Shown here: positions 1 to 64,000 of the stretch, piece after piece
Layout of the letters: each line of letters opens with the position of its first letter
Position numbering within the stretch: position 1 is the stretch's first letter
Assembly (NCBI GenBank): GCA_963678065.2
Contig: CAXXVZ010000005.1
Coordinates: forward strand, 768,001 to 832,000
Reading direction: 5' to 3'
Length of the DNA: 64,000 nucleotides
Source of the DNA: Treponemataceae bacterium
Lineage (GTDB): Bacteria; Spirochaetota; Spirochaetia; Treponematales; Rectinemataceae
Notes under the pieces: model-generated
Seen by the model: only the letters and a program-made list of their open reading frames with translations
Database searches by the model: none
Told to the model about the DNA's origin: nothing
Translations under genes and position numbers: made by a program

Positions 1-8
1 CCCCAAAA

Positions 9-1001
9 TCATCTCTTTCTTTTCTTTACTTCCACCACATAATTTTCTACTGCTTCTCGCGTCGTCATCCAATTCCTTTCAAATTTCACCGCAGGCAATC
101 GTCCCTTCCTCGCAAGTAGCGATAAATACTCAAGAGAATACTCACAATACTTTGTGGCTTCCTTGAGGCTTATATACCCTTGATGTTCTACATTATTGAT
201 TGGTTTCAGACTGTTCAAATACACTATCAATGAACGTTCTATTGATTTCCCGATAAAATCTACAAACTCTTGAGGTTTATCAAGATCGGCTTGTCGTAAC
301 ACTCTATAATATTTTTTCCTATCCAGATTCAAAATCACCGCAGGAGGATATCCATGCTGCATGAGTACCAAATTCATTAATAACCGAGCTGTTCTACCAT
401 TCCCATCGATAAATGGATGAATACACACAAATTTATAATGAACATAGGCTGCCAATTCTGGAACAGGTATCGAATATTGATGTTCGTAATACCATGCCAG
501 AAATTCCTGTATCAAAGCAGGTATTTTCAATGGATTCGGAGGAATGTGTACTGCTCCGAGTATCCTGACAGCGGTTGTTCGATATACTCCAGCTTGGAAA
601 TCATCAATACTCTTTAATATAAAAGAGTGAAGCTTTTTTATGAACAACTCATCAAGATTTCGCTTTTTGTCAATAAACGTTTCAAGGTATTCGATTCCAG
701 CCTTGTGGTTGATAGCTTCAAAATGCTCTTTAAGCGATTTATTCCCAATGGTCAAACCGCGGTTCAGAACAAGCTCAGTCTCCTGTAAGGATAAAGTGTT
801 CCCCTCGAGTGCATTCGAGTTATATGTCCATTCTACAATGAATTGCTCTTTCAATCGCTGGATAATGGCAGGAGGAAGTGGACGAAGGTGATCCAACTCG
901 CGCTTTTTGCCCTCGATACTGGCTTCGAGAGTCGGATTCATTGACACAATCATATCGGATTCCATACATTCGAGTATAACCGATACAATGCCATCATGCA
1001 A
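9..1001 (-). CDS. Fic family AMPylase with C-terminal HTH-like region
   Basis: Motif HPFIDGNGRTAR and N-terminal TYNSNALEGNTL. Start codon uncertain. Confidence 0.9.
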   Translation of the reverse strand: MHDGIVSVILECMESDMIVSMNPTLEASIEGKKRELDHLRPLPPAIIQRLKEQFIVEWTYNSNALEGNTLSLQETELVLNRGLTIGNKSLKEHFEAINHKAGIEYLETFIDKKRNLDELFIKKLHSFILKSIDDFQAGVYRTTAVRILGAVHIPPNPLKIPALIQEFLAWYYEHQYSIPVPELAAYVHYKFVCIHPFIDGNGRTARLLMNLVLMQHGYPPAVILNLDRKKYYRVLRQADLDKPQEFVDFIGKSIERSLIVYLNSLKPINNVEHQGYISLKEATKYCEYSLEYLSLLARKGRLPAVKFERNWMTTREAVENYVVEVKKRKR

Positions 1002-1151
1002 TCTTGATTTTGGGGATTGCGACTAACGTTCTGCCTGTTTGCGACGATGGCGTGAGCATCGGCGAACGCCATTGTGCCTGAGCGGAATGAGCAAAGCGAG
1101 TGCAGCGATGGCCGAAGAGGGAGCTTGCGACCGATGAGCGTGAACAGCGCT

Positions 1152-1285
1152 GTTAGTTGCAGTCGTGACCTTCGAGCGCGCTTGGATGGGGAGACTTGTC
1201 TCTCCATCCAATACTCTATCTTGCGCGCGTTCTTCTCTTCTTCTTCTCTTACCCTTATTTTTTTTCTTTCACGATTGCAACTAAC
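1152..1285. other. ORF-less hairpin cassette (HC) copy 1
   Basis: GCGCGC-TTGGATGGGGAGAC-TT-GTCTCTCCATCCAA-11nt-GCGCGC followed by a pyrimidine tract, between two attC sites. Confidence 0.9.
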
Positions 1286-1503
1286 GTTCGCCTGCCTACG
1301 ACGTTGGCGAGCATCGGCGAGCCACAATGTGCCTGAGCGGAACGAGCGCATGCGAGTGCAGCGATGGCCGAAGAAGGAGCCGCAGGCGACTGATGAGCGT
1401 GGGCAGTGCTGTTAGTTGCTTTTATGACACGTCTTCATCTTCCCATTTTTACCATTTTCTCTTTCTTCATGTTCTATTACCAAATTCTTATCTTCACTAC
1501 CTT

Positions 1504-1534
1504 TTGACTTTTTCTTCATTATAGTATATACTAT
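1504..1534 (+). promoter_or_regulatory. sigma70-like promoter and palindromic operator of the inverted vapBC cassette
   Basis: TTGACT(1504)-17bp-TATACT(1527), with palindrome ATAGTATATACTAT at 1521-1534. Confidence 0.65.
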
Positions 1535-1557
1535 TATATATACTATTGGAGGATGCC

Positions 1558-1788
1558 ATGAATACTGCCAAAATATTTATTAATGGAAGCAGCCAAGCTG
1601 TGCGATTACCAAAAGAATGCAGATTTGATACTGATGATGTCTATGTCAGAAAATTGGATGATATCGTCATTCTTTTGCCAAAAAAGAATCCCTGGGCCTC
1701 TCTTATCAAAAGTCTTGATCATTTTTCTCCCGATTTCTTGAATACTCGTGATCAACCTTCATCTACTCAAGAAAGGGAGATATTCTGA
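1558..1788 (+). CDS. vapB: AbrB/MazE-type VapB antitoxin
   Basis: TAKIFINGSSQAVRLPKECRF motif, GGAGG RBS, overlaps the toxin start. Confidence 0.9.
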   Translation: MNTAKIFINGSSQAVRLPKECRFDTDDVYVRKLDDIVILLPKKNPWASLIKSLDHFSPDFLNTRDQPSSTQEREIF

Positions 1789-2207
1789 TGCTCTATATGC
1801 TGGATACAAATATCTGCATCTATATCATCAAACGAAAGCCTCAGTCAGTTATTGATACGTTTCTAAAACTCACCATTGAAGATGTGTGTATTTCATCAAT
1901 CACCTATGCAGAATTGGAGCATGGAGTATCAAAAAGCGATTTCCCAAAACAGAACAAAATTGCATTGATACAGTTTCTTTCTCCCATTACAATTTTGCCA
2001 TTTGCTGACAGAGCAGCATCAGTATATGGAGATGTACGTTCAAAACTAGAAAAAGCAGGAACACCCATTGGCCCTTTGGATACATTGATTGCGGCACATG
2101 CAGTATCAGAAAACCTGATCCTGGTAACAAACAATACGAAGGAATTTGAACGAGTAGACTATCTGCAGCTTGAGAATTGGGTTTCTTCTCCTCTCTCCGC
2201 GTCATAA
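1788..2207 (+). CDS. vapC: PIN-domain VapC toxin
   Basis: YMLDTNICI...DTLIAAHA...LVTNN. Confidence 0.93.
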   Translation: MLYMLDTNICIYIIKRKPQSVIDTFLKLTIEDVCISSITYAELEHGVSKSDFPKQNKIALIQFLSPITILPFADRAASVYGDVRSKLEKAGTPIGPLDTLIAAHAVSENLILVTNNTKEFERVDYLQLENWVSSPLSAS

Positions 2208-2384
2208 TTGCAACTAACGTTCGCCTGCCTACGACGTTGTGGCGAGCATCGGCGAGCCACAATGTGCCTGAATGGAACGAGCGCAAGCGAGTGGAATGAA
2301 GGCCGAAGAAGGAGCCGAAGGCGACTGATGAGCGTGGGCAGTGCTGTTAGCCGCTGGGCGGATTTTTTCTCCCTACCCCTTCCC

Positions 2385-3020
2385 TTACTCTTTCTTCATT
2401 ACTATTTCCCATACTACTTTTTCTTTTTCATATCGTTTTAATTCTTCCTCACTAATGCTCACTACATTCCAATCAGTTCCAAACAATTCAATAATCTGTT
2501 CTTTCTCAAAAAACCTCTTATTCTCTCCATTGTTTTCATAATAATTTCTCTCTATCTCTCTTCCTTTCCTTGATCCATGATTCACATCATTGATCGAATT
2601 CACTCTACAAAAGAAATATCCTCCATGTTTCAAAACCCTATAAATATCTTTGAGTACTTTTTTTGTTGTTGCCCAATCAAAATAATGGATGGATAAATCT
2701 GCAAGTACCGCATAGGTATAATTATTTGAAAATGGTAATCCATCCCTCATATCAAATAGTCGTGTTTCTACTCCAGGAAATGTATGTTTTATACATTCAA
2801 TTGCAGCAGAAGAATAATCACACGCTATGAGAGAGAAGCCTCTTTCCAGCAGATACTTTGTATTATTCCCAGAACCACATCCAAGATCGATAACAGGATC
2901 ATGTTTCGCAGTATTAAGAAGACCGATATATGCCTCTAGCCAATCATCATACACAACTTCAGTATCGTGTAGACTCAAAAAGTACTCATTCCATTTGTCA
3001 TGTTGCTTATCCAAAAACAT
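2385..3020 (-). CDS. Class I SAM-dependent methyltransferase
   Basis: VIDLGCGSG motif I. Confidence 0.88.
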   Translation of the reverse strand: MFLDKQHDKWNEYFLSLHDTEVVYDDWLEAYIGLLNTAKHDPVIDLGCGSGNNTKYLLERGFSLIACDYSSAAIECIKHTFPGVETRLFDMRDGLPFSNNYTYAVLADLSIHYFDWATTKKVLKDIYRVLKHGGYFFCRVNSINDVNHGSRKGREIERNYYENNGENKRFFEKEQIIELFGTDWNVVSISEEELKRYEKEKVVWEIVMKKE

Positions 3021-3215
3021 CTCCTGATACTTTTTTTCTCAAAAAATCCGACTTGCGGCTAACGTTCGCCTGCCTACGACGTTGTGGCGAGCATCGGCGA
3101 GCCACAATGTGCCTGAGCGGAACGAGCGCATGCGAGTGCAGCGATGGCCGAAGAAGGAGCCGAAAGGCGACTGATGAGCGTGGGCAGTGCTGTTAGGCGC
3201 TGGGCAACAACATAA

Positions 3216-3800
3216 TCATTTGTACAAATGAAGCTTTATTTTATGTAGTAGATTTTTGCCTAAATAATACTTCTGTATTGAGTCAGTTATATCATTTTCG
3301 CTTAATATATACTGATTAGAAAATGGCTTATCCGTAAGCAACTCTTTAAAAGTAAAATGAAAATCTTTTAATTGTTTTGTATCATCCATTAATGCCTTGT
3401 TTTGTATATTGCAAGTTTTTAGGTAATCATCCAAATTGTTGATTTCAATAGAAGCAATTTTAAATATTTTTATAAGAAATCTTTTCTCCGATTCATTAAG
3501 ACTTCTGCCTTTTAATATATCGAAAAATGATATTATTTTTCGATATATTCCTATGATTGAATCAAGACCTAATTGTATAATCTCCACTTTTTTTGCGTGG
3601 CTAGATTCTTTCCCTACCAGCAATATTGTTAAGAAAAATCCAAATATGCAAGTAACCAGTATATTTATAACATCCATAAAGCTATAGTTAAAAAAACTAT
3701 TCGAAACTTGACCCCATTTGCTAGCTGTCACATATGCCATGACTCCAATCAAAATAACTAGAGAGACCATAATAAGAATCTTTTCCTTTCTGTTACTCAT
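3216..3800 (-). CDS. Hypothetical protein with two N-terminal TM helices
   Basis: Two hydrophobic segments in the first ~62 aa. Third gene of a coupled operon. Confidence 0.75.
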   Translation of the reverse strand: MSNRKEKILIMVSLVILIGVMAYVTASKWGQVSNSFFNYSFMDVINILVTCIFGFFLTILLVGKESSHAKKVEIIQLGLDSIIGIYRKIISFFDILKGRSLNESEKRFLIKIFKIASIEINNLDDYLKTCNIQNKALMDDTKQLKDFHFTFKELLTDKPFSNQYILSENDITDSIQKYYLGKNLLHKIKLHLYK

Positions 3801-3801
3801 T

Positions 3802-4116
3802 TTATTCTGCTCGTTTTATATAACTTAAGACTTCTTCTATCAGTAACGGATCTTCATCAGACACAAGATCAATTCTAGATAATATCTTATCACTTCCATA
3901 TCTTCTGGCCAAACCTCCAAATACTTCTTCCAAAAATGCAGTTGAATAGCCTTCCACCCCATCAAGATCTATAAGTATTTTCTCTATATTTACAGTATCC
4001 TCAAAAAGTGGAACAAGAAACGTGTCTCGAAATTCCTCCCCCGAGTATTCTCCATCTCTCGAAAATCTTGCACCCGGTGTTTGTGAAAAATCGCGAGCAA
4101 TACTAATTCGTTTCAT
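3802..4116 (-). CDS. STAS-like domain protein (DUF4325-like)
   Basis: PGARF..DGEYSGEEFR...IDLDGVEGYSTAFLEEVFGGL. Confidence 0.8.
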   Translation of the reverse strand: MKRISIARDFSQTPGARFSRDGEYSGEEFRDTFLVPLFEDTVNIEKILIDLDGVEGYSTAFLEEVFGGLARRYGSDKILSRIDLVSDEDPLLIEEVLSYIKRAE

Positions 4117-5104
4117 CGCAAAACTCCTTAACAAAGTCCCAACAAATTAGCGTACCATGAAATTCAGATTCAATATTTATCACAGTATCAGTATCAACTA
4201 TATACATTCCTTTACGAGATATCACATTCAAGTTTTTTACTAATCCTTGACCTACAAGGTTTTTTATTTTTGGTAAACCTTTCCCTCTATATGGAAGTTT
4301 TGTCTCACTTCTATTTTTTTCCGAGAATGCAGATTTTATTAAGCTTGCATCATCTCCGATAAAATAATCGGGGATTTTTTTTCTAACTGTCGCAGGTATT
4401 CCTCGACCATTATCTAGTAGAGCAAATTGTATTTTTTCGCATTCCTTTTTATACAAAGCCATTAACCACCATCGTTTGCTCTTCATGCCTTCATAAGCAT
4501 GTTCTCTTACATTATTCATTGCTTCCATAATTACAGCATATGTGGCTTTAGTCATCAAGTTTCTTTCAATTTTAAATTTTTCTCTTACATAAGCTAAGAC
4601 AGCACCAGCTTCTGATGAAACAATCATATCATTTGTCCTGATTGATAATACTTCTTCAGTATCATGGTGAGTGTAAGAGCTATTTACATATTTAAAAAAC
4701 CCTGAAGATAAGAATACTTTCTTACAATAATTATCCTTTGGACAATTTCCAGATAACTTGTTTTCTTTATTATTGTGAGAGGCACTATCCATACGTGACA
4801 ACAAATATAAAACAGAATCAGGTGTTATTCTTTCAATATTTAAAAGATTCGCGTATGTTCTTCTTCCATGCCAAGCAGAACTATCTACTTTGTTCAAAAA
4901 TGATATTGTTTCTTCATAGTTTTCAATAATACTGAATACTTTAGGCGCCAGATATTCTTCTCCGACATACTTTCTGAAATTGAAAGTATAATTCTTGCCA
5001 AATCCTGTGATGTGATTTGTTTTAGTTTGTAGCTGAAAAACTGCTTTCTTTGATCTTACTGCATTGAAAGCTTTAAACTTATCACTTTTGTATAATAACT
5101 TCAT
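4103..5104 (-). CDS. GHKL/HATPase-fold protein (anti-sigma kinase-like) with N-terminal STAS-like region
   Basis: N box EAMNNVREHAY, G1 DNGRGIP, G2 RGKGL. Confidence 0.75.
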   Translation of the reverse strand: MKLLYKSDKFKAFNAVRSKKAVFQLQTKTNHITGFGKNYTFNFRKYVGEEYLAPKVFSIIENYEETISFLNKVDSSAWHGRRTYANLLNIERITPDSVLYLLSRMDSASHNNKENKLSGNCPKDNYCKKVFLSSGFFKYVNSSYTHHDTEEVLSIRTNDMIVSSEAGAVLAYVREKFKIERNLMTKATYAVIMEAMNNVREHAYEGMKSKRWWLMALYKKECEKIQFALLDNGRGIPATVRKKIPDYFIGDDASLIKSAFSEKNRSETKLPYRGKGLPKIKNLVGQGLVKNLNVISRKGMYIVDTDTVINIESEFHGTLICWDFVKEFCDETN

Positions 5105-5493
5105 TTTACCAACTTGTATGTTGTTGCCTTGCGCCTAACGTTTTGTGCCTCTGACGTGTGCGACCGCACAGGCGGACGCACATGTGCCTGAGCGGAATGA
5201 GCGCAAGCGAGTGAAGCGATGGCCGAAGAGCCCTGAAAGGGCGATGAGCAGGGGCACGGTGTTAGGCGACGTGTTGTTTTGCGTCTTTTTTGGTAAACTT
5301 TTGTGTGATCTTCATTTCTTTGTTGAGTCGTATATTCTCATAGATTGATAATTTCATCATCCGGTATTCATCTTTTACTATGATATTTGTGATTAACATT
5401 GGCTTAAGCTGGGAGCATCCACCGCGAAGCGGTTGGCGCACTTTTTGCGTGATCTTTTCGCAAAAAGTGTGACAAAGAAGCGACTCAGCTTGA

Positions 5494-7412
5494 GTCGAGT
5501 AGGCCGGGGGATTTTCACCCCCAGCCTCTCACGGAACCGTACGTGATAGTCTCCCATCATACGGCTCTTCACACTTTACCATTGGCATACCATCCGTGCT
5601 CCCAGTGAATGAACAAGTGCTTTTTGCTGTCAGCCGCATTCTTCATGAGTTCGGCGGCCTTCATCCAACTCCTCTTCAGGCGCTTGTATGTGCACTTTGC
5701 CCATTTTACGAGGATTTTCTGGAACATGCAAAAGATACCGTACAATGCCGATGGCCGAAATCTGCCATAATAGGCAAACCATCCTGCAAGCTTCGAGTTG
5801 TATAGCTTCGACAAACTTTCGAGGGTCGCTGTCGCCGCCCTCTGGATTCGCCACGTCCGAATAGTGTCCTTGATCGCCTGCTCGGATGTTTTGCTGATCG
5901 CCGGGGTGAAAGCCACAAAGAGCTTCCCATTCTTCCCCCTCGCCGTGCGCGGCCTGAAGGTGAAGCCGAGAAAGTCAAACGTGGTCCTTTCATATACTCC
6001 CCTGCGGTTCCTATCCTGGCAATACACGATTTTCGTCTTCTCCGGATGTACTGTCAGCTTGCACTCGGCCAAACGCAGTTTGATCTCTTCCAGGAGATTT
6101 TCAGCCTCCGCCTGTGTCCGGCAGTGGATGACGATGTCGTCAGCATAGCGCTCGAAGGGGTTCCCCCCGTGTCTCCGTTCCATCCACGTGTCAAAGGCGT
6201 ACTGCAGAAACAGGTTTGCCAGGAGCGGGCTTATCACCCCGCCCTGTGGCGTTCCCGTATCCCTCTCAAAGATCATTCCCTTGTCGTCTTCTGCCGGGGC
6301 TTTGAGCCATCGCTCGATGTATAACTGAACCCACTCAGGCGGCTTGTGAAACTCCACCGCCTTCATCATGAGTTCCCAATCGATGGCGTCAAAGAACCCC
6401 TTGATGTCCAGATCGATCACCCAGTCATATTTCCAGCACCGTTCCCGTGCTTTCGCCACGGCGTGATGGGCCGATTTCCCAGGACGATACCCAAAGGAAT
6501 CATCATGAAACATCGGCTCCACCATGGGCTCAAAACACAACCGCACGGTCATCTGCGCGATTCGATCCGCAACAGTCGGTATTCCCAACGGTCGCGTTCC
6601 TCCGCTCTTCTTCGGAATCTCCACCCTCCGCACCGACTGTGGATGGTAGCTGCCAGAGGACATCCGATTCCAGAGCTTGTAGAGATTCTTCGAGAGATTC
6701 CCGTCAAACTTCTCAAGCGTCTGTCCATCGATCCCCGCCGCCCCATCGTTCGCCCGTACACGCTGGTATGCCTTCCATACGAGTCGCTTCGGTATGTCAA
6801 ACGGTTTTGCCTTTCCCATCCGTTCATCCTGTCGCCAGTTGGCGTTCAGAAAAGACACGAGTATGTCGGCCCCTTCGCTCCATTCCCGTTACAGGAACTT
6901 CATCACTACTACGAGCCGGCGCCATCCTGGCGACGTCCCTGTGCTCCGCATCGGTACTCTCCCTCTCGTCGGGTTCGCCGCTTGAGGTTCTCCCTTCACA
7001 TCGGAACGACAGGTTCCCACGTTCCATACAACAGCCCAGTATCAATTCACGCCGCCTTAATGCCGGAGGCCGTCCACCCAGTACACAGGTTTCCCGATGG
7101 ACTCTTTTCACAGCGCACTAGCTAATCACTGCTTTTGACCTCATCAAACTCACTTTCGACACCTCATCGGTCGGTTCACTTTCGTTCGCCTCCTGATACC
7201 ACACCTGACCCCGTCATGCGGGGGCCTTTTAACCAGATACGTTCACCACCGGGACTCTTTATCCAAGCAGCTTCTGGCGGTTTGAGACCGGCTCCTGCAA
7301 GCAGATCCCGAGGCTCACACCAGCTACCCCGGTGTTTCCTCATCTGTCGTACAGCTCTTATGACACCTCCTGAATCACTATTCAAAAGTGCCCATCAGAT
7401 TTCGTGGCACAC
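5494..7412 (-). mobile_element. Group II intron, RmInt1-like (bacterial class D, IIB)
   Basis: 5' end GTGTG at 7412. Domain V GAGCCGTATGATGGGAGACTATCACGTACGGTTC. Domain VI ends CCTACTCGAC at 5494. Internal RT ORF. Confidence 0.9.
5569..6819 (-). CDS. ltrA: Group II intron reverse transcriptase/maturase, no endonuclease domain
   Basis: RPLGIPTVADR, GTPQGGVISPLLAN, RYADD. N-terminal KPFDIPKRLVW/LYKLWNRMSSGSY resembles RmInt1-type proteins. Confidence 0.93.
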   Translation of the reverse strand: MGKAKPFDIPKRLVWKAYQRVRANDGAAGIDGQTLEKFDGNLSKNLYKLWNRMSSGSYHPQSVRRVEIPKKSGGTRPLGIPTVADRIAQMTVRLCFEPMVEPMFHDDSFGYRPGKSAHHAVAKARERCWKYDWVIDLDIKGFFDAIDWELMMKAVEFHKPPEWVQLYIERWLKAPAEDDKGMIFERDTGTPQGGVISPLLANLFLQYAFDTWMERRHGGNPFERYADDIVIHCRTQAEAENLLEEIKLRLAECKLTVHPEKTKIVYCQDRNRRGVYERTTFDFLGFTFRPRTARGKNGKLFVAFTPAISKTSEQAIKDTIRTWRIQRAATATLESLSKLYNSKLAGWFAYYGRFRPSALYGIFCMFQKILVKWAKCTYKRLKRSWMKAAELMKNAADSKKHLFIHWEHGWYANGKV

Positions 7413-7439
7413 AGCAGTTGTTAGGTGCTTCCGTTTTAT

Positions 7440-7823
7440 CTATACTTCACTTTTTATTTTAAAAATTAGTTTTTCAATACTAGTATCCTTCTTAAAAAAA
7501 CTAATAATTGATTGTATTCCTGAAATAACAAACCATCCTCCAAATATTATTGTTAATATAATAAATATTGAATAAACATTTTCCTTCGATAATCCAAATA
7601 TACTTTTAAATTCTGCTGTAAAAAATGACTGAAAAAATGAAACAAAAAATCCAAGTGGTATACTCCAATTGCGACTAGCATTTATTTTATTCTTGAAATC
7701 GTTAAGTTTAAGCTTAAGTCGATCTTCGTTAATTTGAACTATTATTTGGTCAGTATTTGAAATAACTGTAGTATTTACTGATGCTATTATTTTGCCATTT
7801 TTCATCCCCATTTTATTCTCCAA
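7440..7823 (-). CDS. Hypothetical 2-TM membrane protein
   Basis: Two hydrophobic segments. Overlaps the upstream ORF. Confidence 0.7.
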   Translation of the reverse strand: MENKMGMKNGKIIASVNTTVISNTDQIIVQINEDRLKLKLNDFKNKINASRNWSIPLGFFVSFFQSFFTAEFKSIFGLSKENVYSIFIILTIIFGGWFVISGIQSIISFFKKDTSIEKLIFKIKSEV

Positions 7824-8142
7824 CCATCATTTGAATATCTAATTTGATAGTTGTACCGATTTTATATGTTGCCGGAAGCATGTAGACCTTTTTCCCTCTA
7901 AACGTTCCGAATTCAATCGGATCTGGTAAAGTAATGCCTAAATGACTATTCCAATTTTCAAATATTATTCTTGGATTTGGTTTATCTGGTACTATAGTCA
8001 TCTGCTGAATTTTTTCATTATTTACAAATTCAATTATTGCAGTAATTTTCCAATTATATATTTTAAAATCAATTTCAGCCTTTTGATTTTCAGGAATAAT
8101 TATACTTATAAACTGTATTACAGTCCATTTTCCAACTTTCAT
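7813..8142 (-). CDS. Hypothetical beta-rich protein (DUF6864-like)
   Basis: IIFENWNSHLG...PIEFG..GKKVY pattern, recognised from memory only. Confidence 0.6.
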   Translation of the reverse strand: MKVGKWTVIQFISIIIPENQKAEIDFKIYNWKITAIIEFVNNEKIQQMTIVPDKPNPRIIFENWNSHLGITLPDPIEFGTFRGKKVYMLPATYKIGTTIKLDIQMMVGE

Positions 8143-8587
8143 TCTAACTCCTTAAGTCAAACTTATTCAATATTTTCGGTTTATTAATGCACCTAACAGC
8201 ATTTATCTTGATACATATAAAATGATTTGTAGAATACTTTCTGAGATCGTACAATACGCGAAAGTTGTATGCAATCTGCCTTACAAGGATCGCGCAAAAC
8301 AATATGTCGCCTAACGTTCGCCTGCCTACGACGTTGTGGCGAGCATCGGCGAGCCACAATGTGCCTGAATGGAACGAGCGCATGCGAGTGCAATGAAGGC
8401 CGAAGAAGGAGCCACAGGCGACTGATGAGCGTGGGCAGTGCTGTTAGGCGACGTGTTGTTTTGCGTCTCCCCTTAAAAATCTATAAATTCTTTTTATCCA
8501 TTCTCTAATCATTACGATATAAAAAATAATATAATTTATTATGCAAAAACAATGGATTAATGTTAAAGAGTACTATCCATTATACGC

Positions 8588-9334
8588 TTAACCGGTGAAG
8601 CATACGATAATTGTAACAATAATATTGTACTCAAATAAAGCACTTAAAAGCATCTGATAATATCGTTTTATGGTCACCCTTGCTGTCATATAACTTTTTT
8701 CAAATGTATCACTAACAACTAAAAGAGCTGATACAACAATATTATACTTTTGAGCATAAAAGAAGAATGAAGAACATTCCATTTCTAGTCCTATTAGGTC
8801 TTTATCAAATACTTCATATTTCGGTTGTGCAGTAACACAGGGGACTGATACTGTTTTTCCTTCTAGATATTTTATATTCCTTTCACGTAGTTTTCGTTTT
8901 ATTAAGTTGCTTTGTTCTGAATCTGGAAAAACGTATTCAGTATCATGTAAAAAGTTTAGGACCCCTTCCAGTGCTTGTACTTTATTTGGAATAATAAAAT
9001 CGCCAACATCTAGTGATTTTTCTATGCCAAAAGCAGATCCAAAAAAAGTAATTTTCTTGACATTCCCATCATTTAGTACTGCCATTAAATCAATCATAGA
9101 TGCAGCACCATAAACTTGGAACAATAGTAAATATTCTATACCGTTATGTTTGGCAATTACTCTTTCAAAATGACTATATTCATGAAAAACGACTGTATCA
9201 AAATTTGAAAGTATACCATCAATGAATGAATGCTTCGATGAGCCAGCAAAAAGAAAACAATCTGAAGGTAAGGTATCTCTATCAAAAAAACTAACTGACC
9301 ACTTACCCATTTTCATCTCCCAAATAGCGTTCAA
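8588..9334 (-). CDS. Nucleoside phosphorylase-like protein (PNP/UDP family)
   Basis: FFGSAFGI...VGDFIIP, GLEMECSS, LLVVSD. Confidence 0.75.
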   Translation of the reverse strand: MNAIWEMKMGKWSVSFFDRDTLPSDCFLFAGSSKHSFIDGILSNFDTVVFHEYSHFERVIAKHNGIEYLLLFQVYGAASMIDLMAVLNDGNVKKITFFGSAFGIEKSLDVGDFIIPNKVQALEGVLNFLHDTEYVFPDSEQSNLIKRKLRERNIKYLEGKTVSVPCVTAQPKYEVFDKDLIGLEMECSSFFFYAQKYNIVVSALLVVSDTFEKSYMTARVTIKRYYQMLLSALFEYNIIVTIIVCFTG

Positions 9335-9856
9335 AAATCAAGTTATTCTATATAGTTACTACAATATATAACATGGTAAAATATAACACATTGCGCCGTA
9401 AAGCATTTATACTGATACACATAAATTGATTTGTCGAGTATTTTCAAAAAATAATAAAAGGTCCATTCAAACGGCCAGAATGGAAAATCCTACCAGGTCC
9501 GCGCAAAACAATATGTCGCCTAACGTTTTGTGCCTCTGACGTTTTGGCCCGCATCGGCGGGCCGAAATGTGCCTGAGTGGAGTGAGCGAATGCGAGCGAA
9601 ACGATGGCCGAAGAGTCGCCAGCTTCGCTGGCGGCGATGAGCAGGGGCACGGTGTTAGGCGCTGTGCTAATTTATCTTAGTTTTTTGATCACTTCATCAT
9701 AGCAATACTCAGCATATTTTCTTGCAAATATTTTAATCATTTTTTCTCTTTTTCGATTTGTTAAATTTTTTGTTTCATCAAGTATTGATTGAGCAATTAC
9801 CATTTCATTTTCAATATCCTTTTCACATAATTGAGTACAATAATTAACTATCTGTA

Positions 9857-11251
9857 GAGGCTTTTTCAAAACTTCGTAATCCGCTTTGTAAAAAAGCGAG
9901 TTATTGTAACTGAAGCTTCGTTTTTGCACAGTAAAAATTACATGTGCAGTAAAAAGGGCTCTCTTTTCAGTGCAAAAGATGGACTACCCCTACAAAATCC
10001 GGTTCTGCCGGATTGCCCGGTTACGATTTCTGCAGTTCGGGAAGGATGAAGTACTGCAAAGCCTTGACGGCCGCCAGAACCACTACCCCGCACATGAGCA
10101 GGAATGATACTTTCTCAAATCCCCGTACAAATATCTGACCCGGTATGAGCCAATCCTTCAAATGCGAGTTTGCACGTTCAACCGTTGTCCTGATTGTGTA
10201 CCGCTCCTTCTGTGACGGCGAAAATGGTTCCCGTTCCGTCCCACGACGCGTATTCCGATCAATCAGCGGAACACGCCCACGTCCCTGGATATAGGTCGCG
10301 ATGGGATCCGCATCGTATGCAGCGTCCATGACTGAATACAGATGTCGGACCTTTTTCTCTGTTATCTTTTCCAGAGGAATCGCTACTTGCGAATCATGAA
10401 CATTGGCGCCGGTTACGACTGCTGAAATAGGGAATCCTGTGTCGCTGACATCAAGGTGCAACTTGTATCCTTTCCATGTTTCCCTATTCCCCTGGCTGTT
10501 CTTCTTGCATCCCCATGCACAGTCTTTGGATAGTTCTGACAAGGATTTCCTGACGCTTTGGCCGACTTGCTTTTCTATCTGTGTCGGCTCCTTCACAGGC
10601 CGAACTTCTCCTTTTCGGGGACGACCTCGTTTCCGTTGCGGTGTCACGGAAGAAACAGCTTCACGTTTGGCAGGTACAGGTTTTTCTCGTGCTCGTATCT
10701 CCGTCGCATCCCGATTTATGTGTCCGACGATATGGCCGTCATGACAATCCTTCACCATGGTATTCAAAGTCTGAATCAGCGGAGTCTTTTTTGAAAACTC
10801 CGCGTAGCGACGCGAAAAGGTCGCAGAGCTTGGAACGGAGGTGAAGCCGCATATCCTCCGCAGATTCGGATCGTTGATCAGCCTGTTCCTAAGGTCCGTG
10901 ACTGTCGCTATGTGGAATACCGTTCGGGCGAAAAACGCCCGCATGATCGGTTCGTTCCGATGTGGAGGACGGCCAGTCCGTGCACATGGTGATGTAATCC
11001 GTGGCTGAGCATCTTCAATGACTCTGAGCAGGGCGATAAAAAAGCGATGCTCGTCGGTGAGATATTCTTCGAAACATCGCTGGATATCGTAGGAAATCGG
11101 CAAAAGTATTTGCGCTCCGCCCAGTATTTCTGGTATGGTTTTCATCAGCGGGGGCTCCTCCTGGTGACGTTTGTGTTGCAACATCATCATACAGGTTCTG
11201 TCCCCGCTTTTCATTAAAATTCGTTCATCTCATGACTTTTGAAAGAGCCTC
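9857..11251 (-). mobile_element. IS5/IS1182-like IS, copy 1 (1395 bp)
   Basis: TIR GAGGCT(T/C)TTTCAAAA, 4-bp DR TGTA. Confidence 0.9.
10021..11145 (-). CDS. DDE transposase (IS5/IS1182-like)
   Basis: DAT, GYKLHL, ANVHDS, MDAAYD, RTTVERANS motifs. Confidence 0.88.
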   Translation of the reverse strand: MKTIPEILGGAQILLPISYDIQRCFEEYLTDEHRFFIALLRVIEDAQPRITSPCARTGRPPHRNEPIMRAFFARTVFHIATVTDLRNRLINDPNLRRICGFTSVPSSATFSRRYAEFSKKTPLIQTLNTMVKDCHDGHIVGHINRDATEIRAREKPVPAKREAVSSVTPQRKRGRPRKGEVRPVKEPTQIEKQVGQSVRKSLSELSKDCAWGCKKNSQGNRETWKGYKLHLDVSDTGFPISAVVTGANVHDSQVAIPLEKITEKKVRHLYSVMDAAYDADPIATYIQGRGRVPLIDRNTRRGTEREPFSPSQKERYTIRTTVERANSHLKDWLIPGQIFVRGFEKVSFLLMCGVVVLAAVKALQYFILPELQKS

Positions 11252-12021
11252 TGTATTTTAGTTTTTTTCTTCTCTTGTCTTCTTTCTATTAATATAGAAC
11301 TAACTACTGTCGATGACACTAAAATCATAAAATCGAGCAATTTTATAGCTACATCAGCAAAATCACCGCCTCTTTCCCGTTGTATTAATTGTTCTGCTCT
11401 TTTAATTTTATCTATCAATTGCTTGTTATTTTCATAATCAGAAAATATTACTTTTCTCCAATTAACTTCAATATCAATAATTTCTATTACATCAATATCA
11501 GTTTTTAAATAATGCGATTTTGCAAAGTCTATCAGTTGTGGTACTTTTATATTTTCAATATAATTATTAACATCAGATTGCATATACTTTACAATATTTT
11601 TATAATAGTAATTACCACAGTATTTGCATTTTTGACACAACTGAATATCAAATATCTTCAGTCCATTAACAAATTCCATTTCTGAATATTTACAATCTAT
11701 TGCATCTTCAGTGATTTTAATAATAAGCTTTTCATATTGCTCCATTACTACTTTTTCGTTTGCGTGCTTTTCTATTAATATTCTTTCATTCAATACAACA
11801 AATTCTTTTGCTTCAATTGTTTCAAATTCTTCAAGATTTGTACCACAATTTTCACAACTCATAACATCTCCCTAAATTAGCATTGCGCCTAACGTTTGCC
11901 TGCCTACGACGTTGTGGCGAGCATCGGCGAGCCACAATGTGCCTGAGCGGAATGAGCGACAGCGAGTGCAGCGATGGCCGAAGAAGGAGCCGCAGGCGAC
12001 TGATGAGCGTGGGCAGTGCTG

Positions 12022-12429
12022 TTAGCCGATGTTTATCGCGCTCTTCCCTTCACCCATTTTTTTGATCTTATTCTCTACCCATTTTACACAATACTCGGAA
12101 ACCTTTACTGCATCATGATATTCTTGTTCACTGACGGGAGTATATTCCCCTGGATATCGTGTTTGTACCGCATAATCATTGAGAATCACAACATCTTTCA
12201 GTTCATGTGGTAGTTCAGAATATTTAGCTACTTCTCCCAATAAGGTCACCATATTATGAATTTTAGGTGCTTCAACATCATGGAATAACAGAAATGCTTT
12301 AATCGCTTTTTCTGCTGCTTGTTGTGCCTGAAAACATAAATCTTCACGACATATTTCATCAGATACTACTATTTTAGCTAAAGCAAGATTGCTTTTTGCC
12401 CGAAGAAGCCATTCCGCATGATTACTCAT
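12022..12429 (-). CDS. HEPN domain protein (toxin)
   Basis: FQAQQAAEKAIKA...HN...RYP. Confidence 0.88.
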   Translation of the reverse strand: MSNHAEWLLRAKSNLALAKIVVSDEICREDLCFQAQQAAEKAIKAFLLFHDVEAPKIHNMVTLLGEVAKYSELPHELKDVVILNDYAVQTRYPGEYTPVSEQEYHDAVKVSEYCVKWVENKIKKMGEGKSAINIG

Positions 12430-12742
12430 ACACAACAACACCTTCTCGTGCGATTGTTTTGTAAATCATTCCTGTTTCAAATTTCAATTTCTCATATTTG
12501 TCCGTATCAACCGCAATAAGGTCTATCGGGATTCCAATATTTTCAGTTACTAACATTCTATATACTTTTTGAGTAATTTCTCGTTCGTTCGTTATGTTAT
12601 TTTTAAGAATGAGAAGATCATAATCGCTATTCTCGGAATTATCGCCACGTGCCCTGGACCCAAACAAGATCACTTTGTATGGATGTACTGATTGAGCAAT
12701 GACTTCCACAGCACGTCCCAGTTGTCCAACGGCAGCTTTCAT
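12422..12742 (-). CDS. Minimal nucleotidyltransferase (MNT antitoxin)
   Basis: LFGSRARGD...SDYDLL. Confidence 0.9.
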   Translation of the reverse strand: MKAAVGQLGRAVEVIAQSVHPYKVILFGSRARGDNSENSDYDLLILKNNITNEREITQKVYRMLVTENIGIPIDLIAVDTDKYEKLKFETGMIYKTIAREGVVVYE

Positions 12743-12936
12743 AACTCCATTGTATCCTATGGTTTACCGAAAAACCAGATATCTCCGCGCGATAAATTTC
12801 GGCTAACGTTCGCCTGCCTACGACGTTGTGGCGAGCATCGGCGAGCCACAATGTGCCTGAGCGGAATGAGCGTTAGCGAGTGAAGCGATGGCCGAAGAAG
12901 GAGCCGACAGGCGACTGATGAGCGTGGGCAGTGCTG

Positions 12937-13740
12937 TTAGGCGAAGTTAGGCCCGAACATCTTCCGTTTCTTTAATCGTTTTTCTATCAGCTTCTTTACC
13001 TTTTCATAGCTTGGAGGTGGCCCCGTCCTAATCTGTTTGTCATCAATAAATAATGCATCCACAATACCATATTCCAGTAGTGCTTCTCGATTATTTGTAT
13101 CTATTCCTACAAATTCCACGTTCCTTCCATATTCTTCCGATGCCCGTTTCGCCCGTTCATAGACTATGTTTTGTGCTGGGCACCATCCATTTTTAAAGCA
13201 CGTTACCCTTACCCTCTCACTTCCGACTTCTGGTCGCTTTTTCATTTTGATAAAACTCGGTTTCTCTACATCAGCTGTAAATGATTTCAACACCAACTCC
13301 GACATCCCATCCACATCAACTCTCTTGTATCCCTGCTTTTTAAACCATGCTGATCTCATAAAAAATGGTAGCCGTATTCCCCATGCTGCTATTCCCTTTG
13401 ACCCAAGCTTTTTTGCATCTTCTTCGGCAGCTTTCAGTAAAAGCTTCCCAATTCCCCGTTTCTGATAGTTCCCTACCCCTTTTGTATGTCCATGTACCCA
13501 AATGCAATAAATGTAATGGATATCCTTCCCATGTAGTGGTGCGTACTGTACAGGGATATACTGGATCATCCCAACAATCTTAGTATCGTCTCGTGCCAGT
13601 TTTACTCGCAAACCATTGCTCTTGTTGTTATTGTACCATTCAGTTTTATGATTTCCTGCATCCTTCATTTCCTCGGACCATTCTTCCAAACACTTGCAGT
13701 ATGTTTCACTATATTCGTCGGTGATATCGATTATTTCCAC
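12937..13740 (-). CDS. GNAT acetyltransferase with thioredoxin-like C-terminus
   Basis: YQKRGIGKLLL acetyl-CoA motif. Confidence 0.8.
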   Translation of the reverse strand: MEIIDITDEYSETYCKCLEEWSEEMKDAGNHKTEWYNNNKSNGLRVKLARDDTKIVGMIQYIPVQYAPLHGKDIHYIYCIWVHGHTKGVGNYQKRGIGKLLLKAAEEDAKKLGSKGIAAWGIRLPFFMRSAWFKKQGYKRVDVDGMSELVLKSFTADVEKPSFIKMKKRPEVGSERVRVTCFKNGWCPAQNIVYERAKRASEEYGRNVEFVGIDTNNREALLEYGIVDALFIDDKQIRTGPPPSYEKVKKLIEKRLKKRKMFGPNFA

Positions 13741-13958
13741 GATCTTCCTCCTTTATCATGGGCGTGAGGGCCTAATTTCGCCTAACGTTCGCCTGCCTAC
13801 GACGTTGTGGCGAGCATCGGCGAGCCACAATGTGCCTGAGCGGAATGAGCGATAGCGAGTGCAGCGATGGCCGAAGAAGGAGCCGAAAGGCGACTGATGA
13901 GCGTGGGCAGTGCTGTTATATGCAGTTTTGATGCCCACTCTTTCATTTTTGTATCCCT

Positions 13959-14510
13959 TTACTCTACTTTTCTATTTAGCAATACATAATGAACATGATC
14001 TTCCCATTTCCCGTTTATTTTCAAGTACTTTTCACTTCTCCCTTCATTTTTGAAACCCAGTTTCTCTACTACTCGTCGCGAGCGGATATTTCGTGGAATG
14101 ATATTTGCCTCAATCCTATGCAGCCCATATTCCATAAATGCCAGTTCTATAACTCCCTTTATTCCTTCTGTCATATACCCCTTATTGATTTCTTCAGAAT
14201 CGAGTTTATACCCTAAAAAACATGACAAAAATGCTCCATACACAATGTTTGATAATCCACAATACCCTAGTATTGTTTCATTGTTATTTTTCTTAAATAT
14301 ATATAAACCCAATCCTGTCCTCGTTTCAGTAGACACAGTACCGCTCTCGATGAGTGATTTCATTGATTCATAGGTATAAAAACTCTCTACTCGTTCTGGT
14401 TCCCATTCTTTTAGAAAGTTCCTATTCTTCGTATAATACTTTAATAATTCACTCGTATCATCTATCGTCAATGATCGCAAGAGCAATCGCTCGGTCTCAA
14501 ACACAATCAC
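13959..14510 (-). CDS. RimJ/RimL-family N-acetyltransferase
   Basis: ETERLLLR, NKGYMTE, N..S.RVVEKLGF..EG, INGKWEDH. Confidence 0.88.
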   Translation of the reverse strand: MIVFETERLLLRSLTIDDTSELLKYYTKNRNFLKEWEPERVESFYTYESMKSLIESGTVSTETRTGLGLYIFKKNNNETILGYCGLSNIVYGAFLSCFLGYKLDSEEINKGYMTEGIKGVIELAFMEYGLHRIEANIIPRNIRSRRVVEKLGFKNEGRSEKYLKINGKWEDHVHYVLLNRKVE

Positions 14511-14893
14511 AGAGTATCTCCCTGCTCAGATTCATATCTATTTTACCCTTGGTTTATCATTTTACCAGCTTTGACGCTACTATCTATTTCTACAATAGAG
14601 TTTATAGCTCACTTTACTCGTACTTTTTTATAATGCCCTTTATTTACTATTGTACCATCCCGCTATGAGAGGGGGGTTCACTACTTTCTACTACCAGAAT
14701 GCTGGGCATCAAAATTGCATATAACGTTCGCCTGCCTACGACGTTGTGGCGAGCATCGGCGAGCCACAATGTGCCTGAGCGGAACGAGCGTATGCGAGTG
14801 CAGCGAATGGCCGAAGAAGGAGCCGACAGGCGACTGATGAGCGTGGGCAGCGCTGTTAGACGCAGTTGCCATATTCTTACTTTCTTTCTTGAT

Positions 14894-15520
14894 TTACCAT
14901 TTATTATTATGGATCCTTTCTTCTACATCTACATTATGCTGTTTCATCTGTTTAGAATTTTCTTCAGGATATCCTAATGACACATAACAAGGAACTTCAT
15001 GTCCTTCCGGAATATTCAATACATGTTTTATATGGTCTATTTCTTCTCCCGATGGGATTCTCATTACACCAAAGATGCCTTCAGCTGTTGCAGCTAACAG
15101 TATATTTTCTATACAACACCATATTGATGCAAATCCATTGAGAGACGATAACGTCTTTGGTACTAACAGAGGATCTTTTTGCCCAAAACACGGGATAATG
15201 AGGCACCCTGATTGTAAAAGCATGTGATACTGTCGAGGTATTGCGTCAAGATACATAGCACGTTGATCCGTATCCTTTAGTCCCCACGTATCTATTACCT
15301 TTTCTGCGTCTTTTTCAGTTCTACCCTTGTTTATGGGAGTTAATACCTGAAGTTTCTTTGCCATATCAGTAATTATTATAAAATTCCAATTACGCATGTG
15401 ATCATTTGTCGGAGCATGCAATCCTGCATTCACTATTTTCTTAATGATCTCATCTTTTATCACAATTTCTTTGAACGTCCGTACGGTTCTTCTGGTGTAG
15501 ATTGCTTCATAGATATCCAT
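14894..15520 (-). CDS. Nitroreductase family protein
   Basis: AIYTRRTVRTF, APT, ENILLAATAEG, LGYP. Confidence 0.88.
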   Translation of the reverse strand: MDIYEAIYTRRTVRTFKEIVIKDEIIKKIVNAGLHAPTNDHMRNWNFIIITDMAKKLQVLTPINKGRTEKDAEKVIDTWGLKDTDQRAMYLDAIPRQYHMLLQSGCLIIPCFGQKDPLLVPKTLSSLNGFASIWCCIENILLAATAEGIFGVMRIPSGEEIDHIKHVLNIPEGHEVPCYVSLGYPEENSKQMKQHNVDVEERIHNNKW

Positions 15521-15908
15521 CGCACTGCCCCCATAAACACTAATAGCTCAGGTAATGATCAATCACAAGCATTATAGCAAAACCGATTCTATGCATATCA
15601 TAAAAATGGCTTGAAAGCGGTAAATGAAGGTATATCTTTTTAATCATACACACTGTGGTGGTATATGATATTCATATCTCAATATGGCAATTGCGTCTAA
15701 CGTTTTGTGCCTCTGACGTGTGCGACCGCACAGGCGGGCGCACATGTGCCTGAGCGGAATGAGCGCAAGCGAGTGGAGCGAGGGCCGAAGAGCCATGAAA
15801 TGGCGATGAGCAGGGGCACGGTGTTAGGCGATGCGCGAAAATAATATACCTTATCATTATCATACATTCATATTCTTTATAGTCTGCCGTTTATTCCATA
15901 TCTGCTTA

Positions 15909-17216
15909 GGCATCGCGCCAAAATAATTTGACTGCTTTTATTCTTTAGTCGGAAGCAAAGCATAGTTCCAATCGCCATGGAATTTTGCCTGCTTAATGTT
16001 CAGGGCAGCAAGTTCTTCATCACTAACCTTGATCCCGAGTGGATACGAACCTGAATCCAATTCTGCGCATATTTTCAGTCCCGCTGCAGTGGTTGTATTT
16101 GCAATCAATTGAATAATTACCTCGTGGCTAATCAACGGTCGGCCTCGCCAGTTCTGAGTGATATGGCAAAACATTCGGTGCTCGATTTTATTCCATTTGC
16201 TGGTACCTGGTGGAAAGTGACACACGTGAATTGACATTCCAAGCTGATTCGCTAATTCGTGCAATGCAAGTTTCCAGAGCCGACATCGACTACCGTTGCT
16301 GCCACCACCATCAGCGGTAATCAGCAATTCTTTTGCAGTACGATACCGTTTCACACCCATTTTTTCCCACCAACGTCGGATGGCTTCGGCAGCAAAATGT
16401 GCGGTATCGTGGTCGATTCCTACACTGACCCAGCCCTTGTTTTCGCTTATATCGAAGACTCCGTATGGTATGGCCTTGCCCAGCTCTGTATCAATGAAGT
16501 CATGAACCATTACAGATTCCGGTTCACCTTTGGGACGCCATTCTCGTCCTCCATTTCGAAATTCCCCAATCAATTCTTTCTTTTTCGTATCTACCGAGAT
16601 AACTGGATTCCCTTTACGCTGAAACCGCTTGACCATGGTGTTGATATACTCAAACTGCGCATTTCGATCCGGATGCGACGTTCCTTCTTTGGTCTTCCGA
16701 TTGCTCTGTAGACTGTAGCCTTCCGCGTTCAGTAGCCGTCCAACCGTGCGCGGGCTTACTGTGTGCCCTTGTCGTGTAAGCGTATCTGCAAGATTACTGG
16801 TGCTCAGGCACGTCCACTGTAGTGGCGACTCTGGATCACCCCGTGTCATTGGTTCAATTAAGCTCGTAAGTTTTTCCCTTAACTCGGGATCGTTTTCACT
16901 GCATCGTTTTCTTCCACCGCCTGGGAAACGTACGCGAGTGCGTATCTTCTCGTGCGGATTACTTTCGCGTAATGCCAGCTCATTCATTCCTTTGCGTATT
17001 GTGTTCGGCGACATCTTAATCGCGGTATTGACTGCCTGTATCCCACCACGACCATACGCTCTTGCTTCAGCCGCCGCCCATTGACGTCGCATTCGTTCAT
17101 CCATCATGGGCACAAGTGCGTTGTACTTGGAAGCTATTTGTTTTACCGTTGCCTGATCTTGCATACTTCATTATAATATAATCAATATATTAGTCAAGTT
17201 ATTTTGACGCATTGCC
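15909..17216 (-). mobile_element. ISAzo13-family IS, copy 1 (1308 bp)
   Basis: TIR GGCATCGCGCCAAAATAATTTGACT / GGCAATGCGTCAAAATAACTTGACT, 3-bp DR TTA. Confidence 0.92.
15938..17164 (-). CDS. ISAzo13-family transposase
   Basis: ISVDTKKKE, ADGGGSNG, PPGTSKWNKIEHRMF. Confidence 0.93.
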   Translation of the reverse strand: MQDQATVKQIASKYNALVPMMDERMRRQWAAAEARAYGRGGIQAVNTAIKMSPNTIRKGMNELALRESNPHEKIRTRVRFPGGGRKRCSENDPELREKLTSLIEPMTRGDPESPLQWTCLSTSNLADTLTRQGHTVSPRTVGRLLNAEGYSLQSNRKTKEGTSHPDRNAQFEYINTMVKRFQRKGNPVISVDTKKKELIGEFRNGGREWRPKGEPESVMVHDFIDTELGKAIPYGVFDISENKGWVSVGIDHDTAHFAAEAIRRWWEKMGVKRYRTAKELLITADGGGSNGSRCRLWKLALHELANQLGMSIHVCHFPPGTSKWNKIEHRMFCHITQNWRGRPLISHEVIIQLIANTTTAAGLKICAELDSGSYPLGIKVSDEELAALNIKQAKFHGDWNYALLPTKE

Positions 17217-17326
17217 TTACTACCTGGGAAGTCAAATTTTATTGGCTTAATATGTTTTAATTACCCACACACATGAATAAAACAGAATTGCGTATCACTT
17301 TATCCATACCGTATGCAAATAAGCTA

Positions 17327-18004
17327 TTATTTATCACATTGAGACTCTTTCTCGAATTTCATTTTTTCATTAATAAGTTTAGTATATTCTTCTCTACTTC
17401 GTGAATCTCTTATATACCTGTTGTCTTGCCATGGCATCAGCTTAAATGTTCGTCCAGCCATTCCATAATATTTCAATCCGACTGTGCAACCTTCTTGTTT
17501 ATAAAATGCGCAAACATCAGGTTTTGATCCTGTAGATTTAAATATGTAATTATAAAATTGCTGAATTGTATTACCGCTATGTGCTTCTCCAGCCACTAAT
17601 AATATTTTCTTAAACCTATCCCCCGGAATCCGTGGCTTAATAAGCATATCTTCTTTCCTTTTATTGTCCCTCCATTCATATACTCGATCTATAACTACAA
17701 TTGGTATTTGATTTAATGCATATGATAGCATAGCGCCGAATATAGCACCTCCTCGGCCTATTCCAATTATTAAATCGTAATATTCTTTATTGAATATGAT
17801 TTCATTTGATATTTTTTCCGCTGCTTTTTGTGCTTGTTTCCACGACAAGCGAATATAAAAGCTATACTTGAAGGCACTAAACAACGGTTTCCCATATACA
17901 TTATTTTCGTTTTTTGTAGAATGTATCTTGTCATAAAAATAACCAAATCCTGTGATAATGCCGAGTAATGAGGAAATTAATCCAATAATTGTAAGTGTGT
18001 CCAT
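17327..18004 (-). CDS. Type I phosphoribosyltransferase-like protein with N-terminal TM helix
   Basis: IIGIGRGGAI and a degenerate PRPP loop ILLVAGEAHSGNT. Confidence 0.7.
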   Translation of the reverse strand: MDTLTIIGLISSLLGIITGFGYFYDKIHSTKNENNVYGKPLFSAFKYSFYIRLSWKQAQKAAEKISNEIIFNKEYYDLIIGIGRGGAIFGAMLSYALNQIPIVVIDRVYEWRDNKRKEDMLIKPRIPGDRFKKILLVAGEAHSGNTIQQFYNYIFKSTGSKPDVCAFYKQEGCTVGLKYYGMAGRTFKLMPWQDNRYIRDSRSREEYTKLINEKMKFEKESQCDK

Positions 18005-18188
18005 AACTACCTTGCATTTTCGCGTTTCGCCTAACGTTCGCCTGCCTACGACGTTGTGGCGAGCATCGGCGAGCCACAATGTGCCTGAGCGGAATGAGCG
18101 AATGCGAGTGGAGTGAAGGCCGAAGAAGGAGCCACAGGCGACTGATGAGCGTGGGCAGTGCTGTTAGGCGATGTTCCAGCGCGATCTT

Positions 18189-18464
18189 CTATTCAATTTT
18201 GATCAATAATTTCTTCCCAAATACTTCTGCTACTTTCTCCAAGGTCGATAACCGAATATCTTCTGCATGATTTTCCATCCGAGATATGACACTTTTCTTT
18301 GTCTGTAATCGTGTTGCCAATTCTTCCTGGGTCATTCCTTCATTTTTCCTGAGTTCTTTAAGCATGATTCCTATCTTAAATTCCTCATATCCTTTCTCAT
18401 ATCCTATGCCAAATTCCGGATCTTTCTTTTTCCTGTTTTCAATATAGACAGATAAATCACTCAT
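18189..18464 (-). CDS. XRE-family HTH antitoxin (HigA-like)
   Basis: [19 protein letters not shown]. Confidence 0.88.
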
Positions 18465-19003
18465 TTTTTTACCCTCGTAAAATACTCTGTACGATATTTT
18501 TCTGCCCTTTGGATCTCATCTCGTGGTGTTTTCTGAGTCTTTTTACCAAACCCATTAGTCAGAACAACTAGATTTCCAGAATCCATAAAGCACAATATCC
18601 TATATGCCATCCGACCTACATCGATTCGACATTCCCATAGTTCATCAGTTCCCGATAGTTTCTTGAAATACTGAATCGGAACTCTGTCCATTTCTTCTAC
18701 AATCCGTAATACCCAGGTTATCTTTTGTAATTCTTTACCTGATACAGAATCAAAAAACTCTTCTATGGGACATCGTCCTTCCTGATTTCCCGGAAAATTG
18801 TAGCTATGAATAAATATGTCTATATTATAAATAGAAATGATTCACCATCCGAGAGCGTTGCATAGCTGTATTTGTAGCTATACTTCTTGCCCATGAAAAT
18901 ATGTAACTTCTATTTGGATATGAAGTTACCAATTCCCTAGTTACAATGCGCCGGGAAATCAAGGTCCTTCGGAAGTCCTATAGAAGATTATTGTTCTCTT
19001 CAT
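18461..19003 (-). pseudogene. RelE/HigB (Gp49/DUF891-like) toxin interrupted by a MITE
   Basis: Reconstituted 117 aa: MKRTIIFYRTSEG|RCPIEEFF...LWECR...NGFGKKTQKTP. Confidence 0.85.
18781..18964. mobile_element. 184-bp MITE with IS1634-like ends
   Basis: TIR CCTGATTTCCCGG / CCGGGAAATCAAGG, 5-bp DR TCCTT, no ORF. Confidence 0.85.
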
Positions 19004-19226
19004 GTATACATGTTAGCACATATGCTAACTACCGTCAAGTTTCTTTTCTCCTCTTCGCGCTGGAATTTCGCCTAACGTTTTGTGCCTACGACGTTTTGGC
19101 GAGCATCGGCGAGCCACAATGTGCCTGAATGGAACGAGCGCATGCGAGTGCAGTGAAGGCCGAAGAAGGAGCCGATAGGCGACTGATGAGCGTGGGCAGT
19201 GCTGTTATGTGCTGTGCCCACGCGTC

Positions 19227-19625
19227 TTATTGTACTACCTCTATTTTTAACTTTTTCCCTATTTCTTCCATTTTTTTATCACACGTTAGTACCATTCCAT
19301 CATTCCTTCTCGCTGTTATTAAATACATCATATCATATATTGAATGGTTGTATTTTATGCCCTCCGCTAATGCTTCTTTCCATATATCCTTACTATCAAT
19401 ATAATCATCTATTAGGAGAATCCCTTCTTCAACATTTCTGACACATTCAGAATGTTCCATAGATGCTAATTTGTTATATTTCCACATTACATTCGATAGT
19501 TCCGATATAATAATATCAGGAGCTATTGTCCAATCTGCTTTCTCAATATATTCACTATATCGTTCGGCGTTTTCTCTCTTTAGCACTATTTCTACAATAG
19601 CACTTGCATCCATTATTAGTATCAT
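19227..19625 (-). CDS. vapC: PIN/VapC toxin
   Basis: IMDASA...SIYDMMY...LTCD. Confidence 0.88.
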   Translation of the reverse strand: MILIMDASAIVEIVLKRENAERYSEYIEKADWTIAPDIIISELSNVMWKYNKLASMEHSECVRNVEEGILLIDDYIDSKDIWKEALAEGIKYNHSIYDMMYLITARRNDGMVLTCDKKMEEIGKKLKIEVVQ

Positions 19626-19870
19626 CGTTCTCTATCCTCCCGTATGAGGGTAACGGGATCAAGTTCTGCAATCTTTTTAGTACTATCTGCTTTTGTCTTT
19701 ATACCTGCGATTATTGCTTTACGCCTTTCTCTATTAGACCCTCTTTGGCCAAGACCTTCCTGCAAAACCGCTATCGTTTGCTGTGCCAGGCTCCTATTTT
19801 CTTTTTGTGCAAGAATAGTAAGTTTTCTATAAATATCTTCAGGTAAATCTCGTACTTGCAGTGTAGGCAT
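19622..19870 (-). CDS. FitA-like RHH antitoxin
   Basis: MPTLQVRDLPEDIY..L...A....RS. Confidence 0.82.
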   Translation of the reverse strand: MPTLQVRDLPEDIYRKLTILAQKENRSLAQQTIAVLQEGLGQRGSNRERRKAIIAGIKTKADSTKKIAELDPVTLIREDRER

Positions 19871-20102
19871 ACATTCCTCCATGCATGTACTATACAGTCA
19901 TTACGCATGCATGTCAAATTTTTCTCCGCGTGGGCATTGCACCTAACGTTTGCCTGCCTACGACGTTGTGGCGAGCATCGGCGAGCCACAATGTGCCTGA
20001 GCGGAATGAGCGTATGCGAGTGCAGCGATGGCCGAAGAAGGTGGAAATGGCAAGTAGTTTTCCCCACCATATGGCAACTAGGAATCCCCACCCGGTAGAG
20101 GG

Positions 20103-20843
20103 TTATTCCTCCTTCTTTGCAGAGATGCGATATGACTCCCCTGACAGGGAGAAAATCTTTGCGTGATGCATGAGACGATCCAACAGGGCTGCGGTCATAA
20201 CCTCGTCGCCCATGAGTTCTGACCAAGAGTTCAGGTCCTTGTTGCTCGTCACGACGATAGAGGCACGTTCATAGAGATCCGAGACGAAGGTGAAAAAGAG
20301 ATTGGCTTCCTTGCGCTCGATAGGAGTGTAGCCAATCTCATCAATGATCATGAGGTTGGCCTTCGCGAGCCGGCTTAGCCTGAACTGAGCGCTGCGTGCG
20401 GCGTCAGAGCGCACGAGGAGCTTCACCAGTGAGGTCATGCGCTCGTAACAAACCGAATAGCCTTTGCGTACGGCCACATGGCCAAGAGCGATTGCGAGAT
20501 GGGTCTTTCCGAGTCCAGGAGGCCCGAAGAGCAGAAGGTTCTCGTGACGGTCTATCCAAGAGCACTCGGTGAGCTCAGAGAGGTCTCGTTTTCCAATTCC
20601 TGCTACTCGGCCGAGTTTGAAATCCTCGAGGCGCTTTACGACGGGAAAATGGGCCATGGCGAGGCCTCGTTTGAGGCGCCTGTCGCCGCGATCCTGTAGT
20701 TCGACGTCCACGAGGGTCTCGAGGAAGGCAAGGCATGTCAGTCCCCCGCTTTCAGCTTGTTTAAGAAGCTCAGGAAGCCGTGACGACGCGCCACGAAGCC
20801 GCAGGGACTCCAGTTTACGAGCGGATTCTGCGAGGGCGCTCAT
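20103..20843 (-). CDS. istB: IS21 helper ATPase
   Basis: GPPGLGKT, IIDEIGY, LLDRLMHH. Confidence 0.93.
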   Translation of the reverse strand: MSALAESARKLESLRLRGASSRLPELLKQAESGGLTCLAFLETLVDVELQDRGDRRLKRGLAMAHFPVVKRLEDFKLGRVAGIGKRDLSELTECSWIDRHENLLLFGPPGLGKTHLAIALGHVAVRKGYSVCYERMTSLVKLLVRSDAARSAQFRLSRLAKANLMIIDEIGYTPIERKEANLFFTFVSDLYERASIVVTSNKDLNSWSELMGDEVMTAALLDRLMHHAKIFSLSGESYRISAKKEE

Positions 20844-22387
20844 TCTTCGTGCCTCTGCGTATCGACGAGCGCGTCGAGGAATCGCTGATACTCGCTGACC
20901 GAGCGTGTGGCAACTAGTGGAAGGTCTCTGGTTTGATGAAGGCCGCGGTACGGCGAAGGCGCCACTGCGGGCACTGGCGTCGTGCTGTTGACCGCGTCGA
21001 TGAGATCCTGGGCGCTTGCAAGTCCTCTATCCAGGCAGAACTTCAATGCAAGCACGAGTTTCTCTCTGTCGATGTTGCGCTTGAGAAGCTTCCGAAGTCG
21101 GCCAGCGTGCTCCCGGAAGTAGCGTCGATACTCGGTATAGATACCATCGACGAAGCTCCCCCACTCGGGAAGATCATCTACTGCGGCGACAAGATCCGCG
21201 CGGAGCGTTTCCTGGGATCCTTCGCGATCGCGATAGTGAGCCTTGTCCAGCACCGTTCCGCCGGGTGTTGCCGCTTCGCGATGCGCCGCGATCTGGATAC
21301 CCGTCTTCGTATCGAATACCAGGATGAGTCCGTCCTTGCGCTCGATAGTGACCTCGTTGAGCCGGTACGAGTTCGGCACCGAGTACCTGGTCGCGGCGAT
21401 CGATATAAGGCTTTTCTGATCCACGTTACGGCTCTCTCGGCAGCCCGATGCGGTGTCCGCGCGGAAAATAGACGCTCGGAGCGCCCGCAAGACGGGTTTC
21501 TCGTGCGCTTCGAAGTCCGCGAGCGGCATGAGACGCGTGGCTTGGCTCAGTTTTGCGTTCACTCGTAAGAGCCATTTGCGCATGCCTGCCTGGAGTTCGT
21601 CGAAGGTCGCGAAGCTGCGGCTCGAGAAATAGCTCGTTTTGACGTATTTGACCGCATTCTCGACCTTTCCTTTCGATTCCGGATCGGCCGCACGGCAGAC
21701 ACGGAGCCGCAGTCCCTGTTCTGCGACGAACTCAGCAAAGGCTTTTGTCGTCGTGAGGTCGCCAAGGTTTTCCGTCACAATCATTGTCCGGTCCTGATCC
21801 ATGACGAGTTCTTCGGTGATACCGCCAAAAAACTCGAAGGCGTCCAGGAGATGGCCGATCACATCCTCGCTGGTAAAGGGCCTGGATTGGGCCGCTACGT
21901 AGCGGTAACGGCTTCGTGAGAGTACTACGACAACAAACCAAGCCTTTCCGATGTTCGTCGTCTCTACGCCGAAATCAATCTGAGCCTGCTTGCCGTAGGC
22001 CAGAGGCTCCACAGGACGATATTCCCGACACAGGCCCACCTTAATCGCACCGGATGCCTTGAGATACGTCAGGTAGTTCCGCAACGTACGGTCCGAGCCT
22101 GGAAGCTCTCCGTATTTCTCGCTTAAGTAGTCGTGGACGGACGATGAGTAGACCATTCTGCCTTCGTGGTTCTTTTTAAAAATCTCGAGGATTTCGTCCT
22201 TGTAGACCGAAAAAGCCTTACCGCGTTCTGCCATTCGCTCGAGATACCGTAAGAATTGGTCATTGTCCATGCGCAGGTACTTTCTCACGGTCTTGCGGTC
22301 CTTGCCAAGTTTTACCGCTAGTGCGCTGACTGTGAGTCCTTGCCTGTGCCCTGTTCGTACGATGTTGTAGTCCTTCATGGTAATCAT
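20840..22387 (-). CDS. istA: IS21 transposase
   Basis: QAQIDFG, PESKGKVEN. Confidence 0.93.
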   Translation of the reverse strand: MITMKDYNIVRTGHRQGLTVSALAVKLGKDRKTVRKYLRMDNDQFLRYLERMAERGKAFSVYKDEILEIFKKNHEGRMVYSSSVHDYLSEKYGELPGSDRTLRNYLTYLKASGAIKVGLCREYRPVEPLAYGKQAQIDFGVETTNIGKAWFVVVVLSRSRYRYVAAQSRPFTSEDVIGHLLDAFEFFGGITEELVMDQDRTMIVTENLGDLTTTKAFAEFVAEQGLRLRVCRAADPESKGKVENAVKYVKTSYFSSRSFATFDELQAGMRKWLLRVNAKLSQATRLMPLADFEAHEKPVLRALRASIFRADTASGCRESRNVDQKSLISIAATRYSVPNSYRLNEVTIERKDGLILVFDTKTGIQIAAHREAATPGGTVLDKAHYRDREGSQETLRADLVAAVDDLPEWGSFVDGIYTEYRRYFREHAGRLRKLLKRNIDREKLVLALKFCLDRGLASAQDLIDAVNSTTPVPAVAPSPYRGLHQTRDLPLVATRSVSEYQRFLDALVDTQRHEE

Positions 22388-22648
22388 TTCTTGTGCCGCA
22401 TGCTCGCAAGCATAGCGGCCAAGGCCCCTGTGGGTGGGGAATCCTATTTGCCAACTGCTGGGGAATTCAGTTTACCATTTCCAGCACCTAACGTTTGCCT
22501 GCCTACGACGTTGTGGCGAGCATCGGCGAGCCACAATGTGCCTGAGCGGAATGAGCGCATGCGAGTGCAGCGATGGCCGAAGAAGGAGCCGCAGGCGACT
22601 GATGAGCGTGGGCAGTGCTGTTAGCGGCTGTTTTGCTGCGCTCTTCTC

Positions 22649-23059
22649 CTATCCTCTATATACCTTTATCTTCCCATGTTTTTCCATGTTTTCAAAATCA
22701 TTATCGTTATGCAGTAGTGGTACTTTGGCCATATTTGCATACGTAGCTATTAGGCAATCATATGGTTTTCGTATCGTCACGCCTTTTTTTCTCAATCCTC
22801 TATACAGATCTATTGCATTTTTTGTCACTTCAAGAATATCAAAATCTAACATATGATAACTTTCCATAATCTCTTTCATATCTTTATACACTTTTTCTTC
22901 TCGTATTCCCTGTAAGATCTCTTGATAGATTATAGGACAGAGTAGTATTTTCTGATTATTGAGCAACAGATCATGCAACATATCTACTTCAGGGAGTGCT
23001 TCTTTATTTTCACTAAAATATTCTATCCAGACTGACGTATCGACTACTACTCCTATCAT
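22649..23059 (-). CDS. vapC: PIN/VapC toxin
   Basis: VVDTSVWI...DCLIA...LLHND.DF. Confidence 0.9.
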   Translation of the reverse strand: MIGVVVDTSVWIEYFSENKEALPEVDMLHDLLLNNQKILLCPIIYQEILQGIREEKVYKDMKEIMESYHMLDFDILEVTKNAIDLYRGLRKKGVTIRKPYDCLIATYANMAKVPLLHNDNDFENMEKHGKIKVYRG

Positions 23060-23250
23060 CTCATTGTTCTCATTTCTTCAAGATTCCCTTCCCAGATATT
23101 TTTTCCTCGGTACTTTATTATTTTTTTCCGAGTATATGCCCGAATATATTCTTCAAGAGCCAGATTGATAACAGCTTTTTTTGTCGTCGCGCCACTAAGG
23201 TTCATAGCTTCTTTGACGAGAGTATCATCAAGTTCAATATTGGTTCTCAT
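23056..23250 (-). CDS. vapB: VapB antitoxin (DUF2191-like)
   Basis: MRTNIELDD.LV.EAM. Confidence 0.85.
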   Translation of the reverse strand: MRTNIELDDTLVKEAMNLSGATTKKAVINLALEEYIRAYTRKKIIKYRGKNIWEGNLEEMRTMR

Positions 23251-23511
23251 ATTAATCCTCCATACACATTCCATATATAATACATACACATACATCAGTC
23301 AAGGCATTAGTAAATACATTTACGGCATAACGTTATATGCTATCTGATCTCGCGCAGCAATATTGCCGCTAACGTTCGCCTGCCTACGACGTTGTGGCGA
23401 GCATCGGCGAGCCACAATGTGCCTGAGCGGAATGAGCGTTAGCGAGTGCAGCGATGGCCGAAGAAGGAGCCACAGGCGACTGATGAGCGTGGGCAGTGCT
23501 GTTAGCTGACG

Positions 23512-24306
23512 TTATTTTTTTGCCACTATCAGGTTGTGACTACTTGCTCCCAAACTTGAAAAACAATGTGCTGTACTGATGTGATACTCCCGTAATGCAT
23601 TAAACTCATTTTCATTCATTTTTTCTATATTTGACTTTATCATCGTATACATCCCATCCGATGCACTATGCTCTATTATTCTTAATCCACTTAACTCTAC
23701 TTCATGCTCAATATCTTCCGGTGTTGTGTAGTAACTTATATTCAAAAATGAATCTTTAAAATCGTGTTTCTCCCATGTCGTTTTTAAGAACTCTTCATAC
23801 TCTGCTTTTGAAAAATAGATATTGTTTTTCATAAAGTACGCCAATGCGAATGCTTTATTTATATATGCAATACATACTAATCCATCATCCTTGATAACCC
23901 GTTTTGCCTCTCGTAATGATTGTATCCGTTCTTTTTGTGCCCGTAGATGGTAATATGGACCTAAACTCAATACTGCATCAAATTCTGAATCAGAAAAACA
24001 CGATAAATCGGTTGCATTTACGTTCTGTACCGAGATATTCAAGAGATTGTTTGCTGTTATTGTTTTTTCAATTTCATTGACATTTTCCTGAACCACATCA
24101 GTTGCTACAACGGAATGCCCTTGTTTTGCTAAATTAATTGAATATATTCCATGACCTGCGCCTAATTCCAGTATTCTCGATGAAGGTCGAAGATACTTTT
24201 GAAACAGGTGCATGTTTGTAAAAAACTCAAGTGAATTTGCTTTGCTTGAAAACAATCTATCACGCTCAATCGGAAACTGATAATAAGTATCAAGTTTAGT
24301 GTTCAT
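23512..24306 (-). CDS. Class I SAM-dependent methyltransferase
   Basis: ILELGAGHG, FDAVLSLGPYYHL. Confidence 0.88.
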   Translation of the reverse strand: MNTKLDTYYQFPIERDRLFSSKANSLEFFTNMHLFQKYLRPSSRILELGAGHGIYSINLAKQGHSVVATDVVQENVNEIEKTITANNLLNISVQNVNATDLSCFSDSEFDAVLSLGPYYHLRAQKERIQSLREAKRVIKDDGLVCIAYINKAFALAYFMKNNIYFSKAEYEEFLKTTWEKHDFKDSFLNISYYTTPEDIEHEVELSGLRIIEHSASDGMYTMIKSNIEKMNENEFNALREYHISTAHCFSSLGASSHNLIVAKK

Positions 24307-24329
24307 TATCTTCTCTTCAAAAAAATAAT

Positions 24330-25603
24330 GGCTCTTCGCTGTTTCATGTGGGTAACTGCCCCAGTTTACCGGCGACAATGTAGGTCATGATCTTGAGATT
24401 TTTGATAGTTCGGAATCCTCTGGCTCTGGTCTTTGCTGACTGAATCAGACTATTCAACGATTCAAGAAGCCCATTTGTCACTCCGGATGTAAGCCACCGA
24501 ACGACTCCATTCCAGTGTCGTTTGAGCATCGCAGCAAAATTGATGATTGGGGTAAGCTGTGATCGTGTTGCCCATACTCTCCATTTTTTAAGTTCTTCTA
24601 TGGCTCGAGAAGCCGAGAATTCGAAAAGTCCCTTGAAAATGTTCATCATTCGCCATGCTCGCCCTGTTTTTAACTGTAATCCTGACAAGGTGTTGAGACG
24701 GGCCAAATTCTTAACCGACAGATTGTAGGGGTTGCTCAACCAGACATATTTCGAACCTCTGAGTACCGTTTCCATCGTTGATTCTTCTTTCCGCACGTCG
24801 TTGACTGCTTCACCCAGAAGCTTCATGACATGAAACCGATCAAACGTGAGAGCAGCCTGGGGAAGATGCTCTTCGATCCCGGACATGAACGCCGGCGACA
24901 TATCGGTACAGACCGTCCGTGATAGCAGTTTTCGAGCCTCCATGGGCTTCCAGATGCTCTGTAAAGGCTTTTATAGTGGATGCATCCTTGCCTTCGGTCA
25001 CATATATGGCTTTCCCTGTATCGAGATCGGCCACAACGGTGATGTATGAGTGTCCGCGTTTGGCTGCTGTTTCGTCGATTCCGATTCGTGTGGTTTTCGA
25101 TAAATCTTGTGTAGCCACGTCTTCGGAAACATAATGGTCCATAATTCGCCACACTCGCGTATCGGTGGTAGCTGTCAGTCTGGAAACTGCCTTGACGCTC
25201 ATTTCCTTGACCATGATCATCATGAGGGCTTCGTACAGCAGGGTAAATCCCGATCCTTTACGCGCCCACGGGATATCAATCAGATGAACGCCATGCTCAG
25301 GACAGTCTATCCGCGGAACTCGTGCATGCAGATAGGCTTCATGCTGGAAAAAATTGAGGTGACGCCATGTTTTGGGCATCGTATCGTAGGCTGTACCCTT
25401 GTAATCGCAGGAAAAACACGGAAAACGACTCCCGGGCTTGAACCCAAGCTGTATATCAAGCCGATGTTCTGTTGGTTTGAACTCTATGTTCTCAACAATC
25501 CAGGGTTCAGATAATCCAAGCGCAAGGGCGAATAGTTCTACGTCTTTCATGCTGCTCATCCTACCATGCTTCCTTGGTTACCCACACGATTCGTTGAAGA
25601 GCC
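24330..25603 (-). mobile_element. ISL3-family IS, copy 1 (1274 bp), no 8-bp DR
   Basis: TIR GGCTCTTC...GAAGAGCC. Confidence 0.9.
24344..25559 (-). pseudogene. ISL3 transposase with a +1 frameshift
   Basis: ORFs 24840-25559 (Zn finger, IGIDET) and 24344-24943 (DMSPAF, DRFHV), with one extra G near 24913. Confidence 0.85.
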
Positions 25604-26010
25604 ATAATTTCTAAATACTCTTCTGCATTTACAATACTCATCTCGTTCTCAACATAATCATCACTATTTCTTGTTATTAATACTTTGATCCCATTTTCCA
25701 ATGCTGCATAATATTGTATTGCATCCTCAAGATCTTTGAACTTTGATGCTAATACCAGATCTATGATCTTTTCATTAACAGTCAATATTTTGGTCAATAA
25801 TCTCAATTTCCGAAGATGAATCAATGCTTCATTCTGAGATGATGCTTTTCTCAATATATAAAAAAGATTTGAGAATATTACTGGACTAATATATACTTCG
25901 ATTTTCCCTTTTTCTGCCATCGAGAATACTTTTGCTGCTGCTGGATAGAATGGCTGCCGCTTCAGAAACATATCCAGGATTATATCTGTATCGATAAATA
26001 CTTTGTTCAT
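25604..26010 (-). CDS. PIN toxin, C-terminus clipped by ISL3 (reads on to 25561)
   Basis: VFIDTDIILD...DLEDAIQY...ITRN. Confidence 0.82.
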
Positions 26011-26252
26011 TTGCATTTATCCATAAGATAATTTACATATTCATCATCCATGGATGCGACATCCACATCGTTCAGGATGCCAGATAATTCCATAACAATA
26101 GGCGAATAGTGTGGTTCACCTTTTTCCTCAAGAGAAAGAATCCTAAAATAGTCCTCAACCAATCGGGAAAGACTTCGTTTCCGTTTTTGAGCATATACTT
26201 TGGCGGTTTCTATAACCGATTGATCCAACTTGAGAGTCAGCTTTGTTTCCAT
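26007..26252 (-). CDS. Putative RHH antitoxin (DUF6364-like)
   Basis: KLTLKLD..VIE.AK.YA.....SLSRLVEDYF. Confidence 0.8.
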   Translation of the reverse strand: METKLTLKLDQSVIETAKVYAQKRKRSLSRLVEDYFRILSLEEKGEPHYSPIVMELSGILNDVDVASMDDEYVNYLMDKCK

Positions 26253-26464
26253 ACAACACCTCTATACGTATTATACTAATCAATACACTACGTATAGTCA
26301 ACATCTTCTCCTGCTCTCTCGGGGGAATTTCACATAACGTTCTGCCTGTTTGCGACGATGGCGTGAGCATCGGCGAGCGCCATTGTGCCTGAGCGGAATG
26401 AGCGCATGCGAGTGCAGCGAATGGCCGAAGAGGGAGCCTGCGACCGATGAGCGTGAACAGCGCT

Positions 26465-26596
26465 GTTAGTTGCAGTCGTGACCTTCGAGCGCGCTTGGAT
26501 GGGGAGACTTGTCTCCTCATCCAATGCTATATCTTGCGCGCGTTCTTCTCTTCCTCTTCTCTTACCCTTATTTTTTCTTTCACGATTGCAACTAAC
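26465..26596. other. ORF-less hairpin cassette copy 2
   Basis: Near-identical to 1152-1285. Confidence 0.9.
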
Positions 26597-26749
26597 GTTC
26601 GCCTGCCTACGACGTTGTGGCGAGCATCGGCGAGCCACAATGTGCCTGAGCGAAACGAGCGCAAGCGAGTGCAGCGATGGCCGAAGAAGGAGCCGTAGGC
26701 GACTGATGAGCGTGGGCAGTGCTGTTATGTGCTGTTCCCGCGCCATCTT

Positions 26750-27022
26750 CTATTTATATGCGTCTTTCCTATTCTCGATATCCAGAATAAATATTATTAC
26801 TTTATCTTCAACTATTTTGTAGAATACTCTATAATCCCCTATCCTAAATCGATATACCTCTTTCAATTCACCTTTCAATTTCTTGATGTTATTCCCAAAA
26901 TATGGATTCTCTCGCAATACTGGATACACAAAATCATGTATTTTTGCGTAGAGCTGACGATACTTTGGTGACTTGATTTTTTTCTGAAACGTTTCAGTTT
27001 CAGCTATTTTAAAATCAGCCAA
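26750..27022 (-). CDS. relE: RelE/ParE toxin
   Basis: IKKLKG....YRFRIGDYRVFY. Confidence 0.9.
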   Translation of the reverse strand: MADFKIAETETFQKKIKSPKYRQLYAKIHDFVYPVLRENPYFGNNIKKLKGELKEVYRFRIGDYRVFYKIVEDKVIIFILDIENRKDAYK

Positions 27023-27248
27023 TTATGTGATACCGCCCTGCTTCAATATCAGAAAGACCCTTTCTAATATCAGTTTCAAATTTCAATATCTCATTCATCT
27101 CAAACTCATCAACAGAGGAATCATTGACTATATAATTGAGCGTTGCATATTCAATGAAGTTAGAGATTGTCCGTTTTTGACCATCGGCAGCTTTTTTGAA
27201 GAGATCATACACTTTTTCATCCATTCGCACGGTTATCGTTTTTGCCAT
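27015..27248 (-). CDS. RHH antitoxin
   Basis: KTITVRMDE...TISNFI, coupled to RelE. Confidence 0.8.
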   Translation of the reverse strand: MAKTITVRMDEKVYDLFKKAADGQKRTISNFIEYATLNYIVNDSSVDEFEMNEILKFETDIRKGLSDIEAGRYHIIG

Positions 27249-27563
27249 ATTCACCTCATGCTTCAAATATATTCTATTTCATTCAATATAGCAATATATG
27301 AACCATAAAAATGAATCTATTCACGACGATCAAAACAATGAAACAGAATCATTTATAATTTGGATATAGAATTGACTACACAAAAATGTATCACGATTAC
27401 GTAGTTTCACACAAACCATGCGGGAATTGCACATAACGTTCTGCCTGTTTGCGACGATGGCGTGAGCATCGGCGAGCGCCATTGTGCCTGAGCGGAATGA
27501 GCGCATGCGAGTGCAGCGAATGGCCGAAGAGGGAGCCTGCGACCGATGAGCGTGAACAGCGCT

Positions 27564-27695
27564 GTTAGTTGCAGTCGTGACCTTCGAGCGCGCTTGGATG
27601 GGGAGACTTGTCTCCTCATCCAATGCTATATCTTGCGCGCGTTCTTCTCTTCCTCTTCTCTTACCCTTATTTTTTCTTTCACGATTGCAACTAAC
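27564..27695. other. ORF-less hairpin cassette copy 3
   Basis: Near-identical to 1152-1285. Confidence 0.9.
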
Positions 27696-27846
27696 GTTCG
27701 CCTGCCTACGACGTTGTGGCGAGCATCGGCGAGCCACAATGTGCCTGAGCGGAACGAGCGCAAGCGAGTGCAATGAAGGCCGAAGAAGGAGCCGCAGGCG
27801 ACTGATGAGCGTGGGCAGTGCTGTTAGCCGCTGTGATCCATTTTTC

Positions 27847-28176
27847 TTACTTTTTCAATAATTTCTTTATCAATATATCCTGTACATTTCTTCTACCATC
27901 TATTACTTCATATACATAGACCGTATCAGCACTTATTGTATAAATAATTCTCCACGGTGTTTCAATCAATTCTCTATACTCAGTAATATTTTGATCCATT
28001 AATTCAGGAACAATTCTTCCCTGCTCAGGAAACTGTCCCAACCTCATTATTTTCTCATACAATCTATCAAATATCTTGAATGCTATTTCCTTATTATCCA
28101 ATGCGATATACATAACAATATCATTGAGATCTTCTTCCGCTGAGTTCAGAATCTTGACTTCAAATTTCTGACTCAT
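27847..28176 (-). CDS. ParE/RelE toxin
   Basis: AEEDL.DI..YIA.D...FPEQGRIVPE...WRIIY...DGRR. Confidence 0.88.
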   Translation of the reverse strand: MSQKFEVKILNSAEEDLNDIVMYIALDNKEIAFKIFDRLYEKIMRLGQFPEQGRIVPELMDQNITEYRELIETPWRIIYTISADTVYVYEVIDGRRNVQDILIKKLLKK

Positions 28177-28457
28177 TTTATAGTCTCAAGCTTTTTCTTC
28201 AAATCCTTAAACACATCTTGTGCATCTCTGAATTTTCCCTCAACCTTATCCTTTTCTGCCAATTGGAGAATATTCATCAATGCAAATGCAGTTTGCATGT
28301 TCTGGAATGATTCAATATCCAATAGGACAGCTCGGGCTTCACCATTTTGAGTGATAATGACTGGATTCCGACATTCATTCACATATTTCATCATATCAGC
28401 AGCATTTGTCTTAATATATGAAATAGGTTTTATATCAGCCTTCAGATTGATTGCCAT
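28173..28457 (-). CDS. Phd/YefM antitoxin
   Basis: IKPISYIK...PVIITQNGEARAVL. Confidence 0.88.
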   Translation of the reverse strand: MAINLKADIKPISYIKTNAADMMKYVNECRNPVIITQNGEARAVLLDIESFQNMQTAFALMNILQLAEKDKVEGKFRDAQDVFKDLKKKLETIK

Positions 28458-28732
28458 ACATATCTCCTGTGTATCAGTACTTATATAATACAATATATGC
28501 ACTGAATACGCAAGGTACACAATCCACTAGAAATCATAAAGCCCACTATCTTCTCTCAAAATGGATCATTGCGGCTAACGTTCTGCCTGTTTGCGACGAT
28601 GGCGTGAGCATCGGCGAACGCCATTGTGCCTGAGCGGAATGAGCGCATGCGAGTGGAGCGAATGGCCGAAGAGGGAGCCTGCATGTGTTTCGTCAAGGCG
28701 AAATACCCGAAAAAATCGTACAAAAACACCCA

Positions 28733-29512
28733 TCAGCCGGTGGGTAATTGTGCCTGGCCTTTCTGCCGCATGAGTGCGTGTTTCATCCGGTAGCTTTCAC
28801 CTTCGAAGAGAATAATGTGACCATGGTGGGCAAGCCTGTCGATCATGGCGGCAGCCATCTGATCGTCCGTGAAGATTGTCCCCCATTTGGAGAATTCAAG
28901 ATTGGTCGTGAGAATAACGCTTCGGCGCTCATAGGAATCGGAAATTATCCTGAACAGGAGCTGGGCTCCTTGCCGGTCGACGGGGACATAGCCCCATTCG
29001 TCTATGATCAAGAGATCAGCCCGAGCGATGGACATAACAAGCCGCTCAAGCGAGCCTTCCTTAAGGGCTTCGGAAAGCCTTACCACCAGCTCTGCAGCGG
29101 TAAAGAACCTGGTACGGAAGGTGCGAGAGCACGCGGTGACGCCAAGGGCTGTGGCAAGATGTGTCTTTCCAGTTCCAACGGGGCCGTAAAGCACCAAGTT
29201 TTTCTTCTCGGCGACGAACTGGGTGGTCATCATTTCCTGTTTCGAAAGCGCCGGCGGCAGCTTCACGCAGGAGAAATCAAAGCCCTCGAAGGTTTTGTAG
29301 ACGGGGAAGGCCGCTTCATGAAGGAATCGTGCCCTGCGGACATCGTCGCGGTTAGCCATCTCTCGCTTCAGGATCTTCAGGAGAAACTCTTCCTGGGGTG
29401 CCTTGGCCTCTTCCTCGCAGATCTTTACCGCGGTCTGGCTGAAGGCCATCTTGCGCAGCAGTACGGAGATTTCGCTGCGCAGTTCGGCACGATTGACACG
29501 CGCTTTTCTCAT
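28733..29512 (-). CDS. istB: IS21 helper ATPase
   Basis: GPVGTGKT, IIDEWGY, IDRLAHH. Confidence 0.93.
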   Translation of the reverse strand: MRKARVNRAELRSEISVLLRKMAFSQTAVKICEEEAKAPQEEFLLKILKREMANRDDVRRARFLHEAAFPVYKTFEGFDFSCVKLPPALSKQEMMTTQFVAEKKNLVLYGPVGTGKTHLATALGVTACSRTFRTRFFTAAELVVRLSEALKEGSLERLVMSIARADLLIIDEWGYVPVDRQGAQLLFRIISDSYERRSVILTTNLEFSKWGTIFTDDQMAAAMIDRLAHHGHIILFEGESYRMKHALMRQKGQAQLPTG

Positions 29513-30981
29513 GACACGGTCTCCGAGTTGCTCATGAGGGCGCGATCGTAGGCTCCGAGGTCGGGTCCCTCGGAGGGAATGCCGTGAAGCCCATCAAAGG
29601 CGACCCTGGAAGCAACCGCGCTAAGGCTGAAACTGTCCAGCCGGCCTCGGGCAATCGCTTCCTCAAGCGAGGTCATGGCGACGTCGAACCCAAAGGTCGT
29701 ACTGCTTTTCACCAGGACTTTCAGCACATTGCGCAGATCAGGCTTTGAGAGTTCGTCCATCGCGACTCGTATGGTATCGTCAACGCCTGCCCTAAAGGCG
29801 CTATTGATCCATGCGCCAGGCTTCTTCATGAGGGTTTCAAGGCTTGTTCGGTAATCGCAGCTGTCGCTCCGCTCGTCGCCATAGACTCTTCGGTGGACAC
29901 ACAACGGGGTTCCTTCGCTGCGGTACACGACGAGTTCATGCGCCTTGAGCCCTACGGTCACTTCGCTGTTCCCGCATTCGGGAGCGCTTGAATACCAATG
30001 CTTTCCGTCAATGCAGAACTTTCCGTAGCCATCCGTGGATACTCGCTCGAAACGCTCGACGATGAAGCTTCGCACCGGCAAAAGCCCTAAAGACTGCCGC
30101 TCCTCTTCGAACAACTCGGCAATATTCTGATTTTTCTTGTAATGCGATCGGTCATGATCTTTCGCCGCTTTTTCGAGCAATTCCTTGTTCCAAGACTCGA
30201 GGCTGTCCACAACCGGCAGAGGAACGAAGAAGTTCCTTCTCGCATAGCCGATCTTGTTTTCGACATTCCCTTTCTCATGGCCTGAAGCAGGGTTGCAGAA
30301 GCTGACCGCAAAGCCATAGTGGCATTTGAACCGAAGGAAAAGCTGGCTCAAGGTGACACGGTCGCGGACCCGTCTGCCTACGCCCGTTGCGTTGTCGAAC
30401 ACGATCCTGGCGGGAACGCCACCTATGTGGCTGAATATATCTTTGAGCCCCTGGGAAACACATTCGGCCGTCTCGCCGCTGAAACACTGCGTAAAGCCCG
30501 CATTGCTGAAGGGAAAGGTCAAGGTCAGGTATTTGACGGTCCTTCGAACGCCGGCCTCGATCAGTTCTGCCTCTCCGAAATCGGCCTGCGCCTCGCCTTT
30601 CGACCAGACGAGCTCAAGAAACCCCTCCGCTTCTTTCCTGGCCGCTTTCCGCCGTTTGACATAGCGCTGGACCAAAGGATATGAGCAGTCGTAGTCGTCG
30701 GGGTGTTCTTCCAGAAGCCTTGTATGGATCCTCATGGCCCTATGGCGCTGCTTGAAACGCATCTTCAGGTCTTCGGCAAGCCATTGATCGATGGTTGGCT
30801 TCCATCGATCAAGTTTCGAGGGAAGCTCGCGGGGCACTTCGGTAGAGGCGTTGAAGTCCTCCTGCTTCATATACTTCGCTGTTGTTTTTCGATCGATTCC
30901 CAGCCGTTCAGCGATCTCGCAGGGACCATAGCCCTGCCTTTGCAAATCTTTGACGTGATCAATCTGGTTCATGTGGAGCAT
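29509..30981 (-). CDS. istA: IS21 transposase
   Basis: AQADFG, VFDN, EKGNVEN. Confidence 0.93.
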   Translation of the reverse strand: MLHMNQIDHVKDLQRQGYGPCEIAERLGIDRKTTAKYMKQEDFNASTEVPRELPSKLDRWKPTIDQWLAEDLKMRFKQRHRAMRIHTRLLEEHPDDYDCSYPLVQRYVKRRKAARKEAEGFLELVWSKGEAQADFGEAELIEAGVRRTVKYLTLTFPFSNAGFTQCFSGETAECVSQGLKDIFSHIGGVPARIVFDNATGVGRRVRDRVTLSQLFLRFKCHYGFAVSFCNPASGHEKGNVENKIGYARRNFFVPLPVVDSLESWNKELLEKAAKDHDRSHYKKNQNIAELFEEERQSLGLLPVRSFIVERFERVSTDGYGKFCIDGKHWYSSAPECGNSEVTVGLKAHELVVYRSEGTPLCVHRRVYGDERSDSCDYRTSLETLMKKPGAWINSAFRAGVDDTIRVAMDELSKPDLRNVLKVLVKSSTTFGFDVAMTSLEEAIARGRLDSFSLSAVASRVAFDGLHGIPSEGPDLGAYDRALMSNSETVS

Positions 30982-31146
30982 TCCCTCCTCCCTGCTGGAT
31001 AAATCCTACAGGGTTTTCATCGCCACTTCCTCCCCACGATTTTTATGGGGAATTCTGACGATTTTTCTGTCCATTCCAGTTTGATCTTTTCGGGTATTTC
31101 TAGATTACGCTACACAAGCCTGCGACCGATGAGCGTGAACAGCGCT

Positions 31147-31278
31147 GTTAGTTGCAGTCGTGACCTTCGAGCGCGCTTGGATGGGGAGACTTGTCTCCCC
31201 ATCCAATGCTATATCTTGCGCGCGTTCTTCTCTTCCTCTTCTCTTACCCTTATTTTTTTTTTCACGATTGCAACTAAC
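31147..31278. other. ORF-less hairpin cassette copy 4
   Basis: Perfect 14-bp stem variant. Confidence 0.9.
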
Positions 31279-31482
31279 GTTCGCCTGCCTACGACGTTGT
31301 GGCGAGCATCGGCGAGCCACAATGTGCCTGAGCGGAACGAGCGCATGCGAGTGAAACGAAGGCCGAAGAAGGAGCCGCAGGCGACTGATGAGCGTGGGCA
31401 GTGCTGTTAGGCGAAGTATTGATTCCGTACTTTTTCAAATATCTTCGCGCCGAACGGCTGGAAGCCGAGGCGCGAAGATTCA

Positions 31483-32421
31483 TTATTTCATTAACCAATC
31501 ATTTAATTCTTTGATAAATTGCTTCATCGCTTCATCATCAAATGCAGGTGTATGCCCCATAGTATCTATGTACCTATATTCAAAGTTCGTGTTTTGTATA
31601 TTTTTTTGAAGATATTCTACAGACTCTACTGGACTGCTCCAATCAAGTCTACCTTGGTAAAACAGTACTGGAATTTTTATCGCTGAATAATACTCATATG
31701 GTCTATATTTAAAAAAACTGTTCCATCGTAAATATGACCATCCCATATATTGCTTTTCAATGGATTCTGGATAAGTGTTAATTTCGTTTACTATTTCATC
31801 GACTTTTTTGCATTCATCCCTATAATTCTCAGGCATTTCGATACTTGATTTTGCCAATATTCTAAAGCATTCGTATTGATCGAGCCCACCAGCTCCAATC
31901 ACTATTGCCTTTTTAATTCTATCTCTTTGGTTGAGTTCAGCATATACTTTTGGTAACAGTAAACCGCCTTCCGATGCCCCTATTATATAAACATTCTCAT
32001 ATTCACTATGTTTTGCTAAGTATGCATCTATACTTTTGCAATAGGACTTTACCAGATTATCAACAGTATAGTTTTTCAGGAAAGCCGAATCATTTGAATG
32101 ATTCTCCCCTATTCCAATAAATAGTTTTTCAGGAATAGCAATTCGGTATGTATGACCAAAATACTTTGAAATGAAGTATCCGAAATTGACTGAAATCCAT
32201 TTACCTTTTTGTTTTTCTCCTAATACTGAAGCAGTTCCACTTCCTTCAAGATAAATTAGTAGGTCTTTACTGTTTGCTCCAACTTGATAAAGATGCGTTT
32301 TATCATATTCTTCAATTTTCAAATTGCTATAGACGCTTTTTGTAGTAACACACGAACTAAGCAATAGAATACTCAAGATTACTGCACTAAAAACGAAGTT
32401 GAGCTGTTTATATGTCTTCAT
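31483..32421 (-). CDS. Putative lipoprotein alpha/beta hydrolase
   Basis: Lipobox LLSSC, GASEGG nucleophile elbow, QGRLD, MGH. Confidence 0.8.
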   Translation of the reverse strand: MKTYKQLNFVFSAVILSILLLSSCVTTKSVYSNLKIEEYDKTHLYQVGANSKDLLIYLEGSGTASVLGEKQKGKWISVNFGYFISKYFGHTYRIAIPEKLFIGIGENHSNDSAFLKNYTVDNLVKSYCKSIDAYLAKHSEYENVYIIGASEGGLLLPKVYAELNQRDRIKKAIVIGAGGLDQYECFRILAKSSIEMPENYRDECKKVDEIVNEINTYPESIEKQYMGWSYLRWNSFFKYRPYEYYSAIKIPVLFYQGRLDWSSPVESVEYLQKNIQNTNFEYRYIDTMGHTPAFDDEAMKQFIKELNDWLMK

Positions 32422-32691
32422 GATTTATAAACAATTATGTATTCGAATTGTTACTACAAATTGTTCGAGCCCGACGGCCGGAGGCCCGGGTGAGACCTAA
32501 AACACTTTAGCAAGGAATCAATATTTCGCCTAACGTTTGCCTGCCTACGACGTTGTGGCGAGCATCGGCGAGCCACAATGTGCCTGAGCGGAATGAGCGA
32601 CAGCGAGTGCAGCGATGGCCGAAGAAGGAGCCGAAGGCGACTGATGAGCGTGGGCAGTGCTGTTAGCCGAAGTACCAAACCTCTTACATTT

Positions 32692-33135
32692 TTACATTAT
32701 TTCTTTAAAGTCTATATGCTTATAATAAATACTATCTAGTGCCAGTTTTATTTCTTCTTTATCAAATACATTTTCCATAATCTTATTTTTTAGAATTCTC
32801 TCTATCACCTGTTTCAGATTTTTGAGATCTTCTTTGACTATTTCATACACGATATACATATCAATACCCATATAATTATGTACTACTTTATTTCTGAAGT
32901 TTTTTATTATCTGCCAATTGACCTCATTGTATTCACTTTTTATTTCTTTGGTTACCTTCGAAATCCCCTCTCCAATATTTGCCAACAAATTCAATGTTGC
33001 GTTAAAATTGAGTTGATCATTTTTACTATAAAAATCTTCTGGTCCACTTGTCCCTTTTGAATAGATTCCAATTTTTTCAATAGATTCCAGAATATTCAGT
33101 AAATACAACAGATCGTTTTTTTCATTCGGTAACAT
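32692..33135 (-). CDS. HepT/DUF86 HEPN ribonuclease
   Basis: IGE...W..I..FRNKVVHNY. Confidence 0.88.
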   Translation of the reverse strand: MLPNEKNDLLYLLNILESIEKIGIYSKGTSGPEDFYSKNDQLNFNATLNLLANIGEGISKVTKEIKSEYNEVNWQIIKNFRNKVVHNYMGIDMYIVYEIVKEDLKNLKQVIERILKNKIMENVFDKEEIKLALDSIYYKHIDFKEIM

Positions 33136-33418
33136 ACCGCATATCCTTCTGAGCCCTGTGCAGAATAATGGGATTTGCGTATTTTTTTAGTACCACATCA
33201 ATTCTAGTTTTAAACTCTTTTTCAAGTTCTGATTGAAGTTCAAGAAGTTTTTTATACTCCACAATATCTTCATCGATAAACAGGTCAATATCGTTGAATC
33301 GCTCACCGCGGGCAAATGATCCAAACACACCTATTTTCTTGAATCCATATTTCTTAAGAATGTTTTTATCACGAAGAGTCTTTTCAAATCCTTCGAACGT
33401 AGTGATGCCCATGTTCAT
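33122..33418 (-). CDS. MNT nucleotidyltransferase antitoxin
   Basis: GVFGSFARGE..NDIDL. Confidence 0.88.
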   Translation of the reverse strand: MNMGITTFEGFEKTLRDKNILKKYGFKKIGVFGSFARGERFNDIDLFIDEDIVEYKKLLELQSELEKEFKTRIDVVLKKYANPIILHRAQKDMRYVTE

Positions 33419-33659
33419 AGTATACCCAATCACCAGAGTGGCCACAAGATACTACAAAATCATGCATATTATTATATAGCAGTTATTTACTATATCTTGG
33501 TTTGGTATTTCGGCTAACGTTCGCCTGCCTACGACGTTGTGGCGAGCATCGGCGAGCCACAATGTGCCTGAGCGGAACGAGCGCATGCGAGTGCAGCGAT
33601 GGCCGAAGAAGGAGCCGACAGGCGACTGATGAGCGTGGGCAGTGCTGTTAGGTGAAGTG

Positions 33660-34001
33660 TTAGGGGCGACACTTCTCTACCAAATTTTCTATCTTTTTCT
33701 TAAGCTCGGGGATCTTTGAAACAGCAACGTCCCATACCAAGGAATAATCAACCGAAAAATAGCCATGTATTAGCTTGTCTCTCATCCCTGCCATATTTCT
33801 CCATTCTATTTCTTTGTTATTTAGTACTATTTCATTACTCAGGTTTTTGACTGCTTCTCCAATAATTTCCAAACATCGGGCAAAAGCCCGTTTCAATGTT
33901 TCATTTTTCAAAAACTCTTCTTTCGTTATTCCTTGCGTATGTTCTACCATAAAATCCATTTCATCTTGTATATGGAAAAGTAATTCTATGTCAGAACGCA
34001 T
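33660..34001 (-). CDS. HepT/DUF86 HEPN ribonuclease
   Basis: LEIIGEAVK...GMRDKLIHGYF. Confidence 0.9.
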   Translation of the reverse strand: MRSDIELLFHIQDEMDFMVEHTQGITKEEFLKNETLKRAFARCLEIIGEAVKNLSNEIVLNNKEIEWRNMAGMRDKLIHGYFSVDYSLVWDVAVSKIPELKKKIENLVEKCRP

Positions 34002-34296
34002 AATATTCTACCTCATTCAATATATGAGGTCCAATATACGGACTCAATGATTCTGGTGTTATCACATCCACTTTTCTATTCGTATTATCCTCTATAAAAT
34101 ACGTTAATCCTATATAGTTATCATAATTCTTCTTTTCAGGATCAAATTCCACAAGAAGATCTATATCACTTTTTTCTTTTTGGTCATTTCTGACAAAAGA
34201 GCCAAATAGACCGATCTTAGTAACTCCATATCTTTTAATGAGATATTTATTGTCGATGAAAAAGTCTATCAAGTCTTTTTTTGTTGCTACAGTCAT
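33991..34296 (-). CDS. MNT nucleotidyltransferase antitoxin
   Basis: GLFGSFVRN...SDIDLLVEF. Confidence 0.9.
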   Translation of the reverse strand: MTVATKKDLIDFFIDNKYLIKRYGVTKIGLFGSFVRNDQKEKSDIDLLVEFDPEKKNYDNYIGLTYFIEDNTNRKVDVITPESLSPYIGPHILNEVEYYAF

Positions 34297-34600
34297 GATA
34301 ATCCGTATTCTAGCCTAGATTTTCCAGAAAGACAAACCCTTTACTCCACGATCTTCGCCCCTAACATTTCACCTAACGTTTGTGCCTACGACGTTTTGGC
34401 CCGCATCGGCGGGACAAAATGTGCCTGAATGGAACGAGCGTATGCGAGTGGAATGAAGGCCGAAGAAGGAGCCACAGGCGACTGATGAGCGTGGGCACGG
34501 TGTTATCTGATTTTTGAACGCGCTCTTCTCTTCCATCTTCCCATTTTTAAAACTTTTCTTCCTCTTCATTTCTTCATTTTAAAATTTTGAATTCCTATCT

Positions 34601-35146
34601 TCATTTCCTATTTTTAACCCATTCTTCTTTTATAATTCCAAATACCATATCGTCTTTCCATTCATTTTGTATCAAAATACTTTTTACAAAGTATCCTTCA
34701 TTTCTGAACCCAAGATCTTTCAATAATCGTATTGACGATGTATTTTCAGGATCCACCGATGTAATAACCCTATGTTTTTTCATTGATGTAAATATATAGT
34801 CAATTATTGCCTCAACTGATTCTTTCCCGAATCCCTTATGTTGATCCTTTCTCCCTATTGTATACCCAATCTCACATTGTTGATTTTCCGGATCCAAGAA
34901 ATGAATTCCAATATCCCCAATAATTGTATCTTCACAATAGATTCCAATTTGAAACCATGTATTCACAACATTGAAGAATAGAGAATTATTTTTAATAAAT
35001 ATTTTGACATCATCGATAGTCGTAGGTTTGAAGGACTGAAACTCCATAATTGAAGGATCAGATCGGTATTCAAACATTTTCAGAGAATCTTCCAGAACAA
35101 TATCTTTCAAAACCAAACGATTTGTTCGAATGTTAATATAACCCAT
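34601..35146 (-). CDS. RimJ/RimL GNAT, paralogue 1 (ISL3 inserted just upstream)
   Basis: TNRLVL, EIGY, KGFG.E, N..SIRLL..LGF..EG. Confidence 0.87.
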   Translation of the reverse strand: MGYINIRTNRLVLKDIVLEDSLKMFEYRSDPSIMEFQSFKPTTIDDVKIFIKNNSLFFNVVNTWFQIGIYCEDTIIGDIGIHFLDPENQQCEIGYTIGRKDQHKGFGKESVEAIIDYIFTSMKKHRVITSVDPENTSSIRLLKDLGFRNEGYFVKSILIQNEWKDDMVFGIIKEEWVKNRK

Positions 35147-35157
35147 TGTCTTTTTCC

Positions 35158-36431
35158 GGCTCTTCGCTGTTTCATGTGGGTAACTGCCCCAGTTTACCGG
35201 CGACAATGTAGGTCATGATCTTGAGATTTTTGATAGTTCGGAATCCTCTGGCTCTGGTCTTTGCTGACTGAATCAGACTATTCAACGATTCAAGAAGCCC
35301 ATTTGTCACTCCGGATGTAAGCCACCGAACGACTCCATTCCAGTGTCGTTTGAGCATCGCAGCAAAATTGATGATTGGGGTAAGCTGTGATCGTGTTGCC
35401 CATACTCTCCATTTTTTAAGTTCTTCTATGGCTCGAGAAGCCGAGAATTCGAAAAGTCCCTTGAAAATGTTCATCATTCGCCATGCTCGCCCTGTTTTTA
35501 ACTGTAATCCTGACAAGGTGTTGAGACGGGCCAAATTCTTAACCGACAGATTGTAGGGGTTGCTCAACCAGACATATTTCGAACCTCTGAGTACCGTTTC
35601 CATCGTTGATTCTTCTTTCCGCACGTCGTTGACTGCTTCACCCAGAAGCTTCATGACATGAAACCGATCAAACGTGAGAGCAGCCTGGGGAAGATGCTCT
35701 TCGATCCCGGACATGAACGCCGGCGACATATCGGTACAGACCGTCCGTGATAGCAGTTTTCGAGCCTCCATGGGCTTCCAGATGCTCTGTAAAGGCTTTT
35801 ATAGTGGATGCATCCTTGCCTTCGGTCACATATATGGCTTTCCCTGTATCGAGATCGGCCACAACGGTGATGTATGAGTGTCCGCGTTTGGCTGCTGTTT
35901 CGTCGATTCCGATTCGTGTGGTTTTCGATAAATCTTGTGTAGCCACGTCTTCGGAAACATAATGGTCCATAATTCGCCACACTCGCGTATCGGTGGTAGC
36001 TGTCAGTCTGGAAACTGCCTTGACGCTCATTTCCTTGACCATGATCATCATGAGGGCTTCGTACAGCAGGGTAAATCCCGATCCTTTACGCGCCCACGGG
36101 ATATCAATCAGATGAACGCCATGCTCAGGACAGTCTATCCGCGGAACTCGTGCATGCAGATAGGCTTCATGCTGGAAAAAATTGAGGTGACGCCATGTTT
36201 TGGGCATCGTATCGTAGGCTGTACCCTTGTAATCGCAGGAAAAACACGGAAAACGACTCCCGGGCTTGAACCCAAGCTGTATATCAAGCCGATGTTCTGT
36301 TGGTTTGAACTCTATGTTCTCAACAATCCAGGGTTCAGATAATCCAAGCGCAAGGGCGAATAGTTCTACGTCTTTCATGCTGCTCATCCTACCATGCTTC
36401 CTTGGTTACCCACACGATTCGTTGAAGAGCC
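35158..36431 (-). mobile_element. ISL3-family IS, copy 2
   Basis: Same element as copy 1, 8-bp DR CTTTTTCC. Confidence 0.92.
35172..36387 (-). pseudogene. ISL3 transposase with the same frameshift as copy 1
   Basis: ORFs 35668-36387 and 35172-35771. Confidence 0.85.
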
Positions 36432-36588
36432 CTTTTTCCTGATCTCGCGCGTTCAAATTTCAGATAACGTTTTGTGCCTACGACGTTTTGGCCCGCATCG
36501 GCGGGACAAAATGTGCCTGAGTGAAGTGAGCGCATGCGAGCGCAACGAAGGCCGAAGAGCCCGAACGGGCGATGAGCGTGGGCACGGT

Positions 36589-36726
36589 GTTAGCTACAGT
36601 CGTGTTCTTCAGCGCGCTTTGATTTTCGGACTGGATGTCCGAAAATCAAATCAGTGACATCTTGCGCGCCTCTTACTCTTCTCTTAACCCTTATTTCTTT
36701 CTTCTCTTTACACGATTGTAGCTAAC
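36589..36726. other. Divergent ORF-less hairpin cassette, variant 2
   Basis: GCGCGC-TTTGATTTTCGGAC-TGGAT-GTCCGAAAATCAAA-13nt-GCGCGC followed by a pyrimidine tract. Confidence 0.88.
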
Positions 36727-36852
36727 GTTCTGCCTGTTTGCGACGATGGCGTGAGCATCGGCGAACGCCATTGTGCCTGAGCGGAATGAGCGTTAGCGAG
36801 TGCAGCGAATGGCCGAAGAGGGAGCTTGCGACCGATGAGCGTGAACAGCGCT

Positions 36853-36986
36853 GTTAGTTGCAGTCGTGACCTTCGAGCGCGCTTGGATGGGGAGACTTGT
36901 CTCCTCATCCAATACTCTATCTTGCGCGCGTTCTTCTCTTCCTCTTCTCTTAACCCTTATTTTTTTCTTTCACGATTGCAACTAAC
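36853..36986. other. ORF-less hairpin cassette copy 5
   Basis: Near-identical to copy 1. Confidence 0.9.
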
Positions 36987-37543
36987 GTTCGCCTGCCTAC
37001 GACGTTGTGGCGAGCATCGGCGAGCCACAATGTGCCTGAATGGAACGAGCGTGAGCGAGTGCAATGAAGGCCGAAGAAGGAGCCGACAGGCGACTGATGA
37101 GCGTGGGCAGTGCTGTTATATGCTGTACGCCGCCATCTTCAACCTTTTCCATTTTTCTTTCTCTTCACTGCTTCATACGTTCCTTTTTTTGGGTTTCCTA
37201 TTGTTTTTATTGATCTATTCAATACTCGCAAAGCTATTTTTTTACCATTTCAAAATCATTTTTTTGCCGTACATATTTGCTACTATACCTAAGGACATTT
37301 TACATGCCATGCTTCAACTTCATTATGCCATTACGATTATACTGAGATCGTATTCCTAACCATGACAAAATGGAATATTTTGAGTATGCATATTTTTTCT
37401 ATTCCACAATTCTTATTCATGGACTTATGATTCACTATTCTGAACCTCTTATTTTTTGTCAGTACCCCAGATTCACCGTTACTGCATTTATTCCCGTACT
37501 ATGATACTTTTTATTAATGACGGTACAATGGTAATTGTTCCCT

Positions 37544-37879
37544 CTATACCTTGTTTCGTTTCACTTTTTTGGGCTTCGGTTCGGGTAATTCATTGGCGGT
37601 TATCAGTATCAAATCTCGTATCCATTCCCTATCGTCAAATTTGTCTTTTATCAGAAAACTCATTCGTGCTCCTACATATGCAGGAGCTTCCGTTACATCC
37701 CCAATATAGGATCTCCCTTTTTCGGTAGGTTTTACATACAGTTGATTATCACAGATAAGGGCTACTACTTTACCATTACAATACAGTGCATATTCTCCAA
37801 ACATTTTTCGGTAGGTAATTGTCCCAGCACTTTCTATTTGATCAACAATATACTCAACAAAGTCTTGATCAGATGACAT
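37544..37879 (-). CDS. TfoX/Sxy N-terminal domain protein
   Basis: RKMFGEYALY..GK..ALICDNQLYVKPT. Confidence 0.88.
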   Translation of the reverse strand: MSSDQDFVEYIVDQIESAGTITYRKMFGEYALYCNGKVVALICDNQLYVKPTEKGRSYIGDVTEAPAYVGARMSFLIKDKFDDREWIRDLILITANELPEPKPKKVKRNKV

Positions 37880-38110
37880 TGGTATCCTCTCTTTTCTTTG
37901 GCGGCGTATTGCATATAACGTTTCCGGCCTGCGACGTTTGCGACCGCATCGGCGGGCCGCAAATGTGCCTGAATGGAACGAGCGTATGCGAGTGCAATGA
38001 AGGCCGAAGAAGGAGCCAAAGGCGACTGATGAGCGTGGGCCGTGTTGTTATCTGATGTTTGAACGCGCTCTCCTCTTCAATCTTCCCATTTTTAAAACCT
38101 TTCTTACTCT

Positions 38111-38692
38111 TCATTTCTTCATTTCAAAATTTTCAATTCCTATCTTCATTTCCTTATTTTTAACCCATTCTTCTTCCAAAATTCCAAATACCATATCGTC
38201 TTTCCACTCATTTTGTATCAAAATACTTTTTACAAAATATCCCTCATTTCTGAACCCAAGATTTTTCAATAATCGTATTGATGCTGTATTGTCTGGATCT
38301 ACTGACGCAATAACCCTGTGTTTTTTCAATGATATAAATATATAGTCAATTAGTGCTTGAACGGATTCTTTCCCAAATCCCTTATGGTGATCCTTTTTCC
38401 CTATTGTATAACCAATTTCACATTGTTGATTTTCTGGATCTATAAAATGAATCCCACTATCTCCAATAATTGTATCTTCATAATAGATCCCAAGCTGAAA
38501 CCAGGTATTTCCAACATTGAAGAATAATGTGTTATTTTTAATGAATGATTCCACATCATCAATGGATGTAGGTTTGAAGGACTGAAACTCCATAATTGAA
38601 GGGTCAGATCGGTATTCAAACATTTTCAGAGAATCTTCCAGAACTATATCTTTCAAAACCAAACGGTTAGTCCGAATGATAATATAACTCAT
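38111..38692 (-). CDS. RimJ/RimL GNAT, paralogue 2
   Basis: Closely similar to 34601-35146. Confidence 0.87.
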   Translation of the reverse strand: MSYIIIRTNRLVLKDIVLEDSLKMFEYRSDPSIMEFQSFKPTSIDDVESFIKNNTLFFNVGNTWFQLGIYYEDTIIGDSGIHFIDPENQQCEIGYTIGKKDHHKGFGKESVQALIDYIFISLKKHRVIASVDPDNTASIRLLKNLGFRNEGYFVKSILIQNEWKDDMVFGILEEEWVKNKEMKIGIENFEMKK

Positions 38693-39554
38693 TGTCTTTT
38701 CCCTGATCTCGCGCGTTCAAATTTCAGATAACGTTTGCCTGCCTACGACGTTTTGGCCCGCATCGGCGGGACAAAATGTGCCTGAGCGGAATGAGCGCAA
38801 GCGAGTGAAGCGAATGGCCGAAGAAGGAGCCGAAGGCGACTGATGAGCGCGGGCAGCGCTGTTAGCCGAAGTACCTTGGTTTCAAGGTAGTATGCCGGTT
38901 TTTAACGTTATTAATTTGTTAAATCCAGCAAGGATAAGTCATATTTTGCTAATGCACTATAATAACTCATTCTTCCACTTTTTCTATATTCAGTATCATC
39001 TTCAAAAATATCATCATATATTTGCATATAAATATTTTTCTCTTTTTTGACACCAATTTTTTGATAATAATCAGCATAATATTTTACACGAATTAAATAT
39101 TCACTACCTAATTCATTATAGATATTACCAAGATCTTGAATATTTATTGCCAATACAGCAAGATTTGATAAATTTGTTTTTCCATCTGTAGCACTTTCAA
39201 GCAAATATTCTTTAAACTGTTTCGTATTACTTGTTTTACTATAATATGGTTCCATATTTTTAATAACTTTCCCTAAGTTTGTTTTAAAATCTTTAGCGAT
39301 ATTTATCCTAATTAAAATATCATCATATGCTTGCCTAGATAATGAGATATGCTCAATTGTTTTTGATTTCGATATTTCATTAAAAACTAACTTCGCTAAA
39401 CTACCAATTGCTGCAGGTAAAAATTGTACTAATACATCATTTTGAGTATACGCCTTATCAGCATTATTAAAAAGAGGGAGAATTAAACTTGTAGCGCTGC
39501 CAATTAGCAATGAAACATCACCTAATCTATCGTAATTATTTCTTATTAATTCAC

Positions 39555-40949
39555 GAGGCTCTTTCAAAAGTCATGAGATGAACGAATTTTAATGAAAAGC
39601 GGGGACAGAACCTGTATGATGATGTTGCAACACAAACGTCACCAGGAGGAGCCCCCGCTGATGAAAACCATACCAGAAATACTGGGCGGAGCGCAAATAC
39701 TTTTGCCGATTTCCTACGATATCCAGCGATGTTTCGAAGAATATCTCACCGACGAGCATCGCTTTTTTATCGCCCTGCTCAGAGTCATTGAAGATGCTCA
39801 GCCACGGATTACATCACCATGTGCACGGACTGGCCGTCCTCCACATCGGAACGAACCGATCATGCGGGCGTTTTTCGCCCGAACGGTATTCCACATAGCG
39901 ACAGTCACGGACCTTAGGAACAGGCTGATCAACGATCCGAATCTGCGGAGGATATGCGGCTTCACCTCCGTTCCAAGCTCTGCGACCTTTTCGCGTCGCT
40001 ACGCGGAGTTTTCAAAAAAGACTCCGCTGATTCAGACTTTGAATACCATGGTGAAGGATTGTCATGACGGCCATATCGTCGGACACATAAATCGGGATGC
40101 GACGGAGATACGAGCACGAGAAAAACCTGTACCTGCCAAACGTGAAGCTGTTTCTTCCGTGACACCGCAACGGAAACGAGGTCGTCCCCGAAAAGGAGAA
40201 GTTCGGCCTGTGAAGGAGCCGACACAGATAGAAAAGCAAGTCGGCCAAAGCGTCAGGAAATCCTTGTCAGAACTATCCAAAGACTGTGCATGGGGATGCA
40301 AGAAGAACAGCCAGGGGAATAGGGAAACATGGAAAGGATACAAGTTGCACCTTGATGTCAGCGACACAGGATTCCCTATTTCAGCAGTCGTAACCGGCGC
40401 CAATGTTCATGATTCGCAAGTAGCGATTCCTCTGGAAAAGATAACAGAGAAAAAGGTCCGACATCTGTATTCAGTCATGGACGCTGCATACGATGCGGAT
40501 CCCATCGCGACCTATATCCAGGGACGTGGGCGTGTTCCGCTGATTGATCGGAATACGCGTCGTGGGACGGAACGGGAACCATTTTCGCCGTCACAGAAGG
40601 AGCGGTACACAATCAGGACAACGGTTGAACGTGCAAACTCGCATTTGAAGGATTGGCTCATACCGGGTCAGATATTTGTACGGGGATTTGAGAAAGTATC
40701 ATTCCTGCTCATGTGCGGGGTAGTGGTTCTGGCGGCCGTCAAGGCTTTGCAGTACTTCATCCTTCCCGAACTGCAGAAATCGTAACCGGGCAATCCGGCA
40801 GAACCGGATTTTGTAGGGGTAGTCCATCTTTTGCACTGAAAAGAGAGCCCTTTTTACTGCACATGTAATTTTTACTGTGCAAAAACGAAGCTTCAGTTAC
40901 AATAACTCGCTTTTTTACAAAGCGGATTACGAAGTTTTGAAAAAGCCTC
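39555..40949 (+). mobile_element. IS5/IS1182-like IS, copy 2
   Basis: Same TIRs as copy 1, DR TCAC. Confidence 0.9.
39661..40785 (+). CDS. DDE transposase (IS5/IS1182-like)
   Basis: Identical protein to copy 1, AGGAGG RBS. Confidence 0.88.
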   Translation: MKTIPEILGGAQILLPISYDIQRCFEEYLTDEHRFFIALLRVIEDAQPRITSPCARTGRPPHRNEPIMRAFFARTVFHIATVTDLRNRLINDPNLRRICGFTSVPSSATFSRRYAEFSKKTPLIQTLNTMVKDCHDGHIVGHINRDATEIRAREKPVPAKREAVSSVTPQRKRGRPRKGEVRPVKEPTQIEKQVGQSVRKSLSELSKDCAWGCKKNSQGNRETWKGYKLHLDVSDTGFPISAVVTGANVHDSQVAIPLEKITEKKVRHLYSVMDAAYDADPIATYIQGRGRVPLIDRNTRRGTEREPFSPSQKERYTIRTTVERANSHLKDWLIPGQIFVRGFEKVSFLLMCGVVVLAAVKALQYFILPELQKS

Positions 40950-41214
40950 TCACTATTAAATATATTGAGCTCTTTATTTAGAGCTATTTCGTAAGAGCCA
41001 TATCGAAAACCATCGTAAACTCCAACGAGGTAATTATTAGTATTAGTTATTAAATCTTTTAATAACTCAATTTTTTCTCCTTTCGCTTTTGCATTTCTTG
41101 CCAAATCGAACCACTCACTATACGATTGTACATTTGAAAATTTTATTTTTGGAAATGTTGTTGGAATAACATTTTCAGAAACTATTGTAAAACAAAATAA
41201 GAACAACATAGTAG

Positions 41215-42966
41215 CCTGAAATCCCGGGAATAATTTAACCTACAAGACATTTTACGCATAGAACAGAAATAATTCCCACTATTATCACGACATACATAGT
41301 GACAGGTCCTTCAGGTGTAGGCATAATGTGTTTAACCTACACAAAGAGGGACTGCCATGTCATGCATAGTCCACCAGAAAGTCGGTCAGCACACCTACCT
41401 GTATGAGTCAGTCTCCTACCGTGATGAACGGGGTAAGCCACGGGCGCATCGGGTTCCCATCGGAAAAGTAGACCCGGAAACGGGACAGGAAATCTACAAG
41501 CAGGAATACGTGTCGCGTATGGCAGCAGCGGGAACTCCGATCGCTGTCTATTCGCCACCACCGACTTTCACAGAACAGGATGTGCAAAAATCCTCAGTCC
41601 TGCATACCGGCATGGCCCTTTTGCTGAAGCAGTGTGCACAACAAACCGGACTTTCCGAAGTTTTGCGCGATGCATTCCCCCAGACACACGAACTTTTATT
41701 TGCACGTGCCTGCCACATCGTCTGCCGCGGGGAACCGTCCGCATATTGCGAGCAGTGGCTGGAAGACACCGACCTCACGGTTCCCGCCCGGCTCAGCTCG
41801 CAACGGATTTCGGATCTTGTGTCTTCACTGCCAGCATCCCAGGTTCTGCGGTTTTATCAGGCGTGGGTCGCCACGCGCAGTGAACAGGAATATCTGGCAC
41901 TGGATATCACCAGCATCTCGTCGTATTCACAGCTCATCGACGATGTCGACTGGGGGTACAATCGCGATCAGGAAAAACTGCCACAGGTGAATATCTGTCT
42001 GCTCACCGGGGAAGAGTCACACCTTCCCGTGCGCATGGTTGTCTATGACGGAAGCATCAAGGACGTGAACACCCTGAGAACGACGATGGCCGGTCTCACC
42101 GACGGTATCGGATCAAAGGTTCGCATCGTCACCGACAAGGGCTTCACCAGCAAACGGAATATCGAAGCCATGCTCGCGTTCGGGAATGTGGAGTTCATCA
42201 TGGCCCTCCCGTTCACGCTCACCTTTGCGGAAAACCAGGTGCGCAGCGAGAAAAAGGATATCGCGGATATCCGGAATACCATGATGAGCGGCAGCGATGT
42301 CTTCTATGGCGTGACCAAGCGGCGTACATGGGGCACAACGGAGCTGTATACCCACATCTGCTATAACGAGGTGAAAGCGACTCGTGAACGGAACCATCTG
42401 TATGGCTATGTCGCGAACCTGCGATCGCAGGCGCTGTGCGACCCGTGGAACGAGAAACTGAAAGCCGAGTTTGCAGAATATCTCATCATCAGAAAATCGG
42501 AGAAGCGAGAGGATGGAGTCACGGTCAGTATCCGCCAGGATGTGGTGGACGAGCATCTGGCTCATGCCGGGTGGATGGTGTGCGTGAGCAATTCCGTGGA
42601 TACCGTGCAGGAAGCGATCAGGATCTACCGGGCAAAGGATGTGGTGGAAAAAAGCTTTCTGCGCACCAAAAACAGCCTGGGTATCAACCGGCTACGGGTA
42701 CATTCCCAGCAAGCGATGGATGGAATGATGCTGGTAGCCTTCATCGCATTGATTCTCAACAGTCATATCCATCGGATCATGCTGGAGAAAAACCTGTACC
42801 GGAACATGAGCATGACGGATCTGGTGAAGACGATGGAGAAACTCAAGGTCATGGTCATCGGTGATACGCGAATCAATTATCCTGCTACCAAGAAGCAAAA
42901 AGAGATCGCAGAGGCTTTCGGTCTCACGAGCCTTTCTGTAGGTTAAATAATGGGCGGGATTTTAGG
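41215..42966 (+). mobile_element. IS1634-family IS, no DR
   Basis: TIR CCTGAAATCCCG..AATTTAACCTAC / GTAGGTTAAAT..CGGGATTTTAGG. Confidence 0.87.
41357..42946 (+). CDS. IS1634-family transposase
   Basis: ALDITSISS, WGYNRD...LPQVN, VTDKGF, YRAKDVVEKSF..K. Confidence 0.9.
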   Translation: MSCIVHQKVGQHTYLYESVSYRDERGKPRAHRVPIGKVDPETGQEIYKQEYVSRMAAAGTPIAVYSPPPTFTEQDVQKSSVLHTGMALLLKQCAQQTGLSEVLRDAFPQTHELLFARACHIVCRGEPSAYCEQWLEDTDLTVPARLSSQRISDLVSSLPASQVLRFYQAWVATRSEQEYLALDITSISSYSQLIDDVDWGYNRDQEKLPQVNICLLTGEESHLPVRMVVYDGSIKDVNTLRTTMAGLTDGIGSKVRIVTDKGFTSKRNIEAMLAFGNVEFIMALPFTLTFAENQVRSEKKDIADIRNTMMSGSDVFYGVTKRRTWGTTELYTHICYNEVKATRERNHLYGYVANLRSQALCDPWNEKLKAEFAEYLIIRKSEKREDGVTVSIRQDVVDEHLAHAGWMVCVSNSVDTVQEAIRIYRAKDVVEKSFLRTKNSLGINRLRVHSQQAMDGMMLVAFIALILNSHIHRIMLEKNLYRNMSMTDLVKTMEKLKVMVIGDTRINYPATKKQKEIAEAFGLTSLSVG

Positions 42967-43291
42967 TATATAGTATTCTTTCATCTTTCTCTTTAAAATT
43001 CCTAAAACCCTTATTCTTCAATTCTTCTACCATTTTTCCAAGATCTTTTACCATAAAGCACATATGCTGTATTCCCATTTCATTCTTTTCATGGTTTACG
43101 TTTTCATATCCTGCTTTAGGAGTTTGTAATTCAATAATGATATCATTGAGTTTCAGCCATGTAGTATACTCTCTTCCATGAAATCCTTTCGTTTCATGTA
43201 GAATCATAAACCCCAATAATCCACAATAGAATTCTATACTCTCATTATATCTATCAGTTTCTATACACACATGATGAAACGATTGAATCAT
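42967..43291 (-). pseudogene. VOC/glyoxalase family protein, 3'-truncated by IS1634
   Basis: HHVCI...SIEFYCGLLGF, IELQ, HMCF.V.D. The ORF ends in the IS terminus. Confidence 0.8.
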
Positions 43292-43891
43292 CCAGTATTC
43301 CTTATTCAAACCCAGTATTTCAGAAAAGCACACCATTTCAAACAGATCATTTCAGTAGTACAGTGGCTACAACATTTTTTTGCAGCAACTATTCAAAAAT
43401 CACTATGTTATTTTTTACATAGTACCACCATATAAAAATCAGCTACCAGGTACTCCAGAGAGCCGCCCCCAAAATATTGCACCTAACGTTCGCCTGCCTA
43501 CGACGTTGTGGCGAGCATCGGCGAGCCACAATGTGCCTGAGCGGAATGAGCGTTAGCGAGTGCAGCGATGGCCGAAGAAGGAGCCGCAGGCGACTGATGA
43601 GCGTGGGCAGTGCTGTTATCTGCTTTTCGCCCCCTCTTCAAACCTTTTTACCTTCTCTTTATCTTCCTCTTTTCTTCACCTTTTGTACATTTGTTTTCAT
43701 CTCTATTCCGTATATGATTTTATATCTATTCCCACAGTATTTAAAATATTATTCATAATATTTTTGTTATTATCTATAAATTCCATATTCCATTTTCTAC
43801 AACTCTTTTCAATTTTCTTTACCTTTGGAAATTTCTTATTATTTTACTTTATTTCTATTTAATATCAATAATTATTACCTATAGTATCTAT

Positions 43892-43920
43892 TTGACAAAC
43901 AGTTCTACTATATTTATACT
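43892..43920 (+). promoter_or_regulatory. sigma70 promoter of the inverted brnTA cassette
   Basis: TTGACA-17bp-TATACT, with ATG 6 nt after the -10 box. Confidence 0.7.
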
Positions 43921-43926
43921 ATAATT

Positions 43927-44217
43927 ATGATGCCACTACGGTTTTCATGGGATGAATCAAAAAATACGATCAACATCTCAAAACACAACATTCCATTTGA
44001 TGAAGCCCAATCCGTATTCCATGATCCATATGCCAGAATCATTCCTGATCCAGAACATTCAGATCAAGAAGATCGTTTCATACTGTTAGGTTTGAGTCAG
44101 AAGCTCAGACTCTTGCTTGTCTGTCATTGTTATCGTTCTGATGACGACATCATCAGGATCATTTCTGCCAGAAAAGCATCAAAGACGGAATCAGTATATT
44201 ATGGAGGACCGCTATGA
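43927..44217 (+). CDS. brnT: BrnT family toxin
   Basis: FSWDESKN..N..KH.I.F.EA..VF.D...EDR...IRIISARKA. Confidence 0.92.
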   Translation: MMPLRFSWDESKNTINISKHNIPFDEAQSVFHDPYARIIPDPEHSDQEDRFILLGLSQKLRLLLVCHCYRSDDDIIRIISARKASKTESVYYGGPL

Positions 44218-44423
44218 AAACTGAATACGATTTTTCCCAATCAAAACCCAATCCGTATATAAAGAAACTCAGAAAACAGATCACCATCAGAATTGATGTA
44301 GAGACGATTGAGTATTTCAAGAAGCAGGCTGAAACCACAGGGATTCCCTATCAAAACCTGATAAATCTCTATCTGTATGATTGTGCTTCGAAATCTAAAA
44401 AACTTGATCTTGCCTGGAAGTGA
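44214..44423 (+). CDS. brnA: BrnA/CopG-like antitoxin
   Basis: EYDFS...NPY....KQITIR.D...YFK...GIPYQ.LIN. Confidence 0.85.
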   Translation: MKTEYDFSQSKPNPYIKKLRKQITIRIDVETIEYFKKQAETTGIPYQNLINLYLYDCASKSKKLDLAWK

Positions 44424-44800
44424 TTTTCTTCCTCTCGGGGGCGAATTGCAGATAACGTTTTGTGCCTCTGACGTTTCGGACCGCATCGGCGGGCCGAAAT
44501 GTGCCTGAGTGAAGTGAGCGAATGCGAGCGCAACGATGGCCGAAGAGCCCTGAAAGGGCGATGAGCAGGGGCACGGTGTTAGGCGCTTTTGCACGGCGCT
44601 TATTACTCTTCAATATTTTGATACTAATTCTTATTTCTTTATCTTTATTATATTTATTAATTTTCTTATGCTTAAATACTTAGGATCTTTTATGTTTTTA
44701 TTCATATATTTTTATTTATGCTGGAAAATAACTACAGATCATATCGTGAAAAATCCACTTGAATTCTCTCTATCAGAATTTCCATTTCCAAAAGTATTCA

Positions 44801-45220
44801 TTATTCTCCAACAACCCATGTTTTTGCTTCTTCTGGATCCATAAAATACCTGATTACAATATTTTTTGTTATTCCTGAACTAGAAAACTTATTTTTTAAT
44901 TTCAGTTTATTGATGAACGATACTCCTACAAAAGCACATTTCTTTATTTTCCCCGATATTGAGATTAATAGATTTGACATCTCATGAGAAATATTTTTTG
45001 AGATAGTTGTTGAGTATAAATCAATCCAAATACCTGAAACGATGTTCTGAGATAGTGTAAATTCTTTTTCCAACTTTATAAGTTCCATTACCTTCATTTC
45101 ATCAGTATGGAAATTACCTAATTTCAGAGCATGAAGAGCTCCATGCTTATAGTAATACGGAAAATTAGAACCGCTTGGTGATTTCATCGAATATTCTCTT
45201 TTGTCATGTATATTCTTCAT
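44801..45220 (-). CDS. Hypothetical protein (SpoIIAA/STAS-like)
   Basis: C-terminal YF.DPEEAKTWV. Confidence 0.6.
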   Translation of the reverse strand: MKNIHDKREYSMKSPSGSNFPYYYKHGALHALKLGNFHTDEMKVMELIKLEKEFTLSQNIVSGIWIDLYSTTISKNISHEMSNLLISISGKIKKCAFVGVSFINKLKLKNKFSSSGITKNIVIRYFMDPEEAKTWVVGE

Positions 45221-45391
45221 TTCTTAAAGAATTTTCTCTATCTCGCGCCGTGCTATTGCGCCTAACGTTCTGCCTGTTTGCGACGATGGCGTGAGCATCG
45301 GCGAACGCCATTGTGCCTGAGCGGAATGAGCGATAGCGAGTGCAGCGATGGCCGAAGAGGGAGCTTGCGACCGATGAGCGTGAACAGCGCT

Positions 45392-45524
45392 GTTAGTTGC
45401 AGTCGTGACCTTCGAGCGCGCTTGGATGGGGAGACTTGTCTCCCCGTCCAATACTATATCTTGCGCGCGTTCTTCTCTTCCTCTTCTCTTACCCCTATTT
45501 TTTTCTTTCACGATTGCAACTAAC
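45392..45524. other. ORF-less hairpin cassette copy 6
   Basis: Stem variant GTCTCCCCGTCCAA (T-G wobble). Confidence 0.9.
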
Positions 45525-45651
45525 GTTCGCCTGCCTACGACGTTGTGGCGAGCATCGGCGAGCCACAATGTGCCTGAGCGGAATGAGCGACAGCGAGTGC
45601 AGCGATGGCCGAAGAAGGAGCTGAAGGCGACTGATGAGCGTGGGCAGTGCT

Positions 45652-46264
45652 GTTATGTGCTGTGTTTTTGGGGCACACCCTGTTTCTTCTCTTCATTTCT
45701 ATAATTCTTATTCCTTTACTCTTAACCCTTTATCTTTGCATTTTAATACTTTATTCAGATACATACGCACTTTATTTCTCTATACCATAGTTATTTATTT
45801 ACTTTGACAGTGCCTCTTTTCTTATATCCTACTACCTATATATTTTATCCTTAAATTCATATTTACGTTTTCGACTATTATAGTTCAGTACATGTTTTTC
45901 GATGTTTCCAATTCAAAAATCTACCATTTTTACTCATAAACCATATAGTAATAATGCCACTACTCAATATGTTTCTATACTTCAAAAATCACATTTTTTA
46001 GATTCAAATAGTTCATGAGAAAAACAGCAGCATCTTCGAAAGGCGTTTTGAAATCTATGATAATCCTATACCCAGAAATCCTATTTTTTATCTATACCAT
46101 TTTTGTACTGCATATACTACCAACACTGAATATAGCACTGATCCACAATTACTACAGAATTGTGTATAAACCCAATATCAGAAGATTCTATTTTTGAATG
46201 CTCTGACGTCATTCAGAATCATATGGTTTCGCACGAGATCCGCCCCAAAAACATTGCAACTAAC
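45652..46264. other. Long AT-rich ORF-less cassette
   Basis: About 610 bp between attC sites with no credible ORF. Confidence 0.75.
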
Positions 46265-46388
46265 GTTCTGCCTGTTTGCGACGATGGCGTGAGCATCGGC
46301 GAACGCCATTGTGCCTGAGCGGAATGAGCAGAGCGAGTGCAGCGATGGCCGAAGAGGGAGCCTGCGACCGATGAGCGTGAACAGCGCT

Positions 46389-47293
46389 GTTAGTTGCAGT
46401 CGTGACCTTCGAGCGCGCTTGGATGGGGAGACTTGTCTCTCCATCCAATACTCTATCTTGCGCGCGTTCTTCTCTTCCTCTTCTCTTACCTCTATTTTTT
46501 TCTTTCACGATTGCAACTAACGTTTGTGCCTCTGACGTTTCGGACCGCATCGGCGGGACGAAATGTGCCTGAGCGGAATGAGCGAATGCGAGTGTAGCGA
46601 TGGCCGAAGAGGGAGCCTGCGACCGATGAGCGTGAACAGCGCTGTTAGTTGCAGTCGTGACCTTCGAGCGCGCTTGGATGGGGAGACTTGTCTCCTCATC
46701 CAATACTCTATCTTGCGCGCGTTCTTCTCTTCCTCTTCTCTTACCCTTATTTTTTTCTTTCACGATTGCAACTAACGTTCTGCCTGTTTGCGACGATGGC
46801 GTGAGCATCGGCGAACGCCATTGTGCCTGAGCGGAATGAGCGTATGCGAGTGCAGCGAAGGCCGAAGAGGGAGCCTGCGACCGATGAGCGTGAACAGCGC
46901 TGTTAGTTGCAGTCGTGACCTTCGAGCGCGCTTGGATGGGGAGACTTGTCTCCCCATCCAATACTCTATCTTGCGCGCGTTCTTCTCTTCCTCTTCTCTC
47001 TTACCCTTATTTTTTTCTTTCACGATTGCAACTAACGTTCTGCCTGTTTGCGACGATGGCGTGAGCATCGGCGAACGCCATTGTGCCTGAGCGGAATGAG
47101 CGATAGCGAGTGCAGCGATGGCCGAAGAGGGAGCTTGCGACCGATGAGCGTGAACAGCGCTGTTAGTTGCAGTCGTGACCTTCGAGCGCGCTTGGATGGG
47201 GAGACTTGTCTCCCCATCCAATACTCTATCTTGCGCGCGTTCTTCTCTTCCTCTTCTCTTACCCTTATTTTTTCTTTCACGATTGCAACTAAC
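46389..47293. repeat. Tandem block of four ORF-less hairpin cassettes (copies 7-10: 46389-46521, 46644-46776, 46902-47036, 47162-47293)
   Basis: Unit of about 257 bp (HC + attC). Confidence 0.92.
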
Positions 47294-47471
47294 GTTCTGC
47301 CTGTTTACGACGATGACGCGAGCATCGGCGAGCGCCATTGTGCCTGAGCGGAATGAGCAAAGCGAGTGCAGCGATGGCCGAGGAGTCGCCAGCTTCGCTG
47401 GCGGCGACGAGCAGGGGCACGGTGTTAGATGATGTTGGGCACCCTCTTCATATATATTACTTTGCTTTTTC

Positions 47472-48212
47472 TTATATCTTCTTTCTATACCAATATCTAT
47501 ATCGTTCTTCAAATCCTAATTTTGTATACAGATTCTTTGCTATAGTATTATGTGCTAGTACCTGTAAATAGGCAGTTTTAACATCCATTTCTTGTGCTGT
47601 TCCTAAAATCCCTAAAACCATCTCTTTCCCTATACCTTTTCCCCTCATCATCTCATCGACAACAATATCAAATATTCCAACATATCCATGTTCTAAAGCT
47701 CCAAATCCACATCCAATCAGTACATCATTACTTTTCTTACTGACGATTATTGTATCCAGTTTTATGTTATGCAACATTGTACTCAATACTTTATGATACT
47801 TTGGATCTATTTTATTACAGGATTCAAAACCCTTCTCCCACTCTTCATGGAATTCATGTTCTATAATTACGGTTGATTCATGGTCATGGTTTATTGATCC
47901 AAGATTTTTTGTCATAACTATCGTTTCATCAAGACGAGTATAGTTTCTCGTATCAAGAATATTCTCAATTTCAGGTTGTGTATAATCTTCTATTAGCTTA
48001 AAAACGACTGGTAGATCCTGATGTTCATAAACTGTTTCGCAAAAACTTATTTTTTCTTCAAGATCAATTGTTGACGGATACAGAGGATTTATAGAATTAG
48101 CACGTTTGGTATATCCATCAGAAAATCGTAGAATCCAACCATCGTACAATCGTGTTTGTAATGAGGGCCAGGCATTCATTGATAATTCTTCAATAATTTG
48201 CTGCACAGGCAT
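47472..48212 (-). CDS. GNAT acetyltransferase
   Basis: GWILRF..GYTKRANS, RGKGIG, AYLQV...N..A..LY.KLGF. Confidence 0.88.
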   Translation of the reverse strand: MPVQQIIEELSMNAWPSLQTRLYDGWILRFSDGYTKRANSINPLYPSTIDLEEKISFCETVYEHQDLPVVFKLIEDYTQPEIENILDTRNYTRLDETIVMTKNLGSINHDHESTVIIEHEFHEEWEKGFESCNKIDPKYHKVLSTMLHNIKLDTIIVSKKSNDVLIGCGFGALEHGYVGIFDIVVDEMMRGKGIGKEMVLGILGTAQEMDVKTAYLQVLAHNTIAKNLYTKLGFEERYRYWYRKKI

Positions 48213-48378
48213 ATGAAAAATCTCCTCTTTCTCGGGTGCCCAATTTCATCTAACGTTCTGCCTGTTTGCGACGATGGCGCGAGCATCGGCGAGCGCCATT
48301 GTGCCTGAGCGGAATGAGCAAAGCGAGTGCAGCGATGGCCGAAGAGGGAGCCTGCGACCGATGAGCGTGAACAGCGCT

Positions 48379-48510
48379 GTTAGTTGCAGTCGTGACCTTC
48401 GAGCGCGCTTGGATGGGGAGACTTGTCTCCCCATCCAATACTATATCTTGCGCGCGTTCTTCTCTTCCTCTTCTCTTACCCTTATTTTTTCTTTCACGAT
48501 TGCAACTAAC
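48379..48510. other. ORF-less hairpin cassette copy 11
   Basis: Near-identical to copy 1. Confidence 0.9.
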
Positions 48511-48637
48511 GTATGCCTGCCTACGACGTTTTGGCCCGCATCGGCGGGACAAAATGTGTCTGAGCGAAATGAGCGAATGCGAGTGGAGCGAAGACCGAAG
48601 AAGGAGCCGAAGGCGACTGATGAGCGCGGGCAGCGCT

Positions 48638-48775
48638 GTTATATGCTGTCGCGATCTTGGTTTAGCGCACTGAAAGATGGTGGCTGGATGCCACCATTTT
48701 TCAAGTAACATCCTGTGCGCGTTCTTTCTTTATCTCCTCTTCACTTTAGATACATTCCTCGCGATTGCATATAAC
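48638..48775. other. Divergent ORF-less hairpin cassette, variant 3
   Basis: GCGCAC-TGAAAGATGGTGGC-TGGAT-GCCACCATTTTTCA-11nt-GTGCGC followed by a pyrimidine tract. Confidence 0.85.
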
Positions 48776-48948
48776 GTTCGCCTGCCTACGACGTTGTGGC
48801 GAGCATCGGCGAGCCACAATGTGCCCGAGCGGAATGAGCGCATGCGAGTGTAGCGATGGCCGAAGAAGGAGCCGACAGGCGACTGATGAGCGTGGGCAGT
48901 GCTGTTAGGCGTAGTTATTTCCATCTTCATTCATTTATTCTACCCTAT

Positions 48949-49536
48949 TCATTTCTCTTTTATCACGATTTTGAAATATTCTATCAGTGACAATACATCA
49001 GGTACAGAGAATACTGCCTTCTCTATTCTATTGTTCCTCGGATCTATTTCATATCCGTGGGCTTTATAAAATGATGCTTTTCGTAGATCTGCATTATGAA
49101 AAAGCGTTGTTCGGAAAAAGCTTCCTGTAAAGTCGGATTCAACAAGATAGGTATTCTGAAACGCACAATCTACTAGTTCACAGTGTACGAATTTACTTTT
49201 TTTCATTGATACATCAGTAAAGTTACAGGCAACTATCCTACATTCATCGAAATCCATATCAAATGTTGTTTGATCACAATAGTAATAGTTTATACCCAAT
49301 ACTTTACTTTTAACAAACCTTACCCCTATAAATCGTGCCTTGTTGATTTTTGAATTACTGATGTTACACGTATCAAACACACAGTTTTCAAATTGACTTC
49401 CAATCAATATCGTTTCAGTGAAATTGCAGTCAATAAACTGGCATTCAGTAAATTCCTTATGTGCCAATTCTATACCGGTAAAATTGATACCTTTGAATTC
49501 TTTGCCTTCATAGTGAGATTCAAGAAACCCATTCAT
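48949..49536 (-). CDS. Pentapeptide repeat protein
   Basis: Repeating CQFIDCNFTE/CVFDTCNISN/SDFTG/ADLRK units. Confidence 0.9.
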   Translation of the reverse strand: MNGFLESHYEGKEFKGINFTGIELAHKEFTECQFIDCNFTETILIGSQFENCVFDTCNISNSKINKARFIGVRFVKSKVLGINYYYCDQTTFDMDFDECRIVACNFTDVSMKKSKFVHCELVDCAFQNTYLVESDFTGSFFRTTLFHNADLRKASFYKAHGYEIDPRNNRIEKAVFSVPDVLSLIEYFKIVIKEK

Positions 49537-50025
49537 GATGGTTATAGTATCCTATTCATATACTCTACACTATAGATTCTCTGGAAATAATTACGCCTAA
49601 CGTTTCCGGCCTGCGACGTTTTGGCCCGCATCGGCGGGACAAAATGTGCCTGAATGGAACGAGCGCATGCGAGTGGAATGAAGGCCGAAGAAGGAGCCAC
49701 AGGCGACTGATGAGCGTGGGCCGTGTTGTTATCTGATGTTTGAACGCGCTCTTCTCTTCTTTCTTCCCATTTTTAAAACCTTTCTTACTCTTCATTTCAA
49801 AATTTTAAATTCCTATCTTCATTTCCTTATTTTTAACCCATTCTTCTTCCAAAATTCCAAATACCATATCGTCTTTCCATTCATTTTGTATCAAAATACT
49901 TTTTACAAAATATCCCTCATTTCTGAATCCAAGATCTTTCAATAATCGTAGTGATGCTGTATTGCCTGGATCTACTGATGCAATAACCCTATGTTTTTTC
50001 AAAGATATAAATATATAGTCAGTAA

Positions 50026-51333
50026 GGCATCGCGCCAAAATAATTTGACTGCTTTTATTCTTTAGTCGGAAGCAAAGCATAGTTCCAATCGCCATGGAAT
50101 TTTGCCTGCTTAATGTTCAGGGCAGCAAGTTCTTCATCACTAACCTTGATCCCGAGTGGATACGAACCTGAATCCAATTCTGCGCATATTTTCAGTCCCG
50201 CTGCAGTGGTTGTATTTGCAATCAATTGAATAATTACCTCGTGGCTAATCAACGGTCGGCCTCGCCAGTTCTGAGTGATATGGCAAAACATTCGGTGCTC
50301 GATTTTATTCCATTTGCTGGTACCTGGTGGAAAGTGACACACGTGAATTGACATTCCAAGCTGATTCGCTAATTCGTGCAATGCAAGTTTCCAGAGCCGA
50401 CATCGACTACCGTTGCTGCCACCACCATCAGCGGTAATCAGCAATTCTTTTGCAGTACGATACCGTTTCACACCCATTTTTTCCCACCAACGTCGGATGG
50501 CTTCGGCAGCAAAATGTGCGGTATCGTGGTCGATTCCTACACTGACCCAGCCCTTGTTTTCGCTTATATCGAAGACTCCGTATGGTATGGCCTTGCCCAG
50601 CTCTGTATCAATGAAGTCATGAACCATTACAGATTCCGGTTCACCTTTGGGACGCCATTCTCGTCCTCCATTTCGAAATTCCCCAATCAATTCTTTCTTT
50701 TTCGTATCTACCGAGATAACTGGATTCCCTTTACGCTGAAACCGCTTGACCATGGTGTTGATATACTCAAACTGCGCATTTCGATCCGGATGCGACGTTC
50801 CTTCTTTGGTCTTCCGATTGCTCTGTAGACTGTAGCCTTCCGCGTTCAGTAGCCGTCCAACCGTGCGCGGGCTTACTGTGTGCCCTTGTCGTGTAAGCGT
50901 ATCTGCAAGATTACTGGTGCTCAGGCACGTCCACTGTAGTGGCGACTCTGGATCACCCCGTGTCATTGGTTCAATTAAGCTCGTAAGTTTTTCCCTTAAC
51001 TCGGGATCGTTTTCACTGCATCGTTTTCTTCCACCGCCTGGGAAACGTACGCGAGTGCGTATCTTCTCGTGCGGATTACTTTCGCGTAATGCCAGCTCAT
51101 TCATTCCTTTGCGTATTGTGTTCGGCGACATCTTAATCGCGGTATTGACTGCCTGTATCCCACCACGACCATACGCTCTTGCTTCAGCCGCCGCCCATTG
51201 ACGTCGCATTCGTTCATCCATCATGGGCACAAGTGCGTTGTACTTGGAAGCTATTTGTTTTACCGTTGCCTGATCTTGCATACTTCATTATAATATAATC
51301 AATATATTAGTCAAGTTATTTTGACGCATTGCC
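50026..51333 (-). mobile_element. ISAzo13-family IS, copy 2
   Basis: Same TIRs, DR TAA. Confidence 0.92.
50055..51281 (-). CDS. ISAzo13-family transposase
   Basis: Identical to copy 1. Confidence 0.93.
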   Translation of the reverse strand: MQDQATVKQIASKYNALVPMMDERMRRQWAAAEARAYGRGGIQAVNTAIKMSPNTIRKGMNELALRESNPHEKIRTRVRFPGGGRKRCSENDPELREKLTSLIEPMTRGDPESPLQWTCLSTSNLADTLTRQGHTVSPRTVGRLLNAEGYSLQSNRKTKEGTSHPDRNAQFEYINTMVKRFQRKGNPVISVDTKKKELIGEFRNGGREWRPKGEPESVMVHDFIDTELGKAIPYGVFDISENKGWVSVGIDHDTAHFAAEAIRRWWEKMGVKRYRTAKELLITADGGGSNGSRCRLWKLALHELANQLGMSIHVCHFPPGTSKWNKIEHRMFCHITQNWRGRPLISHEVIIQLIANTTTAAGLKICAELDSGSYPLGIKVSDEELAALNIKQAKFHGDWNYALLPTKE

Positions 51334-51878
51334 TAATTGCTTGAATGGATTCTTTTCCAAATCCCTTATGTTGATCCTTTTTCCCTATTGTATACCCAAT
51401 CTCACATTGCTGATTTTCTGGATCTATAAAATGAATTCCAATATCTCCAATAATTATATCTTCATAATAGATCCCAATCTAAAACCAAGTATTCACAACA
51501 TTGAAAAACAGGGAGCTATTTTTAATAAATGCTTCAACATCATTGATGGATTTTGGTTTGAAGGACTGAAACTCCATACTTGAAGGATCAGATCGGTATT
51601 CAAACATTTTTAGAGAATCTTCCAGAACAATATCTTTCAACACCAAACGGTTTGTCAGAATGTTAATATAACCCATCGCCTTTTCCCTGATCTCGCGTGT
51701 TCAAATTTCAGATAACGTTCGCCTGCCTACGACGTTATCCTGGCGCTAACCGAGCGCCAGGATAATGTTCCGCAGCGAAGCGGCAGCTGAGCGGAGGATG
51801 AGGAGCGCACGCGACGATATGTGGGCAGGTTGTTAGCTGAAGGTTTTGGTCTTTCTTCTTTCTCTTTCGTTAATATTT

Positions 51879-52265
51879 TTAACTTCTATACTGTTTGAAA
51901 TCGATTATTTTGCTCATTAACTCAAAGTGTTTGTCCAGACTATACAACTCCAAATCATTATCTCGGACATTTTGAACAAGTATCAAATCTGGTATCCCTA
52001 CCCTATTTATTCCATTTTTTAGATTCTTTTCCTGAAACCGTATTATTTCTTCCCACCCTATTCCCAATTCTATTTTCCTGATACTTTTTAAAAACCCTAT
52101 TAACTCATTCTCTTTCTTTACCCTTAAGAAGGGTAGTATTTCTGCAAGAATCAAATCATTGATACATATCTGATTTTGATCAATCAATTCATCCAGAATA
52201 ATGACACTTTGACTACCTCGAAAATAGTCGATCCAGACTGAAGAATCCACAAGAATGTTTTTCAT
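51879..52265 (-). CDS. vapC: PIN/VapC toxin
   Basis: LVDSSVWIDYF...PDLIL...SLDKHF. Confidence 0.88.
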   Translation of the reverse strand: MKNILVDSSVWIDYFRGSQSVIILDELIDQNQICINDLILAEILPFLRVKKENELIGFLKSIRKIELGIGWEEIIRFQEKNLKNGINRVGIPDLILVQNVRDNDLELYSLDKHFELMSKIIDFKQYRS

Positions 52266-52453
52266 CTTTTTCTTATATCATCAAGATTTATATCAAGATT
52301 AATCTTACCATAATACTTCTTGATACCTTTGATCTTTTCTCTTTGAATAATATTCTCAAGAGCTGTTTTGATGAGATCGGTCTTCGTTTTCAATTTCGTC
52401 AAAGCCAGAGCTTCTGACACAAGGCTTTCAGGAAGATCCAAAGTGGTTCTCAT
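52262..52453 (-). CDS. vapB: VapB antitoxin
   Basis: MRTTLDLPE.LV.EA. Confidence 0.83.
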   Translation of the reverse strand: MRTTLDLPESLVSEALALTKLKTKTDLIKTALENIIQREKIKGIKKYYGKINLDINLDDIRKR

Positions 52454-52675
52454 ACGATACACTCCATATATGCATATACTAGTCATATACTATATGCACT
52501 GTCAAGCGAATCCTGTATTTTTCTCCTCTTCACCAAAACTTTCAGCTAACGTTCTGCCTGTTTGCGACGATGGCGTGAGCATCGGCGAGCGCCATTGTGC
52601 CTGAGCGGAATGAGCGTATGCGAGTGGAGCGATGGCCGAAGAGGGAGCTTGCGACCGATGAGCGTGAACAGCGCT

Positions 52676-52807
52676 GTTAGTTGCAGTCGTGACCTTCGAG
52701 CGCGCTTGGATGGGGAGACTTGTCTCCTCATCCAATACTCTATCTTGCGCGCGTTCTTCTCTTCCTCTTCTCTTACCCTTATTTTTTCTTTCACGATTGC
52801 AACTAAC
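52676..52807. other. ORF-less hairpin cassette copy 12
   Basis: Near-identical to copy 1. Confidence 0.9.
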
Positions 52808-52933
52808 GTTTCCGGCCTGCGACGTTTGCGACCGCATCGGCGGGCGCAAATGTGTCTGAATGGAACGAGCGGATGCGAGTGCAATGAAGGCCGAAGAAGG
52901 AGCCAAAGGCGACTGATGAGCGTGGGCCGCGGT

Positions 52934-53440
52934 GTTATCTGCTTTGTTTTTGGGGCTCATCCATTTCCTTTTCTTCATTTAAAAAACTTTTCTTTTTTAC
53001 TTCTTCAATCTTACCCTTATATACTATATTTATATATTTTATACAGATGTCGAATATTTTAATTATCTATATTATAGTTATTTAGTGGTTTTTCTCATCA
53101 AATATTTTATTATTATATTTTAAGTCCATGATTTTGTATAATAAGTATATATTACAGTATTAACCAATACTCTAAATTTCAATATTTATAATTTTTATCC
53201 AACAATAAGATCAGCTTTGAAAGATCCTTATCTTCTCCTGGAATCCCATATTCAAGAATCCCATATTCAAGAATTTTAAATTCATAATCCCTAACATTTC
53301 AGAAGCTACATATTTTCCCAAGAGATCAATACTGGATTAACAAAATATCTGGAATCTATGATTCTAGTTTTTAACAATTTGTCGTCATTCAGAATAACAA
53401 TGTTCAACAAAAGATCCGCCCCAAAAATATTGCAGATAAC
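52934..53440. other. Long AT-rich ORF-less cassette related to 45652-46264
   Basis: Shared ends TTTTTGGGGC / GTCATTCAGAAT...AGATCCGCCCCAAAAA, and a 15-bp tandem duplication at 53241-53270. Confidence 0.75.
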
Positions 53441-53569
53441 GTTTGCCTGCCTACGACGTTGTGGCGAGCATCGGCGAGCCACAATGTGCCTGAATGGAGC
53501 GAGCGTATGCGAGTGGAATGAAGGCCGAAGAAGGAGCCGATAGGCGACTGATGAGCGTGGGCAGTGCTG

Positions 53570-53989
53570 TTAGATGAAGTTTGCGCGATCTTTTACTAGT
53601 TCCAAATATTCATTTACTCTACATATCTTTATGGTTCTAAATTCTTTTAATACCAACAAATCATCATCACCAGTCACAATATATTTAACGTTTCCTTCAC
53701 AAGCACATTCTAATATTTTATCATCATTATGATCTCGACATTGATTTTTCACTATTCCAGAAATTACTACAATCTTTGCTATGTCTTCTATGGCTTTTAC
53801 ATAATATTCTATATTGTAATTTTCTATTTTGAACTTTGGTCTTTTCAGTACAGTACATAATTCTTCAAGTATTTCTCTTGAAGTAAACAACTCATCTATT
53901 CCTTCAATACTTCTCTCAAGCACTCTTCGAGGATTCCCGCCCCAGAAAAATGCAGAAATGAAGATATTCGTATCCAGGACAACTTTCAT
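53570..53989 (-). CDS. PIN family putative toxin
   Basis: VVLDTNIFISA...CRD..DDKILECA...IVTGD.DLL. Confidence 0.9.
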   Translation of the reverse strand: MKVVLDTNIFISAFFWGGNPRRVLERSIEGIDELFTSREILEELCTVLKRPKFKIENYNIEYYVKAIEDIAKIVVISGIVKNQCRDHNDDKILECACEGNVKYIVTGDDDLLVLKEFRTIKICRVNEYLELVKDRANFI

Positions 53990-54225
53990 TTTTTGTTCCG
54001 GGCACTTTTAATCTCTTTCATGATATCTTCCTCCAACACAGCAAGTTTCGGAGCGATGCTTTCACCGTACGAAAAAATACTTTGCCAGCGTTGTTTTTTC
54101 TCAATATACATTCTGGCAGCTTCTCGTATTAATTCAGACCGGGAACGAGCTTCATTCTGTGCAATTTTGTCTATTTGTTGCAAAAGATCCTCTTGAAACG
54201 ATATATTTACGGTTGATACTGCCAT
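53986..54225 (-). CDS. CopG/RHH antitoxin
   Basis: VNISF...LL..ID..A....RSRSELIREA. Confidence 0.85.
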   Translation of the reverse strand: MAVSTVNISFQEDLLQQIDKIAQNEARSRSELIREAARMYIEKKQRWQSIFSYGESIAPKLAVLEEDIMKEIKSARNKK

Positions 54226-54422
54226 AATTTTCTCCTATCAATAATATACAATCTTTGTATATTGGAATCAATACTCCTCGCGCAAATTTCATCTAACGTT
54301 CTGCCTGTTTGCGACGATGGCGTGAGCATCGGCGAACGCCATTGTGCCTGAGCGGAATGAGCGACAGCGAGTGCAGCGATGGCCGAAGAGGGAGCCTGCG
54401 ACCGATGAGCGTGAACAGCGCT

Positions 54423-54813
54423 GTTAGTTGCAGTCGTGACCTTCGAGCGCGCTTGGATGGGGAGACTTGTCTCCCCATCCAATACTCTATCTTGCGCGCG
54501 TTCTTCTCTTCCTCTTCTCTTACCCTTTTTATTTTCTTTCACGATTGCAACTAACGTTCTGCCTGTTTGCGACGATGGCGTGAGCATCGGCGAACGCCAT
54601 TGTGCCTGAGCGGAATGAGCAAAGCGAGTGTAGCGATGGCCGAAGAGGGAGCCTGCGACCGATGAGCGTGAACAGCGCTGTTAGTTGCAGTCGTGACCTT
54701 CGAGCGCGCTTGGATGGGGAGACTTGTCTCTCCATCCAATACTCTATCTTGCGCGCGTTCTTCTCTTCTTCTTCTCTTACCCTTATTTTTTTTCTTTCAC
54801 GATTGCAACTAAC
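54423..54813. repeat. Two tandem ORF-less hairpin cassettes (copies 13-14: 54423-54555, 54680-54813)
   Basis: Near-identical to copy 1. Confidence 0.9.
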
Positions 54814-54956
54814 GTATGCCTGCCTACGACGTTGTGGCGAGCATCGGCGAGCCACAATGTGCCTGAGCGGAACGAGCGCATGCGAGTGCAGCAATTGGAA
54901 ATGGCAAGTAGTTTTCCCCACCATATGGCAACTAGGAATCCCCACCCGGTAGAGGG

Positions 54957-55697
54957 TTATTCCTCCTTCTTTGCAGAGATGCGATATGACTCCCCTGACA
55001 GGGAGAAAATCTTTGCGTGATGCATGAGACGATCCAACAGGGCTGCGGTCATAACCTCGTCGCCCATGAGTTCTGACCAAGAGTTCAGGTCCTTGTTGCT
55101 CGTCACGACGATAGAGGCACGTTCATAGAGATCCGAGACGAAGGTGAAAAAGAGATTGGCTTCCTTGCGCTCGATAGGAGTGTAGCCAATCTCATCAATG
55201 ATCATGAGGTTGGCCTTCGCGAGCCGGCTTAGCCTGAACTGAGCGCTGCGTGCGGCGTCAGAGCGCACGAGGAGCTTCACCAGTGAGGTCATGCGCTCGT
55301 AACAAACCGAATAGCCTTTGCGTACGGCCACATGGCCAAGAGCGATTGCGAGATGGGTCTTTCCGAGTCCAGGAGGCCCGAAGAGCAGAAGGTTCTCGTG
55401 ACGGTCTATCCAAGAGCACTCGGTGAGCTCAGAGAGGTCTCGTTTTCCAATTCCTGCTACTCGGCCGAGTTTGAAATCCTCGAGGCGCTTTACGACGGGA
55501 AAATGGGCCATGGCGAGGCCTCGTTTGAGGCGCCTGTCGCCGCGATCCTGTAGTTCGACGTCCACGAGGGTCTCGAGGAAGGCAAGGCATGTCAGTCCCC
55601 CGCTTTCAGCTTGTTTAAGAAGCTCAGGAAGCCGTGACGACGCGCCACGAAGCCGCAGGGACTCCAGTTTACGAGCGGATTCTGCGAGGGCGCTCAT
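54957..55697 (-). CDS. istB: IS21 helper ATPase
   Basis: As copy 1. Confidence 0.93.
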   Translation of the reverse strand: MSALAESARKLESLRLRGASSRLPELLKQAESGGLTCLAFLETLVDVELQDRGDRRLKRGLAMAHFPVVKRLEDFKLGRVAGIGKRDLSELTECSWIDRHENLLLFGPPGLGKTHLAIALGHVAVRKGYSVCYERMTSLVKLLVRSDAARSAQFRLSRLAKANLMIIDEIGYTPIERKEANLFFTFVSDLYERASIVVTSNKDLNSWSELMGDEVMTAALLDRLMHHAKIFSLSGESYRISAKKEE

Positions 55698-57241
55698 TCT
55701 TCGTGCCTCTGCGTATCGACGAGCGCGTCGAGGAATCGCTGATACTCGCTGACCGAGCGTGTGGCAACTAGTGGAAGGTCTCTGGTTTGATGAAGGCCGC
55801 GGTACGGCGAAGGCGCCACTGCGGGCACTGGCGTCGTGCTGTTGACCGCGTCGATGAGATCCTGGGCGCTTGCAAGTCCTCTATCCAGGCAGAACTTCAA
55901 TGCAAGCACGAGTTTCTCTCTGTCGATGTTGCGCTTGAGAAGCTTCCGAAGTCGGCCAGCGTGCTCCCGGAAGTAGCGTCGATACTCGGTATAGATACCA
56001 TCGACGAAGCTCCCCCACTCGGGAAGATCATCTACTGCGGCGACAAGATCCGCGCGGAGCGTTTCCTGGGATCCTTCGCGATCGCGATAGTGAGCCTTGT
56101 CCAGCACCGTTCCGCCGGGTGTTGCCGCTTCGCGATGCGCCGCGATCTGGATACCCGTCTTCGTATCGAATACCAGGATGAGTCCGTCCTTGCGCTCGAT
56201 AGTGACCTCGTTGAGCCGGTACGAGTTCGGCACCGAGTACCTGGTCGCGGCGATCGATATAAGGCTTTTCTGATCCACGTTACGGCTCTCTCGGCAGCCC
56301 GATGCGGTGTCCGCGCGGAAAATAGACGCTCGGAGCGCCCGCAAGATGGGTTTCTCGTGCGCTTCGAAGTCCGCGAGCGGCATGAGACGCGTGGCTTGGC
56401 TCAGTTTTGCGTTCACTCGTAAGAGCCATTTGCGCATGCCTGCCTGGAGTTCGTCGAAGGTCGCGAAGCTGCGGCTCGAGAAATAGCTCGTTTTGACGTA
56501 TTTGACCGCATTCTCGACCTTTCCTTTCGATTCCGGATCGGCCGCACGGCAGACACGAAGCCGCAGTCCCTGTTCTGCGACGAACTCAGCAAAGGCTTTT
56601 GTCGTCGTGAGGTCGCCAAGGTTTTCCGTCACAATCATTGTCCGGTCCTGATCCATGACGAGTTCTTCGGTGATACCGCCAAAAAACTCGAAGGCGTCCA
56701 GGAGATGGCCGATCACATCCTCGCTGGTAAAGGGCCTGGATTGGGCCGCTACGTAGCGGTAACGGCTTCGTGAGAGTACTACGACAACAAACCAAGCCTT
56801 TCCGATGTTCGTCGTCTCTACGCCGAAATCAATCTGAGCCTGCTTGCCGTAGGCCAGAGGCTCCACAGGACGATATTCCCGACACAGGCCCACCTTAATC
56901 GCACCGGATGCCTTGAGATACGTCAGGTAGTTCCGCAACGTACGGTCCGAGCCTGGAAGCTCTCCGTATTTCTCGCTTAAGTAGTCGTGGACGGACGATG
57001 AGTAGACCATTCTGCCTTCGTGGTTCTTTTTAAAAATCTCGAGGATTTCGTCCTTGTAGACCGAAAAAGCCTTACCGCGTTCTGCCATTCGCTCGAGATA
57101 CCGTAAGAATTGGTCATTGTCCATGCGCAGGTACTTTCTCACGGTCTTGCGGTCCTTGCCAAGTTTTACCGCTAGTGCGCTGACTGTGAGTCCTTGCCTG
57201 TGCCCTGTTCGTACGATGTTGTAGTCCTTCATGGTAATCAT
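55694..57241 (-). CDS. istA: IS21 transposase
   Basis: As copy 1, with one V/I difference. Confidence 0.93.
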   Translation of the reverse strand: MITMKDYNIVRTGHRQGLTVSALAVKLGKDRKTVRKYLRMDNDQFLRYLERMAERGKAFSVYKDEILEIFKKNHEGRMVYSSSVHDYLSEKYGELPGSDRTLRNYLTYLKASGAIKVGLCREYRPVEPLAYGKQAQIDFGVETTNIGKAWFVVVVLSRSRYRYVAAQSRPFTSEDVIGHLLDAFEFFGGITEELVMDQDRTMIVTENLGDLTTTKAFAEFVAEQGLRLRVCRAADPESKGKVENAVKYVKTSYFSSRSFATFDELQAGMRKWLLRVNAKLSQATRLMPLADFEAHEKPILRALRASIFRADTASGCRESRNVDQKSLISIAATRYSVPNSYRLNEVTIERKDGLILVFDTKTGIQIAAHREAATPGGTVLDKAHYRDREGSQETLRADLVAAVDDLPEWGSFVDGIYTEYRRYFREHAGRLRKLLKRNIDREKLVLALKFCLDRGLASAQDLIDAVNSTTPVPAVAPSPYRGLHQTRDLPLVATRSVSEYQRFLDALVDTQRHEE

Positions 57242-57407
57242 TTCTTGTGCCGCATGCTCGCAAGCATAGCGGCCAAGGCCCCTGTGGGTGGGGAATCCTA
57301 TTTGCCAACTGCTGGGGAATTCAGTTTACCATTTCCAGCAGCAATGGCCGAAGAAGGAGCCACAGGCGACTGATGAGCGTGGGCAGCGCTGTTAGACGAC
57401 GTTTGGG

Positions 57408-57797
57408 CTAGTCTTCAGTACTTTTTTGTTTTGGAAAATACTTTACATCTTTCATATTTTCAAAATGTTTATCTTGCGTATACAAAACACCATTATTCTT
57501 TACGGTAATTGCATAAATTAGACTATCTGCCATCGGAAGTTTTTTTTCAATACTTATTTTTGCAGCATATAAGGCAATACCTTCATCAATATCAATAACA
57601 CTGCCTTGTTGCATGTGCGCAATTGCTATCAAGGCATTATCTTCATCTTTTTCAAGTTTGATTTTTTTAAATACTTCATATAATACAATTACTGGTACGA
57701 TTAGTTTATCAGTTTCTTCAATTGCTACGGAGAAATATTTTGCCCGATCACTTCCTGCGAAATATTCCAGCCATGCTGAAGAATCAACGACGTTCAT
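57408..57797 (-). CDS. vapC: PIN/VapC toxin
   Basis: VVDSSAWLEYF...MADSLIYA...TQDKHF. Confidence 0.9.
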   Translation of the reverse strand: MNVVDSSAWLEYFAGSDRAKYFSVAIEETDKLIVPVIVLYEVFKKIKLEKDEDNALIAIAHMQQGSVIDIDEGIALYAAKISIEKKLPMADSLIYAITVKNNGVLYTQDKHFENMKDVKYFPKQKSTED

Positions 57798-58000
57798 AGT
57801 CTATCGGCCTCACGTATGATTGTGGTATCGATTCCCTTCAGAAATCCATGTAACTTTTTGATAGAATCTATTGGAATCATTTCTATTCTATTTCCATATG
57901 ATATGATCTCAACGGTTGTTCCAGCCTTCAGACCAGATTTTTCTCTAACCTCTTTCGGTATAACAACCTGAAATTTGGGGGATACTTTGACTGTGCTCAT
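57794..58000 (-). CDS. AbrB/MazE-type antitoxin
   Basis: VSPKFQVVIPKEVRE..GLKAG. Confidence 0.88.
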   Translation of the reverse strand: MSTVKVSPKFQVVIPKEVREKSGLKAGTTVEIISYGNRIEMIPIDSIKKLHGFLKGIDTTIIREADRL

Positions 58001-59259
58001 ATGATTCCTCTCTTTCATAGAGGATACTCATCGTTTCATATTTTGTCAACCATAATCATGATCGATCAACATTATGTACTCATGTTTTGTTTATTATACT
58101 ATTATATAAGTAGTTAGATGTCATTTTCTTTTCTTCTAGCCCAAATGTCGTCTAACGTTCGCCTGCCTACGACGTTGTGGCGAGCATCGGCGAGCCACAA
58201 TGTGCCTGAGCGGAACGAGCGCATGCGAGTGAAACGAAGGCCGAAGAAGGAGCCGCAGGCGACTGATGAGCGTGGGCAGTGCTGTTAGGCGAAGTATTGA
58301 TTCCGTACTTTTTCAAATATCTTCGCGCCGAACGGCTGGAAGCCGAGGCGCGAAGATTCATTATTTCATTAACCAATCATTTAATTCTTTGATAAATTGC
58401 TTCATCGCTTCATCATCAAATGCAGGTGTATGCCCCATAGTATCTATGTACCTATATTCAAAGTTCGTGTTTTGTATATTTTTTTGAAGATATTCTACAG
58501 ACTCTACTGGACTGCTCCAATCAAGTCTACCTTGGTAAAACAGTACTGGAATTTTTATCGCTGAATAATACTCATATGGTCTATATTTAAAAAAACTGTT
58601 CCATCGTAAATATGACCATCCCATATATTGCTTTTCAATGGATTCTGGATAAGTGTTAATTTCGTTTACTATTTCATCGACTTTTTTGCATTCATCCCTA
58701 TAATTCTCAGGCATTTCGATACTTGATTTTGCCAATATTCTAAAGCATTCGTATTGATCGAGCCCACCAGCTCCAATCACTATTGCCTTTTTAATTCTAT
58801 CTCTTTGGTTGAGTTCAGCATATACTTTTGGTAACAGTAAACCGCCTTCCGATGCCCCTATTATATAAACATTCTCATATTCACTATGTTTTGCTAAGTA
58901 TGCATCTATACTTTTGCAATAGGACTTTACCAGATTATCAACAGTATAGTTTTTCAGGAAAGCCGAATCATTTGAATGATTCTCCCCTATTCCAATAAAT
59001 AGTTTTTCAGGAATAGCAATTCGGTATGTATGACCAAAATACTTTGAAATGAAGTATCCGAAATTGACTGAAATCCATTTACCTTTTTGTTTTTCTCCTA
59101 ATACTGAAGCAGTTCCACTTCCTTCAAGATAAATTAGTAGGTCTTTACTGTTTGCTCCAACTTGATAAAGATGCGTTTTATCATATTCTTCAATTTTCAA
59201 ATTGCTATAGACGCTTTTTGTAGTAACACACGAACTAAGCAATAGAATACTCAAGATTA

Positions 59260-60567
59260 GGCATCGCGCCAAAATAATTTGACTGCTTTTATTCTTTAGT
59301 CGGAAGCAAAGCATAGTTCCAATCGCCATGGAATTTTGCCTGCTTAATGTTCAGGGCAGCAAGTTCTTCATCACTAACCTTGATCCCGAGTGGATACGAA
59401 CCTGAATCCAATTCTGCGCATATTTTCAGTCCCGCTGCAGTGGTTGTATTTGCAATCAATTGAATAATTACCTCGTGGCTAATCAACGGTCGGCCTCGCC
59501 AGTTCTGAGTGATATGGCAAAACATTCGGTGCTCGATTTTATTCCATTTGCTGGTACCTGGTGGAAAGTGACACACGTGAATTGACATTCCAAGCTGATT
59601 CGCTAATTCGTGCAATGCAAGTTTCCAGAGCCGACATCGACTACCGTTGCTGCCACCACCATCAGCGGTAATCAGCAATTCTTTTGCAGTACGATACCGT
59701 TTCACACCCATTTTTTCCCACCAACGTCGGATGGCTTCGGCAGCAAAATGTGCGGTATCGTGGTCGATTCCTACACTGACCCAGCCCTTGTTTTCGCTTA
59801 TATCGAAGACTCCGTATGGTATGGCCTTGCCCAGCTCTGTATCAATGAAGTCATGAACCATTACAGATTCCGGTTCACCTTTGGGACGCCATTCTCGTCC
59901 TCCATTTCGAAATTCCCCAATCAATTCTTTCTTTTTCGTATCTACCGAGATAACTGGATTCCCTTTACGCTGAAACCGCTTGACCATGGTGTTGATATAC
60001 TCAAACTGCGCATTTCGATCCGGATGCGACGTTCCTTCTTTGGTCTTCCGATTGCTCTGTAGACTGTAGCCTTCCGCGTTCAGTAGCCGTCCAACCGTGC
60101 GCGGGCTTACTGTGTGCCCTTGTCGTGTAAGCGTATCTGCAAGATTACTGGTGCTCAGGCACGTCCACTGTAGTGGCGACTCTGGATCACCCCGTGTCAT
60201 TGGTTCAATTAAGCTCGTAAGTTTTTCCCTTAACTCGGGATCGTTTTCACTGCATCGTTTTCTTCCACCGCCTGGGAAACGTACGCGAGTGCGTATCTTC
60301 TCGTGCGGATTACTTTCGCGTAATGCCAGCTCATTCATTCCTTTGCGTATTGTGTTCGGCGACATCTTAATCGCGGTATTGACTGCCTGTATCCCACCAC
60401 GACCATACGCTCTTGCTTCAGCCGCCGCCCATTGACGTCGCATTCGTTCATCCATCATGGGCACAAGTGCGTTGTACTTGGAAGCTATTTGTTTTACCGT
60501 TGCCTGATCTTGCATACTTCATTATAATATAATCAATATATTAGTCAAGTTATTTTGACGCATTGCC
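59260..60567 (-). mobile_element. ISAzo13-family IS, copy 3
   Basis: Same TIRs, DR TTA. Confidence 0.92.
59289..60515 (-). CDS. ISAzo13-family transposase
   Basis: Identical to copy 1. Confidence 0.93.
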   Translation of the reverse strand: MQDQATVKQIASKYNALVPMMDERMRRQWAAAEARAYGRGGIQAVNTAIKMSPNTIRKGMNELALRESNPHEKIRTRVRFPGGGRKRCSENDPELREKLTSLIEPMTRGDPESPLQWTCLSTSNLADTLTRQGHTVSPRTVGRLLNAEGYSLQSNRKTKEGTSHPDRNAQFEYINTMVKRFQRKGNPVISVDTKKKELIGEFRNGGREWRPKGEPESVMVHDFIDTELGKAIPYGVFDISENKGWVSVGIDHDTAHFAAEAIRRWWEKMGVKRYRTAKELLITADGGGSNGSRCRLWKLALHELANQLGMSIHVCHFPPGTSKWNKIEHRMFCHITQNWRGRPLISHEVIIQLIANTTTAAGLKICAELDSGSYPLGIKVSDEELAALNIKQAKFHGDWNYALLPTKE

Positions 60568-60872
60568 TTACTGCACTAAAAACGAAGTTGAGCTGTTTAT
60601 ATGTCTTCATGATTTATAAACAATTATGTATTCGAATTGTTACTACAAATTGTTCGAGCCCGACGGCCGGAGGCCCGGGTGAGACCTAAAACACTTTAGC
60701 AAGGAATCAATATTTCGCCTAACGTTTTGTGCCTCTGACGTGTGCGTCCGCACAGGCGGGCGCACATGTGCCTGAGTGGAGTGAGCGAATGCGAGCGTAA
60801 CGAAGGCCGAAGAGCCCTGAAAGGGCGATGAGCAGGGGCACGGTGTTAGGCGAAGTAATGTGGAAATCTCAA

Positions 60873-61502
60873 TTATTTGCCCCTCCACTTAAATGCCCTT
60901 CTATATCCCTCCATCTCAGCATCTGAAATATTATATTTGTAGATTATTTTATCACTATTTTTCATAATGATATTATCATATTGTTGATCCATCGGGAGGT
61001 GATAAATAAAAGTCTTATTACCATAATCATCTCGTCCAATATGACACTTTATCATTGGGTAATCGGGAATATCTATATTCTCTTCGAATCTTACATTTAA
61101 TGCATTTGCAAATGCCTTTGCGACACTAGATAATTCAGTATGAGTAATAAAATAACCTTTTATTGTTCTTTTTTCTTCAGGATGCTCAAGTTTATATAAA
61201 ATAGTAGTTCCATACAATTGAGCTATATGTTTTTCATGAATCATTTTAGCTTTTGCCCAATACTTGCATTGAATTATTAATATTTCTTTTTCATTATGCG
61301 CAATTAAATCACGCCCTAAATCTTCAAGTTTTTTGTGTATTCCATAATATTCTACCAAATATTTATTATTTTCAAACCTATATCCAATGTATCTTTCAAA
61401 ATCTCTTCCAATTTCCCATCTCTTTTTTTTACGATTTTTGTATATTTCTAGAGCAAGAATACTTTTATCAACATTCGTAAGTTCTTTAAAATCTATACTA
61501 TT
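60873..61502 (-). pseudogene. Mrr-like (PD-(D/E)xK) restriction endonuclease domain protein, 5'-truncated by IS
   Basis: Frame stays open to the IS edge: WEIGRDFERYIG...DLGRDLIA...IIQCKYW. Confidence 0.75.
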
Positions 61503-62897
61503 GAGGCTCTTTCAAAAGTCATGAGATGAACGAATTTTAATGAAAAGCGGGGACAGAACCTGTATGATGATGTTGCAACACAAACGTCACCAGGAGGAGC
61601 CCCCGCTGATGAAAACCATACCAGAAATACTGGGCGGAGCGCAAATACTTTTGCCGATTTCCTACGATATCCAGCGATGTTTCGAAGAATATCTCACCGA
61701 CGAGCATCGCTTTTTTATCGCCCTGCTCAGAGTCATTGAAGATGCTCAGCCACGGATTACATCACCATGTGCACGGACTGGCCGTCCTCCACATCGGAAC
61801 GAACCGATCATGCGGGCGTTTTTCGCCCGAACGGTATTCCACATAGCGACAGTCACGGACCTTAGGAACAGGCTGATCAACGATCCGAATCTGCGGAGGA
61901 TATGCGGCTTCACCTCCGTTCCAAGCTCTGCGACCTTTTCGCGTCGCTACGCGGAGTTTTCAAAAAAGACTCCGCTGATTCAGACTTTGAATACCATGGT
62001 GAAGGATTGTCATGACGGCCATATCGTCGGACACATAAATCGGGATGCGACGGAGATACGAGCACGAGAAAAACCTGTACCTGCCAAACGTGAAGCTGTT
62101 TCTTCCGTGACACCGCAACGGAAACGAGGTCGTCCCCGAAAAGGAGAAGTTCGGCCTGTGAAGGAGCCGACACAGATAGAAAAGCAAGTCGGCCAAAGCG
62201 TCAGGAAATCCTTGTCAGAACTATCCAAAGACTGTGCATGGGGATGCAAGAAGAACAGCCAGGGGAATAGGGAAACATGGAAAGGATACAAGTTGCACCT
62301 TGATGTCAGCGACACAGGATTCCCTATTTCAGCAGTCGTAACCGGCGCCAATGTTCATGATTCGCAAGTAGCGATTCCTCTGGAAAAGATAACAGAGAAA
62401 AAGGTCCGACATCTGTATTCAGTCATGGACGCTGCATACGATGCGGATCCCATCGCGACCTATATCCAGGGACGTGGGCGTGTTCCGCTGATTGATCGGA
62501 ATACGCGTCGTGGGACGGAACGGGAACCATTTTCGCCGTCACAGAAGGAGCGGTACACAATCAGGACAACGGTTGAACGTGCAAACTCGCATTTGAAGGA
62601 TTGGCTCATACCGGGTCAGATATTTGTACGGGGATTTGAGAAAGTATCATTCCTGCTCATGTGCGGGGTAGTGGTTCTGGCGGCCGTCAAGGCTTTGCAG
62701 TACTTCATCCTTCCCGAACTGCAGAAATCGTAACCGGGCAATCCGGCAGAACCGGATTTTGTAGGGGTAGTCCATCTTTTGCACTGAAAAGAGAGCCCTT
62801 TTTACTGCACATGTAATTTTTACTGTGCAAAAACGAAGCTTCAGTTACAATAACTCGCTTTTTTACAAAGCGGATTACGAAGTTTTGAAAAAGCCTC
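61503..62897 (+). mobile_element. IS5/IS1182-like IS, copy 3, no perfect DR
   Basis: Same TIRs, flanks TATT / TATG. Confidence 0.9.
61609..62733 (+). CDS. DDE transposase (IS5/IS1182-like)
   Basis: Identical to the other copies. Confidence 0.88.
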   Translation: MKTIPEILGGAQILLPISYDIQRCFEEYLTDEHRFFIALLRVIEDAQPRITSPCARTGRPPHRNEPIMRAFFARTVFHIATVTDLRNRLINDPNLRRICGFTSVPSSATFSRRYAEFSKKTPLIQTLNTMVKDCHDGHIVGHINRDATEIRAREKPVPAKREAVSSVTPQRKRGRPRKGEVRPVKEPTQIEKQVGQSVRKSLSELSKDCAWGCKKNSQGNRETWKGYKLHLDVSDTGFPISAVVTGANVHDSQVAIPLEKITEKKVRHLYSVMDAAYDADPIATYIQGRGRVPLIDRNTRRGTEREPFSPSQKERYTIRTTVERANSHLKDWLIPGQIFVRGFEKVSFLLMCGVVVLAAVKALQYFILPELQKS

Positions 62898-63112
62898 TAT
62901 GTTGATTCATTAATTCTATTTTTTAGCAGAACCCATGAAAATATTCCACTTGCAATCAATGATGCACCTATTGATTCAATAATCTGCTTTATATGATTAG
63001 TTATATCAGTATATATATTCCAAATTAATGGGAATAGACATAACAACAGTCCAATAAGGAAAATAATCGCTGATAATAAATTTTCAGTTCTTTGTCTACT
63101 ATTCATTTTCAT
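62898..63112 (-). pseudogene. N-terminal 2-TM fragment of a membrane protein, truncated by IS
   Basis: MKMNSRQ...AIIFLIGLLLCLF...IGASLIASGIFSW. The stop lies at the IS edge. Confidence 0.6.
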
Positions 63113-63456
63113 CTCCAATCTAATTACGCCTAACGTTCGCCTGCCTACGACGTTGTGGCGAGCATCGGCGAGCCACAATGTGCCTGAGCGGAATGAGCGA
63201 TAGCGAGTGCAGCGATGGCCGAAGAAGGAGCCGAAAGGCGACTGATGAGCGTGGGCAGTGCTGTTAGGCGATTTAAGGCGCGATCTTCTATTCCAATTCC
63301 CCATTCTTTGCCTATTCACTTTTTAGTTATACATTACAACTATGTTTGCAATTACAACAAATGATATTCGGTTTATTTATACCTATGACTTATTTATTAT
63401 TTCTATATTCAATAATGAATAATAATCATAGGTACAAATATTCTGGATCTCAGATC

Positions 63457-63807
63457 CTAATACCTGATACTCTCTTTTGCCAGCTCATCTTCAACTGCTT
63501 TTTGGATGAATTGATTCAAAGACAGTCCCATCTGTACTGCCGTTCGTTTCACCTTTCTATGTAAGTCCGATGGTATTCGTACGTTAAAACTTCCCTTATA
63601 TGATTTTTCTATATCTTTATTTCCCCTTTTGCATATATCCACATAATCTTCAACTGCCTCTTCAAATGCCATCTTGAGTTCATTGACGCTTTTGCCTTCA
63701 AATGAGATTAAATCTTCAATTCCTTCAATTTTCCCATAAAAGACTTCATCTTCAGCATTGAAATGGACTGATCCTATATATTCTTTGTACATCATCACAT
63801 CTTTCAT
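63457..63807 (-). CDS. hicB: HicB family antitoxin
   Basis: YKEYIGSV...FYGKI.GI.DLISFEG, YKGSFNVRI. Confidence 0.92.
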   Translation of the reverse strand: MKDVMMYKEYIGSVHFNAEDEVFYGKIEGIEDLISFEGKSVNELKMAFEEAVEDYVDICKRGNKDIEKSYKGSFNVRIPSDLHRKVKRTAVQMGLSLNQFIQKAVEDELAKESIRY

Positions 63808-64000
63808 ATGATCCCCCTTCCCTCTAGTTCTTCCCGAATGAGATCAATTTGATACATTTTTAACTCATTCCCTGGATGTGGCTTATGGAGCCTTATACTA
63901 TGTTTCGTCTTCTCATTATAAAACGCTACTCGTGATCCAGAAGTCTTGCCTTGTTGATCTTCGCTATATCCAAAGCTCTTAAGCATTTTACGTAATTCAT
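63804..64000 (-). CDS. hicA: HicA family toxin (start lies outside the window)
   Basis: GKTSGSRVAF...LHKPHPGNELK.YQ. Confidence 0.9.
   Translation of the reverse strand, partial: ELRKMLKSFGYSEDQQGKTSGSRVAFYNEKTKHSIRLHKPHPGNELKMYQIDLIREELEGRGII

Follow-up and report, generated by a model that had tools for sequence, protein, structure and literature searches.

Nearly all intact cassettes of the analysed window, a stretch of 64,000 nucleotides from a Treponemataceae bacterium, carry terminal inverted repeats of 17–23 bp that are specific to each cassette and always broken by a mismatch at position 11. These ends likely serve as the outer binding arm for a recombinase without the IntI-specific insertion, an arm that would form when the bottom strand of an excised cassette circle folds. 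The window is part of a single array on contig C5 (754682–931442), in which an HMM built on the repeat between cassettes locates 177 attC-like sites, 54 of them within the window; past the window's right end, at a distance of about 100 kb, are the recombinase gene and an attI-like site (Table 1).

Cassette ends and their repeats

Both ends are intact in 50 cassettes of the window, 46 of which have the repeat; in the whole array it is present, at 17–24 bp, in 166 of 171 intact cassettes. The original prediction quoted four end pairs, which we recover letter for letter, and held the rule to apply to more than 30 cassettes and to fail only at three IS-associated fusions; within 1–58156 it applies to 45 of 48, the three failures being these IS-containing fusions. 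Matching is a property of the individual cassette. Over positions 12–21 own ends agree at 9.18 of 10 positions (80 distinct end types) versus 3.26 ± 0.18, maximum 3.95, in 10,000 shuffles, while hybrid pairs adjacent in the array agree at 3.41 of 10. Positions 13–21 are nearly random across the 80 end types yet complementary within a cassette, and where related cassettes differ at their ends the changes are two-sided.

The mismatch at position 11 is found in all 80 end types, with A in the start copy and G (70 types) or T (10 types, giving T-T instead of G-T) in the end copy, just as the prediction had assigned the letters. Position 10, which had been thought equally fixed, is not, since it matches in 41% of end types. 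The start copy keeps a sequence consensus over positions 2–12, with A at position 11 in 177 of 177 cases.

Comparison of 26 homologous cassette pairs gives 2 changes in the distal repeat versus 23.6 expected, and 33 versus 20.9 in its own flanks; judged from these alignments, the distal repeat is conserved against mutation. Its G+C content is 48% versus 33% in the cargo. The suggestion that the repeat often encodes the last codons did not hold up: among 61 types with a terminal ORF the gene runs into the repeat in just 15, most genes ending ahead of it, and on this count we rejected the gene 3′ end as a template for the repeat. A contig from a public run of another study has both ends of cassette 13915–14725 (two other letters and one gap against 13894–14743), and therefore the repeat is not an assembly artefact. 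In public runs, seen as contigs only, neither an excised circle nor a precise excision joint appeared; candidate joints, for most of which the sequence between is not known, were left uncounted because contigs from other cassettes whose ends are similar would fit them as well.

Throughout the array, cassettes that occur more than once stand between independent neighbours, the 50-copy gene-less mini-cassette having 32 different ones upstream and 32 downstream, which is indirect evidence that cassettes move as units at G|TT, as integron cassettes do. Rfam matches were confined to group II intron parts. Canonical-type cassette starts are nested within four cassettes of the array, and the start of 45652–46264 looks converted to match its neighbour.

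Table 1. Features of the cassette array. Positions are those of the window unless C5 is given; in the window array the genes and the 'top' strand are −, and the G-T-forming 'bottom' strand is +.
Feature	Position	Strand	Remark
Window part of the 177-site cassette array	1024–63266	−	54 attC-like sites of about 128–138 bp; HMM scan
Gene-less cassette	1152–1285	−	128–135 bp, 17-bp repeat; 1 of 50 copies array-wide
Example attC-like core between AAC and GTT	3064–3191	+	Asymmetric spacer, 9-bp inner stem without bulged base, branched interior
Inner (L) arm, in register with outer arm	3071–3110	+	G 3081 predicted to pair with T 3108; fold of site type
Cassette 3192–5139, end copy (R″ side)	3192–3214	+	23-bp repeat, G at position 11
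Cassette 3192–5139, start copy (R′ side)	5117–5139	−	23-bp repeat, A at position 11
Cassette 13915–14725, end copy	13915–13937	+	23-bp repeat; cargo a GNAT acetyltransferase
Cassette 13915–14725, start copy	14703–14725	−	23-bp repeat
Cassette 18163–19076, end copy	18163–18184	+	22-bp repeat
Cassette 18163–19076, start copy	19055–19076	−	22-bp repeat
Cassette 57391–58156, end copy	57391–57411	+	21-bp repeat; cargo a PIN-domain gene and small upstream ORF
Cassette 57391–58156, start copy	58136–58156	−	21-bp repeat
Exception	23501–26338		Fused ends of two different cassettes, ISL3-like remnant inside
Exception	38861–43487		Fusion with IS5-like element and IS1634
Exception	49728–52550		Fusion with ISAzo13
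Exception, beyond the range of the prediction	60845–63134		Fusion with IS5-like element
Tyrosine recombinase at array head, co-oriented with array	C5:931898–933076	−	
attI-like site	C5, about 931.58 kb		

The folded site and the neighbouring recombinase

Conserved AAC and GTT together with a foldable hairpin are present in 169 complete sites, and the bottom strand folds more stably than the top in 168 of 168. The extrahelical L-box base is absent, the inner stem pairing without a bulge, and the spacers measure 4–5 versus 6–8 nt, unlike the canonical 5–6 nt on both arms. A detector of canonical-type sites returns 49 matches in the array; all are off-register at an inner AAC, and we rejected them as real canonical sites.

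In the predicted fold the wobble of the outer arm has a mirror, since the inner hairpin arm places a G-T pair at the same position in 160 of 165 scored sites, a count whose register was set by a motif that includes the inner-arm G itself. This inner wobble lies past the branch point in the C5 array and needs coaxial stacking. Elsewhere, 45 arms were found among 55 sites, and the mirror is exact in 33 and shifted by one base in 7. On this reading, an inward-reading strand with T at position 11 in both arms would be offered by the folded bottom strand alone; folding of the top strand gives A-C there, and in double-stranded attC one arm of each half has G:C. The wobble would therefore do the strand marking. 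According to the available text of PMC5027507, ordinary attC sites also commonly have G-T pairs on their bottom strand.

The recombinase, encoded next to the array with its catalytic residues intact, has a gap near patch III, relative to the IntI of the same genome and to 2a3v, where IntI carries its specific insertion (the I2 helix), and its motif spacing is 66 residues versus 106–108. It scores 197 bits against TIGR02249 (cut-off 265), in two pieces, 172 bits against XerC (cut-off 335) and 164 bits against XerD (cut-off 330); it is not a XerC/XerD protein with a single dif target, its target being the array. The first cassette starts at GTT, 323 bp after the recombinase stop and with an inverted arm upstream, and a putative attI site lies between the two. 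The order of recombinase and then first cassette recurs at 17 loci. The attI-like site contains an inverted copy of start-copy positions 2–12, whose best register over 17 sites places it 6 bases ahead of the G (mean score –0.7 versus –4 to –12 at 13 other registers), giving a layout of arm, 6–7-bp core and arm; position 11 of the attI arm is T, not A, in two of three close spirochaete sites, the C5 site included. With an intact recombinase and an attI-like site at its head, the array is not a CALIN, that is, an array without integrase. Nor does it appear to be the ordinary integron that had first been supposed, as recombinase and sites both lack defining integron features.

Possible roles of the repeat

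It appears that the enzyme would bind 11-bp arms around a short spacer in the Xer style, with the wobble at position 11 marking the folded bottom strand in place of the classical bulged bases and I2 helix, and with pairing past position 11 clamping the folded arm. Since insertion of a cassette would rebuild attI from the start copy, this copy would have to remain well suited as a double-stranded arm. Arms within the array are mismatched hybrids, which would favour retention of a cassette over its excision. By fold predictions the circular junction exceeds the in-array hybrid in stability by about 11 kcal/mol, and it is the more stable of the two in 146 of 168 cases, which fits the earlier suggestion of a repeat that lengthens the attC stem once the cassette is an excised circle. 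An 11-bp arm leaves unexplained why repeats reach 17–24 bp here and about 15 bp in Bacteroidota.

A further role in excision is compatible with such a binding arm but, on balance, we consider it rather unlikely. The own ends of a cassette might pair in single-stranded array DNA, where two flanking hairpins and two cassette stems would make a shape like a Holliday junction, and a recombinase without I2 would resolve it in one step and free one closed circle. Own ends do pair in the lowest-energy folds of attC-cassette-attC units in 20 of 22 cases from the C5 array and in 11 of 18 and 14 of 18 from related arrays, the corresponding counts in canonical arrays being 0 of 18 for spirochaetes and 5 of 18 for others. 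The predicted pairing in ssDNA is thus thermodynamically possible; that it favours excision of single cassettes, as the original prediction had also considered, is still a live rival. Repeated cassette doublets are at about chance level (1 versus 0.48 ± 0.68 expected, mini-cassette excluded), as this pairing would have it, but movement of single cassettes is also expected if integration alone needs cognate ends. Moreover, kinetics and SSB are left out of account when 1-kb single strands are folded at equilibrium, and repeat length is independent of cassette length (Spearman –0.03, n = 61).

It is more difficult to see in the repeat a relic of cassette creation, left when one end was copied from its partner and without function since, and we regard this as improbable. 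Templated copying would give both nearly random yet complementary positions 13–21 and the two-sided changes of related cassettes, and the apparent conversion of 45652–46264 points the same way; copying may thus be how new end pairs arise. As the reason why the repeat persists, however, the footprint of cassette genesis that had been proposed has no support from a distal repeat that changes far less than cargo and flanks, is richer in G+C, usually lies outside the gene and has never been corrected at position 11. We give the lowest probability to an ordinary orphan array on which the intact canonical IntI encoded on contig C3 would act in trans, with the neighbouring recombinase as a bystander: that IntI and the nested canonical-type starts speak for it, but two arrays of one genome keep different site designs, site design tracks recombinase type across loci, IntI is absent from all five other array-bearing genomes and the attI-like arm follows the recombinase.

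Relation to known systems and arrays elsewhere

The reading of the ends as a binding arm has to be set beside systems that the array resembles. Sedentary chromosomal integrons (VchIntIA, PDB 2a3v; TIGR02249) share with it a recombinase, an attI-like site and a long series of cassettes, each with a single gene and bounded by GTT...AAC, as well as homogeneous hairpin sites with a better-folding bottom strand, toxin-antitoxin, GNAT and gene-less cassettes, and IS and group II intron insertions. Treponema integrons are co-oriented and have a canonical IntI (PMC3607928). The C5 system differs from canonical integrons in lacking the IntI insertion and the inner-stem bulge, in its asymmetric spacer and in its ends. 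The canonical integron of the same genome has no fixed mismatch (7 of 7 cassettes) and its end match stops at 8 bp; in canonical sets of 61 and 51 cassettes no mismatch is fixed either, and matching stops at 8 bp in spirochaetes and fades over 9–13 bp in others. Named non-spirochaete arrays in this comparison are one V. anguillarum stretch (6 cassettes) and one Thiodictyon stretch, class 1 cassettes and other named Vibrio, Xanthomonas and Pseudomonas chromosomal arrays lying outside it. A long repeat was thus rejected as a general integron property for positions 12–21 and the fixed mismatch, whereas the modest extension to 9–13 bp is general outside spirochaetes. Cassette-specific matching past the 7-bp core, though shorter than here, reportedly occurs as variable inverted repeats in the Pseudomonas alcaligenes super-integron, which has a canonical IntI and is said to have been described by Vaisvila in 2001.

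Xer/dif sites have two inverted arms of about 11 bp around a 6–8-bp spacer, a layout that the attI-like sites share; the C5 system is unlike XerCD/dif in its one dedicated recombinase, cassette array, variable arm sequence and fixed wobble. An 'Integron-like' subgroup of tyrosine recombinases is known (PMC8138268; compare NCBIfam NF040815, XerA-like), and for members without the insertion the available text of PMC8138268 mentions neither cassette arrays nor a site design. Our literature searches found no description of this cassette-end design; its novelty may yet be affected by papers under subscription and by supplementary material such as Appendix Fig S3 of PMC8138268 and Fig S1 of PMC4889954. 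In CTXphi integration a folded single strand without bulged bases mimics duplex DNA, and single-strand recombination before I2 is a step that, in the available text of the same source (PMC4792948), is proposed and not observed; a C5-type system would allow a direct test of how it could work before I2 arose. As far as the accessible parts of PMC4889954 and PMC9024848 go, the I2 insertion and extrahelical bases count as the defining marks of integrons, and detection tools rely on them; arrays of the same layout with another strand mark would likely be missed by these tools.

Beside relatives of the recombinase, A stands at position 11 in 65 of 65 Bacteroidota starts (31 of these cassettes being from one genome, G669) and in 32 of 32 starts of a second set, with the mismatch in 96 of 97; positions 12–15 match above shuffles in both sets, and Bacteroidota repeats are about 15 bp. 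Most spirochaete sites of this type escaped the inner-hairpin detector (2 cassettes, 1 of 11 loci) and were seen by repeat scans. To our knowledge, integrons are thought nearly absent from Bacteroidota. Tentatively, and with clearly less confidence than in the binding arm, we suggest a second, widespread and uncatalogued integron class, common in Bacteroidota, in which an insertion-less Xer-like recombinase might read mirrored G-T wobbles to pick the strand and release cassettes one at a time through resolution of a junction that their own ends have already formed; it might resemble the state before I2 and have been the platform of tet(X3) capture. Of 301 Bacteroidota genomes searched, 104 have a relative of the recombinase, and of 30 such genomes that were examined 15 yielded cassettes. 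On plasmids, the cassette-like unit that comes first after a truncated relative is tet(X3), which confers tigecycline resistance, and the system may therefore bear on the origin of resistance genes.

Terminal inverted repeats of the cassettes

The cassette-end feature is real. An HMM built from the inter-cassette repeat and run on the genome contigs finds a single array of 177 sites, 54 of them inside the window (see table). Of the cassettes of this array, 171 have two intact ends, and 166 of these carry a terminal inverted repeat of 17–24 bp (one cassette scored 35 bp, owing to extra scattered matches); in the window the repeat is present in 46 of 50 intact cassettes. The long cassette-specific repeat of the original prediction is confirmed. 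The four end pairs that it quoted are exact in letters and position, the rule that it gave for more than 30 cassettes holds in 45 of the 48 intact cassettes of its range, and the three exceptions there are, as proposed, fusions containing IS elements. A fourth window exception, outside that range, is also such a fusion. IS presence alone is compatible with matched ends. Both ends of one cassette are also present on a contig from a different study.

Shuffling of end pairs, the check proposed with the prediction, shows the pairing to be cassette-specific: among 80 end types (distinct cassette-end pairs), own ends match at 9.18 of the 10 positions 12–21, counted inward from the cassette end, versus 3.26 ± 0.18 for shuffled pairs (10,000 shuffles, maximum 3.95). 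Side-by-side ends of neighbouring cassettes match at 3.41 of 10. The mismatch expected at positions 10–11 is fixed at position 11 (80 of 80 types) but not at position 10, which matches in 41%. The start copy has A at position 11, as was noticed earlier, and the end copy G in 70 types and T in 10. That the repeat often encodes the last codons is not borne out, since the terminal ORF overlaps it in just 15 of 61 types.

A fifth array exception has one additional base near position 11 of its end copy, with pairing resumed beyond, and Bacteroidota ends show one-base bulges at the equivalent place. Beside IS21-family elements four attC-like sites are shortened. One contig of run X6 lacks the ISAzo13 copy listed in the table and represents an empty-site allele.

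Coordinates of features (C2, C3 and C5, contigs of this genome; L numbers, loci examined)
Feature	Coordinates	Remark
Cassette array	C5:754682-931442
Tyrosine recombinase, 393 aa	C5:931898-933076	same strand as cassettes; array begins 323 bp past it
Lone partial attC-like site	C2:667433-667506	far from array (HMM scan)
Five shared-end cassettes	window 5261-8315, 8443-9524; C5 window offsets 71222, 86810, 109698
Canonical-type attC with L box	window ~5390-7425	nested in cassette 5261-8315
Group II intron	window 5494-7316	interrupts this attC
IS-containing cassette, ends matched	window 15823-18035
ISAzo13 copy	window 15905-17215
Shortened attC-like sites	window 19944-20049, 28576-28680, 54810-54895, 57338-57394
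Cassette with altered start copy	window 45652-46264
Fifth exception	C5 window offset 130622-132146
Canonical IntI of this genome	C3:97 kb
Canonical spirochaete cassettes	C3:97-117 kb; L019-L029
attI region, canonical integron	L001, ~2590-2620
Site resembled by leader motif	C3:2358223
Recombinase with HARP-like match	L005:1183-2364
tet(X3) unit	L265:8052-10110; L267	plasmid pHH1107; Acinetobacter plasmid

Recombinase, sites and related arrays

The recombinase at the array head has intact catalytic residues and is without the IntI-specific insertion. TIGR02249, the profile of canonical IntI, matches it below cut-off and in two pieces, and the gap is visible in alignments with both the genome's own canonical IntI and the VchIntIA structure (2a3v). 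Its structure model (pLDDT 84) is about as similar to XerA as to IntI. The names of its homologues suggest that the host is a spirochaete. At its N-terminus (L005) the recombinase gives a HARP-like match that is weak (24.8 bits against a cut-off of 25), and a linker modelled at low confidence joins this part.

A set of 177 distinct starts has the consensus TTRNNYGMWAT at positions 2–12, with A11 invariant. At 17 loci the region preceding the first cassette was scored for an inverted copy of this arm, and the best register lies 6 bases ahead of the G; the score over positions 7–12 averages –0.7 and is positive at 10 of 17, versus –4 to –12 at 13 alternative registers. The gap of this attI-like site is 5 bases in three spirochaete sites. 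The attC-like inner stem has no bulged base, and its spacer is uneven. At the mirror of position 11, 33 of the 45 inner arms found among 55 sites have A on the top (gene) strand and G on the bottom, a pattern that lies one base further along in 7 more. In this array the inner arm runs on into the first branch hairpin, where T is the predicted partner of the mirror G in 160 of the 165 sites that were scored. Of 169 sites, 4 lacked a register; G belonged to the register motif, T did not.

Cargo is integron-typical (GNAT, PIN, ParE, HepT, Fic and nitroreductase among 25 window ORFs scanned). Neighbours of repeated cassettes are independent, with 1 repeated doublet versus 0.48 ± 0.68 expected when a gene-less cassette is left out and 24 versus 23.7 when it is counted. 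The system behaves as an integron and lies outside the canonical family, because two defining features, the IntI-specific insertion and the extrahelical base with spacers, were tested and are lacking. The accessible text of earlier studies describes a subgroup of integron-like recombinases with incomplete conservation of the insertion (PMC8138268), 21 recombinases without the IntI domain close to attC sites that were ruled not to be IntI (PMC4889954), almost no complete integrons in Bacteroidetes (PMC9024848), co-oriented Treponema integrons (PMC3607928) and cassette ends complementary over the 7-bp core (PMC4909258). Long end repeats do not appear in the accessible parts of PMC7439510, PMC8352920, PMC8946536, PMC8618304, PMC1382264 and PMC8565304. 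No description of the site design of this array was found in the literature searched. Vaisvila in 2001 reportedly described variable inverted repeats in the Pseudomonas alcaligenes super-integron.

For comparison arrays, sites were chosen by inner hairpin, cassettes were retained if at least 6 of the 7 first bases matched and then dereplicated, and loci were sorted by motif spacing if readable, otherwise by fetching query. End matching stops at position 8 in spirochaete canonical-IntI arrays (61 cassettes, 11 of 12 loci; positions 12–15, 1.02 versus 0.93 shuffled) and covers exactly 8 bp in each of 7 cassettes of this genome's canonical integron. Other canonical arrays (51 cassettes from viral contigs, V. 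anguillarum and Thiodictyon; 23 of 64 loci yielded any) show a match fading across positions 9–13, no fixed mismatch, and 1.0 versus 1.02 shuffled at positions 12–15. Beside insertion-less relatives in Bacteroidota, 18 of 50 stretches yielded 65 cassettes, of which a single genome supplied 31. A11 and the position-11 mismatch occur in 65 of 65; positions 12–15 match at 2.78 versus 1.78 shuffled, and positions 16–21 are at chance. Metagenome and viral contigs with such relatives (32 cassettes, 12 of 124 loci) have A11 in 32, the mismatch in 31, and 3.22 versus 1.38 shuffled. Four other spirochaetes (G005, G013, G027, G039) carry repeats of ∼18–23 bp with the identical mismatch. As to whether the feature is general, some extension past 7 bp is ordinary; the fixed mismatch with resumed pairing tracks the insertion-less recombinase family. 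The long form is mostly found in spirochaetes, with 22–24 bp also at a few metagenome loci. Relatives of the recombinase occur at E ≤ 1e–45 in 104 of 301 Bacteroidota genomes, an array being shown beside only part of these. Canonical spirochaete cassettes mostly have GA at positions 9–10, after which a small hairpin rich in G+C begins at position 11.

Proposed strand marking and its alternatives

We consider it rather probable that the outer arms and their wobble mark the strand for the insertion-less recombinase. One monomer would bind each 11-bp arm. Duplex attI arms would offer A:T at position 11 and the folded bottom strand of the excised circle G-T on both arms, thus presenting the same T to the protein; the folded top strand would offer A-C, and duplex attC G:C on one arm per half. 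The mark would stand in for the bulged bases and I2 helix, which in canonical integrons choose the strand and prevent a second exchange, according to the accessible text of PMC4792948 and PMC5027507, and pairing out to position 15 or further would clamp it. Mean fold energies (168) are –43.5 kcal/mol for the circle junction, –35.9 for its top strand and –32.5 for the in-array hybrid of neighbouring ends. Weak points are T-T in 10 of 80 types and T11 in the genome's own attI arm, and the wobble mechanism leaves the extra repeat length of spirochaetes unexplained.

This length fits another, unlikely explanation, in which own ends pair in single strand and pre-form the junction for single-cassette excision. 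Linear segments were folded for the first 18 or 22 cassettes shorter than 900 bp in each set, and the structure of lowest energy joins own ends in 20 of 22 segments of this array. For two sets of related arrays the figures are 11 of 18 and 14 of 18, for the canonical sets 0 of 18 and 5 of 18. No excised circle was seen in contigs of public runs.

We give little credence to the repeat as a relic of cassette creation, which is opposed by its conservation: from position 12 onward, 26 homologous cassette pairs show 2 changes (a single variant counted twice) versus 23.6 expected at the cargo rate, in a count where changes at the outermost end shorten the repeat instead of being scored. The 10 flanking bases on each side have 33 versus 20.9 expected. 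Two close cassette pairs show two-sided change preserving pairing, and G+C is 48% in the distal repeat versus 33% in cargo. Movement of the array in trans by the genome's canonical IntI is more doubtful still; an enzyme of this kind is absent from 5 of 5 other array-bearing genomes checked.

One start copy deviates from six sister copies at positions 5–6 and is now identical to its neighbour's end, as if corrected inside the in-array hairpin.

Nested canonical-type elements and tet(X3)

Five cassettes with a common end pair carry four unrelated cargoes. Their common leader motif is similar to one further site and to the attI region that belongs to the canonical integron of this genome, and in four of the five a canonical-type cassette start follows. 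They may be cassettes of this system equipped with a landing site that the canonical integrase could use.

The tet(X3) gene is the first unit after a 5'-truncated recombinase relative (TnpF) on two plasmids. On pHH1107 the unit ends match at positions 1–4, 8–10 and 12–15, with A/G at 11 and mismatch at 5–7, and a partial site lies downstream.

Follow-up and report, generated by a model that had tools for sequence, protein, structure and literature searches.

The 64,000-nucleotide stretch of DNA analysed here (the window) carries part of an integron-like array of 170–178 cassettes in the genome of a Treponemataceae bacterium. It contains 52–55 attC arms, and 16 of its cassettes are gene-free units built around a shared fold, all lying where an earlier sequence-only reading had placed them (14 copies plus two divergent homologues, about 16 of roughly 54 cassettes). 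Genome-wide, these hairpin cassettes number 56 (52 of type A, one of type B and three of type C) and account for about one in three of the array's cassettes; all 56 sit in this one array in one orientation, and each bears an attC-like site. They are bounded by a GTT core and an AAC inverse core, with the attC at the 3′ end, and the body holds no conserved ORF, a read-through frame being present only in types A and C. One copy occupies position 1 of the array, directly after attI. Among cassette ends of the parsed array, the runner-up for repetition occurs seven times.

Bodies are read on the minus strand, i.e., the cassette sense strand, and the fold is drawn on the plus strand. Type A bodies lie at 1152..1285 (own attC-like site, of the type A subtype, at 1024..1155), 26465..26596, 27564..27695, 31147..31278 (own attC truncated, next to an IS21-type element, istB 28733–29512), 36853..36986 and 45392..45524. 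A run of four non-identical type A copies comprises 46389..46521 at its end, 46644..46776 (own attC with the left half of another subtype), 46902..47036 (own attC-like site at 46773..46905) and 47162..47293. Further type A bodies are found at 48379..48510 (identical to four other units, the five spanning 90 kb), 52676..52807, 54423..54555 and 54680..54813 (attC on the right interrupted by an IS21-type element). The sole type B copy of the genome lies at 36589..36726, and one of the three type C copies at 48638..48775.

The copy at 46902..47036, which has a perfect hairpin, serves as our anatomical reference. On the plus strand, the 17-nt left arm of an outer stem (46902..46918, R″ side), with G at position 11 opposite T, precedes the left arm of a 6-bp basal stem (46926..46931) and a 14-bp hairpin (46932..46961), the loop of which is 2 nt, compared with 5 nt in types B and C. 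A one-sided 11-nt bulge ending in ATCYT (46962..46972) and the right basal arm (46973..46978) are followed by an unpaired pyrimidine tract (46979..47019; 92% C+T in its commonest form, the sense strand being purine-rich) and by the 17-nt right arm of the outer stem (47020..47036, R′ side), which contains the crossover triplet. The 2-nt loop of type A is closed by the 14th pair; as drawn by fold programs, the hairpin has 13 bp and its loop 4 nt. The basal stem, hairpin, bulge and pyrimidine tract described previously were confirmed in all 16 units. The two stems of that description both exist, but it overlooked the third, outer stem, which is formed by the two cassette ends and is generic to the array, occurring in 76 of 80 end pairs. 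Position 11 of this end stem is a plus-strand G·T in 66 of the 76, and an outer end stem with plus-strand G·T is also present in relatives. The R box and 9-bp inner stem of the attC likewise fold on the plus strand.

The layout pattern matched 16 times in the window and in none of 100 shuffles, and z scores of the body fold ranged from −7 to −11 on the plus strand and from −6 to −8.7 on the minus strand. As previously proposed, the stem sequence changes while pairing is kept: 10 of the 14 hairpin pairs are altered on both sides among types A, B and C, which are three lineages from a single genome. A type C copy shows one more paired change. Over the whole structure, 16 of 37 pairs carry two-sided changes (0 of 500 shuffles), a figure drawn from three lineages and a structure derived from the same sequences. 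Variable sites in the 52 type A copies fall at 4 of 74 paired and about 10 of 58 unpaired positions (p = 0.044), and stem length persists, as do the bulge-spanning basal stem of 6 bp and the ATCYT motif. These patterns, within three lineages of one genome, lend some support to selection on the inner fold, the role of which we infer.

The folded strand is likely the plus strand, chiefly in view of the G·T that recurs across the array at position 11 of the end stem. The sequence-only reading had argued for this strand from inner-stem polymorphisms, all of them plus-strand G·T, which is true of the window but not of the genome. Independent alleles with G·T number only three, present in 26, 9 and 1 copies, against one A·C copy (G000:C5:864372), a bias of 3 in 4 (p = 0.63), or 4 in 5 with type C included (p = 0.38), and as DNA the type B body is slightly more stable on the minus strand (−29.0 vs −28.6 kcal/mol). 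On these allele counts, wobble pairs in the inner stem make a weak case, and its polymorphisms are poor ground for choosing a strand.

The cassettes show several signs of mobility, including varied neighbours and the first place after attI. Adjacent copies were identical in none of 15 pairs, their median distance (10) equalled that of 1,210 non-adjacent pairs, and the five identical units are spread over 90 kb. Local tandem duplication was rejected on this ground, and the combination of non-identical neighbours and distant identical units indicates dispersal of the sort that copy-and-paste via excised circles would produce. Adjacency of hairpin cassettes to each other, to TA cassettes and to other cassettes did not differ from random (10,000 permutations; lowest one-sided P 0.17) for the 54 of 56 copies within the parsed cassette string. 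The suggestion that the family has its own attC subtype holds for type A, in which 51 of the 52 copies carry it and to which all 51 such sites belong, but types B and C do not use it.

The recombinase encoded next to the array lacks the IntI-specific insertion, with about 41 residues missing relative to a canonical IntI, and fails the TIGR02249 model (197 bits against a cut-off of 265, in two pieces). The canonical IntI is a second recombinase, encoded on contig C3. Judged by its integrase sequence, the platform beside the array would thus not qualify as a canonical integron, and since the adjacent recombinase has no IntI insertion, applying the single-strand pathway here is an extrapolation.

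Searches for relatives of the hairpin cassette found no fourth lineage beyond types A, B and C in the genomes and collections covered, in which most relatives are fragmented assemblies. The layout pattern gave one match in viral contigs (with a narrow version that misses type A), six in species genomes and 19 in metagenomes. One, L071, is a type A unit that is nearly identical and has the same attC surroundings; all others were judged chance matches by fold and context. The covariance model R1 matched in none of four genomes of a related genus and in one of 68 family genomes (E = 0.024), where inspection by eye indicated no homologue. A corrected short-cassette pattern gave 56 matches in this genome and matched in 2 of 400 others of the order, both without this fold. 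Plasmid and phage collections held no match, and none of the Rfam 15 covariance models reached its gathering score.

MITEs and REP/BIME elements are also short, palindromic, non-autonomous and multi-copy. Unlike them, all 56 copies lie within one array between attC core sites, with no target duplication. An identity with MITEs or a REP family was rejected, since the genome holds no copies outside the array and the stem arms, tested as IS ends or guides, have no exact match elsewhere in it. Two further ideas, a retron and a link to IS91/HUH elements via CTTG or GTTC, were also dropped, the motifs being absent from some types and no copy lying beside such a gene.

Which role best fits a family of this kind? 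Of those the sequence-only reading listed, a selfish minimal cassette, or a single-stranded DNA circle, fits best. We tentatively favour a gene-free cassette that multiplies selfishly or near-neutrally through the recombinase, as a single-stranded circle of about 260 bases re-inserted at attI, an explanation that falls just short of probable. By analogy with class 1 integrons, the bottom (plus) strand would leave as a circle and the original remain in place, a copy-and-paste route in which excision is semi-conservative (PMC8024014). Once circularised, the 17-bp ends common to all cassettes of the array would lengthen the attC hairpin and so present a ready substrate. The last step is the weakest: the inner stem of 6 + 14 bp may shorten the loop between the ends and leave little open single strand, so that the circle would close fast and resist nucleases and SSB.

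Dispersal, the private attC subtype, the attI-adjacent copy and random placement all count for the selfish circle. So does the greater stability of the bottom strand, by 6–8.5 kcal/mol, in all four modelled circles, and attC bottom strands are known to be marked by a G·T bias (PMC5027507). When the end extension was scrambled once in each of 16 gene-cassette circles, the median R-box probability fell from 0.99 to 0.08. All four copies modelled in linear context pair their ends when the interior is native (P 0.76–1.0), compared with 6 of 16 shuffled interiors above 0.7. Short cassettes are also excised more frequently when the flanking site folds poorly (PMC5371416). Against the selfish circle, the R box of modelled circles survives most interior shuffles in types A and B, that of the native type C circle reaches only 0.13, and type B is single-copy though its fold equals that of type A. 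In addition, conservation of the bulge motif and of the basal-stem sequence points to a ligand that the selfish-circle model does not specify. A contig looping from body end to attC start is explained equally well by tandem copies as by a circle. A more elaborate version is a viroid-like DNA parasite, in which a non-coding single-stranded rod of 260 bases would spread by copy-and-paste through the host recombinase until it filled a third of the array, lock neighbouring recombination sites in the chromosome by closing its own ends, and have its bulged stem read by a protein; we regard it as doubtful.

It is also possible, if unlikely, that the inner fold acts as RNA, either as a plus-strand antisense small RNA or as a Rho-loading attenuator that halts antisense transcription through the array. 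Protein-bound RNAs typically combine a conserved bulge sequence with a freely changing stem, as seen here. The plus-strand RNA folds 1.7–5.8 kcal/mol better than the minus in all three types, the unpaired plus-strand bases of a type A copy are C or T in 51 of 55 cases, and the genome encodes rho. A small-RNA cassette, sRNA-Xcc1, offers a precedent (cited in PMC6557892 and PMC8876359). However, beside the blank Rfam search, neither strand of 46250–47420, which spans four tandem copies, has an intrinsic terminator (hairpin then T run) or a sigma-70 site, and position is unlinked to the promoter-carrying TA cassettes. Ordinary cassettes are also pyrimidine-rich on their plus-strand flanks (median 72% inside the left arm), and a trans-acting RNA would not need 52 copies. 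Three metatranscriptomes yielded contigs that overlap the hairpin cassette in part. In one sample with paired libraries, the unit contig had an RNA depth of 19 (4–18 for contigs of single-copy genes) and a DNA depth of 42 (2–6). This gives no hint of an abundant RNA, but contig depth neither ranks genes nor reveals the strand and loses short RNAs, and the figures carry no weight here.

No support was thus found for a terminator, a promoter, a decoy for CsrA or membership of a known RNA family. The CsrA decoy was rejected on account of a GGA loop confined to types B and C and of the absence of PF02599 from the genome, which is 99.9% complete, in a search that matched only 3 of 14 controls.

In the linear array, end closure is predicted to compete with both flanking R boxes and could so hinder excision, which counts against the selfish circle. 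A lock on the array, in which short-range closure sequesters both neighbours' R boxes, slows cassette loss and benefits the host, would turn this into a function; we consider it quite unlikely. Hairpin cassettes touch 87 of the 169 array junctions, and with local pairing only, the R box exceeded 0.1 at 2 of 20 sites flanked by them, compared with 8 of 18 flanked by gene cassettes. It did so at none of 66 sites with a hairpin cassette on one side and at 39% of 79 free of them, a comparison biased by ordinary partners falling outside the folded window. At full equilibrium, however, the difference between the two kinds of flank is absent, ordinary cassettes also close their ends (median 0.995) and junctions between two hairpin cassettes fold well (median 0.90). 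Distant identical units show that these cassettes move, and their placement is no more even than random.

A functionless inner stem, whose palindrome template switching or gene conversion would keep perfect while the surrounding cassette is amplified solely on account of its shortness, seems to us improbable. Quasi-palindrome correction yields paired changes without selection, only three lineages are available, and the inner fold is dispensable for the R box of the modelled circle. Against this reading, stem length, bulge-spanning basal stem and ATCYT are retained together. Moreover, the type C copy C5:841252 has a paired change beside an uncorrected G·T, and G·T alleles reached 26 and 9 copies while A·C remained single.

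Very unlikely, in our view, is an ORF-11-like translation coupler, in which a unit's ATG frame through the attC would pass ribosomes to the next cassette. The type A frame is open across its own attC in 47 of 50 copies, yet 46 of 50 also have another frame open, which makes openness unremarkable. In 20 of 52 copies (one starting with ACG) the frame stops at the TAG in positions 3–5 of the core site that follows, as ORF-11 ends at the TAG of a core site (PMC8876359), but single-base indels in the attC scatter the stop position. While the sense strand has a purine-rich leader and types A and C share the frame, type B stops after four codons, one type C copy has ATA, and the type A ATG sits within the 20-bp stem.

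A promoter cassette, like the gene-less cassettes proven in Treponema and Vibrionaceae (PMC6557892, PMC11014356), is highly improbable even with a copy at the head of the array, given that the four tandem copies show no sigma-70-like site (a scan for sigma-70 only), the body is GC-rich, structured and about a third the size of Vibrionaceae promoter cassettes, and there is no enrichment upstream of non-TA cassettes. The same array holds ORF-less, AT-rich cassettes of 500–630 bp, which fit the promoter-cassette class better.

The sequence-only reading knew of no description of the family. This stands for the family itself, which is undescribed in the literature searched (supplementary material may list such short cassettes), but not for its kind. 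Vibrio chromosomal integrons contain highly paralogous non-coding cassettes, one family reaching 45 copies in V. vulnificus CMCP6, for which 'selfish element' or 'useful to the integron' has already been offered (Boucher et al. 2006, PMC1382264). Like the hairpin cassettes, these are gene-free, highly repeated and conserved over their whole length; the hairpin-cassette body differs in being 128–138 bp, almost all of it a covarying fold, and in lying in a different type of array. No sequence link to the Vibrio cassettes is shown, and the passages found in PMC1382264 describe no structure for them. Promoter cassettes of Vibrionaceae and Treponema share the lack of an ORF, the possession of an attC and a large array, and those of Treponema also the reverse-integron context (PMC11014356, PMC6557892); the Vibrionaceae bodies differ in spanning 335–515 bp and carrying promoters. 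Like sRNA-Xcc1 of Xanthomonas, the hairpin cassette is non-coding and possibly acts through RNA, but neither expression nor a promoter nor a sequence link emerged here. With classical attC sites and excised circles it shares the GTT/AAC core, bottom-strand fold, G·T bias and, as proposed, duplication by copy-and-paste (PMC2727003, PMC5027507, PMC8024014). It departs from them in the reach of its end pairing (17–25 positions rather than 9–11 nt), in the G·T fixed at position 11 and in the adjacent recombinase without an IntI insertion.

Whether repeated non-coding cassettes in large arrays are selfish or useful has been asked since at least 2006. If neutral, the hairpin family would merely be one more paralogous non-coding cassette. 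Its synthesisable size, three natural stem variants, private attC subtype and ratio of 52:1:3 nevertheless make the selfish, lock and RNA models separable by stem-breaking and compensatory mutants. The hairpin cassette may also be the smallest substrate occurring in nature for an integron-like recombinase of this sort, without the IntI insertion and acting on long, cassette-specific end stems.

The array that contains the minis (gene-free cassette bodies of 128-138 bp) spans about 754.6 to 931.6 kb of G000:C5, a contig of the host genome, with the window as its middle part and the - strand as the reading direction of its cassettes. A strict parse recovered 166 attC-like sites and looser parses 170-178 arms; the 52-55 arms counted in the window agree with the roughly 54 cassettes given by the sequence-only reading. 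Among the gene cassettes is the usual mixture of toxin-antitoxin (TA) pairs, acetyltransferases and unknowns, and IS elements have inserted at several places. At the array head, on the cassettes' own strand, lies a tyrosine recombinase of 393 residues (- strand, positions 1183-2364 of the heading stretch L005, equal to G000:C5:931895-933076), which matched TIGR02249 at 197 bits in two pieces (cut-off 265) and is without about 41 residues present in the canonical IntI of contig C3 (L001) of the same genome. The IntI-specific insertion is missing from it, and the IntI of C3 has its own cassette, with an attC of a different type. The shared orientation of recombinase and cassettes makes a spirochaete the probable host. 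By its borders the mini is a gene-less cassette, but judged by its integrase the platform does not pass as canonical. The array also contains a group II intron that carries a reverse transcriptase gene (window 5494-7316, - strand), as do IS21-type elements at window 28733-31120 and 54880-57241, where attC sites are cut beside two type A minis; ISAzo13-, ISL3- and IS5/IS4-type transposases are likewise recurrent.

The 16 units first described were all found in place with their basal 6-bp stem, 14-bp hairpin, bulge and pyrimidine tract, and a pattern search for this layout gave 16 matches in the window against 0 in 100 shuffles. Whether modelled as DNA or as RNA, every body folds much more strongly than its shuffled versions (z -6 to -11). 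Both proposed stems stand, but the structure has a third, outer stem of 17 bp on the + strand, formed by pairing between both cassette ends. In a nine-row alignment (seven type A, one B, one C), with the structure taken from the same sequences, both-sided pair changes occurred at 10/14 hairpin, 1/6 basal and 5/17 outer-stem pairs, a level reached by 0/500 shuffles, albeit with no more than three lineages compared. A further paired hairpin change, adjoining an uncorrected G·T, and another paired change in the outer stem come from the type C copy at C5:841252. Among the 52 type A copies, 4/74 paired positions vary versus about 10/58 unpaired ones (p=0.044; our count of substitution columns, indel columns excluded). 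Selection on the fold, as had been proposed for the + strand, has some support in these paired changes within three lineages, but the strand argument from inner-stem polymorphisms is weak: the claim that all are G-T on the + strand holds within the window and breaks genome-wide, where three G·T alleles (26, 9 and 1 copies) stand against a single copy with A·C, located beyond the window (p=0.63). Folded alone as DNA, the bodies show a strand difference of -0.4 to 2.5 kcal/mol; for whole circles the models give the bottom strand an advantage of 6-8.5 kcal/mol.

The end stem is generic to the array, with 76/80 non-redundant end pairs self-complementary, mostly up to position 20-23, and G·T at position 11 in 66/76; the other four are mostly bodies fused through a missed attC. 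Nearly every array cassette has its own terminal inverted repeat of 17-25 positions with a fixed bottom-strand G·T at 11, and T·T is frequent at position 10. The relatives G327 and G051 show such stems in 34/35 and 6/6 cassettes, which were detected by that very pairing, and repeats of the same sort occur in stretches L037, L041 and L052 of relatives. The classical attC extension, in contrast, reaches 9-11 nt in the available text of PMC2727003; marking of the bottom strand by a G·T bias is described in that of PMC5027507. In 16 modelled gene-cassette circles, a single scramble of each end extension lowered the median R-box probability from 0.99 to 0.08, and the terminal repeats are predicted to stabilise the attC of the excised circle. 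TCT/ATCT motifs lie just within the two end arms of 37 and 41 of 77 ordinary cassettes, and the mini's bulge-stem-tract junction (window 46962-46990) resembles a fusion of those inner ends.

Genome-wide there are 56 minis (52 type A, one B, three C), all inside the array in a single orientation, with a type A unit at position 1 after attI; the second-ranking repeated cassette end occurs seven times. The attC subtype reported as the minis' own accompanies 51/52 type A copies, and none of its 51 sites is with any other type. A hybrid attC at window 46507-46647, with a left half from one subtype joined to a right half from the type A one, suggests recombination within attC. In 10,000 permutations of a 170-cassette string containing 54/56 minis, mini-mini neighbours (20 vs 16.8 expected) and minis upstream (9 vs 9.2) or downstream (8 vs 9.2) of TA cassettes stayed within the permutation range. 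None of 15 adjacent type A pairs is identical, adjacent units are no more similar than 1,210 non-adjacent pairs, and five identical units are spread between 816 and 906 kb. Together with the private attC subtype, this is the pattern that would result if a body-plus-attC unit had been excised and inserted anew many times. In behaviour the mini is closest to a non-autonomous passenger of the integron-like system, one multiplying by copy-and-paste. Semi-conservative excision as a copy-and-paste route is described in the accessible part of PMC8024014, and higher excision of short cassettes adjoining poorly folding sites in that of PMC5371416.

The inner stem's likeliest role would be compaction of the excised circle and its quicker closure, the weakest step of the explanation. 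In equilibrium models without protein, the R box of types A and B forms in circles without the inner stem, and the native type C circle scores 0.13. In the linear array, modelled in the same way, the native inner stem favours end closure (0.76-1.0 in four copies vs 6/16 shuffles >0.7), which competes in the model with R boxes on both flanks. R boxes exceeded 0.1 at 0/66 sites with a mini on one side, a figure whose comparison control is biased, and, under local pairing only, at 2/20 sites vs 8/18 controls beside gene cassettes; at full equilibrium, modelled flanking R boxes showed no difference between mini-flanked sites and controls.

That the mini may instead act through RNA would fit the + strand being the better RNA fold in 3/3 types and the rho gene of the host genome, but a search of window 46250-47420 for sigma-70 promoter or intrinsic terminator patterns found none; unpaired + strand bases are almost all C or T, yet pyrimidine flanks are frequent in ordinary cassettes, and mini placement is independent of promoter-bearing cassettes. 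At gathering score, the sole Rfam match in the window was a group II intron, with no mini matched, and a permissive scan of 46380-48800 gave only weak eukaryotic matches far under threshold. Better promoter-cassette candidates are the AT-rich ORF-less cassettes of 500-630 bp (window 45652-46264 and 52934-53440; C5:841517 and 914193); at least seven related ends were seen. An ORF-11-like frame may be translated through the mini's attC, being open across it in 47/50 type A copies, but an equally open second frame exists, its stop, at the TAG of the next core in 20/52 type A copies, is otherwise scattered, and type B is without it. A CsrA decoy is rejected, as the 99.9% complete host genome gave no PF02599 (CsrA) match.

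Species genomes, metagenomes, viral contigs, plasmids and phages yielded no fourth mini type, and neither did 68 family genomes (covariance model) or 400 order genomes (pattern). One metagenome contig, L071, has a type A pair, and parts of the stretch occur in 20 sequencing runs from 11 studies, lake-water and groundwater samples among them. The related genome G327 has a single gene-free 164-bp cassette (C1 region, 33942-34105 of the joined L052+L106 stretch) with an end stem, a short hairpin and a long bottom-strand pyrimidine tract, an analogue by hairpin and tract for which we claim no homology. In two other genomes, cassette 3' ends (L133:834-944, L150:1374-1484) have a bottom-strand GC-rich hairpin and then a T-rich stretch, resembling an antisense terminator. 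Cassette genes elsewhere, all on the - strand, encode a streptomycin adenylyltransferase family protein (L125:13283-14134), a BsuBI/PstI restriction enzyme (L125:2948-3886), a TIR-domain protein (L128:5757-6818) and a Schlafen AlbA_2 protein (L128:16752-17588).

The literature covered, with few subscription papers, gave no account of the minis or of end stems that are 20 bp long and cassette-specific, and the earlier claim of novelty holds for the family but not for its kind: the available text of PMC1382264 already has paralogous non-coding cassettes, including a V. vulnificus family of 45 copies for which selfish and useful readings are both named. The minis are a real, structured, undescribed family inside a known kind; the family is odd and testable, but confined to three lineages of one genome.
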